Virus record (IMG/VR): IMGVR_UViG_3300048838_001252 | Location: 18,446-82,445 of that record | Direction: 5' to 3' (one strand) | Source of the DNA: a virus | DNA: 64,000 bases | Shown: positions 1-64,000 of the stretch, piece after piece | How positions within the stretch are numbered: position 1 is the first letter of the stretch | How the letters are laid out: the number at the start of each line of letters is the position of its first letter | The notes under the pieces: generated by a model | Told to the model about the DNA's origin: nothing | Seen by the model: the letters and a program-made list of their open reading frames with translations, nothing else | Database searches by the model: none | Made by a program: the position numbers and the translations under genes

Positions 1-298
1 GGAATATAAAAGCAGTTCGATTATTATGGGAGATAAAATTGCTTTGATTTCACATACCGGAGAACCACAATTTAAGGCAGCAGACCTTAATCTCGAAGAC
101 AGAGAAAGAATTTTTGATGAAGGACACCCAATTGCAAGGGGTGATGTTCTTGTTGAAGCATTGAATATTCTTAGAAAAGCACTTGTAAACCACATTCATG
201 GTTATTCAAATCTTCCAGCAGATAAAAATTCTGTCATTAATGATTTAGAAAACATTAATTTCGAAGCAATTTTACAAAAAAATATTGTAACTAACTAA
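1..298 (+). CDS. C-terminal part of a baseplate spike/gp5-like protein (5' truncated)
   Basis: Frame is open back to the window edge; ends with GD.LV..L...LVNHIH, an HxH motif typical of spike tips. Confidence 0.45.
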   Translation, partial: EYKSSSIIMGDKIALISHTGEPQFKAADLNLEDRERIFDEGHPIARGDVLVEALNILRKALVNHIHGYSNLPADKNSVINDLENINFEAILQKNIVTN

Positions 299-318
299 AA
301 TTTTGTATATTTGCTCAC

Positions 319-1107
319 ATGAATAACACGATAATACCAAGCGAATTATTTACCGCTTTTAACGATATTACGTTTTACGATGAACCACACAAATATTTTC
401 TTGAAAATCAGGAACTTATTTCTGTTACTACATTAATTCACAAGTATCAAGAAGAATTTAATGAAGACTATTGGTCAAACTATAAAGCCGACCAATTTTT
501 TTTAACACAAAGAGAAATTTTACGTGGATGGAACTTCATTAATAAAAAGGGAACTATTAAAGGTTCTGCAATTCATGATTATGCCGAAAATCTATTTTTA
601 AATAAAAAATACGAATACCCCAAAGACATTATTTTAAATGAATTTGGTTTTGACCCGGTTCACAGGGAATATGATATAACCAAAAAACACGTAAATAAAT
701 TTTATGATGATGTTAAGGGTAAATTAATTCCAATTAAAACCGAATTGGTTATTTATGATAAAGAATCATTAATTGCGGGAATGCTTGATATGTTATTTTA
801 TAATGTAAAATATAAAGTTTTTCAATTATTTGATTGGAAAACAAATAAAGATTTTACGTTTGAAATGAAAAGTAGACATTTACTTGATGATTTATGTGTG
901 ATTGAGGATTGTGATTTGGAAATTTATTCGCTTCAGCTTGGATTATACAAATATATTATTGAGAAAAATACTGGAATAAAACTCGGTAAATCATATCTGG
1001 TGTGGTTTTCACATAACAATCCAAATTATCAGATTATTGAAGCAAAGGACAGGTCTGTTTATGTTAAAATGATTGTTAATAACAGAATTCAGGAATTAGC
1101 AGCATAA
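319..1107 (+). CDS. PD-(D/E)XK exonuclease (Cas4-like/lambda-exonuclease-like)
   Basis: SVTT, G..IH, AG.LD and DWKT motifs, QL..Y. Confidence 0.8.
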   Translation: MNNTIIPSELFTAFNDITFYDEPHKYFLENQELISVTTLIHKYQEEFNEDYWSNYKADQFFLTQREILRGWNFINKKGTIKGSAIHDYAENLFLNKKYEYPKDIILNEFGFDPVHREYDITKKHVNKFYDDVKGKLIPIKTELVIYDKESLIAGMLDMLFYNVKYKVFQLFDWKTNKDFTFEMKSRHLLDDLCVIEDCDLEIYSLQLGLYKYIIEKNTGIKLGKSYLVWFSHNNPNYQIIEAKDRSVYVKMIVNNRIQELAA

Positions 1108-1111
1108 AACA

Positions 1112-1137
1112 AAAAAGCCACAATAATGTGACTTTTC
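1112..1137. terminator. Bidirectional intrinsic terminator
   Basis: AAAAAGCCACA-ataa-TGTGACTTTT between convergent genes. Confidence 0.55.
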
Positions 1138-1156
1138 GTAAATCTCTTTGCGTTTC

Positions 1157-1648
1157 TTAAAGATTGAGAATACATCTCCAAGGCTGGATTTCAAGTGTGA
1201 TGTTTGTTAATTCATCATTACCATAATCATTTTCTCCAAAGTCAATTGATGTAATCATACATTGCTCCAAGAACCATTTTTCAACTTCAACTCCCGTTGG
1301 GTCTAACGATTTCAACAGAATATTTTTCTTGTATCCTGCTGCGTAACCCATACGACCTGTAAGTGATTCAGCATGTAAACGAACCCATTCCATGAGTTGT
1401 TGTGATGTTGAAGGACCGATTGGGTCAAGGAATGTAATTGACATCGAATCCCAAGTATATCTACCTGCGACATAGTTTTTCTCGTTCATGTAGTCAATTT
1501 CAACCTTATTAATTTTCATTGAAGGTCTTTTGAATTTCTGAACTTTCCAGACTTCAACGCCTAATTCATCTGCAAATTCTGCGAAGAATCTGTTTGCACG
1601 TTTTGGTTCGTATTCGAATGGGATACCCCTAATCATTTCTCCTGCCAT
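1157..1648 (-). CDS. Tail tube protein (T4 gp19-like)
   Basis: EPKRANRF, YVAGRYTW, W.L..C.I.SIDFG; two genes downstream of sheath. Confidence 0.85.
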   Translation of the reverse strand: MAGEMIRGIPFEYEPKRANRFFAEFADELGVEVWKVQKFKRPSMKINKVEIDYMNEKNYVAGRYTWDSMSITFLDPIGPSTSQQLMEWVRLHAESLTGRMGYAAGYKKNILLKSLDPTGVEVEKWFLEQCMITSIDFGENDYGNDELTNITLEIQPWRCILNL

Positions 1649-1719
1649 TTTATTATCTGTTTTTGTATATGCTTTTTATTTTATAATAAATACTTATGAT
1701 GTTGAAAACAATTCATTAA

Positions 1720-2094
1720 TTATTCCGGTAATTTACCAGTTCTTCTATAATGTCTCAATTCTGCAACACTTAATTCAGCAATAGTTTTTTTTCTTACTGT
1801 TATTTCTTCCTGAATAATTTCTTCAATTTCTTTTTTAAGGTCAACACCAAATTTTTCATCAAGGTCTTTCACATCTTCTTCAAGAAATGTTATTTTAATT
1901 GAAGGTACTTCGATTTCACCATCTTCTTCACCGTCATCTTCATAAACTGGAGATTCTATTTCTTCATCAACTTCTGGCATTTCTGCTTTTAGATTAATGC
2001 TAATTGGTTCACATTCAACAACCTCTTCTTTTTTTATTTCTGGTTGTTCTTTCACGTTTTGGTTCAGAACAGCCTTTCTATTTCTTTTTGCCAT
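1720..2094 (-). CDS. Acidic hypothetical late protein
   Basis: Start moved to MAKRNRK (2094), just downstream of late motif at 2128-2135. Confidence 0.6.
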   Translation of the reverse strand: MAKRNRKAVLNQNVKEQPEIKKEEVVECEPISINLKAEMPEVDEEIESPVYEDDGEEDGEIEVPSIKITFLEEDVKDLDEKFGVDLKKEIEEIIQEEITVRKKTIAELSVAELRHYRRTGKLPE

Positions 2095-2144
2095 AATTTT
2101 TATATAAAATTTAACAATTATTTTTACATAAATACTCATAAATA

Positions 2145-2173
2145 AAAAAAGACCCACAAATATGTGGGTCTTT
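2145..2173 (-). terminator. Intrinsic terminator after sheath gene
   Basis: AAAGACCCACA-aata-TGTGGGTCTTT with A-run. Confidence 0.7.
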
Positions 2174-2190
2174 AGTAATTAGTGTATTAA

Positions 2191-4914
2191 TTATGCACCT
2201 ACGTCTGCGAAACTTGCTCCAGAAGGTGTAATTGTAAACGTGATTCCAATAAATTCGAGAGCACGTGTTGGCTTCAAGAATATTTCACCGTATAATTCGT
2301 TTCTGTCACGACTTTCTGGTGAATTGTTACTATCGTCCATTTTGATTCTGAACTCCTGTAAACCTCTTTCTCTTTTAATTGTGTCGAGAACCGGAGTTGC
2401 TTTTTGTAAGAATTGGTCAATAGTTGCTTGGTCATTTTGTTCAAACACAAGTCTGATTGCGATATTAGCGATAAGAACTTTAATTTGAAGTAAAAGTCTA
2501 CGAACGTTAATTCTGTTAAGCGCACTTTCTTTAACCTGTAAAGTTTTTTGTCCGAAAATTGCTGTTCCTGCATCTGCAAAGTCAGCCAATGGATTAATTC
2601 TACCTGAGTAAAGAATATCACGAGCGTCAAGACTTAATTTATATTTAGATTTTCTTGCAGCAGTTACACCACGAGTTAAACCAGCAGGTGCAAACCAAGG
2701 GAATTTTGTGTTATCAGTAAACGCCATCGCTTTCACTACCTCACCTGTTGGTGGAAGATAAACATTAACGTTATTCTGGGTGTCACGCATTTGAATCCAA
2801 GGGAAGTAAGTACATGCGTAGCTACTATCGATTTCTGCTGTGTCAAGCAATTCTACGATATCCTGTGCAGCAACAACATCAGATTTGGTTTCACCAATGA
2901 TTTGCTGAATATTACTATCAGGAGAATCGATTATATATAAAGTATCGGTTCTTTCCTGTTCAAGCATTTCAATTGTGTTCTGAACCAAGATATTCTGGTC
3001 ACTCCAGTTAATACCGGGAGTTGCAAATAAGTTGATTGTAACTTCTTCTGGGTTTGCGAAAGTATTAATACCTGTTTCCCATGCTTGGAAGTCATTTCTT
3101 GGGTTTCCGTTAGGAACAACACCATCATAAATTCCATTTAGACGATAAAGGTCACCATAAGAACGACTTGTTCTGTGAACATCCCAACCATCAAAACCAC
3201 CAGCAGGTACAAAAGTGAATTTTCTTGTTACCGTTTCAAAATATGGATTTTCTGGGTCAACAACATCTTCGACTGTTCTAAATCTACCAGCACCTACTTC
3301 AAATTCGAAGTCATTATATGTTCCGGTAGCACCGCTATCCATGTGGAATCCTTTGCTGTTAACAAAACCACCATAACCATTGAAGTTAAAGAAGTTCTGG
3401 TTTACTCCTGAACCAAGTAAACTATTGTCGTCTGCATCATAACCATGTTCAGAAATACCAAGATAAATTTTTCTTGCTCTTTCATCATCATCATATTTGG
3501 TTTTGTAGTAGATTTTTGGTGTTACACCACTAAAATCTGAGAAGTCTTTAAAATTGTAACCCTCAAAACCTGCAGGGAATACACCGGGTTCAATCTCACC
3601 AGCCAATTCAACCATAATATATCTGCTCTGAAGGTCATATTCGCCATCAGAAGTACCGATACGCTGTGCAATGTAACCAGTAGTACCAACTGTTAAATTA
3701 CATCTTGAGAATGTTTCAAGAATTCTTACGCTGTCGTCAGTATCGTTAAAGTCACGAACAACAACATCAAATTCCAATGTAATTGGGTTAATATTTACAA
3801 TACTGATTTTAATTTCTTGGTTTGCAGCATCACCATCAGAAATGCTGATGAATTTGAATAATCTGTCAACACTGCTACCTTTTAATTGTGATACAATCCA
3901 AGGAGTTTCAGGTGTTCTGAATGCAGCACTACCACCAGCAGGTCTGTAGTTGGTAAATACATCATCAGTACAGTTAAGTATTGTTGTGTTTATTCCATAT
4001 GCAATACCATCAGCATCCAATTTTTTAATTAAATCGGCATAAATAGCTTCAACCCAAATTTTTGTATTTTTGTCTTTTGGTTCATAACCCACAACATTTG
4101 GTAAGAAGCTACTTGAATTCGGATTCAATGTAGCAACATATGTTTCAGTGCTTGCAGTACTTGATGCAATTAATGTAAATTGACCAAACAAATCACCAGT
4201 ACTTATATTAGTTGTATTACCAGTCATTGTAAGACTTGTGGTTTCAAAAACAGTCTTTGGAGTTGCATTCACTTGGTCTTGAACATAACCTCTACTTCTT
4301 AAAACTGCAAGTACCATACCTTCATATTCTGTATATGATGTACCAGACAATAAAGTTACTTTATCAGTTACTGTTCCACCAGTTGTAGTTTTGGTTGTTG
4401 CAGTGAACTCATGTAAATAACCTTCAAATTCTGTTGCACTTACTTTTGTGAATCCACTGAAATAAGAGCCAGTGTCCCCGGTTGCATTTAACGCAACACC
4501 TAAATAGTAACCATCAGTAAAAGGTACTCCAGTATTTGTAATTACAGTAGTAGTTGCACCTGTGGTTTCTGGGTCAACGCCAGCGTTTAAGGTAATCGCC
4601 CATGCAGTTCCTGCATCATATCCGCTCAAACCCAATACTCTGGTTACCCATAATTGATTTGATTCTTCTAAGTATGCATTTGCTACATATGGTAATTGAT
4701 ATTGTAGATTTCCATTTGAAAATCTTTTTGTGTTCTGTGCACCAAACCTTTGAGCGAACTGTGTTTTATCTTGAATAAAAACGGGTTCGAATGCCGGACC
4801 TTTTAATGTCTCGCCTACAAGACCTAAAGTGGTTACACCAACATTACGTGTTACAAATGTCAAGTCACGTTCTCTAAATTTTACTCCCGGAGAGGTAAAT
4901 ACGAATTCTGCCAT
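2191..4914 (-). CDS. Tail sheath protein (T4 gp18-like)
   Basis: SPGV N-terminus, PWFAPAG..RG, INVRRLL, FEQND, P...LEFI. Confidence 0.95.
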   Translation of the reverse strand: MAEFVFTSPGVKFRERDLTFVTRNVGVTTLGLVGETLKGPAFEPVFIQDKTQFAQRFGAQNTKRFSNGNLQYQLPYVANAYLEESNQLWVTRVLGLSGYDAGTAWAITLNAGVDPETTGATTTVITNTGVPFTDGYYLGVALNATGDTGSYFSGFTKVSATEFEGYLHEFTATTKTTTGGTVTDKVTLLSGTSYTEYEGMVLAVLRSRGYVQDQVNATPKTVFETTSLTMTGNTTNISTGDLFGQFTLIASSTASTETYVATLNPNSSSFLPNVVGYEPKDKNTKIWVEAIYADLIKKLDADGIAYGINTTILNCTDDVFTNYRPAGGSAAFRTPETPWIVSQLKGSSVDRLFKFISISDGDAANQEIKISIVNINPITLEFDVVVRDFNDTDDSVRILETFSRCNLTVGTTGYIAQRIGTSDGEYDLQSRYIMVELAGEIEPGVFPAGFEGYNFKDFSDFSGVTPKIYYKTKYDDDERARKIYLGISEHGYDADDNSLLGSGVNQNFFNFNGYGGFVNSKGFHMDSGATGTYNDFEFEVGAGRFRTVEDVVDPENPYFETVTRKFTFVPAGGFDGWDVHRTSRSYGDLYRLNGIYDGVVPNGNPRNDFQAWETGINTFANPEEVTINLFATPGINWSDQNILVQNTIEMLEQERTDTLYIIDSPDSNIQQIIGETKSDVVAAQDIVELLDTAEIDSSYACTYFPWIQMRDTQNNVNVYLPPTGEVVKAMAFTDNTKFPWFAPAGLTRGVTAARKSKYKLSLDARDILYSGRINPLADFADAGTAIFGQKTLQVKESALNRINVRRLLLQIKVLIANIAIRLVFEQNDQATIDQFLQKATPVLDTIKRERGLQEFRIKMDDSNNSPESRDRNELYGEIFLKPTRALEFIGITFTITPSGASFADVGA

Positions 4915-5213
4915 GTTAATTAGTTATTTAATTTTTATATTTATTTTTCATTCTAAGCAATGCTTAATCTTTTTCAATAAATACTGAAAAATTATCGAAA
5001 AGGTGTTTTGTGCTAATTATTATAGTATTGCCACAGACGACCATAAACCCCAATTTTTATCGATTTTAAATTTTTTACTCTATATTTTAAAAAAAAACGA
5101 TTTTTTTGGTTTAAATTTCTGTGGATTTCTTTAAAAAAAAATTTAAAAATTTTTGATTTTTTTTCTTCCGGTATGGTTTTTCTTAAATTAGTATTTATGG
5201 AAAAGCATTATAT

Positions 5214-7322
5214 ATGAATAGGTCACAACGAATTTATTTGGATGTTAATTCTCTTGATGTAGATAATCACATTAAAATAAAACTCGAACAAGAAACAGAC
5301 AGTCTTGAATTTTTAAGCATGAGCATCGATACCAAAGATGTTTATCAGGATTTTAATGCTGATTATGGTGTTTTGGTGGGTAGAGTTATAGCAAATGGTG
5401 GTATAGGTATCCCAAATGCCAAAATAAGCATTTTTATGCCCCTTACAGACGATGATGCTGAGAATGGTGAGATATACAGTATATACCCCTATAAGACTCC
5501 CAGAGACAAGAATATAGAGGGAAAACGATATAATTTATTACCAAGGGTAGGTAAAAAAAATCCTGCCACACAAGAAGTAAAACCTAAACAACCATTTGGC
5601 AGTTTTCCAATCAAAGAAGAAATTGTAACAAATGAACCGTTTTTAAATGTTTATAAAAAATACTATAAATATACTGCTACCACAAATGATGCTGGTGATT
5701 ACATGATATTCGGTGTTCCAATTGGTACACAAACTGTTCACCTTAGTGTTGATATTACCGATATTGGTAAATATAGCATGACACCAGCAGCTATGGTAAC
5801 AAACTTAGGCTATTCACCAAACCTATTTACTGATGGTGGCAGTAAAATTAAACCAAGTAATGACTTAGGTGACCTACCACACATTGAAACACAAGAAATT
5901 AGTGTTGATATCATACCGTTTTGGGGTGATGTTGAAAATTTTGAAATAGGTATTACTCGTCAGGATTTCAGAATTAGGTCAGTATTATCAAATACATTTA
6001 CAATTTTTGGTAGTATTTTCACAGATGGTGATAATTCAATGTGGGGTGCTAATAATGAAGATGGTAGAACAATTAGAGAGTTATATAAACTTAGAAGTAA
6101 TACCAGTGAAAATAAAGGAATGGTATCGAAAAGAATCGGAATTGTTACAGAAAAAATTTATTACTATCCCGCTTCCATAAATGATAGTGAAATAAGTACT
6201 GCCGACCCTAAAACAGATATGTTACTTTTAGACCCAACGCAATATTCTGCATATAAAAGAGATGGTGATTTTGTTTTTATTATTAATTGTAATAGAGGTA
6301 GGGTTATTACTGATGAATTTGGTAATGAAACACCTGTAGATGAAAATTCTTCCACAGGTGTTTATACTAAGTTTAAAGGTTTTATGACATTAGAAGCAAC
6401 TGTTGATGATATACCCATGAATTTCACCGGAGATTTAGGTAGTAGTACCACATTAAGACCAATTAGATATAAATTTAAATTTCCACAATTTGCTTCTGAA
6501 GGTCGAGGACTCAGAAGAGACAACCGTGACTCACAATCACAAGCAGATGTTCAAACATGGAGAAAACAACACTATACATTTTCTGGCGGTGGTTTTTATA
6601 GTGTTTCAAGATTTCATGGTGTTGTATATAATGCGCATAATAATGAAAACGAAAATAATGATTTTGATGACCACACAAATAATGCGTTTTCAAACAGGGA
6701 CGCAATAAATGACCCAAAGGATAGAGATACAAATTGGGATGTTGGAATTATTCAAACCAATGATGTTGATGTTACTGGTAACACACAGTATGGAATGGTT
6801 TATAATACAACATATTCAACACAACAACTTTTTGGTGCAAACTGGTTAAATTTTGCAATACATTTACCACAGGTAGCATTTTTATCGAACGGATATTCAT
6901 ATGTAGAAAATTGGCGTTCAAATACCAATTTCACTCATGATTTTAAAAGCACACATTTCTTTGGGGATAATAGTCAGATAATTGCAGGTAATGACTTCAA
7001 CACTAAATTCATGGCACGTTCCGACTTGCACTGGACTGACTTTATTCATGTGCCAAAAGAAGACCTTCCTGAATTAAAGAATATGCCAAAAGGGTTTAAA
7101 GGTACAGGAACAAATGGAAATTCTATACCGGGTTATACACTTAAAGGTAAATATCGTAATGGTAAATATATACCATCGGGTTGGACTGCAGCCTGTCCTT
7201 TAAAGGGTGGAAGATTAAATGGTGATGCCGATGTTAGTACACAAGACCCAAATACCTACTTTTACAAAGGTTTTGATACTGCGGATTGTATTGATTATTT
7301 ATATTTATTAGGACTTGTTTAA
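5214..7322 (+). CDS. Virion structural (baseplate-associated) protein
   Basis: 702 aa ORF, late motif at 5192, GRVIAN..IPNAKIS and TN..GDYMIFGVP.G prealbumin-like segment. Confidence 0.55.
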   Translation: MNRSQRIYLDVNSLDVDNHIKIKLEQETDSLEFLSMSIDTKDVYQDFNADYGVLVGRVIANGGIGIPNAKISIFMPLTDDDAENGEIYSIYPYKTPRDKNIEGKRYNLLPRVGKKNPATQEVKPKQPFGSFPIKEEIVTNEPFLNVYKKYYKYTATTNDAGDYMIFGVPIGTQTVHLSVDITDIGKYSMTPAAMVTNLGYSPNLFTDGGSKIKPSNDLGDLPHIETQEISVDIIPFWGDVENFEIGITRQDFRIRSVLSNTFTIFGSIFTDGDNSMWGANNEDGRTIRELYKLRSNTSENKGMVSKRIGIVTEKIYYYPASINDSEISTADPKTDMLLLDPTQYSAYKRDGDFVFIINCNRGRVITDEFGNETPVDENSSTGVYTKFKGFMTLEATVDDIPMNFTGDLGSSTTLRPIRYKFKFPQFASEGRGLRRDNRDSQSQADVQTWRKQHYTFSGGGFYSVSRFHGVVYNAHNNENENNDFDDHTNNAFSNRDAINDPKDRDTNWDVGIIQTNDVDVTGNTQYGMVYNTTYSTQQLFGANWLNFAIHLPQVAFLSNGYSYVENWRSNTNFTHDFKSTHFFGDNSQIIAGNDFNTKFMARSDLHWTDFIHVPKEDLPELKNMPKGFKGTGTNGNSIPGYTLKGKYRNGKYIPSGWTAACPLKGGRLNGDADVSTQDPNTYFYKGFDTADCIDYLYLLGLV

Positions 7323-7324
7323 AA

Positions 7325-7354
7325 CAAAAAACCCCTCGATATTGAGGGGTTTTT
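7325..7354. terminator. Bidirectional terminator
   Basis: AAAAACCCCTCGAT-ATTGAGGGGTTTTT. Confidence 0.75.
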
Positions 7355-7366
7355 AATTGTATATTA

Positions 7367-7822
7367 TTAACGTTCAAGGGTATAAATACCATTAATGGGG
7401 GTATCACTCTTCACACAATCAATGAGTTTCAATTTAAGTACAGTACCGTTAAAGGTTTCGGCATTAAGAATTTGAAGTTCAATTTGGTCTTCAAAATTAA
7501 TCACCAAATCATTAAGAGTATAGTTATATTCTGCTTCCCAGACACCATCATTATTATCAAAATATGGGTCATTAAGGGTTGCGGTGGCTGTGGTAACATC
7601 CAAAAGACTTAGACCAACAAGGTCGTAGGTTTCATTTAGTGTCCAGAGTTCAGCTTCTGTGTCATAGACAGTTCCGTTAAATTCCAGAGAAACGAAATTC
7701 CAGTCACCAAGCAAATCCTGAACGGTAATCTGGTCTTCAACAATAGGGTCTTCTTTTTCGCAGCTAAAACTCATCAGAGTAATTGCGAGAACAACAGTCA
7801 GTAAATAAGCAAATTTTTTCAT
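7367..7822 (-). CDS. Bacteroidota-type lipoprotein (lipocalin-like)
   Basis: Signal peptide II ending FS-C, followed by acidic EKED; L.GDW beta motif. Confidence 0.7.
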   Translation of the reverse strand: MKKFAYLLTVVLAITLMSFSCEKEDPIVEDQITVQDLLGDWNFVSLEFNGTVYDTEAELWTLNETYDLVGLSLLDVTTATATLNDPYFDNNDGVWEAEYNYTLNDLVINFEDQIELQILNAETFNGTVLKLKLIDCVKSDTPINGIYTLER

Positions 7823-7864
7823 AATTTCAAATTTTAGTTAAACATTTTTGTTTGCTACACGCTT

Positions 7865-7891
7865 ATACGTAATGTATTTAAAAATGTTACA
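7865..7891 (-). promoter_or_regulatory. TGTAAC-N16-CGTAT promoter-like motif
   Basis: Same motif and 16-nt spacer at 37155-37181(-), 46654-46680(+), 54966-54992(+). Confidence 0.6.
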
Positions 7892-7927
7892 AAAAATCAT
7901 AAAAATTTTTGAAGGTATTTATATGAT

Positions 7928-9577
7928 ATGGATGAAAACATCAAAATATTGCTTAATAGTAATCAGAACATTGATTCGGTAAACGTGAATAGTTACAATA
8001 AAATAGAACTGCAAAACAAACGTTTACCTATTCTTGAATATGACATCAGAAATGTATTAAGTGCAACGGAAATATTTGATATTGAAAGAGAAACAAATGA
8101 GATTTACAGGATTTACGGTAAAATCGAATACATGTCGCTTTTAAATGGTTTAAGAACAGGATATAGTAAACTTGAACATTTCTTTTTACCTTTACAGAAT
8201 TTAACAACTTCAAAAAACCTATTGAATTCTTTTGATTTTTATCTCGTTAGACCAGCAGTTAGCGGATATACGACTTTTGGTGGAAATACTGGTACAAGCA
8301 CAACATTTTATTATGTAAATGAAGACTTTGATGATTGGATAACAAGCACCCCAAGTGACTATCCTGCTGGTTGGACTGTCAGTGTTGGTGTTGGTAGTTA
8401 TGTTGAACAAACTGTAACAAATCAAGCTAAATTTGTTCTTGGAAACAATCCTTTTATTAATTTAATTACATTATCAAAAGAATTAACTACTCCTGCATAT
8501 GGTGATATCACAATTGAAACAGTTGTTGACATCTTACCGAATTTAATTCCGGGGACAGATTTATTTACAATAATCTTATTCAACGGAAGTAACATATTAC
8601 ATAGTTTCAATACTCTTTCAGGTAGTACTGGATTGAAAACATATCAAGTTAATGTTCCTATCGGTACACCAGTAACTAAAGTCACTATTATTGCAAACAG
8701 TACAAATAAAAGTATTTTCATGGATTATTTTAAAATGTATACCGGAACATTTGGTGGCGCAAGTAATACAGGATTCATAAGATACTTTCAAGTAGTGGCA
8801 ACACCGAATGAATTTGAATTATTTCCTGTCGGTTTTGCAAACAACATTTATAACGAACAAACATATGGATTCAGTTTTAATACGGATTTTGATGTTAGTA
8901 ATTATGTTGATAATTTTGGTTTTCCATTAACTGAGTTGTTTTTATATGCAGCATATAAAAAATGGAATTCACCAGCAGAAACCCTTTCATTTACAAGGTT
9001 TTCTACAGGCGGTACTGCAACAAAAGTTGCGTTTTCAACAACTTCTTTAAATATTGGTGATTATGTTAAAACCACTACGGGTGAAAAAATCGGGGATGTT
9101 GTAGAATATTCCAAACCAGATTTTTATCAGGCACAATTAACACCGCAAACATTTTACATAAGAACACCATATGTTGATGGCTTTACAAGTAAGGCACTTA
9201 TCTGGAAATACAATCCATTTATTCCATTTAGATTAAGATATTTTAGTAATGAAATATATAAAACAAACATTAATAACTCATCATATGAACAGGTAATGTC
9301 AATACCTTATTATGCAACAGCATTGGATAGTGGTAATTATGTCTGGAGAACCATATTACCTCAAGGCTATGTTGACCCATTAACTGGTATAGGGGTAGAT
9401 TATCCCTTTGTAAATAAAAAAAGGTATTTATTTTCAACAATTATACTTGATGTAGTTCCAGACTTAACTGATGCTTTAACATATACCGCATTTAAAGACA
9501 TAAAATTTGGAACACCAACGAATTTAAACATTACACCTATGAGTGATTTGAATAATATCGGAAAGCCATGTCTATAA
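7928..9577 (+). CDS. Virion structural protein
   Basis: 549 aa, late motif at 7915, Thr/Gly-rich beta insert, C-terminal VDYPF.N..RY. Confidence 0.5.
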   Translation: MDENIKILLNSNQNIDSVNVNSYNKIELQNKRLPILEYDIRNVLSATEIFDIERETNEIYRIYGKIEYMSLLNGLRTGYSKLEHFFLPLQNLTTSKNLLNSFDFYLVRPAVSGYTTFGGNTGTSTTFYYVNEDFDDWITSTPSDYPAGWTVSVGVGSYVEQTVTNQAKFVLGNNPFINLITLSKELTTPAYGDITIETVVDILPNLIPGTDLFTIILFNGSNILHSFNTLSGSTGLKTYQVNVPIGTPVTKVTIIANSTNKSIFMDYFKMYTGTFGGASNTGFIRYFQVVATPNEFELFPVGFANNIYNEQTYGFSFNTDFDVSNYVDNFGFPLTELFLYAAYKKWNSPAETLSFTRFSTGGTATKVAFSTTSLNIGDYVKTTTGEKIGDVVEYSKPDFYQAQLTPQTFYIRTPYVDGFTSKALIWKYNPFIPFRLRYFSNEIYKTNINNSSYEQVMSIPYYATALDSGNYVWRTILPQGYVDPLTGIGVDYPFVNKKRYLFSTIILDVVPDLTDALTYTAFKDIKFGTPTNLNITPMSDLNNIGKPCL

Positions 9578-10368
9578 TCAGAGAAGTTGTAAAATATAAT
9601 CAAACCGATATTAATATCAAAATACCTATTGGAATAACTGATGGATTTTCGGGATATCAGCAGGAAATTGAAAAACTTACATCATTTTCTGCAACAAATT
9701 TGGTTAACCCGGAGAACGATATTGAGGTGAGAAGGTTTAAATATTACACCACAACAAACTCAACAATGCAGTTTCAGTTTTATAATGGCTCGAATTATAG
9801 TACAAATTTTACATATGCCGGATTTGCTTCAGCAGAAATAAATCCAAGTAATGGAAAAATAACCAATAGTTTTTTTATTCTGGATTTTTATGATTCGTTC
9901 GACCCATATAATCAAAATAAAATATTTTCAACGTACCAAACCAAATTGGTAACTGGTACAAGTAAGACAGCCAATTATAAAATCATCACCTCACAATTTT
10001 ATAATTTTTATGTTCCCATTAATTATATTAATTCTTTCACAGGAACAACGGTGATTGGATATAGTAAATTCAGTTTTTATAATGCTAAAACCGGAAAAAT
10101 TCAGTTATTTTTTAATAATGATAATAGTAGTATGCTCTTATCACCAGAAAAACTATATTATAAAACTGAATTAAATTTAACTGCAAAGACATGGAGATTT
10201 ATCACTTCCTCATCTCCAAACATGATTGCAAAAGAAATACCTTACACAACCAACACAGAATATAGTGATAAGGTAAATAACACTTTTGATAAATTCAATA
10301 GTAAAGCACAAGATTACCCAAGTGGCAATACGTTTAACTTTGAAGACGGAACTTATGATATAACGTAA
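9568..10368 (+). CDS. Virion structural protein
   Basis: Overlaps the end of the previous gene; SFFILDFYDS...KFSFYNAKTG. Confidence 0.5.
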   Translation: MSIIREVVKYNQTDINIKIPIGITDGFSGYQQEIEKLTSFSATNLVNPENDIEVRRFKYYTTTNSTMQFQFYNGSNYSTNFTYAGFASAEINPSNGKITNSFFILDFYDSFDPYNQNKIFSTYQTKLVTGTSKTANYKIITSQFYNFYVPINYINSFTGTTVIGYSKFSFYNAKTGKIQLFFNNDNSSMLLSPEKLYYKTELNLTAKTWRFITSSSPNMIAKEIPYTTNTEYSDKVNNTFDKFNSKAQDYPSGNTFNFEDGTYDIT

Positions 10369-11117
10369 CCAATTTTTGGTTTTCTGGTCGTTTTAACTAT
10401 CTCAAATTCTTTTTCGTCCTGAATAAAACCAAGAACTTTAAGTGCGTACTTAGATACGAAGAATCTATCACCGTCAATGTTTTCAATCGGGTTGCTCTCT
10501 GCAAATCCCTCAAAATGTAATGGAAGTGGATTTCCTTTTACAAACAAATAGTCTTGACGACTGGCAAAATTTCTTAAAACCTGTTCATCGTACTGGTTCA
10601 CATCAACCCTGTATTTGGTGAATAATGCTGCTTCATAGATTAAGTCAACATTCACGGGTTCTGGCATTCTGAATTGCAAGTAAATAACTTCACCATTATC
10701 CAGTATAGGAACGTTCATATATCTGAACTTGCGTGCCTGTGGAACACGATACTTACCACCAATACGAGTTCCGGGTTGTTTATCAATACGTCTCACCGTA
10801 ATATATGGGGTTGGTACGTTATTATCATTATCCATGAACTTCCATGTCTTACTAAATTCTCCCCAACGGTCATTATCAAGATAAAATGTCGGGACGATTT
10901 TGTTGTCAATCACACATTTCATGTTGTCCTGATTGACATAATCAAAAACAGCTTGGTCTAAATCTTCAAATGCAATGGTTCTTGGTAAGAATTTAGTTTT
11001 TGTGTCGGTCTGACGCATAAGTTCTTCAATTCTATCCATACCATATTTAAGGTATTCTGTACCAACACTTGGTGGATTAGTGTCCAGAGTAAGTTTTACT
11101 TTTTTTGGAAGTGACAT
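10353..11117 (-). CDS. Tail terminator/sheath stabiliser (gp15-like)
   Basis: P.PVNVDLIYE motif, late motif at 11133. Confidence 0.55.
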   Translation of the reverse strand: MSLPKKVKLTLDTNPPSVGTEYLKYGMDRIEELMRQTDTKTKFLPRTIAFEDLDQAVFDYVNQDNMKCVIDNKIVPTFYLDNDRWGEFSKTWKFMDNDNNVPTPYITVRRIDKQPGTRIGGKYRVPQARKFRYMNVPILDNGEVIYLQFRMPEPVNVDLIYEAALFTKYRVDVNQYDEQVLRNFASRQDYLFVKGNPLPLHFEGFAESNPIENIDGDRFFVSKYALKVLGFIQDEKEFEIVKTTRKPKIGYVIS

Positions 11118-11193
11118 TTATTCTTTTTTATTATAAATACTCTTGCACTTTAATTCTTAATGCACTATATTTGTTTTCTAAAAATATGTCATT

Positions 11194-11529
11194 ATGCTTG
11201 TAGAACGCAAAGAAGTTAAAAATGAAGATGATAGTATTGGATACATAGAATCAATTTTTAAATCAGATAACATACTAAAAACCACATATTTTCCTGCAAT
11301 GCAGAGACTTTATATTGCTTTTAGCAGGGGTCATACGTATTCATATGGAAACATATCACCGGATTTTTATGAAGAATTTGAGGAAGCCGAATCTCATGGA
11401 AAATTCTTTCACCAGTACATAAATAACAAGACAAAATATCCTTATCGTAAGGAATTTACACTATATCCTACGGAAATAAACGAAGTTAGACAAATAATCG
11501 AAGAAAATAAAGCCGAAGATAATGAATAG
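11194..11529 (+). CDS. KTSC-domain protein
   Basis: S.NI....Y....L.I.F..G..YSY..I....Y..F..AESHGKFF. Confidence 0.75.
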   Translation: MLVERKEVKNEDDSIGYIESIFKSDNILKTTYFPAMQRLYIAFSRGHTYSYGNISPDFYEEFEEAESHGKFFHQYINNKTKYPYRKEFTLYPTEINEVRQIIEENKAEDNE

Positions 11530-11836
11530 TATGGAAGACTATCAAAACATAATTGAAATGCTTAAACAAGCATTATCTTTTTATGCAAATCCTGATAATT
11601 ATAGACAGAAACACCCAATAAATCACGAATTGTTTTCATATATTGAAATGGATAGTGGTTCTCAGGCAAATTTCGCACTAAATAAACTCAGAGATTTAGA
11701 AAATTTAAATAAAAACATGGAAGAAGTGTTTGTAAAAAACATGACCAATGCGATTGAAACCGGAGAAAGCGTTGAAAATATTCAAAAAATGATTGAAGAG
11801 TTTAAAAATTTAAGTGAGAATGATAACAACGTTTAA
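11522..11836 (+). CDS. Hypothetical protein
   Basis: Coupled ORF in early operon. Confidence 0.55.
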   Translation: MNSMEDYQNIIEMLKQALSFYANPDNYRQKHPINHELFSYIEMDSGSQANFALNKLRDLENLNKNMEEVFVKNMTNAIETGESVENIQKMIEEFKNLSENDNNV

Positions 11837-12194
11837 CGAATATCAGAAAGAAGCAAATTTTCTTAAAATATCTTTAGATAAATTTATCGAAGAACATCCA
11901 GATACCCCAAAAGATGTAAAATTACTACTTGCGGTGGCTTATGATGGTTTGGGATTGGGTGAAGCGGGTGAAGTTCAGGGTAAAATAAAGAAAATTATAC
12001 GTGATAATGGCGGTAAAATTACACGTGAACACGTCATTGAAATAAAAAAAGAATTGGGTGATATACTTTGGTATGTAGCATCAATGTGCGATAATCTTGA
12101 AATTAGTTTGGAAGACGTTGCCACCGGAAATATTGAGAAATTAAAGGGTAGACGTGACAGAGGTACATTACATGGAAGTGGAGATAATCGATAA
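11814..12194 (+). CDS. MazG-like NTP pyrophosphohydrolase
   Basis: GEAGEV..KIKK, ELGDILWY, GSGDNR C-terminus. Confidence 0.85.
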   Translation: MRMITTFNEYQKEANFLKISLDKFIEEHPDTPKDVKLLLAVAYDGLGLGEAGEVQGKIKKIIRDNGGKITREHVIEIKKELGDILWYVASMCDNLEISLEDVATGNIEKLKGRRDRGTLHGSGDNR

Positions 12195-12196
12195 TC

Positions 12197-12589
12197 ATGA
12201 GATATAATTGGTCATTAAGAAGATTTTGGTGGTCTTGGTTAAAACAAGATTATAAAAAACTTTTTTATAAAATCCTGTATGGATGGAAAATGGGTGCATT
12301 TGATGGTACAATGTTGCCAGATACTGGAAAGGGGAAATATGTTTCGGTTTATCGAAAAGGCGATATTATCCAGATTAAACACGAAAGTGGATATGAAGAT
12401 TTACAATTTGATGAAATCAGAATCATCCCGTATCAACCCAATCATGGTGTAATGGTTGAAAGATGGAAAGACGGTAAAATGTATAATAGACATCATCTTG
12501 ATATTAAACAATTAAGTAAAAGCATAATATATGCTTCAAATGTTGAGGCATTAGCAAGTAAAAAGAAAAATAATGGAAATCAGATTTAA
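12197..12589 (+). CDS. Hypothetical protein
   Basis: Operon-coupled ORF. Confidence 0.5.
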   Translation: MRYNWSLRRFWWSWLKQDYKKLFYKILYGWKMGAFDGTMLPDTGKGKYVSVYRKGDIIQIKHESGYEDLQFDEIRIIPYQPNHGVMVERWKDGKMYNRHHLDIKQLSKSIIYASNVEALASKKKNNGNQI

Positions 12590-13049
12590 AAAATTAATAC
12601 CGGAAGCAAAAACACCATACAAAGCCATTGATATTGACGCTGGTTTTGATTTATTTGCGACAACAATTGATGAAAATGAGAATTTCATTCAATACGGAAC
12701 TGGAATTGCCGTTGAAATACCTGAAGGGTATGTTGGATTAGTGTTTCCCAGAAGTTCAGTCACCAAATATGATTTGATGCTTAAAAACGGTGTTGGTGTA
12801 ATTGATGCATCATATCGGGGAGAAATAATGTGTAGATTCACACCAATTATCAATAATAATATCAAGGACATTGTGATTGACGAACGTGGTTTTGATTTCA
12901 TGTTTGATGAAAATAAACGCTACAATATTGGTGACCGTGTGGCACAAATAGTATTCATGGAAATTCCAAAAATAACATTAGTTGAAGCACAAGAACTATC
13001 AGATACTGAACGTGGTGATGGTGGCTTCGGGTCAACTGGTAGTAAATAA
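12573..13049 (+). CDS. dut: dUTPase (trimeric)
   Basis: AGFDL, PRSS, GVIDASYRGE, RGDGGFGSTG. Confidence 0.95.
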   Translation: MEIRFKKLIPEAKTPYKAIDIDAGFDLFATTIDENENFIQYGTGIAVEIPEGYVGLVFPRSSVTKYDLMLKNGVGVIDASYRGEIMCRFTPIINNNIKDIVIDERGFDFMFDENKRYNIGDRVAQIVFMEIPKITLVEAQELSDTERGDGGFGSTGSK

Positions 13050-13071
13050 ATAATAATAATATTAATAAATC

Positions 13072-13281
13072 TTGATTATGAAGGGTACAACTGGAATCAG
13101 AATTAGAAGAGAAAGTGCAAGAAAAGCACTTGAAGCACAATTGGTGCGTGGCACAAAGCCAGAAAAAATAAATGGTAAGACTACCAGTAACATGGTCGCA
13201 CTTACAGATGGTGATAAAAAACGTATTGAACGTGAAATCGAGACATTGAGTAAGTCAAAGAATAAAACTGTATTGACGTAA
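13072..13281 (+). CDS. Small basic hypothetical protein
   Basis: Fills gap; stop overlaps thyA start. Confidence 0.5.
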   Translation: MIMKGTTGIRIRRESARKALEAQLVRGTKPEKINGKTTSNMVALTDGDKKRIEREIETLSKSKNKTVLT

Positions 13282-14339
13282 TGAAACAATATCTGGACTT
13301 ATTACAAAACATCGTTGATAACGGTGTGGAAAAGGAAAGTGGTAGAGCAAATATGCCAAATACCATAGGTATATCACACGGTGTGATTAAAATGGATTTA
13401 CAAGAAGGATTTCCACTGCTAACCACAAAGAAAATGTACTGGAAAGGCATTGTACATGAACTTCTTTGGTTTCTCAGAGGTGATACAAACATTAAATATC
13501 TTGTTGATAACAACGTGAACATCTGGAATGGTGATGCTTATCGCTGGTATTTGAAATGGTGGGAAGAAGAAGGTAAAGATGTTATCGGCAATAGAAAATG
13601 CGATTCAATTGAAGAATTTATCACAGAAGTTAAACAAAATCGTGCCCTTTACCCATTTCCGTGGAAAGGACATGGAGAATATATGATAGGTGATTTAGGT
13701 AAAGTCTATGGTTATCAATGGCGTAATCAGAATGGTGTTGACCAAATAAAAGAGGTTATCGAAGGTTTGAAGTCAAATCCTTATAGCAGGTATCATATAA
13801 TTGATGCGTGGCAGAAATCAGATTTTAAGGAAATGGCACTTCCACCATGTCACCTTCTTTATCAGTTTATTGTAAGACCTTTGAGTCAAAAAGAAAGAGT
13901 TGAATGGTATTTCAATGAATTTAAGCCATTATTACCTCTTATTAAAAAAGATGTTGATATGGTATTAAATAATACTAATGTTCCGAAATTCTATCTCGAC
14001 TTGAACATGTATCAAAGGTCGGTAGATACACCGCTTGGTTGTCCATATAATTTAGCGTCAATGTCATTACTATTAATGATATTTGCGAAAGCAAGTAATA
14101 TGATTGCGGGTGTTGCTACTTGGATTGGTGGTGATACACATATTTATGTTAATCAACTCGATGGAGTTAATGAACAATTAAAAAGAGAACCATATAAGTT
14201 ACCTCAAATGGTAATAAATAAGGAGTTAAATTCACTTGAAGATATTTTATTATTAACTATTGATGATTTTGAGTTAGTTGATTATGTCTCGCACCCAACA
14301 ATTAAATTCGAATTATCTGTGGGTTTAAAAAAGGTGTAG
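13281..14339 (+). CDS. thyA: Thymidylate synthase
   Basis: FPLLTTKK, ELLWFL.G, ALPPCH, YQRSVD, GDTHIY. Confidence 0.95.
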   Translation: MKQYLDLLQNIVDNGVEKESGRANMPNTIGISHGVIKMDLQEGFPLLTTKKMYWKGIVHELLWFLRGDTNIKYLVDNNVNIWNGDAYRWYLKWWEEEGKDVIGNRKCDSIEEFITEVKQNRALYPFPWKGHGEYMIGDLGKVYGYQWRNQNGVDQIKEVIEGLKSNPYSRYHIIDAWQKSDFKEMALPPCHLLYQFIVRPLSQKERVEWYFNEFKPLLPLIKKDVDMVLNNTNVPKFYLDLNMYQRSVDTPLGCPYNLASMSLLLMIFAKASNMIAGVATWIGGDTHIYVNQLDGVNEQLKREPYKLPQMVINKELNSLEDILLLTIDDFELVDYVSHPTIKFELSVGLKKV

Positions 14340-14390
14340 GACTACCATTCAATTTTTCATTATTGGAGTATTTATGATGAAAGAAATGTT

Positions 14391-15122
14391 ATGACTGGAA
14401 TATATAAAATCAGAAATAAAATAAACAATAAATGTTATTATGGTTCAGCAAAAAACATTAAAAGACGATGGGCGAGACATAAATCTCAACTAAAACATAA
14501 CAGACATGAGAATATTGTCTTGCAGAGGGCATGGAATAAATATGGTGAAGAAAATTTTGAATTTGTAGTAGTTGAGATATGTGATGAAAATAATTTATTA
14601 ATTTCTGAACAAAATTATTTAGATTTAAAACCAGAATATAATATTGGTAGACAAGCATCTGGTGGTGATAATTTAACTAATCACCCAAATCGAAATGACA
14701 TTATTTGTGAAAGAAAAGTTAGTAATAGAAGAAGAATTGATGAAATGTCTGATAATGATAGAAAGAGAATATGGTCAAGACCTAAAGAAAATAATGGAAA
14801 ATGGAGTGGAGGTGTTTCAATCAAATATTGTGTCTGTGGTAAACAAATTGCGTCCGAACATAAATATTGTATTGAATGTCTACCAAGAAATGGTGAAAAT
14901 AATCCATTTTATAATAAACATCATACCGAAAAAACTAAAAGAGAACTATCTGAACTACGAAAAGGAAAGTATAATGGTACACAAAATATTAAATTTATGA
15001 TTGATGATGTCGAATACTTTTCTCTCGGTGATGCTCATATTAAATTAGGTACACCTATAGCAACAATATTATGGAGATTAAAATCAAAAAATAAGAAATT
15101 TGAAAATTATAAATATTTGTAA
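14391..15122 (+). CDS. Free-standing GIY-YIG homing endonuclease with NUMOD3
   Basis: GIYKI..N.KCYYGSA...RW..H; NPFYNKHHTEKTK. Confidence 0.85.
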   Translation: MTGIYKIRNKINNKCYYGSAKNIKRRWARHKSQLKHNRHENIVLQRAWNKYGEENFEFVVVEICDENNLLISEQNYLDLKPEYNIGRQASGGDNLTNHPNRNDIICERKVSNRRRIDEMSDNDRKRIWSRPKENNGKWSGGVSIKYCVCGKQIASEHKYCIECLPRNGENNPFYNKHHTEKTKRELSELRKGKYNGTQNIKFMIDDVEYFSLGDAHIKLGTPIATILWRLKSKNKKFENYKYL

Positions 15123-15124
15123 TA

Positions 15125-15658
15125 ATGAACGATTTTAAAACAGGTGGCTATTGCCCCACGTGCTTACATGCAACTTCAGGATGTACTTGTATGAAAGATT
15201 ACTGGAATATTGTTGGAAATAATGAAATAAATAAGGTGTTCAAAATACATGTTGGTGATATTTCAGAAGATGAAAAAGAAAAAATCATAAAAAAATGGAA
15301 ATCATCGGGATTATTAGAAGGTCTTACTGATAATTTTGATGAAAATATCGCCAGAGTCTTTGATTTTAATAAACGACAAATTATAATGGATGAAAGATTA
15401 AAAGATGTTAACCTCTTAGATGAATTAAGAGAAACAATGGAAGACGTTGAAATTCAACTTTTCGAAGATGAGAAACGTTGGGGTGATACGTGGAAAGAAC
15501 GTGGTTTGGTTTATAATGGAATGAATCAGGAAACACGTTGGTTTTACAAAATGCAAGACTATTTCCAAGATTTTATGGATAATGGCACACCAATTCCTTG
15601 GGATAAGGTTATTGGTGAAGCACATATTGCCAAAGTAAGAGAAAAGAAACTTAAATAA
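15125..15658 (+). CDS. Hypothetical protein with capsid N-terminus-like segment
   Basis: KKWKSSGLLEGL..FDENIARVFD resembles MCP NRWEKIGLLEGL..VKENCAQLFE. Confidence 0.55.
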   Translation: MNDFKTGGYCPTCLHATSGCTCMKDYWNIVGNNEINKVFKIHVGDISEDEKEKIIKKWKSSGLLEGLTDNFDENIARVFDFNKRQIIMDERLKDVNLLDELRETMEDVEIQLFEDEKRWGDTWKERGLVYNGMNQETRWFYKMQDYFQDFMDNGTPIPWDKVIGEAHIAKVREKKLK

Positions 15659-15662
15659 TTGA

Positions 15663-15905
15663 ATGTTTATACTGTATATAGTGATATTAATATTAGTGGT
15701 AATAGTATTACTACTTGTAATATCACTATATTTTCTTGTCAGGAAAACCACCTATTTTTCTGACAAAGAAAAGGAATTCATTGTCTTCGTGATTGACATA
15801 TTTAAGGAATATGGTGATGACTTAGGTATTCAATCCAAAGAACAGCATAAAAAATTGGTTGAAGAACTTGAAAAAATAAAAAAGAAAATAAATGACAAAA
15901 CTTGA
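15663..15905 (+). CDS. Small membrane protein
   Basis: N-terminal hydrophobic helix. Confidence 0.55.
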   Translation: MFILYIVILILVVIVLLLVISLYFLVRKTTYFSDKEKEFIVFVIDIFKEYGDDLGIQSKEQHKKLVEELEKIKKKINDKT

Positions 15906-16167
15906 ACAAATTGTAGAATGGTATCCAGATGAAGAATTACTTTCTGCTGATGGATTTGAAGACTGTGTAATCGGTGTGACCCTTGATAAGTCTACTGCTG
16001 TGTATAAACTTGTGTACTCCACATCTAAATGTATTGAAGTCCTGATTACCAGAGACAAAATGAGTAAGGAAGAAGCAGAGGAATTCTTTGACTTTAATGT
16101 TGAGGGTGCATATATGGGTGAAAAAACACCAATATTTGTTGATGATTTTATGTTTTATTGTGAATAA
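15892..16167 (+). CDS. Conserved phage hypothetical protein
   Basis: ADGFEDC.IG...EA.EFFDFNV.GAYMGEKTPIFV. Confidence 0.65.
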   Translation: MTKLEQIVEWYPDEELLSADGFEDCVIGVTLDKSTAVYKLVYSTSKCIEVLITRDKMSKEEAEEFFDFNVEGAYMGEKTPIFVDDFMFYCE

Positions 16168-16178
16168 AAAAGGGAGTG

Positions 16179-16730
16179 TTAACTCCCTTTTGTTTCTGAT
16201 AAAAACGGAACAACATCTTCTTTCACCGGAACTCCAGTTATTCGTTTCCAATACGGTTTAAAACCACCAATTGTTTTTTTAGTTTCATCTGTAACATTAT
16301 TTGCGGATTCAACTTCATAATATCTACTTTTTTCACCACTCATGTTATATTCAATAATGTCACCCCTATCAATTTCGATTTGTTTTTCTTCTAATTCTTT
16401 AAGATAAACACCAAAACTAATATTTCCGGTATCATCCCTAACAATACCACCGGGATTACCACCATAAAAGTCTTGTTTCCCTTCTTCAATACTCACCATT
16501 ACCGAAATTCGAACTGGTGGCATGAACTTTTTATCTTTTGTCTTGGCTTGACCATATAAATTATGTGATTTGGTTTCAATTATATTGATTTTGTGTATTA
16601 TAACTTCCTGTGCATTATCTGTTTGTAAGAAGTTTCTGCCGTACATAACATCCAAATCGAAAGAATTGTCTGTCATAAACAAACCCATTCTTTGTTCTTC
16701 AAGGTCAATTATTTGTTTTTTCTTCTTCAT
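16179..16730 (-). CDS. Neck/head-completion protein (gp14-like)
   Basis: Directly after gp13-like gene; NLYG, GDII.Y, YYEV; probable start MKKKK. Confidence 0.55.
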   Translation of the reverse strand: MKKKKQIIDLEEQRMGLFMTDNSFDLDVMYGRNFLQTDNAQEVIIHKINIIETKSHNLYGQAKTKDKKFMPPVRISVMVSIEEGKQDFYGGNPGGIVRDDTGNISFGVYLKELEEKQIEIDRGDIIEYNMSGEKSRYYEVESANNVTDETKKTIGGFKPYWKRITGVPVKEDVVPFLSETKGS

Positions 16731-16731
16731 A

Positions 16732-17850
16732 TTAAATCGCAATTATTGGGAACATAGGTGGTTGATAGCCACGTTCTTTATTAACGTTTTCTGCAATTTC
16801 TGCACGAATCTTAGTCATGTTTTCCTGACTCAATTTATCTAATTGGTCAAGAATTAATTTTTCCATGTCCTCTTTTAATTTTGTGCCTTCATCCAATAGG
16901 TGACGATAGTCCATAGTTAATTGCTTGTCTGCAACACCGAGTTCACCACTATAAAAACCTCTAATTCCACCAATTACTATTTTTACTTTGGCTATAAGTA
17001 AATTTCTTATTTGCTGACGAGCAACATCATTCATGTTGTCCCATCTCAATACTTTTGTTGGGGAATCTGAAGGTAATTTAATAATATCACTATTTTCTTC
17101 CAAACACTTATCTCTACCAACATCATTTGTGTCGTAATACCAATACCAAACTTTTCTTCCGGCATAATGTTTACCCCACGAACTACTTATTTCATATCGG
17201 TCTCCGGGAACTGGATATAGATGTAATATTTTTTCACCACTTGCCAAACCCGTAATACGATATGTAAGCACAGATTGTAAAACTCTTTGTTTCATTCTTC
17301 TATCCTGTGCAGATAAAAGTGTTGAGAATGTTGGCTGCACATACATTGCTGGACGACCCATATACGACCAACCAACCATACCGGGAGTCCACGCATTTAA
17401 TGCAAAGGGGTCAACTAAGCCACTATCTATCTGTGGTGGTGTTTCCCATAATACTTCATTTACTTCTCTCCCTGCGGGGATTATATAGTGCTGTGTGTGT
17501 GCAGATGTAACAATATAGTCACGTTTTAATTCCCAACCAGTTGCTGCGGGTGCATTTGTACCCAAACCAACCTGTCTTGAATAAGCATATGTGAAACTTT
17601 CCATATATGCATTTGATTTAGTTGTAAATGCTGCGAGAAAATCACTATTTTCTTTACTTAAACCCTCTAAACTAATCCATTGCTGTTGTATTAACCATTG
17701 ATTAACAAGCGATGAATAGTCTTCCACCACCATCTCCAAATAAGAATCCATCATTTCATCTTTAATTTCAAATGGTCTCAACGGATGTCCTAATTCATGT
17801 TTAACATGAAGAAATAGTTTGTTTTTATCTGCTACTGTTATTAGTGCCAT
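16732..17850 (-). CDS. Neck protein (gp13-like)
   Basis: LG.P...EI.DE N-terminus; G.IRG.YSG; late motif at 17870. Confidence 0.7.
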   Translation of the reverse strand: MALITVADKNKLFLHVKHELGHPLRPFEIKDEMMDSYLEMVVEDYSSLVNQWLIQQQWISLEGLSKENSDFLAAFTTKSNAYMESFTYAYSRQVGLGTNAPAATGWELKRDYIVTSAHTQHYIIPAGREVNEVLWETPPQIDSGLVDPFALNAWTPGMVGWSYMGRPAMYVQPTFSTLLSAQDRRMKQRVLQSVLTYRITGLASGEKILHLYPVPGDRYEISSSWGKHYAGRKVWYWYYDTNDVGRDKCLEENSDIIKLPSDSPTKVLRWDNMNDVARQQIRNLLIAKVKIVIGGIRGFYSGELGVADKQLTMDYRHLLDEGTKLKEDMEKLILDQLDKLSQENMTKIRAEIAENVNKERGYQPPMFPIIAI

Positions 17851-17950
17851 GATATTGCTTTATTTTAATATAAATACTAAAAAGTTTTTTTAAATAATTG
17901 CTATGATTTAGAATTTTTTTGATATATTTGTGGTTATCAATATTTAAGAT

Positions 17951-18400
17951 ATGCATAAAATAGAGTATGATTTAGATTTAAATGATGAAGGTAGACCCTG
18001 TATTCAATTATCAGATAATTACGAAGATAAACCGGAAGACAAGTTTTTTGCAATTGAAATATCCAGATACATTATACATGATGTTTTGTCTCGAAGAAGC
18101 GCAGAATTTGACCAAGAAACAAGTGAAAAACTAAATGAATGTCTGAATATGCTTGGACAAATTGGTGATGAAATTGCAGCTTTATTGTGGGAAAACATGA
18201 AGATGTTAGGAGATGTAGACCTTATGATTAATAAAAATTATAATATCATGGTAACATCACTCGAAAACAGAGATAATCTGGGTAAATATGTTTCCTCAAA
18301 CGGAAAAATATATGAAAAAGTAGACGGATTCAAAGTACTTGTTACTGAAGAAATGAAAATATATGAATTTAAAGACGAAAACTGGAACGAAATAATATGA
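17951..18400 (+). CDS. Hypothetical protein
   Basis: ORF after TATATTTG promoter at 17923. Confidence 0.6.
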   Translation: MHKIEYDLDLNDEGRPCIQLSDNYEDKPEDKFFAIEISRYIIHDVLSRRSAEFDQETSEKLNECLNMLGQIGDEIAALLWENMKMLGDVDLMINKNYNIMVTSLENRDNLGKYVSSNGKIYEKVDGFKVLVTEEMKIYEFKDENWNEII

Positions 18401-19884
18401 ATTTTAAACCAACCCCAGAACAAGAAAGAATATTCTTATTCACAAAGAAAAGACCGGAAAATATTTTAATCAAGGCATATGCTGGTGCAGGAAAAACTTC
18501 AACAATCGTTGAAGCCGTAAAATTATTGCCTAAAGACAAATCAATTATGTTTTTGGCATTTAATAAACACATTCAGGAAGAATTAAAAACAAGACTCCCG
18601 GAACACGTTCGTTGTTATACCACTTATGGTCTTGGTACTGCAGCAATCAAAAGAAAATATGGCGATAAAATCAGGTTTGATGAATTCAAGGTTGATAAAA
18701 TCATACAAAAAAAAGCCAAATCTTGGGGATTAGATGATGAGTTTAAAAATGATGAAGCAATTACAAATTATCTTACAAGTATAAAGAAGTTAGTTGATTT
18801 GTGTCGTTTGACATTAACTTTAAAGCCGGAATACATTCCATATATCACCGAAAGATACGATATAAGTATCAACAAACCCAAGGACATAAAGAGAGTACTT
18901 AAAGTATTGGATGAGGTCACAACAGATAGAACCAGTTTTGATTATACTGATATGATTTATCTTCCTGCTGTTGATAATGGTATCTGGATGTTTCCACAGG
19001 ATTATGTTTTTGTTGATGAGGTTCAAGACCTAAACCGTTGTCAAATCAGAATAATTGAAAAGGTACTTAAAAAAGATAAATTATCTGGTAAACTAACTGG
19101 TCGATTAATATGTGTTGGCGATTTCTTTCAGGGAATCTATGGTTTCAATGCTGCCGATGAAAAATCGTTTGAATGGTTTGAGAAGTTTCAAAACACTAAA
19201 GTTCTTCCATTATCAGTATCGTTCAGATGCTCACAGGCAGTAATAAGAAAAGCACAGGAAATTGTGCCGGATATCAAAGCACTTCCAGATGCACCAGAGG
19301 GTTGTGTTAGGGATGGTGATGTTTTAAAGGAGGCACAAAGCGGTGATTTCATTCTATGTAGAACAACAATGCCATTGGTTAAACTATTTTTCGAATTTTT
19401 GGTGCAACATAAAAAGGCAATAATAAAAGGTAGCGATATTGGAATACACTTAATTGAATTAATTGGTAAAATTAACAACATACCAAAACTAAACCAGTTC
19501 TGGGAACAAGAGTTGTCGAATTTTAGAACCGAATTAAAGAAAAGTGGTGTTTTAAACCCAAACGAACATACAGCTTATGTTGCATTAGAAGATAAGGTGA
19601 CTACACTATTGTTTTTGGCTAAACTTGCTGATAGCATTGAGGACTTAAAAAATAAAATAAGAAGCATTTTCACTGATGAAATTCAGGGAATTGTATTAAG
19701 TACCGTTCATAAAATCAAAGGTTTGGAAGCAAACCGAGTATTTATTATCAGACCGGATTTATTGCCAATGAAGGCACAAAAATCTTGGCAACACATACAG
19801 GAGAAAAACCTTGAATATGTTGCATACACAAGGGCAAAACTGGAATTAATTTTTGATAGAACATGGACAGACGAAGAAGAATGA
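18397..19884 (+). CDS. UvrD/Rep-like SF1 helicase
   Basis: AGAGKT, VDEVQD, VGD..Q.IYGF, STVHKIKGLE, YVAYTRAK. Confidence 0.92.
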   Translation: MNFKPTPEQERIFLFTKKRPENILIKAYAGAGKTSTIVEAVKLLPKDKSIMFLAFNKHIQEELKTRLPEHVRCYTTYGLGTAAIKRKYGDKIRFDEFKVDKIIQKKAKSWGLDDEFKNDEAITNYLTSIKKLVDLCRLTLTLKPEYIPYITERYDISINKPKDIKRVLKVLDEVTTDRTSFDYTDMIYLPAVDNGIWMFPQDYVFVDEVQDLNRCQIRIIEKVLKKDKLSGKLTGRLICVGDFFQGIYGFNAADEKSFEWFEKFQNTKVLPLSVSFRCSQAVIRKAQEIVPDIKALPDAPEGCVRDGDVLKEAQSGDFILCRTTMPLVKLFFEFLVQHKKAIIKGSDIGIHLIELIGKINNIPKLNQFWEQELSNFRTELKKSGVLNPNEHTAYVALEDKVTTLLFLAKLADSIEDLKNKIRSIFTDEIQGIVLSTVHKIKGLEANRVFIIRPDLLPMKAQKSWQHIQEKNLEYVAYTRAKLELIFDRTWTDEEE

Positions 19885-20025
19885 ATTCAAACCCATACGA
19901 TTTGGGACAATTGGGAATGGGATTTAATCAACCATGTCCTAAATGTGGACTTGAAATTGATAGAAGGGCAAGTCCTTATGAACCCATAGGTTTTAAAAAA
20001 TATTGTAAATGTAAACGCTGATATT

Positions 20026-20304
20026 ATGGAATGGATAGTTAAAATAGAAGAACAACCAAATCAAAGAATTATGGTTAGGTTCAATCCCAAAAATGAAGAA
20101 ATTTATTTTTATGGACAATATAAACCTAAAAATAAAGAATGGGTGGATTTTAGCGAAGAAACAAGTTCAATGGAAATTGATTTGGAGACAATTCAAACTC
20201 TTTTATTAAAAACCTATGAGAAATTGAAGGAAAGACTTAAAGCATATGAAAATCTTTCAGAGGGTTTTGATGTAATTAAAGTAATTGAAATCAGTGAAGA
20301 TTAA
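20026..20304 (+). CDS. Hypothetical protein
   Basis: ORF track. Confidence 0.55.
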   Translation: MEWIVKIEEQPNQRIMVRFNPKNEEIYFYGQYKPKNKEWVDFSEETSSMEIDLETIQTLLLKTYEKLKERLKAYENLSEGFDVIKVIEISED

Positions 20305-20633
20305 TCACCTTTTACCGAAGCAAGATTAGAGTTGTCTTTAACTATTGGTTGTTTTTCTGAAGAACCTATATTAATTTTTAATTCAGTAATTTCCTTTGTG
20401 AAAGTTTTATTTAGTTCTTTCTGTTCTTGATACATTTTTTCATAGTTTTTTTCCATGTTTTCCATTCTCGGCATAATAACAAGCATATAAAAACCAAAAA
20501 AGATTCCAATCATACTGCCGATTAATGCAAAAAAACTTTTAATTGTAAATATAATTTGTGTGTTGCCACCAATTGATGTTGCTGTGACGTTTCTCGCAGT
20601 TACTGTGCTTGTTGCCTTAACCATATAAACCAA
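20301..20633 (-). CDS. Membrane protein with coiled coil (late)
   Basis: One TM helix; late motif at 20642. Confidence 0.5.
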   Translation of the reverse strand: MVYMVKATSTVTARNVTATSIGGNTQIIFTIKSFFALIGSMIGIFFGFYMLVIMPRMENMEKNYEKMYQEQKELNKTFTKEITELKINIGSSEKQPIVKDNSNLASVKGD

Positions 20634-20656
20634 ATTTTAGAATAAATACTATATAA

Positions 20657-20689
20657 TAAAAAAAGGTGGTCAAATTGACCACCTTTTTT
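20657..20689 (-). terminator. Terminator after major capsid gene
   Basis: AAAAAAGGTGGTCAA-a-TTGACCACCTTTTTT. Confidence 0.8.
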
Positions 20690-20705
20690 ATTCTATATCC
20701 AGTGA

Positions 20706-22361
20706 TTACTGTAAGTCACCAATTCCGAAAGTCTGAAGACCATCGCAGAAAATTCTACCGTAGTAACGGTTAAGAACCATTTTCTTTGCATAACGAGTCA
20801 TGATACCACGAATCGGAGTGAAATCGAATGGGTTGTACATAACCGGAGTCAACTGCATCGGTACGTAAGGAGCGTAAATGTAACCAGTCTCAAGGATTGA
20901 TGTACCTTTATGTCCAATAAGTACGGTGTTAGCAGGTGCGTATGGGTCACGATAAACGATGTAACGTCCACTAAGAGTACCAATTTTTTCAATACCCATG
21001 TTATACTTATCCTGTTCAGGACTTGCATTACTTACGTGGAAGTACTCAAGGTCATCGAATACTGCACTAACTTCAGGAGATACAACTACCCATGATGCAC
21101 CACCACGAAGAGTTGCTTTGTGAATCTGTGCTGAAATCTGGTTGATTTTTGTAACCAATGTCTGATTCCAGTCTTTCTGTGTACCGTAGTATGCAGTAGA
21201 TTGTCTACGAAGACCATTATAGTCCCAACGAGCAGTCCATGCAGCACCTCTACGAAGGTCACGAAGAATTTCACGGTCGATTTCAGCAGCCATTTGTTCT
21301 GAAAGAAGAGCAGTTAACTCAGCTTCAGCGTCAATGTTGTGGAATGCACTAACGTCCTGTGCAAGTTCTGGTGTCCACATAGCACGCATTTTACGTGTTT
21401 CAACAGATACTGTTACTTGGTCAAGTACGAAAGTTACTTCAGCCATTCTTGAATCTTCTTCAAGGTCAGAGTATACTCTGTAAGTTACAGAGAAAGTAGG
21501 TGTGCTTGCAGCACTCATTGCTTGATAACCATCAGTTCCAGCGTACTGTAAGTCAGCGATAAGAACGATTTGACCATCTGAGTTAACAATTGGCTGTCCG
21601 TATTTCTGAACTTTTACGTTGAAAGGAATAGCATCACCAGCAGCGATACCTTCAAAACCAGCAGGTGCAGTTAATGCAACATCTGCAAATACTTTCAATC
21701 CAGCAAGGAAAGTTTCAGTATCCATAGGAACACCAGCAGGACCGATTAATTTACCCTGTGAATCGGTAGCGAAACCACCAACTGTTAAGGTAACGAATTT
21801 ATCAGTACCAAGTACAAATGTAGCTGCTGTAGTAGCACCTGTGATTACGTCAATCTGACCCCTTGAACGGTCGAACAATGAAGTACCTTCTTCACCATAT
21901 TCAGTTGCATAGAATGCATCGTATAATGAACGTTCTTCAAATCCGGTTCTGTTAGTGTTAGTTGCTGCGTTCTGGTATGCACCATTTGGTGATGTATGAA
22001 TTCCAGTTTCAGCATCAGTTACTCTAACGCTTGCTTTAGGGTTGATGTAGTATAATTTACCAATAGGTAAATTGAGAGCCTGTACAGAAACGATGTCGTT
22101 TGCTAAAAGTTTAGCAAATACCCTACGAATAACAGGGAATGCAACAGTTTCAAACTGACCTGACGCTGCAGAATCAGTAGATTCGTTAATCATGTGTGAA
22201 AGCTGGTTTTCGAATAACTGCGCACAGTTTTCTTTAACATTACCTTCAAGTCCTTCAAGAAGACCAATCTTTTCCCACCTGTTGGTGGTTATTTCTCTTT
22301 GCTCACGAAGTTGTTTTAATCCAATATTACCAACTTCTGCGCTTTCCATTAAAAATCCCAT
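20706..22361 (-). CDS. Major capsid protein (T4 gp23-like)
   Basis: RKMRA.WTPELAQD..A.H.IDAEAEL, EIDREIL, YAPYVP, GIMTRY. Confidence 0.97.
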   Translation of the reverse strand: MGFLMESAEVGNIGLKQLREQREITTNRWEKIGLLEGLEGNVKENCAQLFENQLSHMINESTDSAASGQFETVAFPVIRRVFAKLLANDIVSVQALNLPIGKLYYINPKASVRVTDAETGIHTSPNGAYQNAATNTNRTGFEERSLYDAFYATEYGEEGTSLFDRSRGQIDVITGATTAATFVLGTDKFVTLTVGGFATDSQGKLIGPAGVPMDTETFLAGLKVFADVALTAPAGFEGIAAGDAIPFNVKVQKYGQPIVNSDGQIVLIADLQYAGTDGYQAMSAASTPTFSVTYRVYSDLEEDSRMAEVTFVLDQVTVSVETRKMRAMWTPELAQDVSAFHNIDAEAELTALLSEQMAAEIDREILRDLRRGAAWTARWDYNGLRRQSTAYYGTQKDWNQTLVTKINQISAQIHKATLRGGASWVVVSPEVSAVFDDLEYFHVSNASPEQDKYNMGIEKIGTLSGRYIVYRDPYAPANTVLIGHKGTSILETGYIYAPYVPMQLTPVMYNPFDFTPIRGIMTRYAKKMVLNRYYGRIFCDGLQTFGIGDLQ

Positions 22362-22382
22362 TGTATGAATGTTTTAAATTTT

Positions 22383-23939
22383 TTAAAGATTATTTTTTTT
22401 GCCTCTATGTTCTACGTATTCAATAAGTTTTTTCATTTTCTGAATATGTTTATCGTTTTCGTAGGCTGTTTTTTCCACTACTTCGTCAAGTTTTTGTTTT
22501 GAAGACGGTTGAATTGAGGCGTTCACCTTTTCTTCAATACTTTCAGTTAAAGTTTTTTTGCTTTCTTTCATTTCTGTAAGAACTGCTTTATACTTCTTCT
22601 GTGATTCAGTAATGCTATCAACTTTTTTAAATTCGTTGATAATTTTAATTTTATCTTCCTGAGTCAATGCCAATTCTTCATTTACCAAAAGGTTATTTAC
22701 ATGTGCCAAATTGGTATTAAAAACTGCCATCTCCTTCAATTGATTACGATACTTGTCAAGTGCGGTCTTATAGCTTTCAACTAAAGTTCCAACGGATTCC
22801 TTGTACTTCTTTGTTTCGTTCATTTTCTTGGTCAACTTCTTGTTTTCCTCAAGTAAACTTTCAAACTTTTTCTCAGTACTTTCGTTTTGTGGATTGTTTA
22901 CACTACCATAACGTTTGTGACGCTGTGGTGCGAAATCTTTTCCCGGTAAATGGTCACCAGCTACATGTTTGCTTGTACTGTGAGCCATACCAGATGCTTC
23001 ATCAACAGATTGCTCTGCAGGTGCACCCAATACTGCTTCAATATCAGCATCAGTAATTGGTTCTTCATCAATCATCTGAGTGGTAGGACCACCATTTTCA
23101 CGACCGGGGATACTTTGTTTTCCACCTTGGTTCTTCTGTTCTTCTACAGGTAATTCTTCGTCAATCATTTGAGTGGTCGGACCACCATTTTCACGACCCG
23201 GAATACTCTGTTTTCCACCTTGATTTTTCTGCTCTTCAACGCCAAACCCTTTAATCATTTCATCGAGTTTGTTTCTCATGTTAACAAGTTCTGAATATGG
23301 GTCACTATCTTTAGCTTCTTCCATAGCATTCATCCCGTTAAGGTTTTCCATGCTTGCAATTTCGCTTTCAATTTCTTCCATTGTTAGAACTTCGTCTTCA
23401 TCATCAGCATTTTCCAAAGCAGAACCGACACTATCAACATCGAGTTCTGTTACATCAAATTCTTCAGAAATGTTTGAAATCGGTTTTCCTGAACTTGGAT
23501 TTACTTTATCGGTGAAGATGTTACCTTTCTCGGTTTCACCTTTTCCCTGATTTGGCGTATCGCTTTCGATATCAGCCATAAATTCTTTCTCACGTTCTTC
23601 TTTAACGGTTTCAAGTCCTTTTGCTTTTTCATCAAAGGGTTTTCCTTCTCCAGCATTTTCTTTTACAACCTTTTTGGTCTCTTTAGTTTGATTCTTCATA
23701 ACAGATTCTTTATTTGTTTCAACATCATCTGATTCCTCAGATTCTTTCTTTACATCCAATTTTTTATAGGATTCTTTTTTTGATTTATTTTTATTTATTT
23801 CTTCCTTTAATAAGCTACTAAACTTTTCAGGAAATTCTTCGGCTAATTTCTTTTTAGCATTAGTTTCCGCAGCCTCCTTGATTGCATTGTAATCAGTTAA
23901 GGCTTCTTTAATAATCGATGATTTTTTATCGTCTTTCAT
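22383..23939 (-). CDS. Prohead scaffold/core protein (gp22-like)
   Basis: Acidic coiled coil between protease and MCP; many L/I-x-E sites. Confidence 0.7.
   Translation of the reverse strand: MKDDKKSSIIKEALTDYNAIKEAAETNAKKKLAEEFPEKFSSLLKEEINKNKSKKESYKKLDVKKESEESDDVETNKESVMKNQTKETKKVVKENAGEGKPFDEKAKGLETVKEEREKEFMADIESDTPNQGKGETEKGNIFTDKVNPSSGKPISNISEEFDVTELDVDSVGSALENADDEDEVLTMEEIESEIASMENLNGMNAMEEAKDSDPYSELVNMRNKLDEMIKGFGVEEQKNQGGKQSIPGRENGGPTTQMIDEELPVEEQKNQGGKQSIPGRENGGPTTQMIDEEPITDADIEAVLGAPAEQSVDEASGMAHSTSKHVAGDHLPGKDFAPQRHKRYGSVNNPQNESTEKKFESLLEENKKLTKKMNETKKYKESVGTLVESYKTALDKYRNQLKEMAVFNTNLAHVNNLLVNEELALTQEDKIKIINEFKKVDSITESQKKYKAVLTEMKESKKTLTESIEEKVNASIQPSSKQKLDEVVEKTAYENDKHIQKMKKLIEYVEHRGKKNNL
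23061..23240 (-). repeat. Tandem 93-bp in-frame duplication in scaffold gene
   Basis: VEEQKNQGGKQSIPGRENGGPTTQMIDEE twice, with synonymous differences. Confidence 0.9.
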
Positions 23940-24066
23940 GTTGTTAATAAGTCGTATCTAATACTATAATTTTTATATAAATACATTCTCATTGCGAAAA
24001 AGTATGTTTTTTTATAAAATTCTTGATGTTTCCGAATTTTATCATTATTTTTGCCACCATTTTTTC

Positions 24067-24768
24067 TTATAATAAGAATCGATTTACGGCTGTTATTATT
24101 TTACTGTCCTCTTCTTTTAAATAAATACCGTTCTTGTTCACATAGTTCTCACCGAATCCAACGCTATTTTGTTTTTCTGGAAATAAATATGCACCGGGAG
24201 TACTTGGCGTAGCTACAAGGTCGAAACCGATTAATTCAAAATCATTCTGAACCATGTTTTCACCATTAACTTCTTTGAGTGTACCAACACCACGACTGGA
24301 AATACCTAACTTAATTTTATTTTGTAGGTACAATACAATCTTATCACCAACTACTGAAACAACACCATATTTTATGTATCCCGGAGAAACAATTAATTTC
24401 AACTGACCATATAAAACATTTTCTTGCTCATTACTTCCCCACCACATCTTTGTAATCATGTGAGAGATATTTTGAAGCGATATGATACTACTATCTGGGT
24501 GGTCGGCTTCTGAAACAGCACTGTTTGTTTTAACCAATTCCTGATAAACGTCAACTTGTGGTATTAAAACGTCTTTGGGGTAGATACGACCGTTTTTGTT
24601 TTTAACGCCCCATTTTTGTAAAATACAGTTAACTAATACAGGTTGTCCGGGTTTTAACTCAAAACTTTCGGTTAAAATATCCTTGTTGATTTCACTATTA
24701 ATATATCCAGCATCATGTTCAATCAGAATTCCGAATCCAACATCACCTGCTTGTAATATCTTGCTCAT
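24067..24768 (-). CDS. Prohead protease (T4 gp21-like)
   Basis: KNKNGRIYP, EADHP, GISSRGVG, DLVATPSTPGA. Confidence 0.93.
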   Translation of the reverse strand: MSKILQAGDVGFGILIEHDAGYINSEINKDILTESFELKPGQPVLVNCILQKWGVKNKNGRIYPKDVLIPQVDVYQELVKTNSAVSEADHPDSSIISLQNISHMITKMWWGSNEQENVLYGQLKLIVSPGYIKYGVVSVVGDKIVLYLQNKIKLGISSRGVGTLKEVNGENMVQNDFELIGFDLVATPSTPGAYLFPEKQNSVGFGENYVNKNGIYLKEEDSKIITAVNRFLL

Positions 24769-24797
24769 AATAATTTCTTTAATATAAATAGTTTTGT

Positions 24798-24953
24798 TTA
24801 TCGTTTTTTATTGTCACCGTTTTTTGATGTCGATAAACTCACAATTTTTCCCGCATTATTAATGTTTAATAAAAAAGCACGGGTTTCTAATTTTGCAATA
24901 GCTTCTTCAAGAACTAAATTAATTTCCTTGAGTTTTTTAATTTTTTCCGGCAT
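24798..24953 (-). CDS. Small hypothetical protein (51 aa)
   Basis: MPEKIKKLKEINLVLEEAIAKLE... fills the gap; below ORF-track cutoff. Confidence 0.35.
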   Translation of the reverse strand: MPEKIKKLKEINLVLEEAIAKLETRAFLLNINNAGKIVSLSTSKNGDNKKR

Positions 24954-24966
24954 GTCGATAAAAATA

Positions 24967-25446
24967 TTATTCTGTTTTCGTTAACTTTTCTAACTTTCCT
25001 TGAATCTCATCAAGTTTTGTTAAAATTTCGTTGGTTTGAAAACTCTCTATCTTTCCTTGAATATCTCCAAGAAGTTTCATAATTTTTTCGGATTCAACTT
25101 TCCCAATTTTCTCACTTAAATCAAGAAGAACAGATACACCATTTAATACATACAGGGTTTCTTTTTCACTTTCCATCCACTGTCGTGTTCTTTCTTCTTC
25201 ACGTTTAAGCATTTCCAATCTAATTTTCTCCAGTGTTTCATTATGTTCTTTTCTGATATTGTCTACTTTTGCAATTTGTTGGTCTTGCATTAATTTAAAA
25301 TCTGCGCTTTTCTTTCTAAAGACACGTATGTAATATATCCACGAAATCATAGTGACTATGGTGGATAAGATAAACAGGTAAAAGAAAGCGTTATAGTACC
25401 AAATCGGATGGTGAACAACTAATATCGTTTGTAGGATTGAACTCAT
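24967..25446 (-). CDS. Membrane-anchored coiled-coil protein (possible lysis accessory)
   Basis: TM helix then coiled coil; late-type motif at 25462. Confidence 0.5.
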   Translation of the reverse strand: MSSILQTILVVHHPIWYYNAFFYLFILSTIVTMISWIYYIRVFRKKSADFKLMQDQQIAKVDNIRKEHNETLEKIRLEMLKREEERTRQWMESEKETLYVLNGVSVLLDLSEKIGKVESEKIMKLLGDIQGKIESFQTNEILTKLDEIQGKLEKLTKTE

Positions 25447-25541
25447 TTTTTCGTTTTAATAATAAATAGTTTAAATAGTTCAAATGTTTTGTCTATTTTT
25501 ATATTTTTTACTGTGAGGTATTTATATTTAAAATCAAAAGA

Positions 25542-28500
25542 ATGGCAAGTAATGTAGAACTTATTGACCCGAATGTGGTTGCGACAAAAGGAAATCCACA
25601 TGTTAACGGTATACCACAATATCAGGACATGTATATTTTTGCCGAACTAACTGCAAAGAGTAGAGGTAGGACTGTTGTTATAACCACAAACGATGGGAAT
25701 ATAAGTAAAGGAACATTTAAAACAGGTTTAGAAAAACCAAGAAACGTTAATCTATTAGGTGTGAATCAAATAGAAGATGACCCAAACTATCTTAATTTTA
25801 CCACGAATTATTATGATGGTAGTACTGGAAATTATACACAATATGAAAGTTTTGGTATTAATAATATTAAGGTAATTATCAATTCATCGTTTGTTCCACA
25901 AGTAAACGTACAATTTGTTGATATAAGGGGTTTATCTTTCTTCAATCAAGAAGGTTCTCCATATAGAATGCTTTTTGATTTTCCACCACCAGTTTTTGAA
26001 TTATCAATTAAGGGATATTATGGTAAAACACTTACATATCAACTACATCTCGTAAAATATACCACAGAATTTCAATCTGATACCGGAAACTTTGTTATTG
26101 ATGCACAATTTGTGGCAGTTACATTTGCGCCACTAAGCGATGTATTATTTAGATATGTTGTAAATGGTGCATTAATAGATAGAAATGTTTCATTATCACC
26201 CGAACCCGGAACTCCACCAAATAATACATTTGAATTAATAACCAAATTAAAAAATTTATATACTCCACTTCCAGAATTTGTAAAAACAGATGTTGAGGTT
26301 AAAGAATATGATAATGCAAATGCCGATATAAAGGGTATTGAAACATTGGTTTCTATAATTCGAAATTTTAAAGCAGACCCTGCCTTGGAAAAACTTGGCA
26401 ATACATTTTTAATTGCCAAACAAAACGACCCAAAAAATTTTGTTCAGGTTGAAGTAACACCTGTTGTTGAAGACGATGACAATATTATTATATTAGAATC
26501 GTTATCTCAATATGATGATATTATAAAAAGTCTTGCAACCGATAGTATTCCCACAACAATGACAAATAGATTGTATATTGTGACACCTACACAATATAAT
26601 ACAAGTCCCGAAGAAAAATACAATCCTTTCGCCACAGGCGATAATCCAATAAAAAGTTTTCCCGAACTACTTCCCGGTAAAATTAATAGTGAGAGATTGG
26701 CTTTTGATTCATTTAAAAATAAACTTGTTAAAAGAACAACAGAAATACTTGGAAGCACAGAATCTGTAACCCAATCGCAAATATCTGATATTATATTTGA
26801 TAACTATAAAAATGTTTCAACCAATAAATTACAAAAAGAAACAACAAAATATATAGGTATTGATATCACTGACTATTATTTGAAACTATATAAAACAAAT
26901 TTTTCGTTAAATAAGGATAAAGCCACGCTTTCAAAAAATATCGCAACAAAAATAAATAACATGATATCCCAAAATCTGGGTATGATGCCAACAATTTATA
27001 ATGTTTTTAAAATAATATTGGATGATGTTGATACATTTTTTGAAAAATTAAGAGATACTTCGAAGGAAGCAGAAGTCAAACATAATGAATCTTCAAGCAG
27101 AAACATTATTATTGGTGATAGTTATAAGGACAATCAAGATAAAATATTTGCATTTCCGTTAATTGTTGATACACAAAAAGTTGTTTGTGGTGGAAATAAA
27201 GAAGAAAGAATAGCACCAATAGAATTAAGTAAAAAAACCACATTTCCTGAAATGGATTTAGTAAATAAATTTATTAAAACATTTTTTGACCAACAGAAAT
27301 TGGAGATTTTAAATACAATGCGTGAGAAAAAAAATGCTGAAGGTGTTAACGAGTGGTTACCAGTATCACCAGCAGATTCAACCATTGGCTCAAAAGATAC
27401 CAAGAGTCCTTATGCTGGTGTTGATACCACAACGGGTATACCTAATTTATCTGAAGATAATAGGTTGTCACAAATATTAAAGATTGTTTTAAAGCGATAC
27501 TACGCATTATCTCAGGGTATTATACCAAATGCTTTTTATAATACATATAATGGTCGTGTAAATGATGCTTATGTTAAATTATATGCTGAATCTGAAGCAG
27601 TAAACCTTGCAACATCTGCAACAAATTCTGAATATGGAAATCTTTTAAAATCAAACGCTGCAATTTATAAGGATAATATTAATGGTATAAATGGTTTTTA
27701 TACGCTATTACAGAATACCGTTCCAGATTTTTATGGGTTCGATAATGATGTGGTGACCTCTATCAATATTACAGATACTAATGATGTGTATGTGGATAAA
27801 AATAATCCAAATTTTGAGGGAGTTATAATATACAGAAATGATATAAGCGAACAACAAGTAGATAAAAACTCAAATAGACCAATAGATAAATTCAAAGCGG
27901 GGGTACAAAAAACTTTTTTCACCACAACAAAAAAAGAAGAATATTATACCTTCACAGAGGAAAACGTTCAATTCATTGCAGATAAAAGAAGAAATAAAAG
28001 TGGTGAAGATAAAAGACAAAATAAGGACGATGGGAAGGGTAATAACATTATTACCAGATTTTTGACTGATGTGGAAATGAAAGTTGAAAATATCAACGAA
28101 ACTGATGACTATCCAACTGTTCAACAATTATTAAATAGCGGTAATGCTGTTTGGGGATATTTGGGTACAAGTGCAGCTAAACAAAACATTAATCGATTTG
28201 AAAATATTATCGACATATGGGTTGACCAATTATCCAGTAAATATGGTGGTCAATTTTTTGATAATTTAATACATGATGAAATAATTAATACTCGTTCAAA
28301 ATTAAGTGCAATGTTTATTCTTTCGAATTTTGGACATGCACTCGCAACATTCAATGTAAAACCAAGTGCTTTAAATGAACTTATATTTACCACACCCGCA
28401 GTAGTTGAAGTTCCAAGATTTTTACCTGCATATATTGGTGCACTTATTGATGCTAAAGAAGATGGGTGGGATAATGAAATTATTGATTTTTTTACTGCCG

Positions 28501-30068
28501 GAACGGGTTCGAAATTCTACAATAATGGCTGCTTAATAATTGCAGATTATGTTGACGTGAATAAATATATTTCTAAAAAAGACAAAGAAATTTTTAGGCA
28601 AGAGTTTCTCGATTATTATTCGAATGGTGCAGAACGTGGAGAGTATTATAGATATGCATCAAGACTAAAAAATTTATATGACAGTGTTAATAGTGGCAAT
28701 AAAGATAAAAAAGATACATATGAGGAATATTTAAATACTACAGGTGATTATTATGATGGTGTCATATTACCAATGATTGAAAGAACAAATCTTGCAATTT
28801 TTAGTGAAAGAACATTCAGGAGAGTAACCACATATCCTGCCACATACAGGTCGATAAAAAATATGACAGGTAAAACAGAAAGTGAAACAAATATAAATTA
28901 TTTTAAGGTCTTCTTGACCAAACTAAATGATGAAATTCTTAAAAAGGATGAAGAATTAAAGGAGCAGGAAGTTGAAGAAGAAAAAAAGAAAAGCGATAAG
29001 GACATTATAACCCAAACATACTATTCATTTAAAAATATTAATGATAAGTGGTTAACAGGTCCTACTCAAAGCAATACCTATGGATATCCGTTTAATAGAA
29101 CTAACAGAGCAAGACTAATTGATTCGTTTGTATTTGTTGATAGAGCAATGAATCCTATCGGTGACACTATACTCAATGCTGAAATACTTATTGATTTATT
29201 TGAAGACCCTAACGTAAGTTTATTCAGTGTTTTATCACAACTTTTATCGCTTAATGGATTTGAGTTTTTTCCACTACAAAATTTTATGTCATATACTAAT
29301 GACTCGTGGGAAGATTCTTTCAGAATTGATACAAGTGGTGATGCTGGTCAAAGAACCGCATTTGTGTGTATGTATATAGGTGGCACATCAAGTTATCCCT
29401 CAACAGGTAGTAATGATTTTATTAATGATGGAATAGTTGATTTAGGAAATACTGATGCCAAAGATTTCAGCACTACTGAAGAAAATTGTGAACAATTTCC
29501 AGATTTTGATAATCAAGTAGCATCTAACGAAGATTTTCCTTATAGAAAAGTCAGAGCATTTCGTGTTAGATTTGGAGAACAAAATCAATCGATGTTTATT
29601 AACATGAAAATCGATAGTAAGGAATATCCAGAAACAAACGAAAGCATTCAAATTTTATCAAGATTGGCTGGTGATAATAGAGAGCAAGCACCCATACCTA
29701 AAGGACAAAATTTATATAATCTGTACGAAAATAGGGCGTATAGCGCAACAATTACTGGTCTGGGAAATGCTATGATTCAACCAACACAATATTTTCAATT
29801 AGAAAACATTCCTATATTTAACGGAGCGTATCTTATATTAAGTGTTGAGCATTCAATTACTGCGAATAAAATGACTACGAGTTTTACTGGCACTAAAATT
29901 ATGAAATATCCGATGCCAAGAGTAACATCACCATTTGCTTTTGCAGGTTTTGATGGTGAGTTGGATTTAAGCGAATTAACTCCGGGAGAACTTACACAGG
30001 CTGCAAATGCAATTAATACAGAACAAAAGGCACAATTTAACTCAATGTATGAATTCAAAATTCAATAA
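25542..30068 (+). CDS. Large baseplate hub-like structural protein
   Basis: 1508 aa; C-terminal LGNAMIQPTQYF.L.NIP.FNGAY.I.SV.HSI hub-like motif; late motif at 25518. Confidence 0.65.
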   Translation: MASNVELIDPNVVATKGNPHVNGIPQYQDMYIFAELTAKSRGRTVVITTNDGNISKGTFKTGLEKPRNVNLLGVNQIEDDPNYLNFTTNYYDGSTGNYTQYESFGINNIKVIINSSFVPQVNVQFVDIRGLSFFNQEGSPYRMLFDFPPPVFELSIKGYYGKTLTYQLHLVKYTTEFQSDTGNFVIDAQFVAVTFAPLSDVLFRYVVNGALIDRNVSLSPEPGTPPNNTFELITKLKNLYTPLPEFVKTDVEVKEYDNANADIKGIETLVSIIRNFKADPALEKLGNTFLIAKQNDPKNFVQVEVTPVVEDDDNIIILESLSQYDDIIKSLATDSIPTTMTNRLYIVTPTQYNTSPEEKYNPFATGDNPIKSFPELLPGKINSERLAFDSFKNKLVKRTTEILGSTESVTQSQISDIIFDNYKNVSTNKLQKETTKYIGIDITDYYLKLYKTNFSLNKDKATLSKNIATKINNMISQNLGMMPTIYNVFKIILDDVDTFFEKLRDTSKEAEVKHNESSSRNIIIGDSYKDNQDKIFAFPLIVDTQKVVCGGNKEERIAPIELSKKTTFPEMDLVNKFIKTFFDQQKLEILNTMREKKNAEGVNEWLPVSPADSTIGSKDTKSPYAGVDTTTGIPNLSEDNRLSQILKIVLKRYYALSQGIIPNAFYNTYNGRVNDAYVKLYAESEAVNLATSATNSEYGNLLKSNAAIYKDNINGINGFYTLLQNTVPDFYGFDNDVVTSINITDTNDVYVDKNNPNFEGVIIYRNDISEQQVDKNSNRPIDKFKAGVQKTFFTTTKKEEYYTFTEENVQFIADKRRNKSGEDKRQNKDDGKGNNIITRFLTDVEMKVENINETDDYPTVQQLLNSGNAVWGYLGTSAAKQNINRFENIIDIWVDQLSSKYGGQFFDNLIHDEIINTRSKLSAMFILSNFGHALATFNVKPSALNELIFTTPAVVEVPRFLPAYIGALIDAKEDGWDNEIIDFFTAGTGSKFYNNGCLIIADYVDVNKYISKKDKEIFRQEFLDYYSNGAERGEYYRYASRLKNLYDSVNSGNKDKKDTYEEYLNTTGDYYDGVILPMIERTNLAIFSERTFRRVTTYPATYRSIKNMTGKTESETNINYFKVFLTKLNDEILKKDEELKEQEVEEEKKKSDKDIITQTYYSFKNINDKWLTGPTQSNTYGYPFNRTNRARLIDSFVFVDRAMNPIGDTILNAEILIDLFEDPNVSLFSVLSQLLSLNGFEFFPLQNFMSYTNDSWEDSFRIDTSGDAGQRTAFVCMYIGGTSSYPSTGSNDFINDGIVDLGNTDAKDFSTTEENCEQFPDFDNQVASNEDFPYRKVRAFRVRFGEQNQSMFINMKIDSKEYPETNESIQILSRLAGDNREQAPIPKGQNLYNLYENRAYSATITGLGNAMIQPTQYFQLENIPIFNGAYLILSVEHSITANKMTTSFTGTKIMKYPMPRVTSPFAFAGFDGELDLSELTPGELTQAANAINTEQKAQFNSMYEFKIQ

Positions 30069-30070
30069 TC

Positions 30071-31021
30071 ATGGCATATAGACAATTAACAGAAGAGGGT
30101 AAAAGTTTCATTAGAAAAATTTGTGAAGGTAATGGTAATAGCTTACTTTCTGGAAAGAGTCGATTTAAAATCAAAGACCCCACCAACAAATTGTACAACC
30201 CTAATGGAGTTTTACCCTATTGTACCCCAGAAACACCTGCAACAAAAATCTGGACATCAAATGCTAAGTATGAAGGTAGTTTAATTACAACAAATGCTGC
30301 TCTGGGTGAAGCACTTATTAAGTGGTATGACAAATACGGAAAAATATATGAAATGGATGCTAATGTTTTAGCAGCGCAAGCATTTCAGGAATCTGGCTAT
30401 TATATTTGGAATTATGCATTAACAAGCACGGCTTCCGGTATTAGTCAATTTACTGCCGATACACTTTGGGGAATTATTATAAATAATAATCATCCAAATA
30501 TTACACCTTTATTTACTGACGATGAAATTAATGCAATAGCAAATAACATCACAGACAATAAATTTGATAAAAATTCATATACTGTTAAAAGTGATAGTAA
30601 TGGTAGAAAAAATAGGGCAATAATACATCAAAATGTTATCGATAACCCAGAAATAATGATTAAAGCACAATTTAGATACATGAAGTACATTGCAAACAAA
30701 TGCGATGGATTGGCAAGTTCAACATTATTGGGTTATAGTAGGGGGGACGGTCTTGCAACTAAATCATATGCTGAATCCATAAATAAAGTAATTAATTATG
30801 GAGTAAAAAAAGAAATGGATGAATATGAAAAAGAAGGTATTGACTACGTTTTTAAAATCTTTGCTTTATTAGGCGATAAAAATAACGAACTTACAAGTTC
30901 AAAACCCCAAGGTTATTATTTTGGTTATGATAAGGGAACACTGGATTTGAAAATGAGAAGTGGTGTTGTTTTTGATGCTCAAACCGCATTGGCTATTGAT
31001 TCTAACGTGAGATACCAATAA
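30071..31021 (+). CDS. Lysozyme-fold/lytic transglycosylase (tail-associated?)
   Basis: LAAQAFQES...ASGISQF SLT-type motif. Confidence 0.7.
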   Translation: MAYRQLTEEGKSFIRKICEGNGNSLLSGKSRFKIKDPTNKLYNPNGVLPYCTPETPATKIWTSNAKYEGSLITTNAALGEALIKWYDKYGKIYEMDANVLAAQAFQESGYYIWNYALTSTASGISQFTADTLWGIIINNNHPNITPLFTDDEINAIANNITDNKFDKNSYTVKSDSNGRKNRAIIHQNVIDNPEIMIKAQFRYMKYIANKCDGLASSTLLGYSRGDGLATKSYAESINKVINYGVKKEMDEYEKEGIDYVFKIFALLGDKNNELTSSKPQGYYFGYDKGTLDLKMRSGVVFDAQTALAIDSNVRYQ

Positions 31022-31044
31022 AAAATGCCACATTGTGGCATTTT
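31020..31044. terminator. Bidirectional terminator
   Basis: AAAATGCCACA-t-TGTGGCATTTT. Confidence 0.7.
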
Positions 31045-31822
31045 AAAGTAATTCTTTTTTCAGTTCATGTAGTGAGATTATGTCCTCGTCTACTTTATCT
31101 TCTTTATACACCATTTCCTTAATCTTCTCAATTGCTTTCGTTATACTGTCTTTAACACTTTCTTTATTTAATCCTTCTAAAATACTGAGGCTCTCGTTCT
31201 TATATGCTTCAAGTAATTCCTCTTTTTCTTTATTGTTTGATTTAATTAAAGTGTGAAGTAGATTTTTGTCATCTTCATTTAATGAATTATATTTTTCGTT
31301 AAATTTATCAATCGCTATCTCAATAACGTCTTCATTTATTGGTTCAACATCAACGTTCTCGATTAAATTTTTCTTAGCAGTTCTTACATGATTTAGAACA
31401 AAACTAAATGATTCGTGAATTGCATCAACATCGATTTTATCGTAGTCATTTAATGATTCTGTAATTAATCTGTCAATTGCAGTGTATAATTGAACCCTAT
31501 TATCCTCAACCGGAAGATTTTCCTCACTAATAAACGCATTTAACTTCTCACGTTCAGCATCGATTTCTTCAATGGTGTACACTTCAAATAACTTGATATT
31601 ATTATCAATATATCTGGTAGCAACCAATTCGTTATCTATGTGTTTGTTTTCGATGTTGTTAAAAACCTTAAACTCTAACTGTAGAATTGGAGATTCCTTT
31701 ACTACATCGAAAAAATCAACAGTTAACTTTTTCGATTCCTCAATTAAACTACTATTAAAATAAGAATCTTTTAATTTGTTTGAAATTATCAAATTAGCAA
31801 TTCCTATGTTGAAATTTTTCAT
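31043..31822 (-). CDS. Hypothetical late protein next to portal
   Basis: 259 aa helical ORF; late motif at 31843. Confidence 0.6.
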   Translation of the reverse strand: MKNFNIGIANLIISNKLKDSYFNSSLIEESKKLTVDFFDVVKESPILQLEFKVFNNIENKHIDNELVATRYIDNNIKLFEVYTIEEIDAEREKLNAFISEENLPVEDNRVQLYTAIDRLITESLNDYDKIDVDAIHESFSFVLNHVRTAKKNLIENVDVEPINEDVIEIAIDKFNEKYNSLNEDDKNLLHTLIKSNNKEKEELLEAYKNESLSILEGLNKESVKDSITKAIEKIKEMVYKEDKVDEDIISLHELKKELL

Positions 31823-31898
31823 ACGGTTTAATTCGATTTATTATAAATACTCTAATTAATTATAAACGTTTATTTAACATCAATTTTATTAAATACTT

Positions 31899-33905
31899 TT
31901 AGTTTTCATCTAAATCAATGGATTCAAGTGTTTCGAAATCAATATCTTCTGCTTCGTTTGTTCTTTGAATTGCATTAATACTTTCCGAACTTTTTAGTAA
32001 TTCATCGATTTCATTTATCATGTTTTGTGCATTTTGGTTCAATTTATCGTTGATTTGATTATTTTCATTGATAATTCTCTTCTGTTTGCTAATCTTTTTT
32101 CTTTCTGGTTCTTGACTATAACCAAAAACCATTTTTTCTACATGATTACTATATTCTTCATCTGTCATTTTACTGCTTTCTGCTAATGCTGGTGGCATTT
32201 CTCCACCACCCATTCCACCACCACCTAATGGTGCTGCTCCTGCTCCCGGAGGTGGCATTTCTCCACCTGCTGCTGGTGGTGCTGGTGGCATTCCACCACC
32301 TTCAGGTGGCATTCCACCTTGTTCTGTTCCACCCGTATCTGCAGCAACTGGCATACCCTCAACAGGCTCACCGAATCTTTTATCAATGTCGGTAAATAAA
32401 CCGGATTTCTTAATTGTAACTGGAGAATCAACAAGTTCTTGCATAACAACCTTTTCCATTTTCTGTTGTTTCAAGTCTTCAACAATTTCTCTGTCACTCA
32501 TGTTGAATACCATACGTTTTGCAGTTGTATGTGACATTGCAGCAATACCGCCTTCAGCACGTGTTAATTCAGTATATGTTTGTGCTTTCTCACGTAATAA
32601 TTCTGATTTGAGTAATTCCTGTTGTGTAGAAGGATTTGTAAGCGTCAATGTAAAACTATTCAAGTCCTCACCACTATAACCCAACAAGAATAAATGTATC
32701 ATTGCCATTTTATTGAGTTCCTGTATCATGGCTTGCTGAATACGATTAACCTTTTTTGCAAATCTGATATCATATTGTGCCATGTTTTTGCCAGCACCTG
32801 CAGCATCCTGAAAACTCAAGAATGGTTTTGGAATACCAAGTCCGATGAATAGATTATCTCTAAGATATTCAATATCTTGAATCTGGTCGAGATTTGATGC
32901 ACCCGCTAAAGTATCAATACCTGTTTGAGTATTTGCGTTTCTTACGGGTAGGAAATAATCTTCATCGTTTCCCAATATATTGAAACGGTAATCAATTTGA
33001 CCATCAGTGGGAGACACCTGTGCAATCTTTTTAAACTTGGTAGCAACTTTGTAAATATAATCCTCAATATCGTCTTCATCTATGTTTCCAACGTCAATTT
33101 TAAAAACCTTCTTTTCACCTGCACGAATAATACGGTAGGTAAGCATAGCGTCTTCTGCCATTACTAATTGACGGAAAACTCTTCTGACTTTATTTAAAAC
33201 CGATGAACCATATGGCAAGTACTTATCATCTCCAAGAAGTCTGAAGTGAGCAATTTCGAAAGTATTAAATTCGTCACCAGTCATTCTTTCTTTAAACTTC
33301 ACAATTGGTTTACCGTTTTGTATTCTTTCGAGTCTTTCAATTTCATAATTAACCAATTGTTTTACGTGTGTAATACCTTTCTTACGTTCACCATAGAGTA
33401 ATACAAAATTATCACCATATTTCACAAGATTTCTTACCCAGAACGGTAAGTTTACATTCACGTTAACAGTATCGAAGAAAAATTCTTCAAGTAATGTTTT
33501 AATCCTTTCCTTATTCGAATATATGTTAAGCATTTTACCATTTAAACCAATGGTGGTTGCTTCTTCCATAAATAAATCCAATGCAGAAGAAATAATTGGG
33601 TAATATTCCATACCCTCATAGTCGATATATGCTGGAAGTCTGGCAGCTTCATATTGTAATGCCTTTTGAAAACCCCTATCGGTTGTCCTGAAGAATTTAT
33701 TCTGAAGTTCTTTCTTCTGTTCTAACTCCAAACCCTTCCTATGTATTTCTTCGGGAGTATTACCTTTTATAATAACCTTTGGTTGTTTTGCTATTGGAGT
33801 TGATTGTGATACGGCAGGTTGTGAATCCTGAAAACCAAAACCATCCAAATTCAACATTTTGTTGAGTTGTTGATATAATGTGCCTTTTTGTTCCTTTTCA
33901 GCCAT
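31899..33905 (-). CDS. Portal protein (T4 gp20-like)
   Basis: EDAML.YRI.RA.E.KVFKIDVGN, EDYFLP, DIEYL. Confidence 0.93.
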   Translation of the reverse strand: MAEKEQKGTLYQQLNKMLNLDGFGFQDSQPAVSQSTPIAKQPKVIIKGNTPEEIHRKGLELEQKKELQNKFFRTTDRGFQKALQYEAARLPAYIDYEGMEYYPIISSALDLFMEEATTIGLNGKMLNIYSNKERIKTLLEEFFFDTVNVNVNLPFWVRNLVKYGDNFVLLYGERKKGITHVKQLVNYEIERLERIQNGKPIVKFKERMTGDEFNTFEIAHFRLLGDDKYLPYGSSVLNKVRRVFRQLVMAEDAMLTYRIIRAGEKKVFKIDVGNIDEDDIEDYIYKVATKFKKIAQVSPTDGQIDYRFNILGNDEDYFLPVRNANTQTGIDTLAGASNLDQIQDIEYLRDNLFIGLGIPKPFLSFQDAAGAGKNMAQYDIRFAKKVNRIQQAMIQELNKMAMIHLFLLGYSGEDLNSFTLTLTNPSTQQELLKSELLREKAQTYTELTRAEGGIAAMSHTTAKRMVFNMSDREIVEDLKQQKMEKVVMQELVDSPVTIKKSGLFTDIDKRFGEPVEGMPVAADTGGTEQGGMPPEGGGMPPAPPAAGGEMPPPGAGAAPLGGGGMGGGEMPPALAESSKMTDEEYSNHVEKMVFGYSQEPERKKISKQKRIINENNQINDKLNQNAQNMINEIDELLKSSESINAIQRTNEAEDIDFETLESIDLDEN

Positions 33906-33981
33906 TTTTATAATTTTTTATACTTTTTTATAAATACTACACTTTTCTTGAAAAGTCGTTCATAGATATAAATACATTTGA

Positions 33982-36033
33982 TTATTTCTTTTTCTTATCT
34001 AATCCATCAAATAACCATGAATGTGCAAGATATGGATTCATCGATGATGGACTATTGGGGGAAATCATTGGTTTATTTTTTATGTCTTGTTTTCTTCCTA
34101 TTTCAGAAATATCGTTATTGGTAATGATGGCATTAAGCATTTTTTCAGTAACACCCTTACTTTGCTTAAATCTTGCCATATCAAAATTCAAAACATATAA
34201 TCCAATTGACAATCCCATTATACTATCATCGTGAAAACTACGTTTATGGTCAGCCACACGATTTCCGGGAATCGTGACGAATGTTTTTAATTCATTCAAT
34301 AATCTTACTGACCTAATAATCACGTCTTCCAAATGCACTGCTCTTTGCATTTCAAGAAGCACCGAAGCACGGTTATTTCCAATAAAGAATCCGGGAATCA
34401 GGTCAACATTTACGACAGAACCATCTGCCATTGTTTTCTGACCCTTTTTAATATATCCTTGTAACCTATCTCTTGAAGGTTTATGTGTAACTTCTGCAAA
34501 GTGAACACTATCGTACCCAAATTCAAGTAATTTTTCCACGCTTTGCACACCATAACCACCAGTTATATCAACAACCGCATATGCATTATTATATCGTTTT
34601 CCATATTGATATGCAATTTCTGCAAGCATTTGTGGTGTTACTTTTCCATAGTATTCCGCAACCTGTTCAACTTTATGTCTTCTGATTTTAACTTTTTTTA
34701 TTTTATCGCCCTTTTTAATAACCTTTTCTTCAATTACTTCAACAGTTTTCAACATATTCAATGTTGAATTGTCATCACCGTGTCCCGGAGACGCATCGAG
34801 TGCTATAATGTAATCTTCTCCCGGTAATGGGTCTTCAAAAATCCACATATTTAAGTCGGTGTATTCTTGACGAATAGGTGTACGTACTTCATTTTCCTGA
34901 ATACGTTTAAGATATTCTTCAGCGATAAAGTTATCACCAGAACCCAAGAATGAACATAAAAGTTCTTGCGCAATTTTACGCATATCTCCGTTTGCATCTC
35001 TAACTTGTTCTTCAAACCAAGGACTGCTGGCTTCCCAACCGTCTTCCATCATTTGAATTCTGGTTTTTTTATCCCAATTTTGGTCAATTAATTTCTTTTC
35101 GTTTTCTTTACCTTTATTTTTCAACCAGCACAAATCTTTATTATATCTTGGGTCATTATACCACCATAGTTCAACCGCTTTAAAGTTATTTTCGTTTCTT
35201 CGTGCACCATCAAATGTTTTGTAGAATACTGCATCAAGACCGGAAGGAGTACTAACCATAATCGCAGCACCACCAGTTTGAAGTGTTGGTTTCGCTGCAG
35301 TCCAGAATTTATCTCCCTTTTCTGTCCATGCAGTTTCGTCCCAGAAAATAAGTGTTGGTGTCATACCACGAAGACCTTTAGAAGAGAAAGCACCTAATCT
35401 TGAATTATTATCGTAAATTTTTAATTTTTGTGTGTCCTTGAAATTACCAACAGCTTCTCTACCAGTTTTTGGTCTAAGCCAATCCGGGCAACCTTCAATA
35501 AATAAAACCACATCACTCATAATTTCATCACGTGCGGTTTCAAGTTTATCTGCAACAATTGCAACCTGTCTGTTCGGGTTGAACATCACATACCATGCTA
35601 TATATGCACAAGTTGTCGTGGATATACCTGCCTGACGATATTTGTTGGCAACCACAAATCTATTATCTCGATATGTTTGGATTAATTCTTTCTGAAAATC
35701 AAAAAGTTTGAATGGTACAATCATACCAGCCATACCCTGTGTCTGGTCAAAAATTGTTAAATATGTCTCAATAAAATATACGGGGTCTGTTGCACACCTA
35801 ATGATTTCCTGCTTTTGTTCTGTGATTGTTAATTCACTGGCTCTCTTAGCAATACCGTCTTTAGTAACAACAATTGGTTCAATCTTAGCAGATTGTTTTC
35901 TGAGTTCTGCAGCTAATTTCCTAATCTGTTCCTTTTCTTTTTCCCTCTGAACATCAATGGGTATTACTGGAACGTGTTCTGGAAATATATCTTCGATTTC
36001 TTTCTTTTCAACCTTTTCTTTATCAGTACTCAT
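33982..36033 (-). CDS. Terminase large subunit (T4 gp17-like)
   Basis: DPVYFIE.Y, KYRQAGIST, DETAW, VSTPSG, HDD..M. Confidence 0.95.
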   Translation of the reverse strand: MSTDKEKVEKKEIEDIFPEHVPVIPIDVQREKEKEQIRKLAAELRKQSAKIEPIVVTKDGIAKRASELTITEQKQEIIRCATDPVYFIETYLTIFDQTQGMAGMIVPFKLFDFQKELIQTYRDNRFVVANKYRQAGISTTTCAYIAWYVMFNPNRQVAIVADKLETARDEIMSDVVLFIEGCPDWLRPKTGREAVGNFKDTQKLKIYDNNSRLGAFSSKGLRGMTPTLIFWDETAWTEKGDKFWTAAKPTLQTGGAAIMVSTPSGLDAVFYKTFDGARRNENNFKAVELWWYNDPRYNKDLCWLKNKGKENEKKLIDQNWDKKTRIQMMEDGWEASSPWFEEQVRDANGDMRKIAQELLCSFLGSGDNFIAEEYLKRIQENEVRTPIRQEYTDLNMWIFEDPLPGEDYIIALDASPGHGDDNSTLNMLKTVEVIEEKVIKKGDKIKKVKIRRHKVEQVAEYYGKVTPQMLAEIAYQYGKRYNNAYAVVDITGGYGVQSVEKLLEFGYDSVHFAEVTHKPSRDRLQGYIKKGQKTMADGSVVNVDLIPGFFIGNNRASVLLEMQRAVHLEDVIIRSVRLLNELKTFVTIPGNRVADHKRSFHDDSIMGLSIGLYVLNFDMARFKQSKGVTEKMLNAIITNNDISEIGRKQDIKNKPMISPNSPSSMNPYLAHSWLFDGLDKKKK

Positions 36034-36064
36034 TTATAATATTTTATAAATAAATACTTTCCAG

Positions 36065-36220
36065 TATAAAAACCGCAGAGCACGGTATGAATCTGGTCAT
36101 ATCGTGCTCCGAAACCTTTTCTCCCTAATCTGGTGAGATAGGCAATTTAAATTTGCAGGAAACGTATAATGTCTTGATTTACGATTCCCGATTTCCTTCT
36201 TCCAAATGGAAAGATGAACT
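36065..36220 (-). ncRNA. Candidate late small RNA upstream of terL
   Basis: Own late motif at 36228-36235, no ORF, 3' GAGCACG/CGTGCTC hairpin then T-run. Confidence 0.4.
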
Positions 36221-36234
36221 TAAAAATATAAATA

Positions 36235-36720
36235 CTATATTTTTAATGAAGAAACCTCAACAAATTCATTATCTTTTGCAATAATTTTTCTTGAGTTCAA
36301 CATTTCTTTTATTTTTGCAAGTGTTATTCCGTAGTGGAAAACTAATAATGGCGTGTCATCGTCTTCATTTTCAAACATTTTCTGATAATCACTATAGCCA
36401 TTAGTATCATCTTCTGGTGGTGGAATTTCGTATGCTAAAGCATGAATTGTGTGATAACCATGCATATATTCTCTATCTACTGCTTCGTGCAGACAAAATA
36501 AATCAAATGTGCTGGTTTTTAAGTTATAAATTGAATTGATGAATTCTTCTGTTGGGGGCATTGCATTGTCGCAAGCAGGAGACATATCCCAACACCAACC
36601 TTCAATATCGATATTTGATGGGTCAAATGAAAAAATAAATTCAAACAACCCTTCGCCTTTTGCGTTATAACCAATTTTATTTACGTAAATTAGTTTTAAC
36701 TTTTTATCGTCATTCTCCAT
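36235..36720 (-). CDS. Conserved hypothetical late protein
   Basis: KLIYVNKIG...FEFIFS; late motif at 36734. Confidence 0.6.
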   Translation of the reverse strand: MENDDKKLKLIYVNKIGYNAKGEGLFEFIFSFDPSNIDIEGWCWDMSPACDNAMPPTEEFINSIYNLKTSTFDLFCLHEAVDREYMHGYHTIHALAYEIPPPEDDTNGYSDYQKMFENEDDDTPLLVFHYGITLAKIKEMLNSRKIIAKDNEFVEVSSLKI

Positions 36721-36759
36721 ATTATCTTTATTGATAAATACTGAGAATAATGAAACGTT

Positions 36760-37146
36760 TTATTGGTTCGATAATAATATACCATAATCCTCAAATATAA
36801 CAATATCAACAATTTTGAGTGAAAACAAATACATTTTAATCCTGTTGGCAAGTCTTTTTCCCCAATAAATTTTAAGGAATTGAAAGAGAATTGATGTAGA
36901 GAATAATGATATGCTAAACACCGGAAATTGATATAAAATGAGGGCAAAAATAATTAGTATCCAAGATATTATTTCTGATACCTTTTTTCTACTAAAAAAG
37001 ACGTGTAAATCGGCTTCACGTTCTTCAATAAGAAGTCTCCTGTATTCAAAATCCCTTTTTGCCTCTGCAAGTTTTACCAGTTCAGCATTTCGGTTTTTAC
37101 CACGTGAGATTCTCAGTGTTGTGTATGTTCTATTAATATTTTTCAT
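36760..37146 (-). CDS. Two-TM membrane protein
   Basis: Hydrophobic hairpin; TGTAAC-N16-CGTAT upstream. Confidence 0.55.
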   Translation of the reverse strand: MKNINRTYTTLRISRGKNRNAELVKLAEAKRDFEYRRLLIEEREADLHVFFSRKKVSEIISWILIIFALILYQFPVFSISLFSTSILFQFLKIYWGKRLANRIKMYLFSLKIVDIVIFEDYGILLSNQ

Positions 37147-37216
37147 AAAGACTTATACGTAAAGAGAAAAAAAATGTTACAAAAAAACCGGACTTTTTTG
37201 CCCGGTTTTTATTTTT

Positions 37217-39622
37217 TTAAGTACCTAATCTACTTCTGCCTCTCGCAAAATCACTTGGTCCTCCAACCTCACTATGGTCTACTGGAATGTATTCCACAAA
37301 ATTGTTTTTTCCAATCTTTAATTTACCCAAACCACTTGGGTCTGCTGCTGCTTGTTGTAGAATTACTAATTTATTTTCTGCTGGTGTTCTTGAGAGATAT
37401 CTTTCAATACCACCTTCGAAATCAATTTTAAATGTTTTATTAAGCCAATGATTTAATTCGTGTGGCTCTTCAACAGATAGTGAAGGTAAAACTGCTTTTA
37501 AGTCTTTTTGTTTTTTTAATCTACCTTCTGCCCATTGAGATGCTTTACCCATCCAATCGGTAATACCTTCATCTACAACTTCATCTTTTTTTTTAGACAC
37601 AACAGATTCATATAGACCAAACTGTTCGTCAATTATTTTATCGAGTCTTTTAAGTGTATCAGATTTTTTATCTTCGTTAAGACTTGCTTTTTTCAAACCA
37701 GCTTTAACTTCAAGACGTTCACGAATGTATTTTCTAATCTTTTTTTCTGATTCACTCATTGTAACATTAACAGTTTTATTCTGAGCATCGACATTTACAT
37801 CAACTCCTGTTGTTGGAGCACCTGCAGGTTTAACTGTATCTACACCAAGTGTTTGTGAATCTGGGGCGAAACCGATTTCAGGCGTACCTTCATCGTCAAT
37901 TTCTTCAGCACCGTCTTCCATTAATGCATTTGGTTGAACTTCAACACCTGCCGGGTCAACACCTTCTGCAGCAAATTTACTTAAATTAGCAGTACCAGCT
38001 TTACTTCCAAGTTGATTTTGAATAGTTGCTAAAATACTTCTAACATTAACTGGTTGTTTTCCGGCTTTTTCTAATCTTGTATTTAATGCAGCAATTTGTT
38101 TACCCAAACTTGCAGCAACGGTTTCAAGTTTTTTTATTTCCCCCGGTACTTCACCTGTATGATATGCTTGTTTTACGTCAGTAGCGTATTGTCCTACTGC
38201 TTGTCCTGCCTTTTGTGCAGCACCCGCAACAGCACCACCTACTTTTTGTGCAGCACCTGCAACAGCCTGTCCTGCCTTCTGAGCACCTGCTTTAATATCA
38301 CCACCTACTTTTCCAAATGCTTGTTTCATACCGCCCCAAAGTTCATCAATTTGTGCAGCTTTATCTTCCTCACTTGCTTCACTTAATGAGTTAACCATTG
38401 GTTCTAATTGACTTGCGTATTCGTCATGTCCATAATCACCTTTTAATTTATCCATGATTTCCGGTGTGATAAACAATGCAACTGCTTTGAAATCGCCATC
38501 ATTCTGACCTTCACCATGTGCGTTTGCATAGCCACTAACCAAGTTAGCCATTTCTTCTTCACCACATTCCATAATTGATTCTCTGGTATAGCCACGTGAT
38601 TCTGCGTACATTCCAAAGCTACCACATTCTGAACATTTTGCTTCTTCAACTTCTTCAGGTTCGTCAACAGACATATCATCACCAACTTCAATATCTTCGA
38701 TATCTTCATCAGGAACAACCTTTAAAATTTTATCTGCCATTGCTTTTCTGTCTTCAATTTCTACTTCATCAAACTTGTCTTTAAATGCAGTAAGAAATGA
38801 ATTTACATATGATTTAACCTGTGCAGGTTCTAATTCTGTTTTTCTGATTTTATTTGTTAATTTACCGAGACCCTTTTCAATTTCGGTTGTGGTAAGGTCT
38901 TTTTCTTCTGCGGGTGCAGCATCGCCTTCTCCACCTTCTGGTTCTTCTTCGCCACCCATTTCTGCTGGCATTTCTTCTCCACCTTCTGGTTCTTCTTCGC
39001 CACCCATTTCTGCTGGCATTTCTTCTCCACCTTCTTCGCTACCCATGTCGGCAGGTAATTCTTCACCACCTTCGGGTGCAGGTTCATCAACAGGCATTTC
39101 TTCGCCACCCATTTCTGCTGGCATTTCTTCATCACCCATTGGTTCTCCACTAAAATCAGGTTCTGGTTCGGCAGGAACTTCAGTTGCAGCAGTTGCAGCT
39201 TCCAAGTCACCTACTTTACTTGCAGCCATTTCAATTTCTTCACCAGCTTTGTCTTCATGAAGTTTTTGTTTTTTACTGCCAGTTTTACTTGGTTTCAATG
39301 TGACTGCCTCATTAATAACTTGAAACAACATGTTTCTTTGTTTATCAGCTTCAGCCAATGATTTGTATTGGTGTTTTGTAATGTTTTCTAAACCACCTAT
39401 ATATGCGAAATCAGATACGTTTGGGTCTTGTTTTAAACCACCCTTTTTAACAAAATATTGGTGATTTTCTTTCACAATTCCATAAGCAACTCCATCTGCT
39501 GCTCTTTTGTAATCTATTAAAGTACCCAAATTACGAGTAGATTCTTTTATTGTGGGTTTCTTTACTTCTGCTAATTGCTGAAGCCTTTGGTAAAACGCTT
39601 CTTGTGAATTATGTTTCTTCAT
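37217..39622 (-). CDS. Large acidic internal head protein
   Basis: 801 aa, low-complexity repeats, L-x-E sites, late motif at 39664. Confidence 0.6.
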   Translation of the reverse strand: MKKHNSQEAFYQRLQQLAEVKKPTIKESTRNLGTLIDYKRAADGVAYGIVKENHQYFVKKGGLKQDPNVSDFAYIGGLENITKHQYKSLAEADKQRNMLFQVINEAVTLKPSKTGSKKQKLHEDKAGEEIEMAASKVGDLEAATAATEVPAEPEPDFSGEPMGDEEMPAEMGGEEMPVDEPAPEGGEELPADMGSEEGGEEMPAEMGGEEEPEGGEEMPAEMGGEEEPEGGEGDAAPAEEKDLTTTEIEKGLGKLTNKIRKTELEPAQVKSYVNSFLTAFKDKFDEVEIEDRKAMADKILKVVPDEDIEDIEVGDDMSVDEPEEVEEAKCSECGSFGMYAESRGYTRESIMECGEEEMANLVSGYANAHGEGQNDGDFKAVALFITPEIMDKLKGDYGHDEYASQLEPMVNSLSEASEEDKAAQIDELWGGMKQAFGKVGGDIKAGAQKAGQAVAGAAQKVGGAVAGAAQKAGQAVGQYATDVKQAYHTGEVPGEIKKLETVAASLGKQIAALNTRLEKAGKQPVNVRSILATIQNQLGSKAGTANLSKFAAEGVDPAGVEVQPNALMEDGAEEIDDEGTPEIGFAPDSQTLGVDTVKPAGAPTTGVDVNVDAQNKTVNVTMSESEKKIRKYIRERLEVKAGLKKASLNEDKKSDTLKRLDKIIDEQFGLYESVVSKKKDEVVDEGITDWMGKASQWAEGRLKKQKDLKAVLPSLSVEEPHELNHWLNKTFKIDFEGGIERYLSRTPAENKLVILQQAAADPSGLGKLKIGKNNFVEYIPVDHSEVGGPSDFARGRSRLGT
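38925..39135 (-). repeat. In-frame EEMPAEMGGEEEPEGG repeats
   Basis: 48-bp near-exact tandem copies plus degenerate copies. Confidence 0.85.
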
Positions 39623-39698
39623 TTTTATATTTTTTTATGCCTATAATTTAGTTACATTTTTTTATAAATACTTAATTAAGAACAAAAAAATGGAAATG

Positions 39699-39947
39699 TT
39701 AAATTATTTCCCATTTTTCATTGATAATTTTATGTTTGACAAGCATTTCTTGAACTCTCGGTGTGATTAAATTCCTTCTACGAAAATCGTCAATTATCGA
39801 CTGGTTCGCTTTTTTTTCTGAAACGTTCTCATTTAAAAACTTAGCGTTTTTATGAAGACTTTCAATAACAGAATAGAAAATCTTTTCCGCTTTCTTCTTT
39901 TCTACGAATTCATCTAATTGCTTGCGTGTAACGATTATTCTCTTCAT
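39699..39947 (-). CDS. Hypothetical protein
   Basis: MKRIIVT..QL N-terminus; coupled to upstream gene. Confidence 0.55.
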   Translation of the reverse strand: MKRIIVTRKQLDEFVEKKKAEKIFYSVIESLHKNAKFLNENVSEKKANQSIIDDFRRRNLITPRVQEMLVKHKIINEKWEII

Positions 39948-40948
39948 GTTAAAAATTCATTTAAACTCAATTCTTTGGTTAAATAGTCGTTCTTGATTTC
40001 AACCATTCTACCAAGATACCCGGTATTCCTTAATATTTTAAATACGAGATTTTCTGTTGAAAATTCTCCACCCGTATCAAGTCCGGTTTGTCTATATTTT
40101 TTTATTTTATTTTTTAATGCCTCATGCCTTTTTATAAAGTCTTTTTGGGTAATGTGACTTTCCAAATCTTCAATAGCATTCATTAAGTCTGCTGCCTTCA
40201 ACTGTACGTCTGCAGTATCAATGTTGACAATTTTTTTTGTTGGTTTTCTAAGCCATTCGTCTTTAATTAAAGAATATGTTCCAGATGAATGATGTGGTTC
40301 TGCGCTATCTTGAAAATACATTTCAACATCATGTCCTTTTATCTGGATTGGTAATTTCTCTGCCCATAACTGTTTTTTCATTTTAAAGAAATCACCAACA
40401 AAATCCTTATTCTCTGAAATCTGATTAAAATCCAATATAACATGAACATCTAAATCAGAATTCTCATTATAATTATAGTTGGACATACTACCAGTTAAAA
40501 TTATGTCGTTGAATTTAAGATTTTCTGCATCACAAAATTCAATAAACCTTTTGGCGTTCATTAATAATGATTTCCTGACTTCAGTTTTCATTTTTTCATC
40601 GGATTCCCAGATAAGTGGACATAGTGTGTCATGCATTTGAATTGAAGACACGTCAACAACATCTGGTTCAACAATTTCTTTTAAAATATCTGAAACATTA
40701 TTTCTCGACCAGAATTTACATGACCAATAACGTGGAGTTGTTTTATCTTTGGCAGTGTCACACTTATGACGAGCACGAAAACTTTTACGTCTTTCTGGGT
40801 CATCACGTTTAATCTCCATATTAGGGTCACCAAAATTAACCTTTTTAACGTTATCTGTGCTTGGGTCTTTAACAAAGACCTTATACTTTTTAACGTCACC
40901 CTTCGTAGGTTTATTTAATTCGACACTATTTCCTTGATATTCTGCCAT
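39944..40948 (-). CDS. Pol-beta-family nucleotidyltransferase with extra basic N-terminal domain
   Basis: LTGS..NYNY...SDLDVH, VEMY; N-terminal FGDP...RRKSFRARHKC...YWSC. Confidence 0.75.
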   Translation of the reverse strand: MAEYQGNSVELNKPTKGDVKKYKVFVKDPSTDNVKKVNFGDPNMEIKRDDPERRKSFRARHKCDTAKDKTTPRYWSCKFWSRNNVSDILKEIVEPDVVDVSSIQMHDTLCPLIWESDEKMKTEVRKSLLMNAKRFIEFCDAENLKFNDIILTGSMSNYNYNENSDLDVHVILDFNQISENKDFVGDFFKMKKQLWAEKLPIQIKGHDVEMYFQDSAEPHHSSGTYSLIKDEWLRKPTKKIVNIDTADVQLKAADLMNAIEDLESHITQKDFIKRHEALKNKIKKYRQTGLDTGGEFSTENLVFKILRNTGYLGRMVEIKNDYLTKELSLNEFLT

Positions 40949-40963
40949 AATATTCTTTTCAAT

Positions 40964-41308
40964 TTAATTAATATATGTGGTTAATTCGTATTTACCACTT
41001 TCCATTCGATAAATTATAATTTGTAGTGCTTTTCTCTGCTCCTTACCGTCTTTATATATCGCAATACTACCACGTTTAGTTTCACCATATCCAACACCAC
41101 CAGTACCAAATTGATTAAATAATTCGTCATTGTCAACAGTAAATCCTCTACTTTCAGCCATTTGAACTGCTGCTTCAAGTGCTGCGCTTAATGTTTCAAA
41201 ATATGTTTCTGGTTTAAATGTTGAAATTTCATTTAAATTATCTTTAAATGATTTATCAACTTTTGACATAACCTCAAAAAGTCTCTGTTTATTATCAACT
41301 TTTTTCAT
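40964..41308 (-). CDS. Putative internal head protein (RLFEVM leader)
   Basis: MKKVDNKQRLFEVMSKVDKSFKDNLNE. Confidence 0.6.
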   Translation of the reverse strand: MKKVDNKQRLFEVMSKVDKSFKDNLNEISTFKPETYFETLSAALEAAVQMAESRGFTVDNDELFNQFGTGGVGYGETKRGSIAIYKDGKEQRKALQIIIYRMESGKYELTTYIN

Positions 41309-41325
41309 AAAGAATTTTTTAAACT

Positions 41326-41760
41326 TTATTTTCCAACTTTTGCAATATCAACAACTGGAATTTTTGATTTTTTTTCTTCTTCGGCAGGTGCTTCATCATT
41401 TTCTTCAGCTTCTGGTTCGTCATCATCCATTTTACGACTTGAACCTTCTTCTTCGCCTTCTTTTTCTTCTTCTTCACCGTGCATCCAACCATAAACATCA
41501 TTAAGATGCTCTTTAGCTATAACAATTTTATCTTGCACCCATGAAGGTAAATCACCTTCAGGTAATCCTTCATATGCTTTTTTTGCTAAATCAACAAGTT
41601 CTTCTAATTTGGCTTTATATGATGCACCTTCTTTTCCGTGTTCCTGTGGTTCTACAGAAATTTCTTCTTTTTCTTCAAACTCTTCATTTAAATTAGGTTT
41701 AAATGTTTTGTCGAGTCTACCCATGACTTCGAAAAGTCTTACTTTTGTATTTTTTTTCAT
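41326..41760 (-). CDS. Putative internal head protein (RLFEVM leader)
   Basis: MKKNTKVRLFEVMGRLDKTFKPNLNEE; LPSWVQDKI..AKEHL. Confidence 0.6.
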   Translation of the reverse strand: MKKNTKVRLFEVMGRLDKTFKPNLNEEFEEKEEISVEPQEHGKEGASYKAKLEELVDLAKKAYEGLPEGDLPSWVQDKIVIAKEHLNDVYGWMHGEEEEKEGEEEGSSRKMDDDEPEAEENDEAPAEEEKKSKIPVVDIAKVGK

Positions 41761-41788
41761 GTTTTTATTTTTCTATAAATACTTATAA

Positions 41789-42979
41789 TTAATGTATTAA
41801 CAAATATACCCCAAGTACATCTTTTCGATGTGCTGCAGTATCTGCATCTGAAGGTGTTACGATAACATTCCAAAGATTTGTTCCTTGCTCTGGTTTTTTC
41901 AACATTTCGTCAGAAGATATAATTGTATTTCTATCAATATCGTAGAATGTTGCCATAAAATCTTTTAACTGATTAAGTGCTTCTGGTGATTTGTAACGGT
42001 AAATATTTTTATATTCGGGTTTACCTTGTTTCATTACCTGCTCACCCTTTTTATTTAGGACTGGTTTCTTAATTACATTAATATAGTCTTTAAAGACATG
42101 TTTTGGAACAACATCTGCGTGCTTATCTTTTAGTTTGTCTATTAAATGTGTTTCTGGAGAACCGGGGTCAACCGAGAACCGGAATACAAAATTATCTGGA
42201 ACATCTGCTTTTTTTGCAGAAGAAACCATTTTTGTATATGCATAATGTAAAACATTTGGCGTTCTTCTTGCAATGTCCATAGCTAATTCAAGGTATTTGT
42301 CAGAAATAAAATCTCCAGAATCATGCCATCTAACTATTGTCGTTAAACCCTTTTTTTCATTGTTAATTCTGGCAGTTTCAATTTCATCAATAACTTTATA
42401 TCTAAACTCATCCCAATGATTTAAAAGAAAATTTAAAATTCTTGATTTGCTCATTGCAGCATCATTGTACATTACAGACCTACCTTTTTGCTGAAAACAG
42501 TAATCTTTACAATGACCAGCGTTTGGGCAAGTATCCACAACTTTAAATTCTTTATTTTTTTCGTCAAAGAACAAACCCTTATATGCAGGTAATGAAATTT
42601 TTAATATGTTGGTTTTTCCAACCTTATCATTTGTACCTAAAATTGTTAATGGTCTTTGCGTAAATTCTTGTGCTAATTTTTTATCGTCAATTACGTTTCC
42701 ACCCATGTCAACAATTTCAATTGTTTTTTTATGAATGTATGGGTCTTCCCTATCACGGGGAGCATCACTTTTTCTTTTATCTGTAATTGTTTGTACATCT
42801 GCAGGTCTTAATCCAACCCCCTCAATATCTTCTTCAAGATTAGGGGTTTTCGCAAAACTTTCTAAATCGATGAAATCGCTACCATCAAAACCCGGTGGTA
42901 ATGAACCAGCTTCGTTTAATTTCATACCTGCGACTCTTTCCATCATTTCAAAAAGTCGCTTTTTAGTATCCTTTATCAT
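41789..42979 (-). CDS. Gp88-like (radical-SAM-related) protein with RLFEMM leader
   Basis: CPNAGHCKDYC, VRWHDSGDF, YAYTK; start at MIKDTKK because 42997 overlaps the promoter. Confidence 0.65.
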   Translation of the reverse strand: MIKDTKKRLFEMMERVAGMKLNEAGSLPPGFDGSDFIDLESFAKTPNLEEDIEGVGLRPADVQTITDKRKSDAPRDREDPYIHKKTIEIVDMGGNVIDDKKLAQEFTQRPLTILGTNDKVGKTNILKISLPAYKGLFFDEKNKEFKVVDTCPNAGHCKDYCFQQKGRSVMYNDAAMSKSRILNFLLNHWDEFRYKVIDEIETARINNEKKGLTTIVRWHDSGDFISDKYLELAMDIARRTPNVLHYAYTKMVSSAKKADVPDNFVFRFSVDPGSPETHLIDKLKDKHADVVPKHVFKDYINVIKKPVLNKKGEQVMKQGKPEYKNIYRYKSPEALNQLKDFMATFYDIDRNTIISSDEMLKKPEQGTNLWNVIVTPSDADTAAHRKDVLGVYLLIH

Positions 42980-43052
42980 TCTGAAATCATTTTTCATAAA
43001 TACTTCAATATATTCAAATACAAATAGTATTTATATTAAATTCTTGTACAAA

Positions 43053-44909
43053 ATGAATTTAGAATGCTTAAACGACATAATAACCGATAATTTGGCTATA
43101 CATATTGACCTAACGAACGTTAAGTCATGGGACTTAAATACGGGGTTCACATCAATTAGTTTAACTAAATGGTCTGGTGCAGTTTCTGATAATCTGGACT
43201 TAATTGATTTCGGTTTAACTGGTTTTGATAACGGCAGAACCGATAAAATGTGGGAAGGAATTAAATTTACACCCAAAGATACATTATTTACTATGTATCG
43301 TATAGGGTATAACGTAGTTGATAATCCAACAAGCGGTGAAACAAGTGGTGTTACGGTTTCAACCGAATTTGACTTATATCCAATAAGTGCCATAACCACC
43401 GGAGCAAGCGGAAACTACTTTGAACTTGCTGGTGGGTATTTACAAGGATTTTTCAAATTAGACCAATATAATTACGAACTTCTACCCGCAAGATATAATA
43501 ATGGTATAACCATAGAAACACTATTATACTTACACCCAAATTCTCAGGGTATTTTTTACATGATGGGTGCACGTGCGGAAGATAAGTATAATCCATACTT
43601 TAGTGGAGAAACCATTACAGGTATCACTTCAACTGGTGTCACTACAAGTTTTGACAACTATCTCGATGCTATTAAGGAAAAGGAAACTGTAAAAAGTGGT
43701 TTTGGTGTGTATGAAGACAGAATGGAAATAACACCGGAACAAGTAAATCCAATTGAAAATATAAAAAATAATGTGATTGCTTTTGCAATGACCGAAGATA
43801 AAAAATTAGCGTACAAGTACATTAATAATGAAGGATTAGTTGTGGTTAACACATCGCCTTCTGCAATTAGTAGAACCGGATTTACGTGGATTACGATTGG
43901 TTTTGCACCCGATAGCGTGATAGATGACCCAGATTTACTTATTTGTGCAGAACAAAGAAAAGGAAGATTAACGTTCTATATCAATGGTCGTGCTTTCTGG
44001 ACATTAAAAGAATTTCCAGAATTCTTTTTCAAATCGTTTGCAAATGACAAAGAAAAACAAATAGGTGTACCATATTCTATTAGTTGGGGTGGTGGTTCAT
44101 TTGGATTAAAACACTCGTGGCACTATGATTATCAGACATATAATATCTATACTGGTCAAGACGATGATTACTTAAACAACACTTTTTTAATTCAAGGAGA
44201 CCCAATCCCTAACGAATGTAACCCAACACCAAGTGAGCAATATTTACCGGGATTGTCATTAAGTGCTGATAGTACTACTTTCAGCGTTATTGATGAATGT
44301 AATCCAGAGGTAGAAACTCCATTGACTGTAATGAGGATTGAACATACCGGAAATACAGCAACAACTTATTTTATTAAGTTCAACCAACCAGTTTCAGTAT
44401 TATCGAACAGAAATTATGTTGTTGACATGTCAGTATATAACGATAATTTCTTCACATATCTTGCTCAAAATAAGAAAATAACAATTTTGGTTTACAGCGA
44501 TACTGTAGATGTGAGTATTATAGAAAGTGTTGAATACACCAAGAATTCGTTTGTTGGTACATGGATGCCACTTAAAACTGTTTTCAGAACTGAAGAAAAT
44601 AGTGGACAACATTTTGTTTATATTGGTATTCTTATTGAGTCCGACCTCGAATTTAATCTAAATTCACCATTATTTGTAAGAGATTTTACATATACTGGTG
44701 CTGATATTCTTGTGATTGATGAAAGAAAAGATGATTTGTTGATTGAACAAAACTTTGACTCAGGCTTCATTGGTGGAATTCAAAAACTACGTATATATGA
44801 TACAGCGTTGACCTCAACAGAAGTTCTACATAATATCTATTGGGAAACCAGAAATAATCCGGGTCAGAACATTGTTGTCAGCAAGGGTGGAAGAATAATA
44901 TATCGTTAA
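43053..44909 (+). CDS. Virion structural protein with LamG/ConA-like domain
   Basis: Start MNLECL after late motif at 43027; LTFYING, FIGGIQKLRIYD.AL. Confidence 0.6.
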   Translation: MNLECLNDIITDNLAIHIDLTNVKSWDLNTGFTSISLTKWSGAVSDNLDLIDFGLTGFDNGRTDKMWEGIKFTPKDTLFTMYRIGYNVVDNPTSGETSGVTVSTEFDLYPISAITTGASGNYFELAGGYLQGFFKLDQYNYELLPARYNNGITIETLLYLHPNSQGIFYMMGARAEDKYNPYFSGETITGITSTGVTTSFDNYLDAIKEKETVKSGFGVYEDRMEITPEQVNPIENIKNNVIAFAMTEDKKLAYKYINNEGLVVVNTSPSAISRTGFTWITIGFAPDSVIDDPDLLICAEQRKGRLTFYINGRAFWTLKEFPEFFFKSFANDKEKQIGVPYSISWGGGSFGLKHSWHYDYQTYNIYTGQDDDYLNNTFLIQGDPIPNECNPTPSEQYLPGLSLSADSTTFSVIDECNPEVETPLTVMRIEHTGNTATTYFIKFNQPVSVLSNRNYVVDMSVYNDNFFTYLAQNKKITILVYSDTVDVSIIESVEYTKNSFVGTWMPLKTVFRTEENSGQHFVYIGILIESDLEFNLNSPLFVRDFTYTGADILVIDERKDDLLIEQNFDSGFIGGIQKLRIYDTALTSTEVLHNIYWETRNNPGQNIVVSKGGRIIYR

Positions 44910-45113
44910 ATGAGCAGACTACTTGAAATTTACGAAGGCTGGAAAAATTACACGTTTCCAAATGCTGAAGTTGAAAAGCAAGCCAAGGAAAGAATGAAAA
45001 TTTGTATAGACTGTAAAATGATAAAGAAAAATAACGTCTGCATGATGTGCGGTTGTTATATGCCAGCCAAGGTCAGAAGTCCAAAATCCAGTTGTAAGTT
45101 AAAAAAATGGTAG
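44910..45113 (+). CDS. Small Cys-rich protein
   Basis: R..IC..C...C..CGC...AK.....SC...KW. Confidence 0.65.
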   Translation: MSRLLEIYEGWKNYTFPNAEVEKQAKERMKICIDCKMIKKNNVCMMCGCYMPAKVRSPKSSCKLKKW

Positions 45114-45114
45114 T

Positions 45115-45531
45115 TTAAATTGTACTTGTTGTGAGAACATATGAGTTTTCAAGTGCTTTCCCTTCAAAAACATCATCATCTAAACACATCTTATTGTATT
45201 GTTCGAGAATTTTAGTTTCACCGTGAATAATAATTTCGAGACGACCATTCAAACATGTAATACAACCAATATATTCTCTCTTTTTAAGGTCAAAATATGC
45301 ACCCTTGGGAATGTAAAAGAAAATTGTTTTTTCTTGAGGTTTGTCTGTATTAACAACCTTTTTATATTTAATTTGGGTATTATCTTCACAGTTGTCCCAA
45401 TATGTGAAAAAACGAATAATAATACCATCATCAACTTCGTGAACAACAGGAAGTTGTTGAATTAGCAATTCTTTTCTTTTGTCGATTAAATCATTAATTT
45501 TTTTTAATATTTCCCTTTTTTCATTGTTCAT
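45115..45531 (-). CDS. Hypothetical protein (cupin-like?)
   Basis: ORF track; beta-rich C-terminus. Confidence 0.5.
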   Translation of the reverse strand: MNNEKREILKKINDLIDKRKELLIQQLPVVHEVDDGIIIRFFTYWDNCEDNTQIKYKKVVNTDKPQEKTIFFYIPKGAYFDLKKREYIGCITCLNGRLEIIIHGETKILEQYNKMCLDDDVFEGKALENSYVLTTSTI

Positions 45532-45535
45532 CTTT

Positions 45536-46189
45536 TTAACAATATGGTGCTTTACTTAAATTCTTAAATTCCCTACTATTATCTTCAATACCTAAACTAT
45601 TGCTTTCGATATAGCCTTCAGTATATTCTTTAATAAATAGTGTTCTGATATTATGTGGTGCTCTTTGAAATGCGGTAAATTTAATTTCATCGCCATCGCT
45701 TGAAAACAATGAAACCTCAACATCGTCCCAATCCAAATAATTAAAATATGCTTCGCCAGAAGGTTCAATTGCATCTGCCATAGTACCACCCCAATTACCG
45801 GGGTCATAATATCCACCTTTACCAATCGAGATTCTGTCTGAGTTGAAAAATAAATTGAATTTTAGGGGTTCTTTGTATTGGTCGTACTTATAGGTTATCT
45901 CTAAATTATAATCTAAGGTGATGTAGGAAGCATCGTCAAAATCATCTTCCCAATTTCCACCGATACTTGCATCTTCAACTTTTATTCCAATTTTGGAATT
46001 TCTTGCCGTCTTTTTATTGTCGCTAACACTTAATAAAGAATCACAAATAAATTGTTTTTGGAAATCTTCGTTGCTTAACAAATCCAAGACTTCCTGTTCT
46101 TTAAGGTATGCATCATTACCTAAAAAATCAAAATTCGAAACTTCTTCGTTAATGATTTTAATTAAATCTTTCTTTTTCACAGAAATCAT
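45536..46189 (-). CDS. Putative internal head protein (IINEE leader)
   Basis: MISVKKKDLIKIINEEV; late motif at 46198. Confidence 0.55.
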   Translation of the reverse strand: MISVKKKDLIKIINEEVSNFDFLGNDAYLKEQEVLDLLSNEDFQKQFICDSLLSVSDNKKTARNSKIGIKVEDASIGGNWEDDFDDASYITLDYNLEITYKYDQYKEPLKFNLFFNSDRISIGKGGYYDPGNWGGTMADAIEPSGEAYFNYLDWDDVEVSLFSSDGDEIKFTAFQRAPHNIRTLFIKEYTEGYIESNSLGIEDNSREFKNLSKAPYC

Positions 46190-46261
46190 TTTTAATAATA
46201 AATACTTATAACTTTATATAAAATCAAAAACATTTTTGTCACTTGAAAGTATTTATGTAAA

Positions 46262-46417
46262 GAAAGTCATTGCTTAATTTAGAATTAAGTTAGGTCTGAT
46301 AAAGTCAGGAATGATTTTTAAAATTAAATACCACATCGCCCGACAGGGGTTAGGTAAAATTTTAAGAACTTGACTTCAAAATTATAATTGCATCACAGTG
46401 TGGTGCAATTATTTTTT
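46262..46417 (+). ncRNA. Candidate late small RNA
   Basis: Late motif at 46249, no ORF, several hairpins, terminator AATTGCATCAC/GTGGTGCAATT+T-run. Confidence 0.45.
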
Positions 46418-46446
46418 AAAATATTTTTCATTTTTTTTGAAAAAAG

Positions 46447-46477
46447 TTTGTATTTATGATTTTAATGCATATATTTG
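46447..46477 (+). promoter_or_regulatory. Bacteroidota housekeeping promoter for tRNA array 1
   Basis: TTTG-N19-TATATTTG. Confidence 0.8.
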
Positions 46478-46520
46478 CATCGAAGTTTTTAGTTAAACAT
46501 AGTTGTTAGAGTTTTGAGTT

Positions 46521-46595
46521 ATGAAAAATTTAGTGTACATAGTGCCCCAACCGCAACAACATCCACAGGATGGTGAATGGGGAAAGTACGCTTAA
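46521..46595 (+). CDS. Attenuator leader peptide 1, MKNLVYIVPQPQQHPQDGEWGKYA
   Basis: Run CCC CAA CCG CAA CAA CAT CCA CAG; lies between promoter and terminator. Confidence 0.8.
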   Translation: MKNLVYIVPQPQQHPQDGEWGKYA

Positions 46596-46622
46596 ATTTT
46601 TCGTGAAAGTTTAAGGTGAAGT

Positions 46623-46654
46623 AGACCCCATTCTGAAAAGAGTGGGGTTTTTTT
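46623..46654 (+). terminator. Attenuator terminator 1
   Basis: AGACCCCATTCT-gaaa-AGAGTGGGGTTT+T-run; left arm can pair instead with GAATGGGG at 46575-46582. Confidence 0.85.
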
Positions 46655-46703
46655 GTAACATTTTTTTCGTTCTTTCGTATAATGAGTTTTGAAATATATA
46701 AAA

Positions 46704-47135
46704 ATGAATAAGATTTGTACAAAATGTAAGAGTTCTTTGAATATTGATGAATTTCCCATTGTTAATGGAAAAACAAAAAAACGTAGTTCAATGTGTTTGA
46801 CGTGTAAAAGAGAGTATGATAGGGAATATCATAAGAAATATGCCGAAAAACGTAATGAACTAAAAAGAAAAACACAATTAAAGAATAGACTTAGAAATAG
46901 AAAGTTTATTGTTGATTATTTAAAAGAAAATCCGTGCGTTGATTGCGGGGAAAATGATTTTATTGTGCTTGAATTTGACCACAAATACGATAAAAAATTT
47001 AACCTTGCTGACGCAGCCAGACGTGGGTATTCTTTGAAAACAATAAAAAAAGAAATTGAAAAGTGTGATGTTGTTTGTGCCAATTGTCATAGACGCAGAA
47101 CAGCAAAACAATTTAATTATTATATCAGGGTGTGA
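46704..47135 (+). CDS. HNH endonuclease (zinc-binding)
   Basis: C..C, C.DCG, LEFDH, KC.VVCANCH. Confidence 0.85.
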   Translation: MNKICTKCKSSLNIDEFPIVNGKTKKRSSMCLTCKREYDREYHKKYAEKRNELKRKTQLKNRLRNRKFIVDYLKENPCVDCGENDFIVLEFDHKYDKKFNLADAARRGYSLKTIKKEIEKCDVVCANCHRRRTAKQFNYYIRV

Positions 47136-47219
47136 GCGAGAGGTTGAAGCTACTGGTCTTGGAAACCAGTGACGGCACAAAGGCGTTGTCGTCCGTGGGT
47201 TCGAACCCCACCACCCTGA
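47126..47219 (+). tRNA. tRNA-Pro(TGG) with long variable arm (atypical)
   Basis: CAGGGTG/CACCCTG-A acceptor, CTGGT-CTTGGAA-ACCAG, 7-bp variable stem. Confidence 0.7.
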
Positions 47220-47295
47220 CAAACCGCCCCAAACGGTATATAAAATTGTAATCAAGCAGTGCGCATTTAGTGCTAATTACATATTTGGGACACAT

Positions 47296-47371
47296 GGTGA
47301 TTGTAGAGGAATTGGTAGACTCACCTGACTGTGAATCAGGAATCTTGCGGGTTCAAGTCCCGTCTTTCACC
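47296..47371 (+). tRNA. tRNA-His(GTG)
   Basis: CCTGA-CTGTGAA-TCAGG, G-1, C73. Confidence 0.85.
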
Positions 47372-47400
47372 CAAATAGTGTTCATTGAAATATTGTTTTT

Positions 47401-47473
47401 CGGGATGTGGTGTAGTTGGTAACATGCGTGCTTTGGGAGCATGAGACCGTGGGTTCGAGTCCCGCCATCCCGA
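47401..47473 (+). tRNA. tRNA-Pro(TGG)
   Basis: CGGGATG/CATCCCG, CGTGC-TTTGGGA-GCATG. Confidence 0.9.
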
Positions 47474-47475
47474 CT

Positions 47476-47549
47476 GTGTTAGTGGACTGTTGGTTTGTCC
47501 GTCAAGATTGTGACTCTTGTTGACGGGGGTTCGATTCCCCTCTAACACC
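47476..47549 (+). tRNA. tRNA-His(GTG)
   Basis: GTGTTAG/CTAACAC-C, CAAGA-TTGTGAC-TCTTG. Confidence 0.8.
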
Positions 47550-47565
47550 CAAAAATACATGATAT

Positions 47566-47638
47566 TGTCTCATGGTGTAATTGGCAACACGTTTGACTCT
47601 GAATCAAAAGAGTGGGGGTTCGAAACCCTCTGAGACAA
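47566..47638 (+). tRNA. tRNA-Gln(CTG)
   Basis: TGTCTCA/TGAGACA, TTTGA-CTCTGAA-TCAAA. Confidence 0.9.
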
Positions 47639-47643
47639 CAAAT

Positions 47644-47752
47644 GGTCTTCTGGTGGAATTGGAAGACATACCCTTTAAGGGGGCGAAGGTAATAACAGGT
47701 GTTCCAATAGAACAGAATAACTTCATTGCAGGTTCGAATCCTGTGAAGACCA
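47644..47752 (+). ncRNA. tRNA-like RNA with truncated anticodon arm and large insert
   Basis: GGTCTTC/GAAGACC acceptor, normal D and T arms, CCCT-TTAA-GGGG mini hairpin. Confidence 0.55.
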
Positions 47753-47797
47753 CGAATGCCGAAATGCGGAGCAGAAATGCGCCAAATTACGGAATAT

Positions 47798-47878
47798 TAT
47801 CCTCTGGCAGAATGGTTATTGCATCGCCCTTTGAAGGCGACACCGAAAGGTTTGCAGGTTCGAGTCCTGCGGGGATAA
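47798..47878 (+). tRNA. tRNA-Gln(TTG) with variable arm (atypical)
   Basis: TATCCTC/GGGGATA, TCGCC-CTTTGAA-GGCGA, ACC-GAAA-GGT arm. Confidence 0.75.
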
Positions 47879-47924
47879 CAAAAAATTTTGAAAATTCAAT
47901 TTTTTTTCTACCTTTGTAAAAAAT

Positions 47925-47997
47925 TGACCTGTGGTGTAATTGGCAACACGTCAGATTTTGGTTCTGAAGTCTCTGAGTTCGAGTCTCAGCAGGTCAA
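47925..47997 (+). tRNA. tRNA-Gln(TTG)
   Basis: TGACCTG/CAGGTCA, TCAGA-TTTTGGT-TCTGA; TACCTTTG promoter-like site at 47909. Confidence 0.9.
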
Positions 47998-48013
47998 CTA
48001 ATTTTCTTGGAAT

Positions 48014-48241
48014 ATGGATGAATTAGAAATATTACGAAAAGAAAACGAAGATTTAAAAGACAAACTAACCGATTTGACTTTCGAATTGAATTACAATAAA
48101 CAAACGGAGTTAATTGAATTCGTTCGTGAATTATATCAATCATTAGGCAATGTTGGTAAAAATCTTACAAAAAAAGAATTGGTTGAAAATCTGAGAAACT
48201 ATATTAGAGAGTTTACAAAAAATAATAAAATACAATTATGA
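48014..48241 (+). CDS. Hypothetical coiled-coil protein
   Basis: ORF track. Confidence 0.55.
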   Translation: MDELEILRKENEDLKDKLTDLTFELNYNKQTELIEFVRELYQSLGNVGKNLTKKELVENLRNYIREFTKNNKIQL

Positions 48242-48672
48242 GTTACAATTTATTTCTTGACGATGTTCGTATGCCGAAGGATGCCTTCGAATACATGAAA
48301 CAACCAATTTATATTTCGGTTGAATGGATTGTTGTCAGGAATTATTATGCCTTCATCACACTAATTGAGAATAAGGGTGTCCCGGAAATCATATCGTTTG
48401 ACCACGACCTTGCCGATGAGCATTACGATTATCAAGAACAGTTTGGCAACAACGAAATCTACGATGTTATGACCGAAAAAACCGGATATCATTGTGCAAA
48501 GTGGCTTATTGATTACTGTATTGATAATGAAAAGGAACTTCCTGCCGAAATCATCATTCATTCAATGAATCCTGCAGGAAGTATGAACATCAAGTCATTA
48601 TTTAACACCTACATCAAAGTACATGGAAAAAAGCCAATTGATGTTTATGTATTACCTTCTTCCAGAAGATGA
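48238..48672 (+). CDS. Cyclic-phosphate-processing receiver-like domain protein
   Basis: LFLDD.R.P, ISFDHDL, TGY.CAKW, IHSMNP.G. Confidence 0.75.
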   Translation: MSYNLFLDDVRMPKDAFEYMKQPIYISVEWIVVRNYYAFITLIENKGVPEIISFDHDLADEHYDYQEQFGNNEIYDVMTEKTGYHCAKWLIDYCIDNEKELPAEIIIHSMNPAGSMNIKSLFNTYIKVHGKKPIDVYVLPSSRR

Positions 48673-49518
48673 ACGGCTTGAACCAGTAGAACTTCCTGTA
48701 CTTCTATTTACTGTCCCACTATTTGAACTCCTTGATTGCGTTGGTTGTGAATAACTACGTGGCGTTGTATTTGTCGTTCTATTTGTCGGTGCAACTGACG
48801 GTGCTCTTGTCGGTGCAGTACGTGAATATGAGGGAGCAGTTGAGGGTGCTCTTGAGGGAGCAGTTCTCGTTGGTGTACTATAAGTACGTGATTGAGTACT
48901 TGTAGTTGTACGTGTTGTTGTACTTCGAGTTGTATTAGTATTATTATATGCTGGACGTGTGCTCATGCGTGGTGAACTATAGGTCGGCTTGTAAGTTCTC
49001 GCATCATCAGTGCGAGTTTCTTGTCTCTGTAGAGTAGATGTTCTCCTTTGTGGTTGATTATAAACAGACCTACTTGAAGTCACATATCTATTTCTATGAC
49101 CGTAATTATAGCTAACATATTGTCTATTATGACCCCAATACCCATAATTATAGCTAATATAGTATCTATTGTAGTGCCAATAGTTATATCTATAATAAGG
49201 AGTGTACCAGTAATCATAGAAGAAAGGGTCGTAATAACTATAATATGGCTGATAATAGTATGGGTATCGGTAGCCGAAAGTCAATAAAAAACGATAATTT
49301 GGCTCGTTATAATCTCTACAATAATTGTTAATTATCACTGGTTCAGATTTTTCCTTAACAACAATATAAACAGTATCTATTTTTGTTGTGTCAGGAGTAC
49401 CATATAATTCTTTGTCTTTCTCCAGACGATATTTCTCGTAATTTGAGAGTTCTCTTTCCTGTGCAATTAATGTAAATGCAAAGAGAATTGCGAGTAGTGT
49501 TAATAGTATCTTTTTCAT
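48652..49518 (-). CDS. Secreted protein with Tyr-rich core and Ser/Thr/Arg-rich tail
   Basis: Signal peptide ending LIA-Q; YYxPYY repeats; SSGRR end. Confidence 0.65.
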   Translation of the reverse strand: MKKILLTLLAILFAFTLIAQERELSNYEKYRLEKDKELYGTPDTTKIDTVYIVVKEKSEPVIINNYCRDYNEPNYRFLLTFGYRYPYYYQPYYSYYDPFFYDYWYTPYYRYNYWHYNRYYISYNYGYWGHNRQYVSYNYGHRNRYVTSSRSVYNQPQRRTSTLQRQETRTDDARTYKPTYSSPRMSTRPAYNNTNTTRSTTTRTTTSTQSRTYSTPTRTAPSRAPSTAPSYSRTAPTRAPSVAPTNRTTNTTPRSYSQPTQSRSSNSGTVNRSTGSSTGSSRSSSGRR

Positions 49519-49603
49519 GACTTGTGTGTTTTTAATTAAAAGGCAATTAACGTGCCAGATTTTTTATAAATAGATTGGTATTTATGTAAAAAATATTCTT
49601 TCA

Positions 49604-50191
49604 ATGAAACAAAATGATAAAGAAAGGCTTTTTGAAGTCATGCATAAAGTTGCTGGACTACCATTAATCAATGAGAATATTGAAGAAAACAATGTTCCAA
49701 AATTAGGTTCTGTATATAAGGAAGGGGAAAGCTATCTTTGGAAAAACCAAAAAGTATTTGTCGATGAAAATAAAGAAACATTAATATTTGAACTTTTAAT
49801 TTCTGAGGTCATAAAATATGTTGCACCGGAATTAACACAGAAAATGAATATAGTTGGTAATCAAGTATTAAATTTACCATCATTTGACGACCAATTAACT
49901 CGAAATCAAGAATATTCGTCCATGTATCGACAATCGGGTGGTGATGAATTCTATAAAAAATACGATAAAATAAGTAAAACAATCTATAGAATCTTAAATT
50001 ATAACATCAATCTTACGGTGGTTATGGAAAAATCTCAAGCCAACCCCAAAGACTTTGTTCCTGTTGAACATATTTCAGGATTTAACAAAGCCATTGAAGA
50101 AATTAGTAAAGTTTTTAATGTTAATAAAATTGATTTAAGTATTGATATTGGAAAATTGTTACAGAAAAATTTTATAGAAATTGACAATTAA
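49604..50191 (+). CDS. Putative internal head protein (RLFEVM leader)
   Basis: MKQNDKERLFEVMHKVAGLPLINE; late motif at 49578. Confidence 0.6.
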   Translation: MKQNDKERLFEVMHKVAGLPLINENIEENNVPKLGSVYKEGESYLWKNQKVFVDENKETLIFELLISEVIKYVAPELTQKMNIVGNQVLNLPSFDDQLTRNQEYSSMYRQSGGDEFYKKYDKISKTIYRILNYNINLTVVMEKSQANPKDFVPVEHISGFNKAIEEISKVFNVNKIDLSIDIGKLLQKNFIEIDN

Positions 50192-50202
50192 ATACATGAT
50201 TT

Positions 50203-51234
50203 ATGAAACAAAATGATAAACAAAGACTTTTTGAAGTCATGACAAGGCTCGATAAAACATTCAAACCCAAATTGAATGAAGAAACATTTCGTGATAAAAA
50301 TTTCAAGTTTCATGAAGGAGATGAAGTTACGTTTTTAAAAGACGGAAAACAAATTGATGGTATTATTTCAGATTATGATTATCATATGATGACTTGGAAA
50401 CCCACATATAATATTGATTATATGCAAGATGGTAGAAAAATGACCATAATTGGTGTTTCAGAGGATAACATTACACTAAAAAAATCCGGGTCAGAAGAAG
50501 AGTATCAAAAAAGATTTAATCAAAATAAAATGATACATAAAATGCAAGATGGTTTAGAAGAAGAAGCAAACAACAACCAATATTTTCCAATAACAACACC
50601 TGTTAGTAGTGAAGACGATAAATTATTTACCGGATTGGTTAATCAGGGAATTGATTCGCATCTTGAAGGATTCACCAAAAGTACATTTGATGTAAAAGAT
50701 AGTGGTTTGGGAAAACGTAGGGTTTTTAATTTCCACACATCGGAACTTCCAATATTATTAAGAAGACTTGAAGAACTTGGAACGGAAGAAGCACTCCAAT
50801 GGAAAGACGATATTGAAAATTATGATAATAATATCAATGAAATGAATATTGGAGAAATGAGAGATGATGAATTTAAATATTTTCATCAAAGCGAAGGAAC
50901 ACCAATTACTAAACATAATGTTCTTGATTGGTTAAGAGACCATCCAGAAGATTTTGATAAATATAAACATTTATTAAATCCAAAGAGTACTGATACCATG
51001 AGACGTTTATTAATTACGCATCCTCAATTCGTCAATAAATTAAATTGGTATTTTAATCGTTTGGGTAGTGTTGACCTTAATCATATGTTAAATAAACGAC
51101 CAGAATTAATTGATGCAGTCGAATTACCATTAGAACATTTAGGTAGGAGAGATTTATTCTCGATATTGAAAAATCATCCTGAATTAAATAATCACCCTAA
51201 ACTACAACAAATAAAACAAAAATACGTAATATAA
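50203..51234 (+). CDS. Putative internal head protein (RLFEVM leader)
   Basis: MKQNDKQRLFEVMTRLDKTFKPKLNEE. Confidence 0.6.
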   Translation: MKQNDKQRLFEVMTRLDKTFKPKLNEETFRDKNFKFHEGDEVTFLKDGKQIDGIISDYDYHMMTWKPTYNIDYMQDGRKMTIIGVSEDNITLKKSGSEEEYQKRFNQNKMIHKMQDGLEEEANNNQYFPITTPVSSEDDKLFTGLVNQGIDSHLEGFTKSTFDVKDSGLGKRRVFNFHTSELPILLRRLEELGTEEALQWKDDIENYDNNINEMNIGEMRDDEFKYFHQSEGTPITKHNVLDWLRDHPEDFDKYKHLLNPKSTDTMRRLLITHPQFVNKLNWYFNRLGSVDLNHMLNKRPELIDAVELPLEHLGRRDLFSILKNHPELNNHPKLQQIKQKYVI

Positions 51235-51289
51235 AAACACGTTAATTATCAATCATTTATAAAAAAAATAAAAAATAATTTAAAAAAAG

Positions 51290-51320
51290 TTTGGAATTGT
51301 TGTAACATTTTATACCTTTG
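51290..51320 (+). promoter_or_regulatory. Bacteroidota housekeeping promoter for tRNA array 2
   Basis: TTTG-N19-TACCTTTG; overlapping TGTAAC-N17-CGTAT. Confidence 0.75.
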
Positions 51321-51361
51321 TAACGTATTTAGATAAAAACGATTTAATTATAAAAAAGAAA

Positions 51362-51457
51362 ATGAAAAATTTACTCGACATATTAATGGTAGCGGTAGCC
51401 TTGGAAGCAGACCTATTATGGGTGGCTGATGAGGATATGCTATGCGGAGTCGGGTAA
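51362..51457 (+). CDS. Attenuator leader peptide 2, MKNLLDILMVAVALEADLLWVADEDMLCGVG
   Basis: 23 of residues 4-27 are L/D/M/V/A/E/W; last codons carry the antiterminator strand. Confidence 0.8.
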   Translation: MKNLLDILMVAVALEADLLWVADEDMLCGVG

Positions 51458-51493
51458 TAAAAGTTTTTTTAATACCTCCTTTCTTTTAAAAAG

Positions 51494-51531
51494 AAAACCC
51501 GACTCCCCGAAAAAGTCGGGTTTTTTGTTTT
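51494..51531 (+). terminator. Attenuator terminator 2
   Basis: AAAACCCGACT/AGTCGGGTTTT+T-run; competing 10-bp pair GGAGTCGGGT(51446-55)/ACCCGACTCC(51497-506). Confidence 0.88.
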
Positions 51532-51561
51532 GGGGGTGGTTCTTTGACATGTTGGAAATTT

Positions 51562-51636
51562 GGTGCTGTAGTTCAGCTTGGTTAGAATGCCTGCCTGTCA
51601 CGCAGGAGGTCGTGGGTTCGAGTCCCATCAGCACCG
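51562..51636 (+). tRNA. tRNA-Asp(GTC)
   Basis: CCTGC-CTGTCAC-GCAGG, canonical. Confidence 0.92.
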
Positions 51637-51711
51637 CAAATGGTCTTCTCTGGAAGTGCACAACTATTCGTGATATCAAATAGTCTCGAATCCAGAGGTG
51701 ACCGCCACATT

Positions 51712-51789
51712 GGTCTTATGTGCTTGACTGGCGTGCAGGATTTGGGTTGTCGCCCCACAAAAACGAGGGTTCGAATCCCTCTAAGACCG
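51712..51789 (+). tRNA. tRNA-Asp(GTC), divergent
   Basis: GGTCTTA/TAAGACC-G, TGGG-TTGTCGC-CCCA; odd D arm. Confidence 0.6.
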
Positions 51790-51931
51790 CAATGCTTTGC
51801 TGTCGGCTCATACTTAGAGGGTATGGGGTACGAAGATACACGGGTTAGTGTAATAAACACGTCTGCTTAATAACCAGATAACTGTGACATGAAAAAGTCA
51901 TCATCCGTAACAAGTGGCAAAGTATTTCAAC

Positions 51932-52001
51932 GATTCCGTAGTGTAATGGTTAACATCCCGCACTGTCTATGCGGGGAAGGGGTTCGAGTCCCACGGGGTC
52001 G
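51932..52001 (+). tRNA. tRNA-Asp(GTC)
   Basis: CCGCA-CTGTCTA-TGCGG. Confidence 0.7.
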
Positions 52002-52016
52002 GCAAAATTTAAAACA

Positions 52017-52127
52017 ATGAAAAAGAAAGAAACATCTGGAATCTCCAGAAAAAAGGTTGAGTTTAAATTAATTTCAAAGGAAGAACTTCAGAAAAATAGA
52101 AGTAATGCCTACGAATATTTGGTTTAA
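52017..52127 (+). CDS. Small basic peptide (36 aa)
   Basis: MKKKETSGISRKKVEFKLISKEELQKNRSNAYEYLV after A-rich upstream sequence. Confidence 0.35.
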   Translation: MKKKETSGISRKKVEFKLISKEELQKNRSNAYEYLV

Positions 52128-52148
52128 GTCTGGAATTTCCAGACAATC

Positions 52149-52249
52149 TACCGTTTTAGCAGTAAAAAGTGTAATATATGATACTTTTAGTTAACATTTT
52201 AGCCAAAAGTACCGTTTTAACAGTAAAAAGTGCAATATATGATACTTTT
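52149..52249. repeat. Two 40-bp direct repeats, 61-bp period
   Basis: TACCGTTTTA(G/A)CAGTAAAAAGTG(T/C)AATATATGATACTTTT. Confidence 0.8.
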
Positions 52250-52413
52250 GCATGCAAATACATATAATTGCATAAAAACAATTAAATTCATATGCTTTTG
52301 CATATAAAAGATAGTGATGACCGATGTAAAAAACTGCACGAGAAACAGACACGAGTGGGTTAAGAGATGTTTTAATACTCACAAGGGTTGCCAGTACCCA
52401 AGGTCATCCAAAT

Positions 52414-52488
52414 GCTGCGGTTGGCAAATTAGGTTAAGCCACCAGACCTTCAATCTGGTCATTGCGGGTTCGATTCCCGTCCGCAGTA
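52414..52488 (+). tRNA. tRNA-Glu(TTC), C33 variant
   Basis: CCAGA-CCTTCAA-TCTGG. Confidence 0.7.
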
Positions 52489-52537
52489 CCCTTGGTCGTT
52501 TTCTGTACTTTCTCGTATTTATGGGAAAGTATAGATT

Positions 52538-53200
52538 ATGGCAAGAAAAGAAAAGAAGTATCATTTAATCTACAAGACCACGAATATCTTAACTGGTCGA
52601 TATTATTATGGAATGCATAGCACCGATAATCTCGATGATGGTTATTTGGGGTCAGGTAAGAGATTAAAATACTCAATTAATAAATATGGCAAGGATGTTC
52701 ATAAACGAGAAATTGTTGAATTTTGTTCAAATCGTGAATTATTGAATAACAAAGAAAAAGAAGTTATCACCCTCAATGAAATAGGAAAAAAAGATTGTAT
52801 GAATTTAATTGTTGGTGGTCAAGGTGGTGATGGTGGATTAAGCAATGTATCACCAGAAAAAATTCAAAACATTCGCAAAGGTGCATCAGATTTCATGAAC
52901 AGACTATGGAAAGACCCAAAATTTATTGAAGGTCATAAACAAAGGACAATAGAGATTTTAAAGAAAAGACATCAAAGGGGTGAGGTTAAATATGATACGT
53001 TCACAGGAAAAAAACATAGTGAGGAAACTAAGATAAAAATGAGTAATCTTAAAAGAGGAAAAGGTGTTGGTAATAATAATTCACAATTTGGTACTTGTTG
53101 GATAACAAAAAACGGTAATGATAAAAAAATAAAAAAAGAATACCTTCAAGAATATCTTTCTGAAGGTTGGATTAAGGGTAGATATGTTCGGGTCTTCTAA
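52538..53200 (+). CDS. GIY-YIG (Seg-like) homing endonuclease
   Basis: IYKTTN...YYYGMHS....DGYLGSG; GKKHSEETK; late motif at 52515. Confidence 0.85.
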   Translation: MARKEKKYHLIYKTTNILTGRYYYGMHSTDNLDDGYLGSGKRLKYSINKYGKDVHKREIVEFCSNRELLNNKEKEVITLNEIGKKDCMNLIVGGQGGDGGLSNVSPEKIQNIRKGASDFMNRLWKDPKFIEGHKQRTIEILKKRHQRGEVKYDTFTGKKHSEETKIKMSNLKRGKGVGNNNSQFGTCWITKNGNDKKIKKEYLQEYLSEGWIKGRYVRVF

Positions 53201-53257
53201 CGGTCAGGAATCTGGGTTTTCATCCCAGCAATCGGGGTTCGATTCCCCGTCCGAATA
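53186..53257 (+). tRNA. tRNA-Glu(TTC)
   Basis: CTGGG-TTTTCAT-CCCAG; overlaps endonuclease stop codon. Confidence 0.85.
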
Positions 53258-53267
53258 CAAATCAATC

Positions 53268-53341
53268 GCTTCCTTAACTCAGTCCGGGAGAGTGTTTGCT
53301 CGACATGCAAAAAGTCGTAGGTTCAAATCCTACAGGAAGTA
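53268..53341 (+). tRNA. tRNA-Val(GAC), C33 variant
   Basis: TTTGC-TCGACAT-GCAAA. Confidence 0.8.
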
Positions 53342-53463
53342 CAAAAAATGCCGTAAACTTGGGATAACATTCTCTTAAAAGGAAACCGGAGTAGCGAATA
53401 GCTTAAAGCGAAGGGGTTTCATAGTGAGCGGTAACAGCGAAAAGTTAGCCACTTAGTAGTTGT

Positions 53464-53532
53464 TGGGTGATAGTGTAGTGGTAGCACGCCCGTGTGAAAA
53501 CGGGTAGGTCGGGTTCGAGTCCCAACACCCCT
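53464..53532 (+). pseudogene. Degenerate tRNA (anticodon uncertain)
   Basis: D and T arms present; CCCGT-GTGAAA-ACGGG 6-nt loop; weak acceptor. Confidence 0.5.
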
Positions 53533-53536
53533 TAAT

Positions 53537-53611
53537 GCTTCCTTAACTCAGTTGGTTCAGAGTGCCACCCTTACAAGGTGGAAGTCGTAGGTTCGACCCC
53601 TACAGGAAGCA
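53537..53611 (+). tRNA. tRNA-Val(TAC)
   Basis: CCACC-CTTACAA-GGTGG. Confidence 0.9.
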
Positions 53612-53619
53612 CAACTAAT

Positions 53620-53700
53620 TGCAATGGTTCTTAACGGGTTCGATTCCCGCTCGTCAGAAGTAATTACCTGATGGGATGGTGTGAAATGGTACGACACAAA
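53620..53700 (+). ncRNA. Circularly permuted tRNA-like RNA (Y-RNA/YrlA-like topology)
   Basis: T arm, then loop-closed acceptor-like stem, then D arm. Confidence 0.5.
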
Positions 53701-53701
53701 T

Positions 53702-53776
53702 AGTCCCTTAGTTTAGTTGGTAAAAACGTCTGGCTTACATCCAGAAGATGCACTGGTTCGAATCCAGTAGGGACTA
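53702..53776 (+). tRNA. tRNA-Val(TAC)
   Basis: TCTGG-CTTACAT-CCAGA. Confidence 0.88.
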
Positions 53777-53788
53777 CAAAATAAATTT

Positions 53789-53870
53789 CTCGCAGTGTTG
53801 TAACTGGTAGCCAAGCTGGTCTAAGAAGCCAGTGTCGAAAGACGTGTGGGTTCGACTCCCACCTGCGAGA
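53789..53870 (+). tRNA. tRNA-Leu(AAG)
   Basis: CTGGT-CTAAGAA-GCCAG, GTC-GAAA-GAC variable arm, A73. Confidence 0.8.
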
Positions 53871-53876
53871 CGATAT

Positions 53877-53950
53877 GCGGACGTGCCGGAACTGGCATAC
53901 GGGTTAGTCTTAGAAACTAAATTTTGTGGGTTCGATTCCCACCGTCCGTA
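53877..53950 (+). tRNA. tRNA-Leu(TAG), short variable loop
   Basis: TTAGT-CTTAGAA-ACTAA. Confidence 0.85.
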
Positions 53951-54182
53951 CAAAGATGTTAATAAATAGTGTTGAAGGGCAGTAAGAGTGGTAATACGAC
54001 AAGTCCTAAGAACCACCACCAGTTTATTAACATTGAGAGAGGCGCATGACAGACTCAAGCAGGGGTGACTGCGTAGCCTGTACCGAGTGTTCTTAAAAGT
54101 GAAGGAGTAATACCTTCAAACACATTATTTCGAACTGCAAAGGGGTAATGGTTGAACTACTAATAAGGTACTACTCTCATTT

Positions 54183-54256
54183 GGGGTCGTGGCAAAATTG
54201 GCTAATGCACCTGCCTTGCACGCAGGGGATTGAGGGTTCGAGTCCCTTCGACTCCA
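54183..54256 (+). tRNA. tRNA-Ala(TGC)
   Basis: G3:U70, CCTGC-CTTGCAC-GCAGG. Confidence 0.92.
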
Positions 54257-54345
54257 CAAAAATGAAAGTGAATGGCACACTACCATTTAATGATTACCGA
54301 CAAGTTGAAAGAGTCTTGGGTTATAACAGCTTTCATTTTTACCAC

Positions 54346-54418
54346 GGGGCAGTGGTGACAAAGGCTAACACGATAGGTTTGCAACCTTTAGATACGGGTT
54401 CGATTCCCGTCTGCTCCA
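54346..54418 (+). tRNA. tRNA-Ala(TGC)
   Basis: G3:U70, AGG-TTTGCAA-CCT. Confidence 0.82.
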
Positions 54419-54498
54419 CAAAACTTGACAGACCCCCAAACTGTACATCGAAGTGGCGGTTTTAATACCCATGAAATGGCATGGAGTCAAGTTCTTTT

Positions 54499-54571
54499 GC
54501 CCCGTTGACGTAACTGGCAACCGTATCAGGCTTAAAATCTGAGTTTCTCAGTTCGAATCTGAGGCGGGGTA
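54499..54571 (+). tRNA. tRNA-Leu(TAA), short variable loop
   Basis: TCAGG-CTTAAAA-TCTGA. Confidence 0.82.
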
Positions 54572-54662
54572 CAAATTACCGGAAATTGCCGGATAGTAAT
54601 TAAGTACATCTGATTATCAATTAATTATGATTTTATTTTTTGCCGGATATTACCGGATATAC

Positions 54663-54735
54663 ACGTCCGTAGTTCAGTTGGTAGAATAGTGGTCTCCAAA
54701 ACCGAAGGTCGGGAGTTCGAGTCTCTCCGGGCGTG
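54663..54735 (+). tRNA. tRNA-Trp(CCA)
   Basis: GGT-CTCCAAA-ACC, G73. Confidence 0.88.
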
Positions 54736-54741
54736 CAATAT

Positions 54742-54813
54742 GTGTCTGTCATCTAATGGCTAAGATATCGGCTTCCAACCCCGATGATGAGGGTTCGACT
54801 CCTTCCAGACATG
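54742..54813 (+). tRNA. tRNA-Trp(CCA), divergent
   Basis: TCGGC-TTCCAAC-CCCGA with C:C at 31:39, G73. Confidence 0.65.
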
Positions 54814-55034
54814 CAAATTCGAAATGAAGTGGTGGTAAAAATCGCAGGTGTGTGTCAGACTCACTGTTCAAGTCCAAATTGAATACGAGACCACTGAGGG
54901 CAGAAGTGTACCCAAGAGCAATATCAGTTACTGGCACGACACCGCTTCAGAAATCCAGATAATTTTGTAACATTCCTTGTTTTTCTTCGTATAAATATCT
55001 ATTTTAGCGCAAGTATTTATGGTAAAATAAAACT

Positions 55035-55448
55035 ATGAAGAAAATATTTTTAATGATTATGTTGATAATTTTCACATTATCAGCATTTTCGCAGGAAACA
55101 TTACGAAAAAAAGAAACATACTACCAACAAGCATTTGCTTTACTTATTGGTGGTGAAACAGAAATGATATTAAAAGACCGTACACGTGTTGATATAGTAA
55201 CTGAAACACATGCGATTGAAGTCGATTTTGCTGAAAAATGGGCAGAAAGTATTGGACAAGCATTACATTATGAAGGAATGACTGGAAAAAAAGCTGGTGT
55301 TTTACTTGTAATAAAAGGACGTGAGGATGAAAGATTTCTTGATAGATTAATGGGTGTTGCAGCAAAACACGGAATTGATGTTTGGGTCTGGGATTGGACA
55401 CAGGATACTTGGAGTAAGGTTGATTATAAAATCGAATACATATATTAA
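55035..55448 (+). CDS. Signal-peptide protein with PD-(D/E)XK-like fold
   Basis: SAFS-Q signal; RVDI.T..HAIEVDF..KWAESIGQALHY. Confidence 0.6.
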   Translation: MKKIFLMIMLIIFTLSAFSQETLRKKETYYQQAFALLIGGETEMILKDRTRVDIVTETHAIEVDFAEKWAESIGQALHYEGMTGKKAGVLLVIKGREDERFLDRLMGVAAKHGIDVWVWDWTQDTWSKVDYKIEYIY

Positions 55449-56170
55449 TGTACATAATTTCAAAACATAAAGATTATTATGATGGTGTTGTCGGTACTGT
55501 TGGTATGGACAAGACACTGGTCTATGAACGTGAAAGCGAAGAAATCACTGAAGGCAAATTAATGCCAAAAGAATTTCAAGGCACACGTAATAGCGGTTGG
55601 CATGGTGTTAATCGTGACAATCCCTTTTTAAATATTGGATATGCTGATATTGATAGAAAAAAGACAAAGAAATATACCGGAAGAAGTTTTTTCATAGTAG
55701 GATTTTGTGGAAAACTCTATTTGGGTTGGAAATTATATTATGAGGTAAAGGAAGTTGTTGATAACCAATTTAAAGAAGTAGTGAAAGTTGATATCGTTTA
55801 TGGTTATGAGAACGTCAAAGACTTCATTAGAGAAAGCTACTGGAGGGGAAATCTTAATGATGATGTTGAATATGTTTTGAGTTACAACGCAATTGATATT
55901 TTCAGAAACATTAATGCACCTGTTTTTGTTTATGATACCAACAGAGATGCACCACGAAATTCAGATACGTTCTTTATAAATCCAATACTAAAGGATTGGG
56001 AATTCTATAAGGTTGTTGATAGTTTCACAGCTTTTCAGGAAATTCAAATGTTTATTGGTGGGGTGCTTGGTAGGGGTGAAAAGGAAATCGTTGTTGTTGA
56101 AGATAAATATAAGATTGCACAACACGGATTTGATAAATGGAGTTTTAGAAAAGAACCACAAAATAAATAA
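55448..56170 (+). CDS. Conserved phage hypothetical protein
   Basis: ISKHKDYYD...TAFQEIQMFI...HGFDKWSFRK. Confidence 0.7.
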   Translation: MYIISKHKDYYDGVVGTVGMDKTLVYERESEEITEGKLMPKEFQGTRNSGWHGVNRDNPFLNIGYADIDRKKTKKYTGRSFFIVGFCGKLYLGWKLYYEVKEVVDNQFKEVVKVDIVYGYENVKDFIRESYWRGNLNDDVEYVLSYNAIDIFRNINAPVFVYDTNRDAPRNSDTFFINPILKDWEFYKVVDSFTAFQEIQMFIGGVLGRGEKEIVVVEDKYKIAQHGFDKWSFRKEPQNK

Positions 56171-56173
56171 ATT

Positions 56174-56536
56174 ATGAGCGCATTATATCCACAAGACGAA
56201 AACTTTCAAAGAAGAGTACAGGAAATTATTTCTGAAAGAAAACAAGAAATTTTTTCTAAAAGACAACAAGAAAGTCAACTTTTCTCACCAAGAAAAACCA
56301 GCGATGAAATAAAAATCAGTGTTTTAACTGAAGAAAATGAAAAACTGAGAAAACAGTATGCCGACTTAGTTCAAAAGGCAAATAGATTAGTTGCTGCATA
56401 TCGAGAACTGGAAGTTGAAAATAAAGAATTAAAAGCGAAGAACAATAAACGTGATTCGGTTGTTAAAACCGTTGAGAACTCAAAGAATTTTTTCAGAAAC
56501 ATCTGGAATAATTTTATTAATTGGCTTAATACGTAA
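56174..56536 (+). CDS. Coiled-coil hypothetical protein
   Basis: ORF track, coupled. Confidence 0.55.
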   Translation: MSALYPQDENFQRRVQEIISERKQEIFSKRQQESQLFSPRKTSDEIKISVLTEENEKLRKQYADLVQKANRLVAAYRELEVENKELKAKNNKRDSVVKTVENSKNFFRNIWNNFINWLNT

Positions 56537-56796
56537 TGGAAAAAGAAATACATTCAATTGATATTATACCTGCAGTATTTGTTAAATACCGGGAAGACGG
56601 TAACGTAGTTTTAAGATGTTTACAGGGTGAAAAAACTGTTAATAGAGCATTTGAACCACACTTGTTTAAAAATATACCGGAACTAAAGTATTTATTTTTG
56701 GGAATTATAACTGGTGTTGGATACATGCAATTGAATGTTTGTGATGGAAATGAATTCGAGTACTTATTCAAGAAGAAATGGAAGGAGTTATTATGA
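56536..56796 (+). CDS. Hypothetical protein
   Basis: TAATG coupling. Confidence 0.55.
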   Translation: MEKEIHSIDIIPAVFVKYREDGNVVLRCLQGEKTVNRAFEPHLFKNIPELKYLFLGIITGVGYMQLNVCDGNEFEYLFKKKWKELL

Positions 56797-56984
56797 AAAT
56801 GATTAATGAAATAAAACAAGATATCATTGCTGCTCTTTACGATGGGCGCATAAGCGATTTATCTGACATTGGAAACGAGATTGGAATTGTAATTGGAAAA
56901 TATACTGATGATGAAAATACGATTGAAGATTTCATTCGAGGCGTAAAACACGGAGTATCGTTGGCTGACGGTACACATCCATAA
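56793..56984 (+). CDS. Hypothetical protein
   Basis: ATGA overlap with previous stop. Confidence 0.45.
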   Translation: MKMINEIKQDIIAALYDGRISDLSDIGNEIGIVIGKYTDDENTIEDFIRGVKHGVSLADGTHP

Positions 56985-57195
56985 TTTCGAAAATCATTAA
57001 TAATTAATAATATAATGGAAAAGCACGAAGAAATTTTAAAAGAATTGGAACGGAAAAGAAAGGCAAATAATCGACATTGTGAATTAAATGATTGTCCTGC
57101 AACACCATATATGGAAGGTGCAAATCGTGTTCTCGATGAAATGATTGAATTTGTTAAATGTTTAACAAATAAATGAATAAGTTCTTTAAAATAAT

Positions 57196-57559
57196 GGGGC
57201 AGACTGGTTTTGACTTCATGTCAGACTTGGTAATGTAAGCAAGTCGTAGTTGAATCGGACTACGTTAAAAAGGTTCAAAACAACAAATGCAGAGGATATA
57301 ATGTCCATTCCAACGTCTCTTACAAGAGGCAAAAGCGTTTTTGCGAGAAATACTGAACTCGCATTTGCTGCGTAGGAACAATAAAACAGTAAAAACAACG
57401 GGTAGTCATCCTGAGTTGATTTGTTCTCAAGGATGTGGCGTTGAAAAATAGAAAACTGAAAAAATAAAATATTTTGCTGGTTTAGAAAAACCGGATAAAC
57501 TTGTAGAAAACTTATTAATCACATGAAACACAGGGGTTCGACTCCCCTCTGCTCCACCA
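57196..57559 (+). ncRNA. ssrA: tmRNA
   Basis: GGGGCAG...TTGAC 5' end, GGTTCGACTCC...CTGCTCCACCA 3' end with G3:U70, tag ORF 57289-57375 ending LAFAA. Confidence 0.92.
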
Positions 57560-57577
57560 ATATTGTAAGTTAAATAA

Positions 57578-58012
57578 TTGATTATGAAACCTGATTACGA
57601 AGGAATGTTGAAAAAAATGGATGAATGGGTAGAATCTGATGATGGTAAAGCCTATTTTGAGAATCTTAGAAAGAAAAATGAGATTCAAGAAGGTCGTTAT
57701 AGACGTTTTGAAAAATGGTTAGAGCAAAATGATTTTGATACGTTAATATATAAATTGATTTATGAACACGGAGAAGAATGGCGAGAAAAGTGTTGGCATA
57801 ATGGCTGTGAAGTTTATCCAAATAATAAACTACAATTTATAATTGATTATGTTTTCGATAACTATGCACCCATTAGTGTCCCACAACTTGAAAATATGTT
57901 CACCACAGATATTAGATTTTTTAAAGGATATTATTTCAGAATAATGCACGGACAAGGTTCTGTATTTGATTTATATAATGGAGATGATTTTCAACACCTG
58001 TTAAGCGCATGA
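57578..58012 (+). CDS. Hypothetical protein
   Basis: ORF track; MHGQGS motif. Confidence 0.6.
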   Translation: MIMKPDYEGMLKKMDEWVESDDGKAYFENLRKKNEIQEGRYRRFEKWLEQNDFDTLIYKLIYEHGEEWREKCWHNGCEVYPNNKLQFIIDYVFDNYAPISVPQLENMFTTDIRFFKGYYFRIMHGQGSVFDLYNGDDFQHLLSA

Positions 58013-58320
58013 CAACATACAATAAATTAGTACGGGATAAAATAGTTAAAATATTAAAGAAATCCAGCATTGGTTATAAGTACCATATCGCTAAAGATGA
58101 TACAGAATTTCTCGAAAAACTATATGAAAAACTTCAGGAAGAAATACAAGAATTTCGTGAAAAACCAAGTCTTGAAGAATTTGCAGATATACTGCAAGTA
58201 CTGGAAGCCATTGCAAAATTCAACGAGTTTGATTTAAATAAAATTAAAGAAGCAAAAGCAAATAAACTTCATAACAAAGGCGGTTTCAATAATAGAATTA
58301 TTTTGGAAGAAACGAAATAA
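58009..58320 (+). CDS. MazG-superfamily (PRA-PH-like) pyrophosphohydrolase
   Basis: YNKLVRDKI, KL.EE..EF, EEFADI..V, K...KGGF. Confidence 0.8.
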   Translation: MTTYNKLVRDKIVKILKKSSIGYKYHIAKDDTEFLEKLYEKLQEEIQEFREKPSLEEFADILQVLEAIAKFNEFDLNKIKEAKANKLHNKGGFNNRIILEETK

Positions 58321-58350
58321 TAACTATCTTTGTTCTGTGTTTTTTGAAAT

Positions 58351-58436
58351 GGCGGGATGTCGTAATTGGTAGCCGAGACAGACTTAAAATCTGTTGAACC
58401 TTTGTGTTCGTGTGGGTTCGAGTCCCATTCCCGCTA
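58351..58436 (+). tRNA. tRNA-Leu(TAA)
   Basis: ACAGA-CTTAAAA-TCTGT with long variable arm; promoter TTTG-N19-TATCTTTG upstream. Confidence 0.9.
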
Positions 58437-58444
58437 CTAAACAT

Positions 58445-58534
58445 TTGGTGGCATTGCTACAAATTAACAAAGGCGGGTTTGGTTTCCCAACATCGGTGAA
58501 AATCGGTAACATGAGTTCGAGTCTCACCACCGAA
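58445..58534 (+). pseudogene. Degenerate tRNA-like element
   Basis: TTGGTGG/CCACCGA acceptor and TGAG-TTCGAGT-CTCA T arm; anticodon arm unclear. Confidence 0.4.
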
Positions 58535-58821
58535 TGTTTTTAAATAAAAATGATATGAAAGAAATTAAAAAAGCAATACGGAATGAAATTCGTAAGGATT
58601 GTCGTGAGGAAGCTAAGAAAATTCTTGAACTTGGTGACGATAAAGACCGTGGAGATTTTATGAAATATCATGAAGAAGATAAGGGAAACATTTGTTGTCT
58701 TGTTCTGGACTTTGCAAAGAAAAAATTAATTGAAGCCGGAAAATGGGAGTTTAATGAGAATGATTGTTTTAACGACCAGTTTAGATTTTTGGAAGATGAA
58801 GACAGTAAAGAAACTGAATAA
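58534..58821 (+). CDS. Hypothetical protein
   Basis: ORF track. Confidence 0.5.
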   Translation: MFLNKNDMKEIKKAIRNEIRKDCREEAKKILELGDDKDRGDFMKYHEEDKGNICCLVLDFAKKKLIEAGKWEFNENDCFNDQFRFLEDEDSKETE

Positions 58822-58908
58822 TGACAATTGTTGTGGGAAACCACTAAAGGTTGTTGACCCCAGAAGGAAAAAAGATTTGGGGATTAAAAAAGTAATTAAG
58901 AAGAGAAC

Positions 58909-58982
58909 GCCCGGATGACGGAACTGGCATACGTATTAGATTCAAAACCTAAGTTTTGTGGGTTCGACTCCCACTCTGGGCA
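58909..58982 (+). tRNA. tRNA-Leu(CAA), short variable loop
   Basis: TTAG(A)-TTCAAAA-(C)CTAA; body close to Leu(TAG) at 53877. Confidence 0.82.
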
Positions 58983-59069
58983 CAAATTAGTATTTATATA
59001 AAACTGCATTTTATCATGAAAGAAAAATTTAAAGTCCTGTAACGCAACTCAAATGGTGCGTTCAGGAAA

Positions 59070-59372
59070 ATGGGAAACAAAAACATTGTAGATAATACCA
59101 CGAATCGTGGTGAATTCAACCGTGCTTACAAAAGATATCTTGAAGGCAAGGGAAAAATCAGTTGTACTTATTGCCGTTATCATCGTAACGAAAACGGTAA
59201 AGGTAGAGGATATTATGGTGGATATGAAAGAACCAACGGTCATGTCAAAATAATTTATCCAAACTGGAAACTTGTTTCAAGTAACCGTAAGCAATGGATG
59301 AAAAAATCGATGAAAGTCGTTGAAAAAACTGTGCGCTGGTCAGGCGCAAAATACATCGACATTACTTGGTAA
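59070..59372 (+). CDS. Basic hypothetical protein
   Basis: C..C..H, PNWK...NRKQW. Confidence 0.55.
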   Translation: MGNKNIVDNTTNRGEFNRAYKRYLEGKGKISCTYCRYHRNENGKGRGYYGGYERTNGHVKIIYPNWKLVSSNRKQWMKKSMKVVEKTVRWSGAKYIDITW

Positions 59373-59382
59373 TGTCGATTAT

Positions 59383-59455
59383 GGCGGGATAGCTTAGTTG
59401 GTAAAGCACTTGAGTCATAACCAAGAGACCGAGGGTTCGAGTCCCTCTCCCGCTA
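59383..59455 (+). tRNA. tRNA-Met(CAT), elongator (Ile2 not excluded)
   Basis: GGCGGGA/TCCCGCT-A, CTTG(A)-GTCATAA-(C)CAAG. Confidence 0.8.
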
Positions 59456-59460
59456 CAAAT

Positions 59461-59487
59461 AAAAAACCCATCGAATTCGATGGGTTT
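59461..59487. terminator. Terminator closing tRNA array 2
   Basis: AAACCCATCGAA-TTCGATGGGTTT. Confidence 0.7.
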
Positions 59488-59501
59488 AAATTTCCAACAT
59501 G

Positions 59502-59774
59502 TTATTTCTTCTTTTTGTTCAGCCATTCGAACAATCTGTACATGCCATAGGCAGCAGATATAAACAACCAGAGTCCAAGAATTGTTTCTGCACCGGGAAC
59601 TCCTTTTTCATATATCATTGAATATGCTGTAAATATCACAACATAACTAATGGTAATCATCCAATTATTTTTAAACCATTCTTTTACTGCTCCCCATTTA
59701 GGAAGTACCCATTTTTTAATGGCTACCCATTTAGCGAGAAGCCATGTTTTAATTTTTTCCCATATTTTTTTCAT
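59502..59774 (-). CDS. Small two-TM membrane protein (holin-like?)
   Basis: Amphipathic Trp/Lys N-terminus, two TM helices, basic C-terminus. Confidence 0.5.
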   Translation of the reverse strand: MKKIWEKIKTWLLAKWVAIKKWVLPKWGAVKEWFKNNWMITISYVVIFTAYSMIYEKGVPGAETILGLWLFISAAYGMYRLFEWLNKKKK

Positions 59775-59804
59775 AATTTTCGTTTTTATATTTTTAAATA
59801 ATTT

Positions 59805-60641
59805 TTACACTATAATATGTTCAGACCACTCAGGCATATTATTTTCTTCAGATATTGTTGCTGCTTGACCTTGTACAAATTTTGCTGTTTTAATTACTCT
59901 GTCATTCAAAAGTTGTTCCAGCAATTCATCTGATATTTTAGCATAGGATATCTTAGTTCTATATGTTCGATTCGTTTTATACTTCAACAATTCCGGGTTC
60001 TTGGATTCAACTGCAGTTATCTCAACCGTATGATATTTTCCTCTTTGAACAAGTTTTTCGAATAAATTAAAAATATAATCCATATCGTTTGTGAAAACAT
60101 TTGGTGTCGTAACCGAAACAAAGAAATTACTATCAATTTCCATTATGATTGCAATAAGTGTTTTCATATTTTCTTTGGTCTTATCAGACACGCCAAAATT
60201 TTCTGTATTAAATGCTGTCACATTAAAGCCTAAACCCATGTCGTTTATTCTTTTTGCTTCATTCATAAAATTAGTTCCATGAGCATCCCAACGGTCTTGT
60301 TGACCTGTTGTTAATAATTTTACGTGAATCATTTCATGTGCTAACGTGCTTTTAAAATTACTATATGGAATTTGATAGAACCCCGACATTGCCAGATGTT
60401 GAATTTTTATCTGACCGTCATAGTTGTTTTTTAAATACTTAACATGACCCAACGAAGTTTTTCTATTGCTCCAACGCATTGGTACTCTGGGTAATTGATT
60501 ATTAAAAAGCATTGAATTATACTTATTGTATTCTTGTTGTAAATCAATACTTTGAAAATCAACGATTTCGTTATCTTCATGTTCTTTGGCTTCGCCAAGA
60601 AAACTACTAATTTCTTCCTTAATTATTATATTTAATTTCAT
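59805..60641 (-). CDS. SprT-like zinc metalloprotease
   Basis: FNN.LP...W, LAHEMIH...H...F; start MKLNIIIKEE. Confidence 0.75.
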   Translation of the reverse strand: MKLNIIIKEEISSFLGEAKEHEDNEIVDFQSIDLQQEYNKYNSMLFNNQLPRVPMRWSNRKTSLGHVKYLKNNYDGQIKIQHLAMSGFYQIPYSNFKSTLAHEMIHVKLLTTGQQDRWDAHGTNFMNEAKRINDMGLGFNVTAFNTENFGVSDKTKENMKTLIAIIMEIDSNFFVSVTTPNVFTNDMDYIFNLFEKLVQRGKYHTVEITAVESKNPELLKYKTNRTYRTKISYAKISDELLEQLLNDRVIKTAKFVQGQAATISEENNMPEWSEHIIV

Positions 60642-60642
60642 A

Positions 60643-61302
60643 TTAAAAAGATACTCTACAAATTTGATTCTTGAAATCAAAATCTAATTCATTGACATAT
60701 AATCCACTGCTTAATGCTATTGAAACATTTTCTATTTGGAAATTCCATTGGATTTCTGATACATTTTTTTCTGTTTCCTGAACCAATTCGTCACTTTGTT
60801 TGTCATATAGATTCAGCACATAGATACCCTCAACCTTATCAATTTCAACATTAAAACTCTCAATACCATATCTATTAACCCATAAATTAACACTCCAGCT
60901 TATCATTATTTTTGTTCTATTGATATCGGCTTCATAATCAGATGAAAAATATTGATAATTATAAAAATCTGCATCAACAAATGATGAAAAATGTAGTCTT
61001 TCGTCCTTAAACACAGAAGATTCTGATAAAAAATTTTGAAATTCTTCATTTATTATTTCATTAATTTTATCATATCTATGATATATGTTTTTACCGTTAA
61101 TATCAACAACACTTAAACCATAAAAACTTGAATTGAGTTTTTCTGCAATTTTTAATGCTTCGCTCGGTTCAAATTTAATAACTTCCGGGTCATTAAACGG
61201 ATTTTTACTTGATTGATAACTAAAACTATTTGGTTGAATATTAGTTATATACTTTTTTTCTCCGTTCTTAATTATCTTTATAATTACTTTTGAGGCATCC
61301 AT
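60643..61302 (-). CDS. Hypothetical late protein
   Basis: Late motif at 61318; internal IINEE. Confidence 0.55.
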   Translation of the reverse strand: MDASKVIIKIIKNGEKKYITNIQPNSFSYQSSKNPFNDPEVIKFEPSEALKIAEKLNSSFYGLSVVDINGKNIYHRYDKINEIINEEFQNFLSESSVFKDERLHFSSFVDADFYNYQYFSSDYEADINRTKIMISWSVNLWVNRYGIESFNVEIDKVEGIYVLNLYDKQSDELVQETEKNVSEIQWNFQIENVSIALSSGLYVNELDFDFKNQICRVSF

Positions 61303-61364
61303 TCATAAACATTTTTTATAAATACTCGATATGTATTAAACTTCCATTCTTTCAAAACATGAGT

Positions 61365-62279
61365 TTATATCTCTTCCCGCTCAGAAATATCTTCAGGTTC
61401 TGCTTTCGATGTTTTGTCAATTAAATTGAAATACTGAGAATACTTTTCAAATTTAAACGCAGGATTATTCCACGTTCTACCAGCACCCGCAAATCTTTTA
61501 ATTTGTTTTAATTTTAATCCTCTAAATGGAACACCTGAACCAGATGTTACTGGTTTTTCTTTTGATAAGAAACTTGGCTGAAAGTATTCTGAATATTTTT
61601 CTTTAACTTCTCTTGATTTTAATGCTTCAACCATATTACCATTTTCATCTAAAACAAGAACTATTGAAAAAGACGATTCGGGTACAACAGATACTTCTTC
61701 TTGACCACTTCTATCAAATTTTACTGCGTTAAAACCGGGTACTTCAGTATATTGCCCTTTTCTTTGTTGAATTTCCCATTCAGGATTAATTCTATCAACA
61801 TAATCTTTATATGTCATTTCCCATCTGAACAAATATTCAGTTAGTTTTAAAAATCTTCCAACCATTGGATTTTGTTTGGGTTTTGCTAAATATCTGTCCC
61901 ATACACCCGCATATTGAGCCGTTTGATAACTACCTTTCGGTGCTTTTTCTTTCCAATATTTGAAAATATCATTAATTTCTTCTGCTTCTTGACTGCTGGC
62001 AGGAATTTCTGCTTGTGTTTCTTTTCTTGTTTGCAATACATAATCAAGTGTTTGTTGTACTTCTTCAGGAGAAACTGAATAAGAATCTGCCAATGTTTGT
62101 ATATCTTTTGGTGATAAGGAAGTTCTTGTTCCAAGTAATACGTTTATATCGTTTATCATTTCTTGAGAATATGAAGATTTTTGTTCTTCCACAAAATATT
62201 CTTCTTTAATTATAAAGTCAGAATTGACTTTTTTCATCATTTCAAAAAGCATTTGCTTACTATTGGTATTTTTTTTCAT
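61365..62279 (-). CDS. Putative internal head protein (LFEMM leader)
   Basis: MKKNTNSKQMLFEMMKKVNSDFIIKEE; late motif at 62293. Confidence 0.6.
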   Translation of the reverse strand: MKKNTNSKQMLFEMMKKVNSDFIIKEEYFVEEQKSSYSQEMINDINVLLGTRTSLSPKDIQTLADSYSVSPEEVQQTLDYVLQTRKETQAEIPASSQEAEEINDIFKYWKEKAPKGSYQTAQYAGVWDRYLAKPKQNPMVGRFLKLTEYLFRWEMTYKDYVDRINPEWEIQQRKGQYTEVPGFNAVKFDRSGQEEVSVVPESSFSIVLVLDENGNMVEALKSREVKEKYSEYFQPSFLSKEKPVTSGSGVPFRGLKLKQIKRFAGAGRTWNNPAFKFEKYSQYFNLIDKTSKAEPEDISEREEI

Positions 62280-62353
62280 AACAAATTTTTTTATAAATAC
62301 TCTATGAAATTCAAAATAGTTTGATATCTTTGTGTCTCAAATGCATTTATAAA

Positions 62354-62653
62354 ATGACGAACTATTCGTACAAATTATTCAGACAATTAAAGTCTGGTGA
62401 AATTACATCGCTATTCATCAATAAAACTGAACGATTAGAAAAAGGTGTCTGGCTCGAAGCCAGAGAATTTCCAACAGCAGGTTATAAATTCAGACCATTC
62501 TGGCATTGTACTGCAAAACCGGAAGCACCACATTTAAGTGAAAAGGGTAGAATTTGGTTAAAAGTGGAAATGCAGGATTATGAAATTTTCGAAAGACCCG
62601 AACACCAAGGTGGAAAATGGTTTCTCGCAAAAAGAATAAAAATTGTTGAATGA
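62354..62653 (+). CDS. Conserved phage hypothetical protein
   Basis: YKLFR, RP.WHC...P.APHL, QGG.WFLA; TATCTTTG promoter at 62325. Confidence 0.65.
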   Translation: MTNYSYKLFRQLKSGEITSLFINKTERLEKGVWLEAREFPTAGYKFRPFWHCTAKPEAPHLSEKGRIWLKVEMQDYEIFERPEHQGGKWFLAKRIKIVE

Positions 62654-62665
62654 CGGAATAAAGTT

Positions 62666-64000
62666 TTAAAGTTTTGATAATCTACCAAGTTGTGTATTTT
62701 TAGTTCCTTTATATTCATCATGTTTTTTAATTTCAGCAGTAAATGCAAAAACATCACCTTTACTGAACCCAAATAAATCTTCAGAACCTTCAGGTGCTTG
62801 TTCGATTACAAATTTTTCTGAAAGTGTGCCAAATTTCTTTAAAATATTACCCTTATCATCAACGAATGACCACAAATACCAAGTTCCAAATTGACCATCA
62901 CCACTTCTTGCATCAACTAATTTAGCATACGGTATTCTCACTTTCTCATTAACATTTCCAATCCATTGAGAATCTTTTCTTTCTGCTGCTTCAGCACTTC
63001 TTTTCTTTTCATTTTCGAAATAATTAATTGCTGATGCTAAAAATGCTGTGTCTTTTATTCTAAAATTTGGATGCGCTATAAGTTGTTTTACTTTTGCACG
63101 ATATTCATTAAACCCAATGTTTTTATCATATTCTGTGCCGTCATACTTGTCGGTCACAATATTTGGTGGTAAGGGGTCTAATGTACTTGCAAATTCTTTA
63201 AACTCCTTAACATACTGTCCATCAATTGGATAATTATTAAAATCTTCTCTATTGTCAATAATTTTTTCTGCTTTATCTGCACTGGCTTCACCGTCATTTA
63301 GTCTATATCTTGGTGCTCTGTCCGGGTATTCCCACTCACGTTTAGTGTAACCCTCATTTTCAATATAATAATGAAGAATTGAAATAACTCTATTAATATC
63401 AACTACACGGTTTGAAGGACTCATTCTATGTCCACCGCCACCACCACCTTCATTACCACCAAAATCGTCATCTAATCCACCCATTTCTTGAGTAAAATCA
63501 CGTAAATAATCAAGGGTTCTTATATACTTAGCTGGGTTAATGCCAATATATTTTTTAACACAGGAACTACCCAATCTTAAATATTTTCCTTTATCTTCAT
63601 CTTTAACGATGAAATTTTTTCCTCTATAACGTTCTTGATGACAATAATCACAATCTCCACTGCTTTCTAAATATTCTGGTGGTACGGGTTCTGTTTCATC
63701 GATTTCAATTGAACCTCCGGTCATGTTATCAACAACAGCAACTAATTTATTGTTGCCGGGTAATTTAAACATACCTTCGACTTTAACTGTTAGGTCGTAA
63801 ATATCAATTAAATATGTATCACAAGGTGGTATTTCACAGGGTATTGCAATTTTTTTCTGATAAACAGCACCTTCAATTACTTGTGGTTCAGGTAATTTCA
63901 GTTTTCTTGCCATTTTTCTTAATGATTCAATATTCTTATCGGCAAGTCTTTTCTTATATGTTGGAACTTTAACAGTAAAATCAACACCTTTTTTGTCTTG
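62666..64000 (-). CDS. Zn-ribbon plus OB-fold-like protein (5' truncated)
   Basis: Frame open to the window edge; CDYC, GSSC, C-terminal IKKHDEYKG.KNT. Confidence 0.6.
   Translation of the reverse strand, partial: QDKKGVDFTVKVPTYKKRLADKNIESLRKMARKLKLPEPQVIEGAVYQKKIAIPCEIPPCDTYLIDIYDLTVKVEGMFKLPGNNKLVAVVDNMTGGSIEIDETEPVPPEYLESSGDCDYCHQERYRGKNFIVKDEDKGKYLRLGSSCVKKYIGINPAKYIRTLDYLRDFTQEMGGLDDDFGGNEGGGGGGHRMSPSNRVVDINRVISILHYYIENEGYTKREWEYPDRAPRYRLNDGEASADKAEKIIDNREDFNNYPIDGQYVKEFKEFASTLDPLPPNIVTDKYDGTEYDKNIGFNEYRAKVKQLIAHPNFRIKDTAFLASAINYFENEKKRSAEAAERKDSQWIGNVNEKVRIPYAKLVDARSGDGQFGTWYLWSFVDDKGNILKKFGTLSEKFVIEQAPEGSEDLFGFSKGDVFAFTAEIKKHDEYKGTKNTQLGRLSKL

Follow-up and report, generated by a model that had tools for sequence, protein, structure and literature searches.

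The window analyzed here, a stretch of 64,000 nucleotides of DNA from an uncultured giant phage, carries two tRNA modules on its + strand. Motif and terminator scans confirmed a layout common to both, in which a promoter of the Bacteroidota type is followed by a short ORF, an intrinsic terminator and a tRNA array, and an unbiased terminator scan found promoter, short ORF and adjacent tRNA combined in these modules only. Module 1 (Pro/Gln/His) consists of the following features.

46447..46477, + strand: promoter, TTTG ... TATATTTG, from a motif scan with TTTG-N17-23-TAnnTTTG
46521..46595, + strand: leader ORF 1, MKNLVYIVPQPQQHPQDGEWGKYA
46545..46568, + strand: sensor core of leader 1, an unbroken run of eight Pro/Gln/His codons (CCC CAA CCG CAA CAA CAT CCA CAG)
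46545-46549, + strand: protector strand (region 1), CCCCA, pairing with UGGGG in helix 3
46575..46582, + strand: antiterminator strand (region 2), GAATGGGG, codons Glu-Trp-Gly (E-W-G), complementary to CCCCATTC at 46626-46633
46623..46654, + strand: intrinsic terminator 1, hairpin 46623-46650 and T-run 46648-46654
46626-46633 and 46640-46647, + strand: 5' arm CCCCATTC and 3' arm GAGTGGGG of terminator 1
46704..47135, + strand: HNH homing-endonuclease ORF (phrog_2255, E 5.8e-32), between terminator 1 and the first tRNA-Pro
47126..47998, + strand: tRNA array 1, with Pro(tgg), His(gtg), Pro(tgg), His(gtg), Gln(ctg), a tRNA-like match, Gln(ttg), Gln(ttg)
47644-47752: the tRNA-like match of array 1, detected by Rfam only

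Array 1 amounts to two Pro(tgg), two His(gtg), one Gln(ctg) and two Gln(ttg). The interposed HNH ORF is a correction to the earlier account of this module; it is missing at the corresponding spot in most relatives, where the gap from terminator to tRNA is at most 60 nt in 16/29 cases. The second module (Asp/Glu/Val/Leu/Ala/Trp/Met) is built as follows.

51290..51320, + strand: promoter, TTTG ... TACCTTTG, from the same motif scan (TTTG-N17-23-TAnnTTTG)
51362..51457, + strand: leader ORF 2, MKNLLDILMVAVALEADLLWVADEDMLCGVG
51371-51379, + strand: region 1 of leader 2, TTACTCGAC
51446-51455, + strand: region 2 (antiterminator strand), GGAGTCGGGT, overlapping the stop codon and complementary to ACCCGACTCC
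51497..51527, + strand: intrinsic terminator 2, ACCCGACT at 51497-51504, AGTCGGGT at 51514-51521, T-run from 51521
51562..54814, + strand: tRNA array 2, with Asp x3, Glu x2, Val(gac), an odd tRNA, Val(tac) x2, Leu(aag), Leu(tag), Ala x2, Leu(taa), Trp x2
52538-53200: GIY-YIG homing endonuclease within array 2
57196..59487, + strand: distal part of the second array
57196-57559, + strand: tmRNA
58351-58437, + strand: tRNA-Leu(taa)
58909-58983, + strand: tRNA-Leu(caa)
59383-59456, + strand: tRNA-Met(cat)
59464-59487, + strand: hairpin after tRNA-Met

Terminator 2 was assigned by hand, the finder having chosen a wrong hairpin for this leader. In total, the 51.5-59.5 kb region holds three Asp, two Glu, three Val plus the odd tRNA of the Val block, five Leu, two Ala, two Trp and one Met(cat) tRNA as well as the tmRNA. 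The first-pass annotation had listed the same isotypes and counts for the arrays, leaving the tmRNA and the odd tRNA unmentioned, and the anatomy it described for both modules was confirmed at these positions.

The promoter motif, which we take to be the Bacteroidota consensus (-33/-7 type), is found no more than 130 nt before the ATG in 24/29 unique type-1 relatives and upstream of the leader in 15/17 unique type-2 relatives. The first tRNA follows the T-run at a median distance of 45 nt in type 1 and 39 nt in type 2, and this gap contains no promoter motif in 28/29 and 17/17 cases, respectively. In the window, tRNA-Asp starts 31 nt past the set end of the terminator 2 tract (51530), again with no promoter detected by the motif scan in between. 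Two promoter-like motifs lie further downstream. The one at 47887-47916, found in the motif scan, is located upstream of the last tRNA-Gln of array 1, which therefore may not depend on attenuator 1. The other, at 58302-58332, precedes tRNA-Leu 58351 and is present in this window only, being absent in relatives; consequently, Leu 58351, Leu 58909 and Met 59383 may be independent of attenuator 2. Control of attenuator 2 over the distal part (57196..59487) is uncertain. Between 51.5 and 59.4 kb, a stricter scan yielded one + strand terminator candidate absent from the first scan, a long interrupted hairpin at 55592-55629 inside the ORF at 55448-56170.

Each leader is enriched in the amino acids that the tRNAs of its own array carry. 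Leader 1 contains P/Q/H at 8/23 residues against a background of 0.09 (p 4.6e-4), and leader 2 contains D/E/V/L/A/W/M at 24/30 residues (p 1e-6). No cross-array enrichment was found, with 7/23 residues of leader 1 in the array-2 set (p 0.78) and 0/30 residues of leader 2 in P/Q/H, so that the claimed match of each leader to its own array only holds. Extended to five complete relatives, enrichment for the own array appeared in 21/21 leader tests (p 8.6e-3 to 2.6e-9), while none of the off-diagonal tests was enriched (lowest p 0.051). The term “codon-matched” used at first applies to amino acids but not to synonymous codons, whose diversity exceeds expectation in only 2/21 leaders; the match is one at amino-acid level. 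As had been noted, the two leaders also share the opening ATGAAAAATTTANNNNNNATA, which occurs exactly twice in the window, once per leader; shuffles gave a mean of 0.23 matches, and 0/100 contained two or more.

Leader conservation, proposed as a check by the first-pass annotation, was found throughout related IMG/VR loci: leader 1 is present at all 42 loci whose array begins with Pro, and leader 2 at all 27 whose array begins with Asp. The terminator is present in each of the 30 (type 1) and 17 (type 2) unique sequences, and the ATG and an in-frame stop beside the antiterminator strand are kept in 47/47 unique leaders. Further leaders had been predicted for the remaining amino acids. The contig of this phage ends before that region; in the five complete relatives, a K/Y leader precedes a Lys/Tyr array in four of five and a T/S/N/I/F/C/G/R leader precedes the matching array in all five. 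Jointly, the four leader types cover the arrays. Because the relatives share kinship, counts across them are not independent, and the number of independent leader types is at most four. Within one leader type, the relatives show no fine covariation of leaders and arrays of the kind suggested, and leaders stay unchanged after tRNA loss: His is kept in the leaders of L001, L008, L014 and L023, whose arrays have no called His tRNA; array 2 of G002 has no Ala tRNAs and its leader three Ala; and L029 and L052 retain a full leader before an array 2 cut to Asp and Trp. The Tyr-only array of G005 has a terminator and no leader ORF.

The pattern of selection points to a core that is read as codons. Among 23 type-1 leaders, codons 8-16, i.e., the core and the preceding Val/Gln codon, show a pS of 0.50 and a pN of 0.086 (pN/pS 0.17), and codons 17-18 vary freely (pN/pS 4.6). 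The E-W-G codons are nucleotide-invariant in 23/23 sequences, as expected of an RNA strand, whereas the three-base periodicity of selection in the core indicates reading as codons. Within the 19 unique type-2 peptides, the residue order is shuffled with the composition kept; residues outside the set are confined to the N-terminus and the C-terminal tail in 12, and the other seven have one or two of them (S, N or I) mid-peptide. Ile and Phe account for 31/342 residues of the hydrophobic core of leader 2 compared with 36% expected.

These data bear on two alternatives. The short ORFs could encode small functional peptides, with the hairpins being leaky gene-end terminators and the composition match a coincidence or by-product. 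Peptide conservation, and the resemblance of leader 2 to a hydrophobic helix followed by acidic residues, would suit this idea. It appears scarcely credible given that codons 17-18 of leader 1 are free, that the C-terminus is dispensable in L037 and L040 and that the residue order of leader 2 is not conserved; moreover, it requires four separate composition coincidences, a strong constitutive terminator would shut off arrays that lack a promoter of their own, and the 3' end of the ORF is complementary to the terminator arm in 18/21 leaders. Alternatively, a protein or tRNA might bind the leader RNA, in the manner of a T-box or of protein-mediated antitermination, with the ORF being incidental and untranslated. 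In line with this, constraint at the RNA level (invariant nucleotides or helices) acts on the E-W-G codons and on a large part of the N-terminal region, and the ORFs of L037 and L040 stop early with the antiterminator strand retained. We nevertheless consider an RNA-only switch very unlikely: the periodic core tolerates synonymous change with its amino acids fixed, type-2 cores are reordered at constant composition as no fixed RNA motif would be, the ATG and the stop by the antiterminator strand are universal among the unique leaders, and no Rfam family, T-box included, matched the leaders at E ≤1.

In contrast to both, a leader-peptide attenuator would combine such a codon-read core with alternative RNA pairings, and these are largely kept. 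For terminator 1, 98.5% of cells are paired among 30 relatives, and for terminator 2, 94.9% among 17. Pairing of the antiterminator strand with the terminator 5' arm (2:3) reaches 99.2% of 240 cells in type 1 and 92.6% of cells in type 2, compared with 16-63% for a slid control. The 1:2 pairing of type 2 is found in 85.0%, helix 3 (CCCCA/UGGGG) of leader 1 in 85.7%, and the closing helix, in which the first 18 nt of leader ORF 1 pair with the ORF end, in 75.7%, its covariation score being reached by 0/500 shuffles. In L037 the antiterminator strand and both terminator arms changed together, representing one compensated change, and in L053 the G/C run is shortened in all three strands. Covariation is thin overall, as most paired columns are invariant and the type-2 scores were reached by 234/500 and 98/500 shuffles. 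The antiterminator duplex energies of -14.6 (leader 1) and -13.9 kcal/mol (leader 2) were reached by 3/300 and 0/300 shuffles, respectively. The proposed antiterminator strand near the ORF 3' end is complementary to its own terminator arm in 18/21 leaders (at most 3/300 shuffles reaching the observed energy), but this complementarity is weak in the other three (G003 type 2, G004 type 4, G005 type 4).

The resulting model would operate as follows. Host RNA polymerase would start at the Bacteroidota-type promoter and transcribe the 24- or 31-codon ORF. With no ribosome present, the ORF start would pair with the ORF end (1:2), allowing the terminator (3:4) to form and transcription to stop before the tRNAs; a ribosome reaching the stop codon would cover the antiterminator strand in or next to the last codons and likewise permit termination. 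A ribosome lingering on the core codons, i.e., Pro/Gln/His in leader 1 and Leu/Val/Ala/Asp/Glu/Trp/Met in leader 2, would melt the protector strand, leaving the antiterminator strand free to pair with the terminator 5' arm (2:3), so that polymerase could enter the tRNA genes and ordinary tRNA processing could release the tRNAs from the read-through transcript. Folds with a masked “ribosome” predict the antiterminator for a stall in the core and the terminator for a ribosome at the stop codon. For leader 1 with its first 37 nt masked, the full-length fold favors the terminator (-31.9 kcal/mol) over the antiterminator state (-26.4 kcal/mol); read-through would thus need kinetic control.

The same hardware might instead be a timer that reports global translation capacity or infection stage (ribosome availability, host shut-off) and sets whether the tRNA blocks are expressed early or late, with amino-acid composition being of little weight. 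The ORF spanning protector and antiterminator strands is compatible with such a timer, since slowing anywhere would favor read-through, as are leaders remaining constant while arrays gain or lose tRNAs and the host-type promoters, which suggest early transcription. It is an unlikely reading, as a timer needs no four distinct leaders each confined to the residues that its own array serves, and leaves unexplained both the codon-periodic purifying selection on amino-acid identity and why Ile and Phe are excluded from the leader 2 core.

Taken together, we assign a probability of roughly 0.75 to both modules being ribosome-dependent leader-peptide transcription attenuators of the trp/his type in front of tRNA operons. 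The core reading, that such attenuators would gate the tRNA operons with each leader written in its own array's amino acids, is supported by every in silico test applied, and production of a tRNA block is probably limited to times when the codons of the matching leader are read slowly. Backed in silico are the anatomy, conservation, codon-periodic selection, kept alternative pairings, lack of a further promoter and isotype match of four leader types. From the sequence we infer translation of the ORFs, terminator efficiency, stall-dependent read-through and the natural trigger. As the tRNA product would relieve the slow-decoding signal, each module would represent a negative-feedback “tRNA-on-demand” circuit. 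If this is true, any shortage would open it, for example when host tRNAs decay or are cleaved or when the phage's demand is heavy, although extra tRNA would be useless if the stall came from amino-acid starvation. The trigger proposed in the first-pass annotation, depletion of host tRNAs by a defence, is not distinguishable here from plain negative feedback on aminoacyl-tRNA supply.

Literature searches found no published account of leader-peptide attenuation of phage tRNA arrays. Enterobacteria possess multivalent leaders, with thr sensing Thr and Ile and ilvGMEDA sensing Ile, Leu and Val, besides trpL, hisL, pheL and leuL. As far as the accounts compared describe them, these share with the proposed phage attenuators a promoter-proximal short ORF rich in regulatory codons, protector/antiterminator/terminator pairings (1:2, 2:3, 3:4) with an intrinsic terminator before the regulated genes, and the sensing of several amino acids by one leader. 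Within the same limits, the phage-borne elements differ in regulating tRNA genes instead of biosynthetic enzymes, the output thereby directly replenishing the sensed molecule; in covering up to seven or eight amino acids per leader, with four leaders jointly spanning the code; in an ORF that encloses the protector strand as well as the antiterminator strand and whose stop codon lies at or in the latter; and in matching no Rfam leader family.

Synthetase genes are controlled by tRNA status through attenuation at pheST (pheM leader) and through T-box riboswitches; pheM responds to a single amino acid and its target is a synthetase, and T-boxes bind uncharged tRNA directly with no ribosome needed. 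In all of these, components of the translation apparatus are regulated via availability or charging of the cognate tRNA and conditional termination, whereas the phage modules would regulate the tRNAs themselves and have no T-box match. Anabaena sp. PCC 7120 has a cryptic tRNA operon, trn, which translational stress induces (PMC8421152) and TrcR represses (PMC10272220); it likewise is a silent spare tRNA array switched on when translation is impaired. Its control is described as exerted by a transcriptional repressor, with “attenuat” and “leader” occurring zero times in the full texts of both papers, and the operon is bacterial and megaplasmid-borne and has no isotype-sorted arrays with matched sensors, unlike the phage modules. 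Finally, phage-encoded tRNAs replace cleaved or depleted host tRNAs, thereby countering tRNA-targeting defences (PMC10264068, PMC11464382), which provides a rationale for expression on demand. In the parts available, these two studies concern tRNA sequence and rescue, the difference here being that leader peptides are proposed to regulate the tRNA genes of the phage.

The window makes up the terminal 64 kb of a viral contig of 82,445 bases and has a G+C content of ~33%. ARAGORN detected 26 tRNA genes and one tmRNA gene in it, each on the plus strand between 47.1 and 59.5 kb; no other tRNA or tmRNA gene was called on the whole contig. The counts agree with those listed in the first-pass annotation, which had also described two modules sharing a layout of promoter, leader ORF, terminator, and tRNA array. 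This layout was confirmed in the window and consists of the following elements.

Features of the two modules and their surroundings (window coordinates)
46447-46477, plus strand: TTTG-N17-23-TAnnTTTG motif of module 1 (motif scan)
46521-46595, plus strand: leader ORF 1, MKNLVYIVPQPQQHPQDGEWGKYA, downstream of promoter motif 1
Leader 1: antiterminator strand GAATGGGG, with its partner CCCCATTC in the terminator
46704-47135: HNH homing endonuclease between attenuator 1 and the first tRNA (phrog_2255, E 5.8e-32)
47126-47998, plus strand: array 1, Pro, His, Pro, His, Gln, Gln, Gln (ARAGORN)
51290-51320, plus strand: TTTG-N17-23-TAnnTTTG motif of module 2 (motif scan)
51362-51457, plus strand: leader ORF 2, MKNLLDILMVAVALEADLLWVADEDMLCGVG, downstream of promoter motif 2
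Leader 2: antiterminator strand GGAGTCGGGT
51562-54814, plus strand: array 2, Asp x3, Glu x2, Val x3 and one odd tRNA, Leu x3, Ala x2, Trp x2
52538-53200: GIY-YIG homing endonuclease within array 2 (phrog_314, E 4e-36)
Several ORFs beyond array 2, plus strand: distal genes, tmRNA (57196-57559), then Leu(taa), Leu(caa), Met(cat)

The motif TTTG-N17-23-TAnnTTTG, which we take to be the Bacteroidota promoter consensus, is expected by chance about twice per strand, as roughly estimated from base composition. Both leader ORFs share the opening ATGAAAAATTTANNNNNNATA, found nowhere else in the window (two matches in 0 of 100 shuffles), and are followed by a G+C-rich hairpin and a T-run ending at 46654 in module 1 and at 51527 in module 2. 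In the latter, tRNA-Asp begins 31 nt past position 51530, the hand-set end of the terminator tract. Module 1 differs from most relatives by the HNH gene (46704-47135) inserted between terminator and first tRNA; similar homing-endonuclease inserts are probably present in those relatives whose terminator-to-tRNA gap is long. Between the modules, the ORFs 49604-50191 and 50203-51234 adjoin each other, with a common N-terminus (MKQNDKERLFEVM, MKQNDKQRLFEVM) and differing bodies.

Several of the tRNA genes are irregular. Array 1 contains a 109-nt tRNA-like match in Rfam (47644-47752) not called by ARAGORN, and unusual lengths were noted for tRNA-Pro(tgg) (95 nt, 47126-47220) and tRNA-Gln(ttg) (82 nt, 47798-47879). 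The anticodon loop of a tRNA in the Val block (53462-53534) is abnormal, and relatives show comparable “???” tRNAs at places corresponding to the odd tRNAs of the window. The tmRNA at 57196-57559 (107 bits, tag AEDIMSIPTSLTRGKSVFARNTELAFAA) lies between tRNA blocks and is kept in two of the complete relatives described below (G001 and G003). In four of these (G001-G004; L057, L059, L060, L062), a tRNA with the anticodon CTA, termed “Pyl” by ARAGORN, is located beyond the fourth array; it is a possible amber suppressor and may reflect TAG recoding in the lineage.

Using the 724-aa neighbouring protein, we retrieved 52 related IMG/VR loci with 49-71% identity. Many of their contigs span 200-363 kb and are derived from metagenomes, identifying a lineage of giant phages known from metagenomes only. 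The tRNA arrays are syntenic among the relatives. A type-1 (Pro/Gln/His) leader of the form MKNLVNI[Q/V]PQPQQHPQ..EWG.Y. precedes the Pro-first array in all 42 loci that have one and a type-2 (Asp/Glu/Val/Leu/Ala/Trp/Met) leader the Asp-first array in all 27, start codon ATG and stop codon being present in each of the 47 unique leaders. Since the contig of the window ends approximately where relatives place a Lys/Tyr leader, the remaining leaders were sought in the tRNA regions of five relatives rated complete by CheckV. Leaders for other amino acids had been predicted, and they were indeed found there: M.TFGTYYYGKKSYKK..., ahead of a terminator and a Lys/Tyr array, in four of the five genomes (type 3), and MKT...ISTSTSSRNGNGIFCS.F.GRN..., ahead of a terminator and a Thr/Cys/Asn/Ile/Ser/Phe/Gly/Arg array, in all five (type 4). 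An unbiased scan for plus-strand terminators that lie next to a tRNA and are accompanied by a short ORF and, at a distance of at most 330 nt, by a promoter motif returned only leader modules, namely two in the window, four in each of four genomes, and three in the fifth. A fifth leader candidate in G001 (MSTRIGW..., before Gly) was rejected, as it has neither promoter nor terminator. In G005 (L064), a Tyr-only array at approximately 13526-13945 (concatenated coordinates) has kept the promoter and a terminator-like hairpin but has neither a leader ORF nor Lys tRNAs, and appears to be a third module in decay. The relatives are not independent of one another, and at most four independent leader types can consequently be counted.

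Beyond these loci, the type-1 terminator/antiterminator pattern was found in 40 IMG/VR stretches and in just two GTDB records, both of them MAG contigs and likely phage DNA; the search of bacterial genomes (GTDB) with this pattern gave no clue to the host. One record filed as a “Candidatus Paceibacterota” MAG (JBAZIW010000001.1, L106) contains a type-1 attenuator and comprises 362,763 bases, precisely the length of G001, a phage record in IMG/VR; this scaffold probably represents the genome of a giant phage that was binned as bacterial. Among GenBank phages, no relative was detected on DNA level (a 70-nt tRNA-like match and chance matches only) or via the 652-aa neighbouring protein. In public sequencing runs, no RNA run sharing the sequence of the window was found, and DNA runs share at most 0.17 of its words.

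The amino-acid composition of each leader was compared with the isotypes of its array against the amino-acid frequencies in the long ORFs of the window. Leader 1 has Pro, Gln, or His at 8 of 23 residues, in a single unbroken run of eight codons (background 0.09, p 4.6e-4), and leader 2 has Asp, Glu, Val, Leu, Ala, Trp, or Met at 24 of 30 (background 0.36, p 1e-6). The cross comparison within the window yielded no enrichment, with 7/23 for leader 1 and the array-2 set (p 0.78) and 0/30 for leader 2 and Pro/Gln/His. Across the window and the five complete relatives, own-array enrichment was significant in all 21 tests (p 8.6e-3 to 2.6e-9) and none of the off-diagonal combinations reached significance (lowest p 0.051). 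The first-pass annotation had termed the leaders codon-matched. This holds in terms of amino acids and fails in terms of synonymous codons: sampling of these exceeded expectation in two of 21 leaders (leader 2 of the window, p 0.002; leader 2 of G005, p 0.029) and did not in the other 19, so a synonymous-codon “sampler” was rejected as a general feature and the match between leader and array is one by amino acid. Nor was any fine covariation between leader residues and array content seen within one type across relatives: full leaders are kept before arrays without His tRNA, before one without Ala tRNA, and before one reduced to Asp and Trp.

The codons of the leaders themselves carry a further signature. 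In 23 unique type-1 leaders of 24 codons, the core (codons 8-16, comprising the P/Q/H run together with the Val/Gln codon ahead of it) shows pS 0.50 vs pN 0.086, i.e., a ratio of 0.17, with three-base periodicity; CAA and CAG exchange for each other and the four CCN codons do likewise. The two codons directly past the core vary freely (pN/pS 4.6), and the Glu-Trp-Gly codons show no variation at all, synonymous changes included. This pattern fits a translated sensor with an RNA strand encoded behind it; it fits neither a peptide with a function of its own nor a motif acting purely as RNA. In type 2 (19 unique peptides), the residue order in the middle varies and the L/V/A/D/E/W/M composition is retained. 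Residues outside this set are confined to the N-terminus and to the C-terminal tail, which encodes the antiterminator strand, in 12 of the 19 peptides; the remaining seven have one or two of them (S, N, or I) in mid-peptide. Among the hydrophobic residues, Ile and Phe account for 31 of 342 vs 36% expected.

For the RNA level, 30 unique type-1 sequences (alignment A1) and 17 type-2 sequences (alignment A2) were evaluated. A terminator was identified in all of them, that of leader 2 in the window being set by hand. Its pairing is preserved in 98.5% of cells in type 1 (n=30) and 94.9% in type 2 (n=17), and the alternative antiterminator pairing with the 5' arm of the terminator in 99.2% and 92.6%, respectively, dropping to 16-63% when slid. 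The 3' segment of the ORF is complementary to its own terminator arm in 18 of 21 leaders (at most 3 of 300 shuffles as good); in the other three the complementarity is weak. Specificity of antiterminators for the arm of their own type was rejected as a general feature, being clear in type 1 alone; the arms of types 2-4 have an ACCCGA-type sequence in common. The hairpin closing leader 1, a candidate protector of the antiterminator strand, is paired in 75.7% of cells with eight pairs altered on both sides, a covariation score seen in 0 of 500 shuffles. In leader 2, the candidate protector pairing amounts to 85.0% with covariation within the range of shuffles (98/500), and the ribosome-free minimum-energy fold holds the antiterminator. 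Covariation did not exceed shuffles for antiterminator, protector, or terminator in the 17 type-2 sequences. The antiterminator columns of type 1 are mostly invariant, hence covariation rests on few events: in one locus (L037), a compensated change affects the matching position of all three strands (antiterminator strand, 5' arm, 3' arm), and another (L053) has lost one G or C from each of them.

Folding suggests how ribosome position could select between these states. In the unconstrained fold of leader 1 (z -5.2), the opening 18 nt of the ORF pair with the ORF end, CCCCA (46545-46549) pairs with UGGGG, and the terminator is formed. When a “ribosome” was masked, a stall in the core gave the antiterminator and a position at the stop codon the terminator alone. 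In leader 1, the antiterminator forms only as long as the 3' arm is missing; once this arm is present, the antiterminator is 5.5 kcal/mol less stable than the terminator, so control would be kinetic. In leader 2, the antiterminator is preferred whenever its strand is free.

The arrays appear to depend on these switches. The distance from T-run to first tRNA has a median of 45 nt in type 1 (n=29) and 39 nt in type 2 (n=17), and a promoter motif lies inside this gap in 1/29 and 0/17 cases, respectively, which indicates that the arrays are transcribed only via read-through of the terminator. Two promoter-like motifs in the window are possible exceptions, one ahead of the last tRNA-Gln (47887-47916) and one before the tRNA-Leu at 58351; the latter is missing from three relatives and may be a chance occurrence. 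Attenuator 2 may also control the tmRNA and the three tRNAs distal to it. Directly 3' of array 1 and on the same strand lies a gene for a cREC_REC protein (48238-48672, “cyclic-phosphate processing receiver”, PF20274, E 3.4e-22). The terminator scan found no terminator between array 1 and this gene. It might share a transcript with the tRNAs, and its presence hints at a connection to RNA repair.

Conservation, the 21 own-array enrichments, and the preserved pairings thus support the core of the original proposal, i.e., leader-peptide attenuators sensing the amino acids of their own array. Such a circuit would answer to any shortage of cognate aminoacyl-tRNAs. Our preferred reading is simple negative feedback, and loss of tRNAs induced by defences is one of the possible causes of such a shortage. 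In a wider reading, to which we assign a probability of roughly 60%, the lineage runs its whole tRNA complement as four self-regulating operons, each with a multivalent leader sampling the decoding speed of exactly its isotypes and together covering all 20 amino acids. If true, sensed molecule and regulated product would coincide in this form of attenuation, and the phage could notice gaps of particular isotypes in the tRNA pool as they arise and fill them, e.g., gaps due to anticodon nucleases of the host or to the host shut-off exerted by the phage. The reason for the presence of tRNA genes in phages and the regulation of these genes are long-standing questions. In the present case, the sequence reveals a regulatory logic, each tRNA block being tied to a putative slow-decoding sensor of its own amino acids. 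Confirmation would extend classical attenuation to tRNA genes, add a natural case of product-sensing feedback in the translation apparatus, and link phage tRNA arrays in a concrete and testable way to tRNA-targeting host defences. Furthermore, the compact modules could be used inside cells of Bacteroidota to report how fast the codons of a given isotype are decoded.

A full-text literature search, covering the main texts of openly accessible articles, found no account of tRNA genes controlled by leader-peptide attenuation. Of the published systems, the trn tRNA operon of Anabaena, which is induced by stress, comes closest in function (PMC8421152, PMC10272220); word searches of these two articles returned no mention of attenuation or leaders. 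Covariance model scanning of 44000-64000 (cmscan, E<=1) yielded tRNAs, the tmRNA, and chance matches only, none of which overlaps 46447-46654 or 51290-51530. In particular, neither RF00230, which we take to be the T-box accession, nor the His, Trp, Thr, and Leu leader models matched at 46447-46654 or 51290-51530. The modules have a short promoter-proximal ORF with regulatory codons, an intrinsic terminator, and a mutually exclusive antiterminator, and are predicted to belong to the class of classical leader-peptide attenuators. The thr and ilvGMEDA leaders are multivalent attenuators of this class and the nearest relatives of the phage leaders in terms of logic. To our knowledge, the genes regulated by described leader-peptide attenuators serve amino-acid biosynthesis or transport or encode synthetases, whereas the attenuators of the window precede tRNA genes; it is in this target that they are new.

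Follow-up and report, generated by a model that had tools for sequence, protein, structure and literature searches.

The locus at 46521–46654 raises the question of what a 24-codon open reading frame with an uninterrupted run of Pro, Gln, and His codons, followed by an intrinsic terminator, might control in a phage genome, and in response to which signal. The purpose of tRNA genes in phages has been under debate for decades, with codon compensation, the replacement of degraded host tRNAs, and an escape from tRNA-cleaving immunity (PMC10264068, PMC11555353) among the explanations, and to our knowledge the regulation of these genes has hardly been addressed.

The DNA analysed here (the window, i.e., the whole stretch of 64,000 nucleotides) is the last 64 kb of an IMG/VR record of 82,445 bp, which was rated 27% complete by CheckV and of which all 26 tRNA genes and the tmRNA fall within the window. 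The 20 sequencing runs listed for the sequence are all DNA metagenomes, with shares of at most 0.18. When compared by blastn with 50,697 deposited phage records, the region 46440–46660 yielded no match at E ≤ 0.01, and a 1.8-kb query matched these records in tRNA and HNH pieces only. Judging from the promoter type and from the similarity of its tRNAs to those of Cellulophaga phages, the host is probably a member of the Bacteroidota.

The elements of the two units of the window and their tRNA clusters are located on the plus strand. A promoter-like motif (TTTG-N19-TAnnTTTG, 46447–46477, with its –7 box at 46470–46477) is found 44 nt upstream of the leader 1 ATG and would place the transcript start at about 46483–46486, i.e., some 35 nt ahead of the frame. 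We take this motif to be the Bacteroidota housekeeping promoter consensus; its count over the whole window (6 found vs. 5.4 expected) is not above chance. Leader ORF 1 (46521–46595) spans 24 codons from its ATG start to a TAA stop, and no Shine-Dalgarno sequence was found at the leader. Its codons 9–16 (46545–46568) form a contiguous sensor run of 3 Pro, 4 Gln, and 1 His codons (CCC CAA CCG CAA CAA CAT CCA CAG), which is present exactly as an earlier sequence-only reading of this DNA had claimed. Pro, Gln, and His make up 8 of the 23 residues of leader 1 vs. a background share of 0.08 (binomial P = 4e-4), which is a modest statistic for this leader taken alone.

The same reading had put forward a pairing between the 3′ part of the frame and the left arm of the terminator, and this was confirmed in the sequence, with GAATGGGG (46575–46582, within leader 1 codons 19–21), the 5′ strand of the putative antiterminator, being the exact complement of CCCCATTC (46626–46633) in the 5′ arm of terminator 1. 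An exact 8-nt complement of the terminator arm was found within the 75-nt frame in 21 of 5000 mononucleotide shuffles of the leader 1 frame. The terminator itself (46623–46654) consists of a 12-pair stem (46623–46650; arm cores at 46626–46633 and 46640–46647) followed by a run of seven T residues ending at 46654. The reading's proposal that CCCCA at 46545 could sequester the antiterminator strand as a protector stood insofar as these nucleotides pair with 46578–46582 in the fold, but they turned out to be only the inner part of a much longer protector (anti-antiterminator) hairpin (46519–46606), in which 46519–46538 pairs with 46586–46606 and 46545–46549 with 46578–46582. A stop-codon hairpin (46587–46618), present in the RNAalifold consensus and with some pairs changing on both sides, lies inside the antiterminator domain. 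Sensor codons, antiterminator, protector, and terminator are therewith all present and in the right geometry. The naked RNA of unit 1 reached a minimum free energy of –55.1 kcal/mol (z = –6.0; 0/200 shuffles as good), and separate folds gave –18.1 kcal/mol for the terminator, –20.1 kcal/mol for the antiterminator domain (46575–46633), and –32.9 kcal/mol for the protector.

The genes presumably regulated, which were absent from the sequence-only reading, are a cluster of tRNA-Pro, tRNA-His, and tRNA-Gln genes. Cluster 1 (47126–47998) encodes, in this order, Pro(tgg), His(gtg), Pro(tgg), His(gtg), Gln(ctg), an odd tRNA-like element (47644–47752), Gln(ttg), and Gln(ttg), so that its tRNA identities are Pro, His, and Gln only, i.e., the amino acids of the leader 1 run. 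Between terminator 1 and the first tRNA an HNH homing-endonuclease gene is situated (46704–47135; PHROGs phrog_2255, E = 5.8e-32), for which a Pfam search of the ORF gave nothing at E ≤ 0.01. Because in the window this HNH insert moves the first tRNA to 471 nt behind terminator 1, and because a sigma-70-like match (46655–46683) directly behind the terminator and a promoter-like motif (47887–47916) just before the last tRNA-Gln are present as well, part of cluster 1 may escape control by the putative attenuator in the window.

The design of unit 1 is repeated further downstream in the window as sister attenuator 2 (51290–51526). Here, the same promoter-like motif (51290–51320) precedes a leader ORF of 31 codons (51362–51457), the 3′ end of which holds a 9-nt antiterminator strand (51446–51454) complementary to the 5′ arm of a terminator (51494–51526) that lies between leader 2 and tRNA cluster 2. 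After Met1, 22 of the 30 residues of leader 2 are Leu (7), Asp (4), Val (4), Ala (4), Glu (2), or Trp (1), and cluster 2 (51562–54814), which starts 35 nt past the terminator, encodes Asp (three), Glu (two), Val (three), Leu (three), Ala (two), and Trp (two) tRNAs plus one odd tRNA, its six tRNA identities being the six rich residues of the leader. The next strong plus-strand terminator past 51526 was found at 59467–59484, just behind tRNA-Met. No leader was found ahead of the third tRNA group of the window (tmRNA, Leu, Leu, and Met; 57196–59456, with ORFs interspersed).

Sequence and folding models together make it likely that unit 1 is a ribosome-mediated (leader-peptide) transcription attenuator with a block of phage tRNA genes as its output. 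It is best read as an attenuator that would sense decoding speed and thereby autoregulate tRNA supply, so that the phage probably makes Pro, His, and Gln tRNAs only when ribosomes read the corresponding codons slowly. Specifically, transcription would start about 35 nt ahead of the 24-codon frame, and a ribosome would load on the leader while RNA polymerase moves on. With Pro-, Gln-, and His-tRNAs plentiful, the ribosome would reach the TAA codon and cover 46575–46582, whereupon the terminator hairpin would form and transcription would end at the T run (46654). A ribosome short of any one of them, be it scarce, uncharged, or damaged, would stall in codons 9–15, holding the protector open and leaving 46575–46582 free to pair with 46626–46633 once the latter has emerged; no terminator would then form, and the polymerase would continue through the HNH gene to the tRNA genes for Pro, His, and Gln. 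Translation of the leader would then be accelerated by the newly made tRNAs and the block would be switched off again, so that tRNA supply would be under direct negative feedback. If no ribosome loads, the antiterminator strand would be sequestered by the protector and termination would follow. The scheme rests on the inference that ribosomes translate the leader frame, that they are coupled to the polymerase in the host, and that termination responds to stalling.

The geometry of this scheme was examined by folding the nascent RNA up to 46639 with a masked ribosome footprint reaching from P–15 to P+11, +13, +15, or +17. Across the four footprint sizes, the best fold of unit 1 contained the 8-bp antiterminator whenever the A site lay no further than codon 14–15, and lacked it for A sites from codon 16 to the stop codon; without a ribosome, the protector formed and the antiterminator was absent. 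The idea that a stall in the Pro/Gln/His run frees the antiterminator is borne out in these models for A sites up to codon 14–15, but not for the last codon of the run (CAG, 46566), which would be non-permissive, and the companion idea that a ribosome reaching the stop codon masks the antiterminator agrees with its predicted absence from codon 16 onwards. In unit 2, the permissive zone ended at codon 24–26 of 31, with matched residues extending to codon 25, and in unit A of Cellulophaga phage phi4:1 the last permissive A-site codon was codon 14 of 22, with a matched run of codons 4–14. In three independent sequences, the matched codons stop where, according to these models, a stall stops being productive. 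When full-length unit 1 RNA was folded at equilibrium, the terminator won under every ribosome mask, and the switch must therefore be kinetic and need a polymerase pause. In classical attenuators, the terminator/antiterminator decision is likewise kinetic.

Homologous loci were collected from IMG/VR by a scan with a 21-letter pattern from the shared start of both window frames, which returned 86 loci. A frame of fewer than 50 codons was opened by 67 of the 87 pattern matches, and the matches of 18–49 codons comprised 28 rows of family 1 (Pro/Gln/His), 17 rows of family 2, and 10 others. In family 1, 27 of the 28 rows had tRNAs downstream, the first always being tRNA-Pro, followed by His and Gln, while the remaining locus ends 131 nt after the frame, which is too soon to tell. 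In family 2, tRNAs for Asp, Glu, Val, Leu, Ala, and Trp were found downstream in 17/17 rows. Removal of identical sequences left 25 family-1 units (alignment A1) and 15 family-2 units (alignment A2), window included. The first seven codons common to the homologues are conserved by construction of the search pattern and carry no weight.

The frames of the 24 further distinct family-1 units measure 22–27 codons, and throughout A1 and A2 length differences between homologues are multiples of 3 nt, with L008 (+1 nt) as the sole exception. A promoter-like motif was present within 110 nt upstream in 22/25 family-1 and 11/15 family-2 units, and an intrinsic terminator was kept in all 25 family-1 units. 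Where no HNH insert intervenes, the first tRNA begins shortly after the T run. The distance does not exceed 45 nt in 13 of 23 family-1 units, nor 40 nt in 10 of 14 units of family 2, and there is therefore no room at these places for a separate full promoter.

Constraint at the codon level was read from the 16 distinct family-1 frames of 24 codons. The encoded amino acid was kept at codons 9 and 11–15 in 16/16 frames and at codon 10 in 15/16, while the third positions of codons 9–13 varied synonymously: four Pro codons occur at codon 9 and three at codon 11, and both Gln codons are in use at codons 10, 12, and 13. Codons 17–18 were nearly free, and codons 19 and 20 were identical at every position in 16/16 frames, as was codon 21 in 15/16. 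Given synonymous change in the run and fixed nucleotides at codons 19–21, the run is therefore constrained as code and the antiterminator strand as RNA.

It had been stated beforehand that an antiterminator pairing that is neither conserved nor compensated in homologues would speak against the switch, and the alignments went the other way. Among the 25 distinct homologues of A1, the helix was paired in 197/200 cells (98.5%; slid controls at most 64%), and it shows no covariation because it never varies. For the protector, 75.6% of 738 cells in A1 were paired and the covariation score was 0.083 vs. 0.066 in shuffles (reached by 0/500) and at most 0.044 in slid controls, and RNAalifold recovered the terminator and the stop-codon hairpin from this alignment. 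In A2, changes were compensatory: the antiterminator helix was paired in 87.1% of 140 cells, three pairs changed on both sides (8 cells), the pair adjoining the invariant core showed four standard pair types, and the covariation score was 0.083 vs. 0.040 in shuffles (reached by 1/500).

The pairing was moreover re-created in the sister families, each sequence family having, in the 3′ portion of its frame, a strand complementary to the arm of its own terminator. The exact matches to the own arm measured 8, 8, 6, 8, 7, and 6 nt, vs. mostly 4 and at most 6 nt for unrelated arms, and shuffles matched the own arm as well in 21, 35, 459, 24, 109, and 1244 of 5000 cases, respectively. In phi4:1 unit A, the exact match is 4 nt (4091/5000 shuffles as good) and the pairing uses G-U; the masked fold shows an alternative pairing. 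The stems of L059 and of phi4:1 unit B are bulged or mismatched and were missed by the terminator finder.

Lineages outside the reach of the search pattern were covered by scanning the tRNA regions of three genomes (G001, G002, and G003) and by including Cellulophaga phage phi4:1. The complete relative G003 (362,763 bp) carries four units, including families 1 and 2; its third unit has a Lys/Tyr-rich leader of 30 codons followed by tRNAs Lys, Lys, Tyr, Lys, and Tyr, and its fourth has a leader of 44 codons that is rich in Thr, Cys, Asn, Ile, Ser, Phe, Gly, and Arg and is followed by exactly those tRNAs. Jointly, the four blocks of G003 cover all 20 amino acids, and the other two units seen there may lie in the three quarters of the present genome that the record lacks. 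In G001 (372,283 bp), a Leu/Cys leader precedes Leu and Cys tRNAs, a Lys-rich leader precedes four Lys tRNAs, and a Gly/Tyr/Pro/Ala/Asp/Met leader precedes tRNAs for those amino acids. The cultured phage phi4:1 (NC_021788) has two units with identical promoters, at positions 5565 and 6525 of its IMG/VR locus (L088), each frame being written in the amino acids of its tRNAs: one precedes tRNAs Pro, Glu, Gln, His, Leu, Leu, and Arg, and the other, of which the frame overlaps an annotated hypothetical gene, precedes tRNAs Ala, Lys, Ile, Gly, Met, Asp, Thr, Val, Arg, Met, and Tyr.

The match between leaders and tRNAs was quantified for 10 units from four phage lineages, with frames defined by coordinate, tRNA sets taken from ARAGORN, and the amino-acid composition of 53 long ORFs of the window's contig as background. 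Left out of this statistic were the family-1 and family-2 units of G003, which are homologous to those of the window, L044 and L040/G002 unit b (tRNA sets cut by contig ends), L059 (not located in the G001 stretches covered), two G001 sites (19341 and 9642) with terminators and a short ORF without tRNAs behind, and a G001 unit (4131) ahead of a lone suppressor-like tRNA. The own tRNA set was enriched in 10/10 leaders (binomial P from 1e-5 to 0.1), with a mean enrichment of 2.51 on the diagonal vs. 0.91 off the diagonal, and when sets were permuted among leaders, the observed sum was reached in 0 of 20,000 permutations. The own set was the best column in only 6 of the 10 rows, and broad leaders discriminate little (G002_a is 1.49-fold over background; phi41_B has P = 0.1). 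As a frame control, the open frames of the 10 units were found to contain 168/280 matching residues vs. 77/280 and 88/280 in the other frames, the open frame being the best of three in 10/10 units. Since the match is confined to the open frame, it is a property of codons rather than of base composition. Chance composition as its source was rejected by the permutations together with the frame control.

These results also bear on other explanations of the locus. The same hardware might respond to amino-acid starvation instead of tRNA abundance or integrity, given that its architecture is that of amino-acid operon attenuators and that absence of a tRNA and lack of its charging are indistinguishable to a stalled ribosome. 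We consider this unlikely, however, since the regulated genes are tRNAs and more tRNA cannot relieve a lack of amino acids, which would make the response futile; moreover, a single leader reports up to 13 amino acids, which fits a tRNA block but not a pathway. Quite improbable in our view is an untranslated RNA element, either a small RNA or a leader of T-box type that binds a protein or a tRNA, in which the C/A-rich run would serve as spacer or binding site. It is the codon-level evidence that stands against such an element: leaders match their tRNA sets in the open frame only, differently composed leaders match different tRNA sets, changes in the run are synonymous, and indels preserve the frame, while no Rfam family, T-box included, was found at threshold. 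An untranslated element would nonetheless suit the strong structure of the whole transcript (z = –6.0) and the lack of a Shine-Dalgarno sequence at a frame that is presumed to be translated, and the run could be a composition motif because Pro, Gln, and His codons are all C/A-rich.

The frame could also be an independent small gene with its own terminator, or the terminator a constitutive insulator, with the tRNAs driven by other promoters such as the conserved GTTCTTTGA motif. This motif was found behind the terminator in 14/15 family-2 and 5/25 family-1 units and resembles the TTTG end of the –7 box, and promoter-like motifs also occur inside or adjoining the tRNA clusters. Yet GTTCTTTGA lacks the consensus TA and has no fixed –33 partner, and tRNA expression from elsewhere would leave unexplained why codons match tRNAs, why copies of the antiterminator exist in every family, and why the permissive zone fits the matched run, so that we regard this as very unlikely indeed.

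Attenuation of the tRNA block by leader translation would, if true, mean that the phage gauges directly whether tRNAs suffice and tunes their supply separately for each block. More tentatively, and with less confidence than its negation would deserve, these phages might split the genetic code into a few sensor-plus-tRNA blocks, each an autonomous feedback loop that counters the loss of host tRNAs on demand, with only the depleted block being induced. On this speculative extension, a ribosome would measure the decoding speed of exactly those codons that are read by the tRNAs of the block, and the loss could stem from host anticodon nucleases, from other tRNA-targeting defences, or from the phage's own host shut-off. 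A full-text literature search, taken at the level of abstracts, returned no case, phage or cellular, of tRNA genes preceded by a leader peptide or an attenuator, and as far as such searches show, attenuation with a tRNA gene as output is apparently undescribed. The idea is directly testable, with Cellulophaga phage phi4:1, which has two units, and its host Cellulophaga baltica both in culture. The element would moreover represent a natural, compact, and programmable sensor of decoding speed for chosen codons, and leader composition could predict the structure of tRNA operons in uncultured phages.

Finally, the units were compared with known systems. Neither unit matched an Rfam family at the gathering threshold, the best scores being those of PyrR (24.4 bits vs. 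54) and Thr_leader (23.1 vs. 55); the sub-threshold Thr_leader (RF00506) match concerns unit 2, and unit 1 had no leader-family match. Membership of another known RNA family was rejected on this ground. A T-box was rejected as well, with no match even at E ≤ 10 in 46400–46700 or 51250–51560 and with a signal that is frame-dependent. Like T-box riboswitches, the phage unit would make a terminator/antiterminator decision that reports tRNA status, but a T-box riboswitch binds uncharged tRNA directly and without translation, whereas the signal of the phage unit depends on the reading frame.

Another counterpart is the attenuator of the Escherichia coli pheST operon, in which a Phe-rich leader lies ahead of phenylalanyl-tRNA synthetase. 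As proposed for the phage unit, it is a leader-peptide attenuator on a component of the translation apparatus, read via the level of aminoacyl-tRNA, but pheST regulates a synthetase rather than tRNA genes, responds to one amino acid, and is cellular rather than viral.

The enterobacterial leader-peptide attenuators comprise trpL, hisL, pheL, and leuL as well as the multivalent thrL and ilvL. The phage unit differs from these in that its output consists of tRNA genes instead of biosynthetic enzymes, the sensed molecule being the product, in that one leader reports 3 to 13 amino acids, and in that it is phage-borne, with a promoter of the TTTG/TAnnTTTG type and no Shine-Dalgarno sequence; moreover, it bears no sequence or covariance-model similarity to them (no Rfam family at threshold). 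It resembles them in having a short frame close to the promoter that carries a run of regulatory codons, four RNA segments that yield protector, antiterminator, and intrinsic terminator, and a ribosome position that picks the hairpin, with termination as the default without translation (here from models). With regard to what characterizes this class, a short ORF lies between the promoter-like motif and the regulated genes and is kept in 25 distinct units, an intrinsic terminator lies between leader and regulated genes, a mutually exclusive antiterminator is correctly placed for a stall in the models, and the regulatory codons match the supply of the operon (10/10 units enriched, in the open frame only). 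The unit would work like the leader-peptide attenuators of amino-acid operons while being a member of no curated family, and the combined sequence and folding evidence supports a codon-matched, multivalent leader-peptide attenuator that would gate a block of phage tRNA genes.

The promoter-like motif TTTG-N17-21-TAnnTTTG also occurs in full at two places inside the tRNA region, i.e., at 47887-47916, just upstream of the last tRNA-Gln of cluster 1 (starting at 47925), and at 58302-58332, just upstream of tRNA-Leu (starting at 58351). These matches may be internal promoters that would bypass the attenuators (the leader-terminator units preceding the tRNA blocks). At the other end, within the divergent intergenic region upstream of the promoter of unit 1 (the Pro/Gln/His leader and its terminator), lies a strong terminator-like hairpin on the + strand (46384-46412; 13 pairs followed by a T run). 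No ORF was found to precede this hairpin, which may terminate a small RNA or act as an insulator.

A shorter motif, GTTCTTTGA (51539-51547), was located between terminator 2 and tRNA-Asp, and copies with one mismatch lie at 57181-57189, 7 nt upstream of the tmRNA, and at 58339-58347, 4 nt upstream of tRNA-Leu. Among homologous units in IMG/VR, it stands behind the terminator in 14 of the 15 family-2 units (relatives of unit 2, which precedes tRNA block 2) and in five of the 25 family-1 units (relatives of unit 1). Its frequency in the whole window is marginally above chance (41 occurrences vs. 32.6 expected, with at least 41 in 4 of 100 shuffles). The motif may serve as a weak –7 box (the TAnnTTTG part of the promoter-like motif), as a signal for processing or as a protein-binding site.

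Both tRNA blocks harbor a homing-endonuclease gene. The one in cluster 1 is of the HNH type (46704-47135; phrog_2255, E = 5.8e-32), and its end shares the first 10 nt of an odd tRNA-Pro of 95 nt with a long extra arm (47126-47220). A second element of cluster 1, situated among its Gln tRNAs (47644-47752), matches the Rfam tRNA model with 32.4 bits and was called by ARAGORN only when introns were allowed, i.e., with an 18-nt insert, a long extra arm and a TAA-reading UUA anticodon. TAA is the stop codon of both leaders in the window, and suppressor-like tRNA calls were also obtained in related phage records, with Stop(tta) in G001 (372,283 bp) and Pyl(cta) in both G001 and G003 (complete, 362,763 bp). 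The element may be a tRNA that reads stop codons. The gene that directly adjoins cluster 1 on its downstream side (48238-48672) encodes a protein of 144 aa containing a cyclic-phosphate-processing receiver domain (cREC_REC, PF20274, E = 3.4e-22), a domain associated with RNA repair systems.

In block 2, the homing-endonuclease gene is a 220-aa ORF (52538-53200) whose SegE GIY-YIG and NUMOD3 matches are both sub-threshold (21.3 vs. 25 bits and 17.6 vs. 20.4 bits, respectively). This block also contains an odd tRNA with a 6-nt anticodon loop (53462-53534), which was reported as '???' by ARAGORN and yielded no Rfam match above the cut-off. By eye, a direct repeat of ~40 nt was noticed at 52150-52260, between tRNA-Asp and tRNA-Glu, and a TAnnTTTG-like box was seen at the end of both copies. 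Downstream of the block lies a phage-encoded tmRNA (57196-57559; 107 bits) with a 28-residue tag, and no strong + strand terminator was found between 51526 and 59467, i.e., from block 2 to past the tmRNA.

In the cultured Cellulophaga phage phi4:1 (NC_021788; locus L088), a third small annotated gene, gp076, sits upstream of the Ser/Trp/Phe tRNAs, where no clear promoter or match was seen. The tRNA blocks of this phage are themselves preceded by two leader-terminator units (5565-5686 and 6525-6660 of the locus) with identical promoters, and the second leader is contained in the annotated hypothetical gene gp075.

What the first reader, a model, noticed from the sequence alone, without database searches (positions are those of the whole stretch)
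47126..47878. Long-variable-arm (class II-like) tRNAs with Pro and Gln anticodons
47126-47219 has a TGG anticodon and Pro-type C1:G72/A73, but a Ser/Leu-like D loop, A37 instead of G37, and a 7-bp variable stem. 47798-47878 has a TTG anticodon and U1:A72 with a variable arm. Bacterial long arms are normally confined to Leu/Ser/Tyr/Sec. Each sits beside a normal isoacceptor, so they may be nuclease-resistant scaffolds, decoys or mistranslating tRNAs.
Basis: partly seen in the sequence, partly recalled or inferred. Interest (0 to 1): 0.72.

Follow-up and report, generated by a model that had tools for sequence, protein, structure and literature searches.

The report
Phage proline and glutamine tRNAs with extra arm
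A giant uncultured phage and its relatives carry working-looking proline and glutamine tRNAs built on the long-armed body normally reserved for serine and leucine tRNAs, apparently made by changing one anticodon letter and re-fitting the amino-acid end.

Summary
Observation confirmed. 47126-47219 is a 94-nt tRNA(UGG) with a 25-nt variable region (7-8 bp arm). 47798-47878 is an 81-nt tRNA(UUG) with a 13-nt variable hairpin. Rfam scores are 53.1 and 55.2 bits. Neither is a sequencing error: I collected 21 distinct long-arm Pro and 21 distinct long-arm Gln genes from related IMG/VR phage contigs, with compensatory changes in every helix, variable arm included.

The decisive test left the anticodon free in the Pro gene's D-loop/anticodon-stem scaffold. 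Of the parsed hits, 83 read TGA and look like true tRNA-Ser (G1:C72 79/83, G2:C71 83/83, G73 77/83). The 22 that read TGG all have C1:G72 and A73. So the long-arm Pro is a tRNA-Ser(UGA) body with A36G and a switched acceptor end.

The long-arm Gln shares its acceptor stem with the ordinary tRNA-Gln(UUG) of the same phage (nearest in 14/14 loci). No matching synthetase gene was found in the complete relative.

Best reading: real isoacceptors charged correctly by host enzymes. Deliberate mistranslation and decoy roles are less likely. Why the arm is kept remains untested. Earlier notes of this scan report long-armed Asn, Ile and suppressor tRNAs in other phages. I found no paper describing this.

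The parts
47126..47219 (+). Long-arm tRNA-Pro(UGG), 'ProL'. C1:G72, A73, 3-bp D stem, loop CUUGGAA (A37), 25-nt variable region with a 7-bp stem, canonical T arm. No CCA is encoded.
47798..47878 (+). Long-arm tRNA-Gln(UUG), 'GlnL'. U1:A72, A73, A14-A15, loop CUUUGAA. The 13-nt variable region has 1 unpaired nt, a 3-bp stem with a GAAA loop, then UU.
47401..47473 (+). Ordinary tRNA-Pro(UGG), loop UUUGGGA (G37), C1:G72, A73.
   Evidence: (64.8 bits).
47925..47997 (+). Ordinary tRNA-Gln(UUG), loop UUUUGGU (G37, U38), U1:A72, A73.
   Evidence: (64.3 bits).
47566..47638 (+). Ordinary tRNA-Gln(CUG).
   Evidence: 67.1 bits.
47297..47371 (+). tRNA-His(GUG), first copy.
   Evidence: 51.0 bits.
47476..47549 (+). 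tRNA-His(GUG), second copy.
   Evidence: 40.3 bits.
46521..46595 (+). 24-codon leader ORF MKNLVYIVPQPQQHPQDGEWGKYA upstream of the array. A G+C stem plus T-run follows at about 46625-46655.
   Evidence: Read. A like peptide lies upstream of the array in 12 of 12 loci examined.
46689..47135 (+). HNH-type endonuclease-like ORF (148 aa). Its stop codon lies inside the first 10 nt of ProL. In relatives an ordinary tRNA-Pro occupies this place.
   Evidence: blastn matches to annotated phage HNH endonuclease genes. Pfam gives only a sub-threshold zinc ribbon. Relatives.
48238..48672 (+). cREC_REC (cyclic-phosphate-processing receiver) protein closing the array. Context only.
   Evidence: PF20274, 79.4 bits. 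Same position in relatives.

Best explanation
Both genes are functional phage tRNAs that read proline (CCN) and glutamine (CAA/CAG) codons. They are most likely charged with the matching amino acid by the host's ProRS and GlnRS (or the GluRS/amidotransferase route), although they are built on class-II, long-arm bodies.

Shown: ProL is a tRNA-Ser(UGA) scaffold. It has the same D loop, anticodon stem and loop context, and the same one-plus-one unpaired geometry around the variable stem with G15 and C48. Its anticodon has changed at one base (A36 to G). Its acceptor end has been rebuilt from the serine pattern (G1:C72, G2:C71, G73) to the proline pattern (C1:G72, A73).

Shown: GlnL combines a class-II body with the acceptor stem of the same phage's ordinary tRNA-Gln(UUG). 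Its D arm is like that of tRNA-Leu(UAG) or tRNA-Ser(GCU), and it has A15 and U48.

Shown: all helices, the extra arm included, are held by compensatory change.

Inferred: correct charging by host enzymes.

Inferred, weaker: the arm is kept because the class-II core needs it to fold. The phage keeps structurally different isoacceptors side by side as insurance against host enzymes that cut or deplete particular tRNAs.
For: - Real and conserved: 21 distinct ProL and 14 (later 21) distinct GlnL from IMG/VR phage contigs. Covariation is shown.
- Identity switch: with the anticodon left free, the scaffold pattern gave 111 distinct stretches that my script could parse.
  - 83 read TGA: G1:C72 79/83, G2:C71 83/83, G73 77/83, variable region 15-19 nt.
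  - 22 read TGG: C1:G72 22/22, A73 22/22, G2:C71 only 6/22, variable region 25 nt.
- Within the clade:
  - Short Pro tRNAs have C1:G72 33/34 and A73 34/34. ProL has 21/21 and 21/21.
  - Short Gln tRNAs have U1:A72 30/31. GlnL has 12/14, plus one A:U and one U-G.
  - All 31 Leu tRNAs have A73, whereas GlnL has A 7, U 4, G 3.
- Acceptor stems: the GlnL 5' strand is nearest to the ordinary Gln(UUG) in 14/14 loci and identical in L004 and L009. ProL is nearest an ordinary Pro in 10/11.
- ProL meets most of the bacterial Pro identity set listed in the review PMC9976931 (passages read): A73, G72, G15:C48, G35 and G36. G49 is present in 18/21.
- No class-IIa synthetase core (PF00587) and no Glu/Gln synthetase (PF00749) was found in the window's record or three relatives, one of them 100% complete. 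Host enzymes must therefore do the charging.
- A Pro/Gln/His leader peptide precedes the array in 12/12 loci. This ties the array to decoding of those codons.
- The clade encodes a CCA-adding-type enzyme and RNA ligases.
Against: - No charging, expression or modification data exist. No RNA run was listed.
- ProL has A37 in 21/21. G37 is in the bacterial Pro identity set of PMC9976931. From my own knowledge, m1G37 guards the reading frame at CCN codons.
- ProRS is a class-II enzyme that approaches from the variable-region side (general statement in PMC3923123). A 25-nt arm could clash with it.
- The long arm is the main serine determinant and SerRS ignores the anticodon. Yeast tRNA-Ser(UGG) stays serylated (PMC9976931). 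Partial serylation therefore cannot be excluded, above all for the 6 ProL that have G2:C71.
- GlnL lacks G3:C70 (0/14) and U38 (0/14), and has G73 in only 3/14. All three are E. coli Gln elements. It does carry A15:U48, and half carry A73, which are E. coli Leu elements.
- The identity rules used come from model bacteria, not from the unknown host.
Confidence: 0.6

Rival explanations
1. Mistranslating or dual-identity tRNAs. SerRS (for ProL) and LeuRS or SerRS (for GlnL) still charge them through the long arm. Serine then enters at Pro codons and leucine or serine at Gln codons, as with nematode nev-tRNAs or bacterial allo-tRNAs.
For: - The body is class II, and ProL derives from tRNA-Ser(UGA).
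- SerRS and LeuRS do not read the anticodon, and the long arm is the chief Ser determinant (PMC9976931 passages).
- nev-tRNAs are charged only with leucine (PMC3333845 abstract).
- GlnL has A15:U48, and A73 in 7/14.
- 6/22 ProL keep G2:C71.
Against: - On the same scaffold, G73 is 77/83 in TGA tRNAs but 0/22 in ProL. G1:C72 is 79/83 against 0/22.
- C1:G72 and A73 never vary in ProL, while pairs 2-7 of the acceptor stem all show compensatory change.
- The GlnL discriminator is U or G in 7/14, whereas all 31 Leu tRNAs of the clade have A73.
- The GlnL acceptor stem tracks the ordinary Gln(UUG).
- A family held in more than 20 phages next to correct isoacceptors would impose a lasting proteome cost.
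Confidence: 0.15
2. They do not work in translation. They are decoys or sponges for host tRNA-cutting defence enzymes, or regulatory tRNA-like RNAs.
For: - Phage tRNAs are proposed or shown to counter tRNA-targeting defences: PMC10264068 (abstract), PMC11555353 (passages) and PMC13096335.
- Repair-type genes lie in the clade.
- The tip of the ProL arm is unusually conserved.
Against: - A decoy needs no intact acceptor identity, U33, G18-G19, T-loop, 7/5 stems or a fixed anticodon. All of these are conserved.
- The array is gated by a leader peptide made of the very codons these tRNAs read.
Confidence: 0.1
3. The extra arm is a second recognition handle, a 'decoy anticodon' as suggested by earlier notes of this scan for other phage tRNAs. 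It would help ProRS accept a serine-type body.
For: The 7-nt loop of the ProL arm carries NGG at its centre in 18 of 21 sequences (AAAGGCG, AAAGGUA, AAGGGUA, AAAGGUG). One G is invariant in 21/21.
Against: - The true anticodon already carries G35 and G36.
- The arm's loop has A where an anticodon loop has U33.
- Three ProL have other loops (ACAGUAG, CUGUU).
- GlnL loops (GAAA, GUAA, GAGA, CAAC and others) show no UUG or CUG mimic.
Confidence: 0.08
4. Decaying duplicates, or sequencing or assembly artefacts.
For: The arrays hold many redundant copies and some degenerate tRNA-like pieces, for example 47644-47752.
Against: There are 21 plus 21 distinct orthologues from independent metagenomes, with compensatory changes in all helices and an invariant anticodon.
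Confidence: 0.02

Closest known systems
[quoted passage not shown]
   Same: Class-II, long-arm tRNAs that derive from a class-II ancestor and carry anticodons of amino acids other than Leu or Ser. They sit in a genome that also has the ordinary isoacceptors.
   Different: nev-tRNAs keep the donor's (leucine) determinants and are charged only with leucine. Here the acceptor-end determinants match the anticodon (C1:G72/A73 for Pro, weak 1:72 pair for Gln). The setting is phage, not eukaryote.
allo-tRNAs (Mukai et al., PMC5389517, passages read)
   Same: Bacterial and phage-borne long-arm tRNAs with many non-serine anticodons, found in tRNA gene clusters.
   Different: allo-tRNAs are defined by an 8/4 or 9/3 acceptor/T-stem split, mostly have G73 or U73, and are taken to be serine acceptors. 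ProL and GlnL have the canonical 7/5 split supported by covariation. ProL has A73.
Alloacceptor anticodon shifts / tRNA remoulding (PMC3923123 passages; PMC4783518 search listing only)
   Same: A duplicated tRNA gene changes identity through an anticodon substitution. Covarying changes follow at positions 72/73 and near position 37.
   Different: The described cases are mainly eukaryotic nuclear or mitochondrial. PMC3923123 reports few shifts in its bacterial set and only one involving Ser/Sec. A class-II body turned into a class-I amino acid's tRNA with the arm kept, and lengthened from 15-19 to 25 nt, was not in the papers I searched.
Engineered tRNA-Ser with a proline anticodon (UGG) used to force mistranslation in yeast (statement in PMC9976931; PMC6827378 search listing only)
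   Same: The same starting body and the same anticodon as ProL.
   Different: The engineered tRNA keeps serine identity. The natural phage one has lost G73, G1:C72 and mostly G2:C71.
Phage tRNAs that escape tRNA-targeting defences (PMC10264068 abstract; PMC11555353 and PMC13096335 passages)
   Same: Redundant phage isoacceptors with altered loops. Homing endonuclease genes are embedded in tRNA arrays. One defence (Septu) cuts a tRNA variable loop.
   Different: The published escapes rest on anticodon-loop changes or on overproduction, not on giving a class-I isoacceptor a class-II body. No nuclease is linked to this clade.

Membership tests
tRNA (Rfam RF00005) | Cloverleaf with 7-bp acceptor and 5-bp T stem, and the conserved U8, A14, G18-G19, U33 and T-loop. 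| tested here: met
   53.1 and 55.2 bits against a gathering score of 29. These positions are invariant in the alignments. All stems covary.
Class-II (long variable arm) tRNA architecture | Variable region of more than 10 nt that forms a stem-loop, with a 3-bp D stem. | tested here: met
   ProL has a 25-nt region with a 7-8 bp stem, and 5 of 8 pairs show compensatory change. GlnL has a 13-16 nt region with a 3-4 bp hairpin in 14/14. The D stem is 3 bp plus G13 opposite U or A.
Bacterial tRNA-Pro identity set (PMC9976931, Table) | A73 and G72. | tested here: met
   21/21 and 22/22.
Bacterial tRNA-Pro identity set (PMC9976931, Table) | G35, G36, G15:C48. | tested here: met
   Invariant columns. 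The anticodon arm was fixed by the search pattern in part of the set, but it is also invariant in the 4 synteny-found and 11 arm-motif-found genes.
Bacterial tRNA-Pro identity set (PMC9976931, Table) | G37. | tested here: not met
   A37 in 21/21 ProL. The ordinary short Pro tRNAs have G37 in 24/32.
Bacterial tRNA-Ser identity | Long variable arm. | tested here: met
Bacterial tRNA-Ser identity | G73 with G1:C72 and G2:C71 in the acceptor stem. | tested here: not met
   ProL has G73 0/22, G1:C72 0/22 and G2:C71 6/22. Same-scaffold tRNA-Ser(UGA) has 77/83, 79/83 and 83/83.
Bacterial tRNA-Gln identity set (PMC9976931, Table; E. coli) | Weak U1:A72 pair, G2:C71, G10, U35, G36, A37. | tested here: met
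   U1:A72 12/14 (others A:U and U-G), G2:C71 12/14, G10 14/14, loop CUUUGAA 14/14.
Bacterial tRNA-Gln identity set (PMC9976931, Table; E. coli) | G73, G3:C70, U38. | tested here: not met
   G73 3/14, G3:C70 0/14, A38 14/14. The clade's ordinary Gln tRNAs also mostly have A73 (25/31), so the host's rule probably differs from that of E. coli.
Bacterial tRNA-Leu identity (E. coli) | Discriminator A73, which is crucial, plus A15:U48. | tested here: not met
   GlnL has A15 and U48 throughout, but A73 in only 7/14. All 31 Leu tRNAs of the clade have A73.
allo-tRNA | 8/4 or 9/3 split of the 12-bp acceptor branch. | tested here: not met
   7-bp acceptor and 5-bp T stems with 100% of cells paired.
nev-tRNA-like misacylating class-II tRNA | Keeps the donor synthetase's determinants and is charged against its anticodon. 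| not testable with these tools
   The sequence determinants argue against it. Charging itself needs an assay.

The most novel reading that the evidence does not exclude
This phage clade runs a parallel set of class-II-bodied tRNAs for class-I amino acids: Pro and Gln here, plus Glu, Val, Trp, Cys, Thr and Met in the complete relative. The extra arm is itself the selected device. It would make the phage's own isoacceptors unrecognisable to host enzymes that bind or cut the variable-loop/elbow side of ordinary tRNAs, or mark them for a phage factor that reads the conserved tip of the arm. Host synthetases would still load the right amino acid.
Probability: 0.22. Interest if true: 0.8.

Novelty: new variant of a known kind. 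Interest (0 to 1): 0.6.

Why it matters
Textbook bacterial tRNA biology confines the long variable arm to Leu, Ser, Tyr and Sec. The natural exceptions in print (nev-tRNAs, allo-tRNAs) are thought to mischarge.

Here a natural, widely conserved family appears to have crossed from serine to proline identity while keeping, and lengthening, the arm. That gives a ready-made test of three questions:
- How much of tRNA identity sits at the two ends of the molecule.
- Whether a class-II synthetase such as ProRS tolerates a long arm.
- Whether tRNA-Pro can work without G37.

It also offers natural scaffolds for orthogonal tRNA design. If the arm proves protective, it would add a new kind of phage counter-measure to tRNA-directed immunity.

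Tried and rejected
- A fixed-spacing pattern across the ProL anticodon arm and T loop found nothing in viral contigs. The spacing was too rigid, so I replaced it with the patterns.
- The 17-mer from the arm's tip gave 21 stretches. Only 11 were tRNAs and 10 were chance or coding matches.
- blastn of window 46500-48100 against GenBank phages gave 18 records. None overlapped ProL or GlnL.
- No RNA holder was listed for the stretch and only small DNA shares were found. I did not lay reads, so nothing can be said on expression.
- No PF00587 or PF00749 synthetase and no RtcB was found in four records.
- The 'decoy anticodon in the arm' lead is not supported for GlnL and is ambiguous for ProL.
- The 109-nt tRNA-like element at 47644-47752 has no counterpart in the same gap of 5 relatives. 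It has no blastn match at E <= 1e-3 in any fetched locus. It does not fold as a cloverleaf.
- Nearest-body ranking inside the complete relative was clear for ProL (Ser(UGA) first). For GlnL it was not: first came a 73-nt tRNA(CUA).
- tRNAscan-SE isotype models were not available.
- Literature searches found no description of long-arm Pro or Gln tRNAs in phages or bacteria. The library lacks most subscription journals, and supplements were closed.
Full report
**Setting.** The window is bases 18446-82445 of an 82,445-bp IMG/VR virus record that CheckV rates 27% complete. G+C is about 33%. It encodes a tail sheath, major head protein, portal, large terminase and a helicase. It is therefore a fragment of a large tailed phage. 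ARAGORN finds 26 tRNA genes and a tmRNA.

**The array.** The two genes in question lie in a first array at 47126-47998. Its order is:
- long Pro(UGG);
- His;
- Pro(UGG);
- His;
- Gln(CUG);
- a 109-nt tRNA-like piece;
- long Gln(UUG);
- Gln(UUG).

- Rfam scores 47126-47219 at 53.1 bits and 47798-47878 at 55.2 bits (gathering score 29). The extra bases are placed in the variable region.
- The Pro gene (ProL) has C1:G72, A73 and a 3-bp D stem. Its loop is CUUGGAA. Its 7-bp variable stem has one unpaired base on each side.
- The Gln gene (GlnL) has U1:A72, A73 and loop CUUUGAA. Its variable region is a 3-bp stem with a GAAA loop, followed by UU.
- Each folds as a five-arm cloverleaf, though the z-scores are modest.

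**Conservation.**
- Using the neighbouring cREC-domain protein as a handle, I fetched 31 related viral loci. Six of them (L003, L004, L006, L007, L009, L010) carry the same Pro-His-Gln array. GlnL is in 6 of 6 and ProL in 3 of 6.
- A 17-mer from the tip of ProL's arm found 21 stretches. Eleven were long-arm Pro genes and 10 were chance or coding matches.
- A pattern over the D loop and anticodon arm found 21 stretches, all of them long-arm Pro genes.
- The same pattern in 185,579 species' genomes found only two contigs. One has the same length as, and the matched stretch and its flanks letter for letter the same as, a 362,763-bp IMG/VR phage contig, although it is filed under a Paceibacterota MAG. 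The other is a 5.8-kb contig filed under an Anaerolinea MAG that carries the same phage-type array.
- In all there are 21 distinct ProL and 14 distinct GlnL. Seven more GlnL came later.

**Covariation.**

| Measure | ProL | GlnL |
|---|---|---|
| Distinct sequences | 21 | 14 |
| Cells that pair | 97.8% | 97.7% |
| Pairs changed on both sides | 17 of 28 | 15 of 22 |
| Shuffles reaching the observed values | 0 of 500 | 0 of 500 on four of five measures (7 of 500 on pair types) |

- In ProL, 5 of the 8 variable-stem pairs show changes on both sides. Slid-partner controls pair in only 36-49% of cells.
- In GlnL, all five anticodon-stem pairs show changes on both sides.
- All 14 GlnL variable regions fold to a 3-4 bp hairpin with one base before it and UU after it.
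- Caveat: the ProL anticodon arm and part of its D loop were fixed by my search patterns in part of the set. They are, however, also invariant in the genes found by synteny or by the arm motif alone.

**What ProL is.** I left the anticodon free in the scaffold pattern and scanned viral contigs. Together with loci held earlier, my script could parse 111 distinct stretches.

| Anticodon | n | 1:72 | G2:C71 | Discriminator | Variable region |
|---|---|---|---|---|---|
| TGA (ordinary tRNA-Ser) | 83 | G:C 79/83 | 83/83 | G 77/83 | 15-19 nt |
| TGG (ProL) | 22 | C:G 22/22 | 6/22 | A 22/22 | 25 nt |

- The rest were CCA 2, AGA 1, GAG 1, CTA 1 and GCA 1.
- So ProL is the common phage tRNA-Ser(UGA) body with one anticodon change (loop CUUGAAA to CUUGGAA) and a completely re-fitted acceptor end.
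- Its A37 is then a relic of the serine ancestor.
- In the complete relative, the nearest tRNA to ProL's D and anticodon arms is tRNA-Ser(UGA). That Ser tRNA shows the same one-plus-one geometry around the arm.

**What GlnL is.**
- Its acceptor 5' strand is closest to the ordinary tRNA-Gln(UUG) of the same locus in 14 of 14 loci, with one tie, and is identical in L004 and L009.
- Its body is class II. The minor type (L006, L007, L066) shares its D arm, loop context and arm layout with tRNA-Leu(UAG) of the same phages. The loops CUUAGAA and CUUUGAA differ by one base.
- With the anticodon free, the main type's D arm recurs in tRNA-Ser(GCU)-like genes and in one long-arm gene with a Lys anticodon.
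- Leucine identity is unlikely. All 31 Leu tRNAs of the clade have A73, whereas GlnL has A 7, U 4, G 3.
- The 1:72 pair is always weak, as in the clade's ordinary Gln tRNAs (U:A 30/31).

**Who charges them, and are they used?**
- No class-IIa synthetase core and no Glu/Gln synthetase is encoded in the window's record or in three relatives, one of them 100% complete. Host enzymes must act.
- A leader peptide with the core PQPQQHP lies upstream of the array in 12 of 12 loci. In the window it is followed by a stem and a T-run. This agrees with earlier notes of this scan on a leader-peptide attenuator, and it ties the array to decoding of exactly these codons.
- The complete relative also encodes a CCA-adding-type enzyme, RNA ligase family proteins and the cREC protein next to the array.

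**Wider pattern.** The complete 362,763-bp relative has 55 tRNA genes.
- Long forms exist for Pro, Gln, Glu, Val, Trp, Cys, Thr and Met.
- Short forms exist for Leu(UAG, CAG, UAA).
- The long Cys and Trp forms carry U73 and G73, which are the discriminators listed for those amino acids. U73 for Cys is recalled. G73 for Trp is in PMC9976931.
- Among 302 distinct tRNA sequences from clade loci, genes of 82 nt or more occur for Pro 21, Gln 14, Val 4, Glu 3, Trp 2, Asp 2, and Cys, Thr and Met 1 each.
- Each phage also keeps isoacceptors with different anticodon loops:

| tRNA | Commonest loop | Count |
|---|---|---|
| ProL | CUUGGAA | 20/21 |
| Short Pro | UUUGGGA | 24/32 |
| GlnL | CUUUGAA | 14/14 |
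| Short Gln(UUG) | UUUUGGU | 10/19 |

**Function of the arm.** This is not settled.
- The simplest view is that a class-II core needs its arm to fold, so the arm is kept after the identity switch.
- Two things ask for more. The arm is longer than in the serine relatives. And its tip is strongly conserved: the 17-mer is identical in all 4 genes found by synteny, and one loop G is invariant in 21/21.
- Published work shows phage tRNAs countering tRNA-directed defences, and one defence that cuts a tRNA variable loop (PMC10264068 abstract; PMC11555353 and PMC13096335 passages). This makes an escape role plausible, but it is untested here.

**Known relatives and novelty.**
- The nearest things in print are nev-tRNAs (charged against their anticodon), allo-tRNAs (8/4 or 9/3 stems, serine-type) and alloacceptor remoulding.
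- None of my six literature searches found long-arm Pro or Gln tRNAs in phages or bacteria.
- Earlier notes of this scan report long-arm Asn, Ile and suppressor tRNAs in other phages. The design seems recurrent in phages.

**Verdict.** The tRNA genes are real and conserved, and they are most likely charged with the matching amino acid. This is a new variant of known tRNA remoulding. Interest is moderate to high, and charging assays are needed.

Noticed in passing
window 47644-47752 (+): A 109-nt tRNA-like piece between Gln(CUG) and GlnL. The acceptor stem and T arm are intact (Rfam 32.4 bits), the anticodon arm is degenerate, and about 45 nt are inserted. ARAGORN misses it. No counterpart lies in the same gap of 5 relatives, and there is no blastn match in any fetched locus. 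It is probably a decayed or rearranged copy.
   Followed up: partly
window 46689-47135 (+): An HNH-type endonuclease-like ORF ends inside the first 10 nt of ProL. In relatives an ordinary tRNA-Pro sits 2-7 nt upstream of ProL instead. A SegE/GIY-YIG-like ORF (52538-53200) lies in the second array. Homing endonucleases in tRNA arrays have been linked to amplification of tRNA genes (PMC13096335).
   Followed up: partly
window 53877-53951, 54499-54572, 58909-58983 (+): tRNA-Leu(UAG), (UAA) and (CAA) of only 74-75 nt, without a long arm, all with A73. This is the reverse oddity to the long-arm Pro and Gln. Thirteen such short Leu genes occur in the clade loci.
   Followed up: partly
L068-L070 (G001:195000-240000): The complete 362,763-bp relative has 55 tRNA genes. 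Long-arm forms exist for Glu(UUC) 84 nt, Val(UAC) 89, Trp(CCA) 84, Cys(GCA) 82, Thr(UGU) 88 and Met(CAU) 88. It also has a 73-nt tRNA(CUA) amber-suppressor-like gene and an 81-nt gene with a 4-base 'taag' anticodon call.
   Followed up: partly
L069 11840-11910: A 71-nt gene that ARAGORN calls Ser(tga) has C1:G72 and A73 and no long arm. This is a proline-type end on a serine anticodon, the mirror image of ProL. The anticodon call may be wrong.
   Followed up: no
L090 (IMGVR_UViG_3300018939_000022) and L181 (IMGVR_UViG_3300031885_000006): L090 holds a serine-type long-arm tRNA (G1:C72, G2:C71, G73) with the leucine anticodon GAG. That makes it a better candidate for real mistranslation than ProL. 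L181 holds a long-arm tRNA with the lysine anticodon UUU on the GlnL-type D arm.
   Followed up: no
L009 9179-9266; L064 6440-6527 (-): An 88-nt long-arm tRNA-like gene directly after GlnL. It has an encoded CCA, a 5-bp variable stem and an odd anticodon loop (ARAGORN: 2-base anticodon 'tt').
   Followed up: no
L003 8020-8095, L007 7640-7715, L043 5714-5789: A third type of tRNA-Pro(UGG): 76 nt, short variable loop, A37, loop CUUGGAA or similar. Some phages therefore carry three different Pro(UGG) designs.
   Followed up: no
window 47925-47997 and relatives: The 'ordinary' tRNA-Gln(UUG) has G37 and U38 (loop UUUUGGU) in 10 of 19 distinct sequences. The long-arm copy has A37 and A38.
   Followed up: partly
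L066, L067 (GTDB genome contigs): Two contigs filed under bacterial MAGs (Anaerolinea; Candidatus Paceibacterota) carry this phage clade's tRNA array. One has the same length as, and the matched stretch and its flanks identical to, a 362,763-bp IMG/VR phage contig. They look like mis-binned phage DNA.
   Followed up: partly
window 57196-57559 (+): A phage-borne tmRNA (Rfam 107 bits) with an unusually long 28-residue tag. The tag is conserved in relatives.
   Followed up: no
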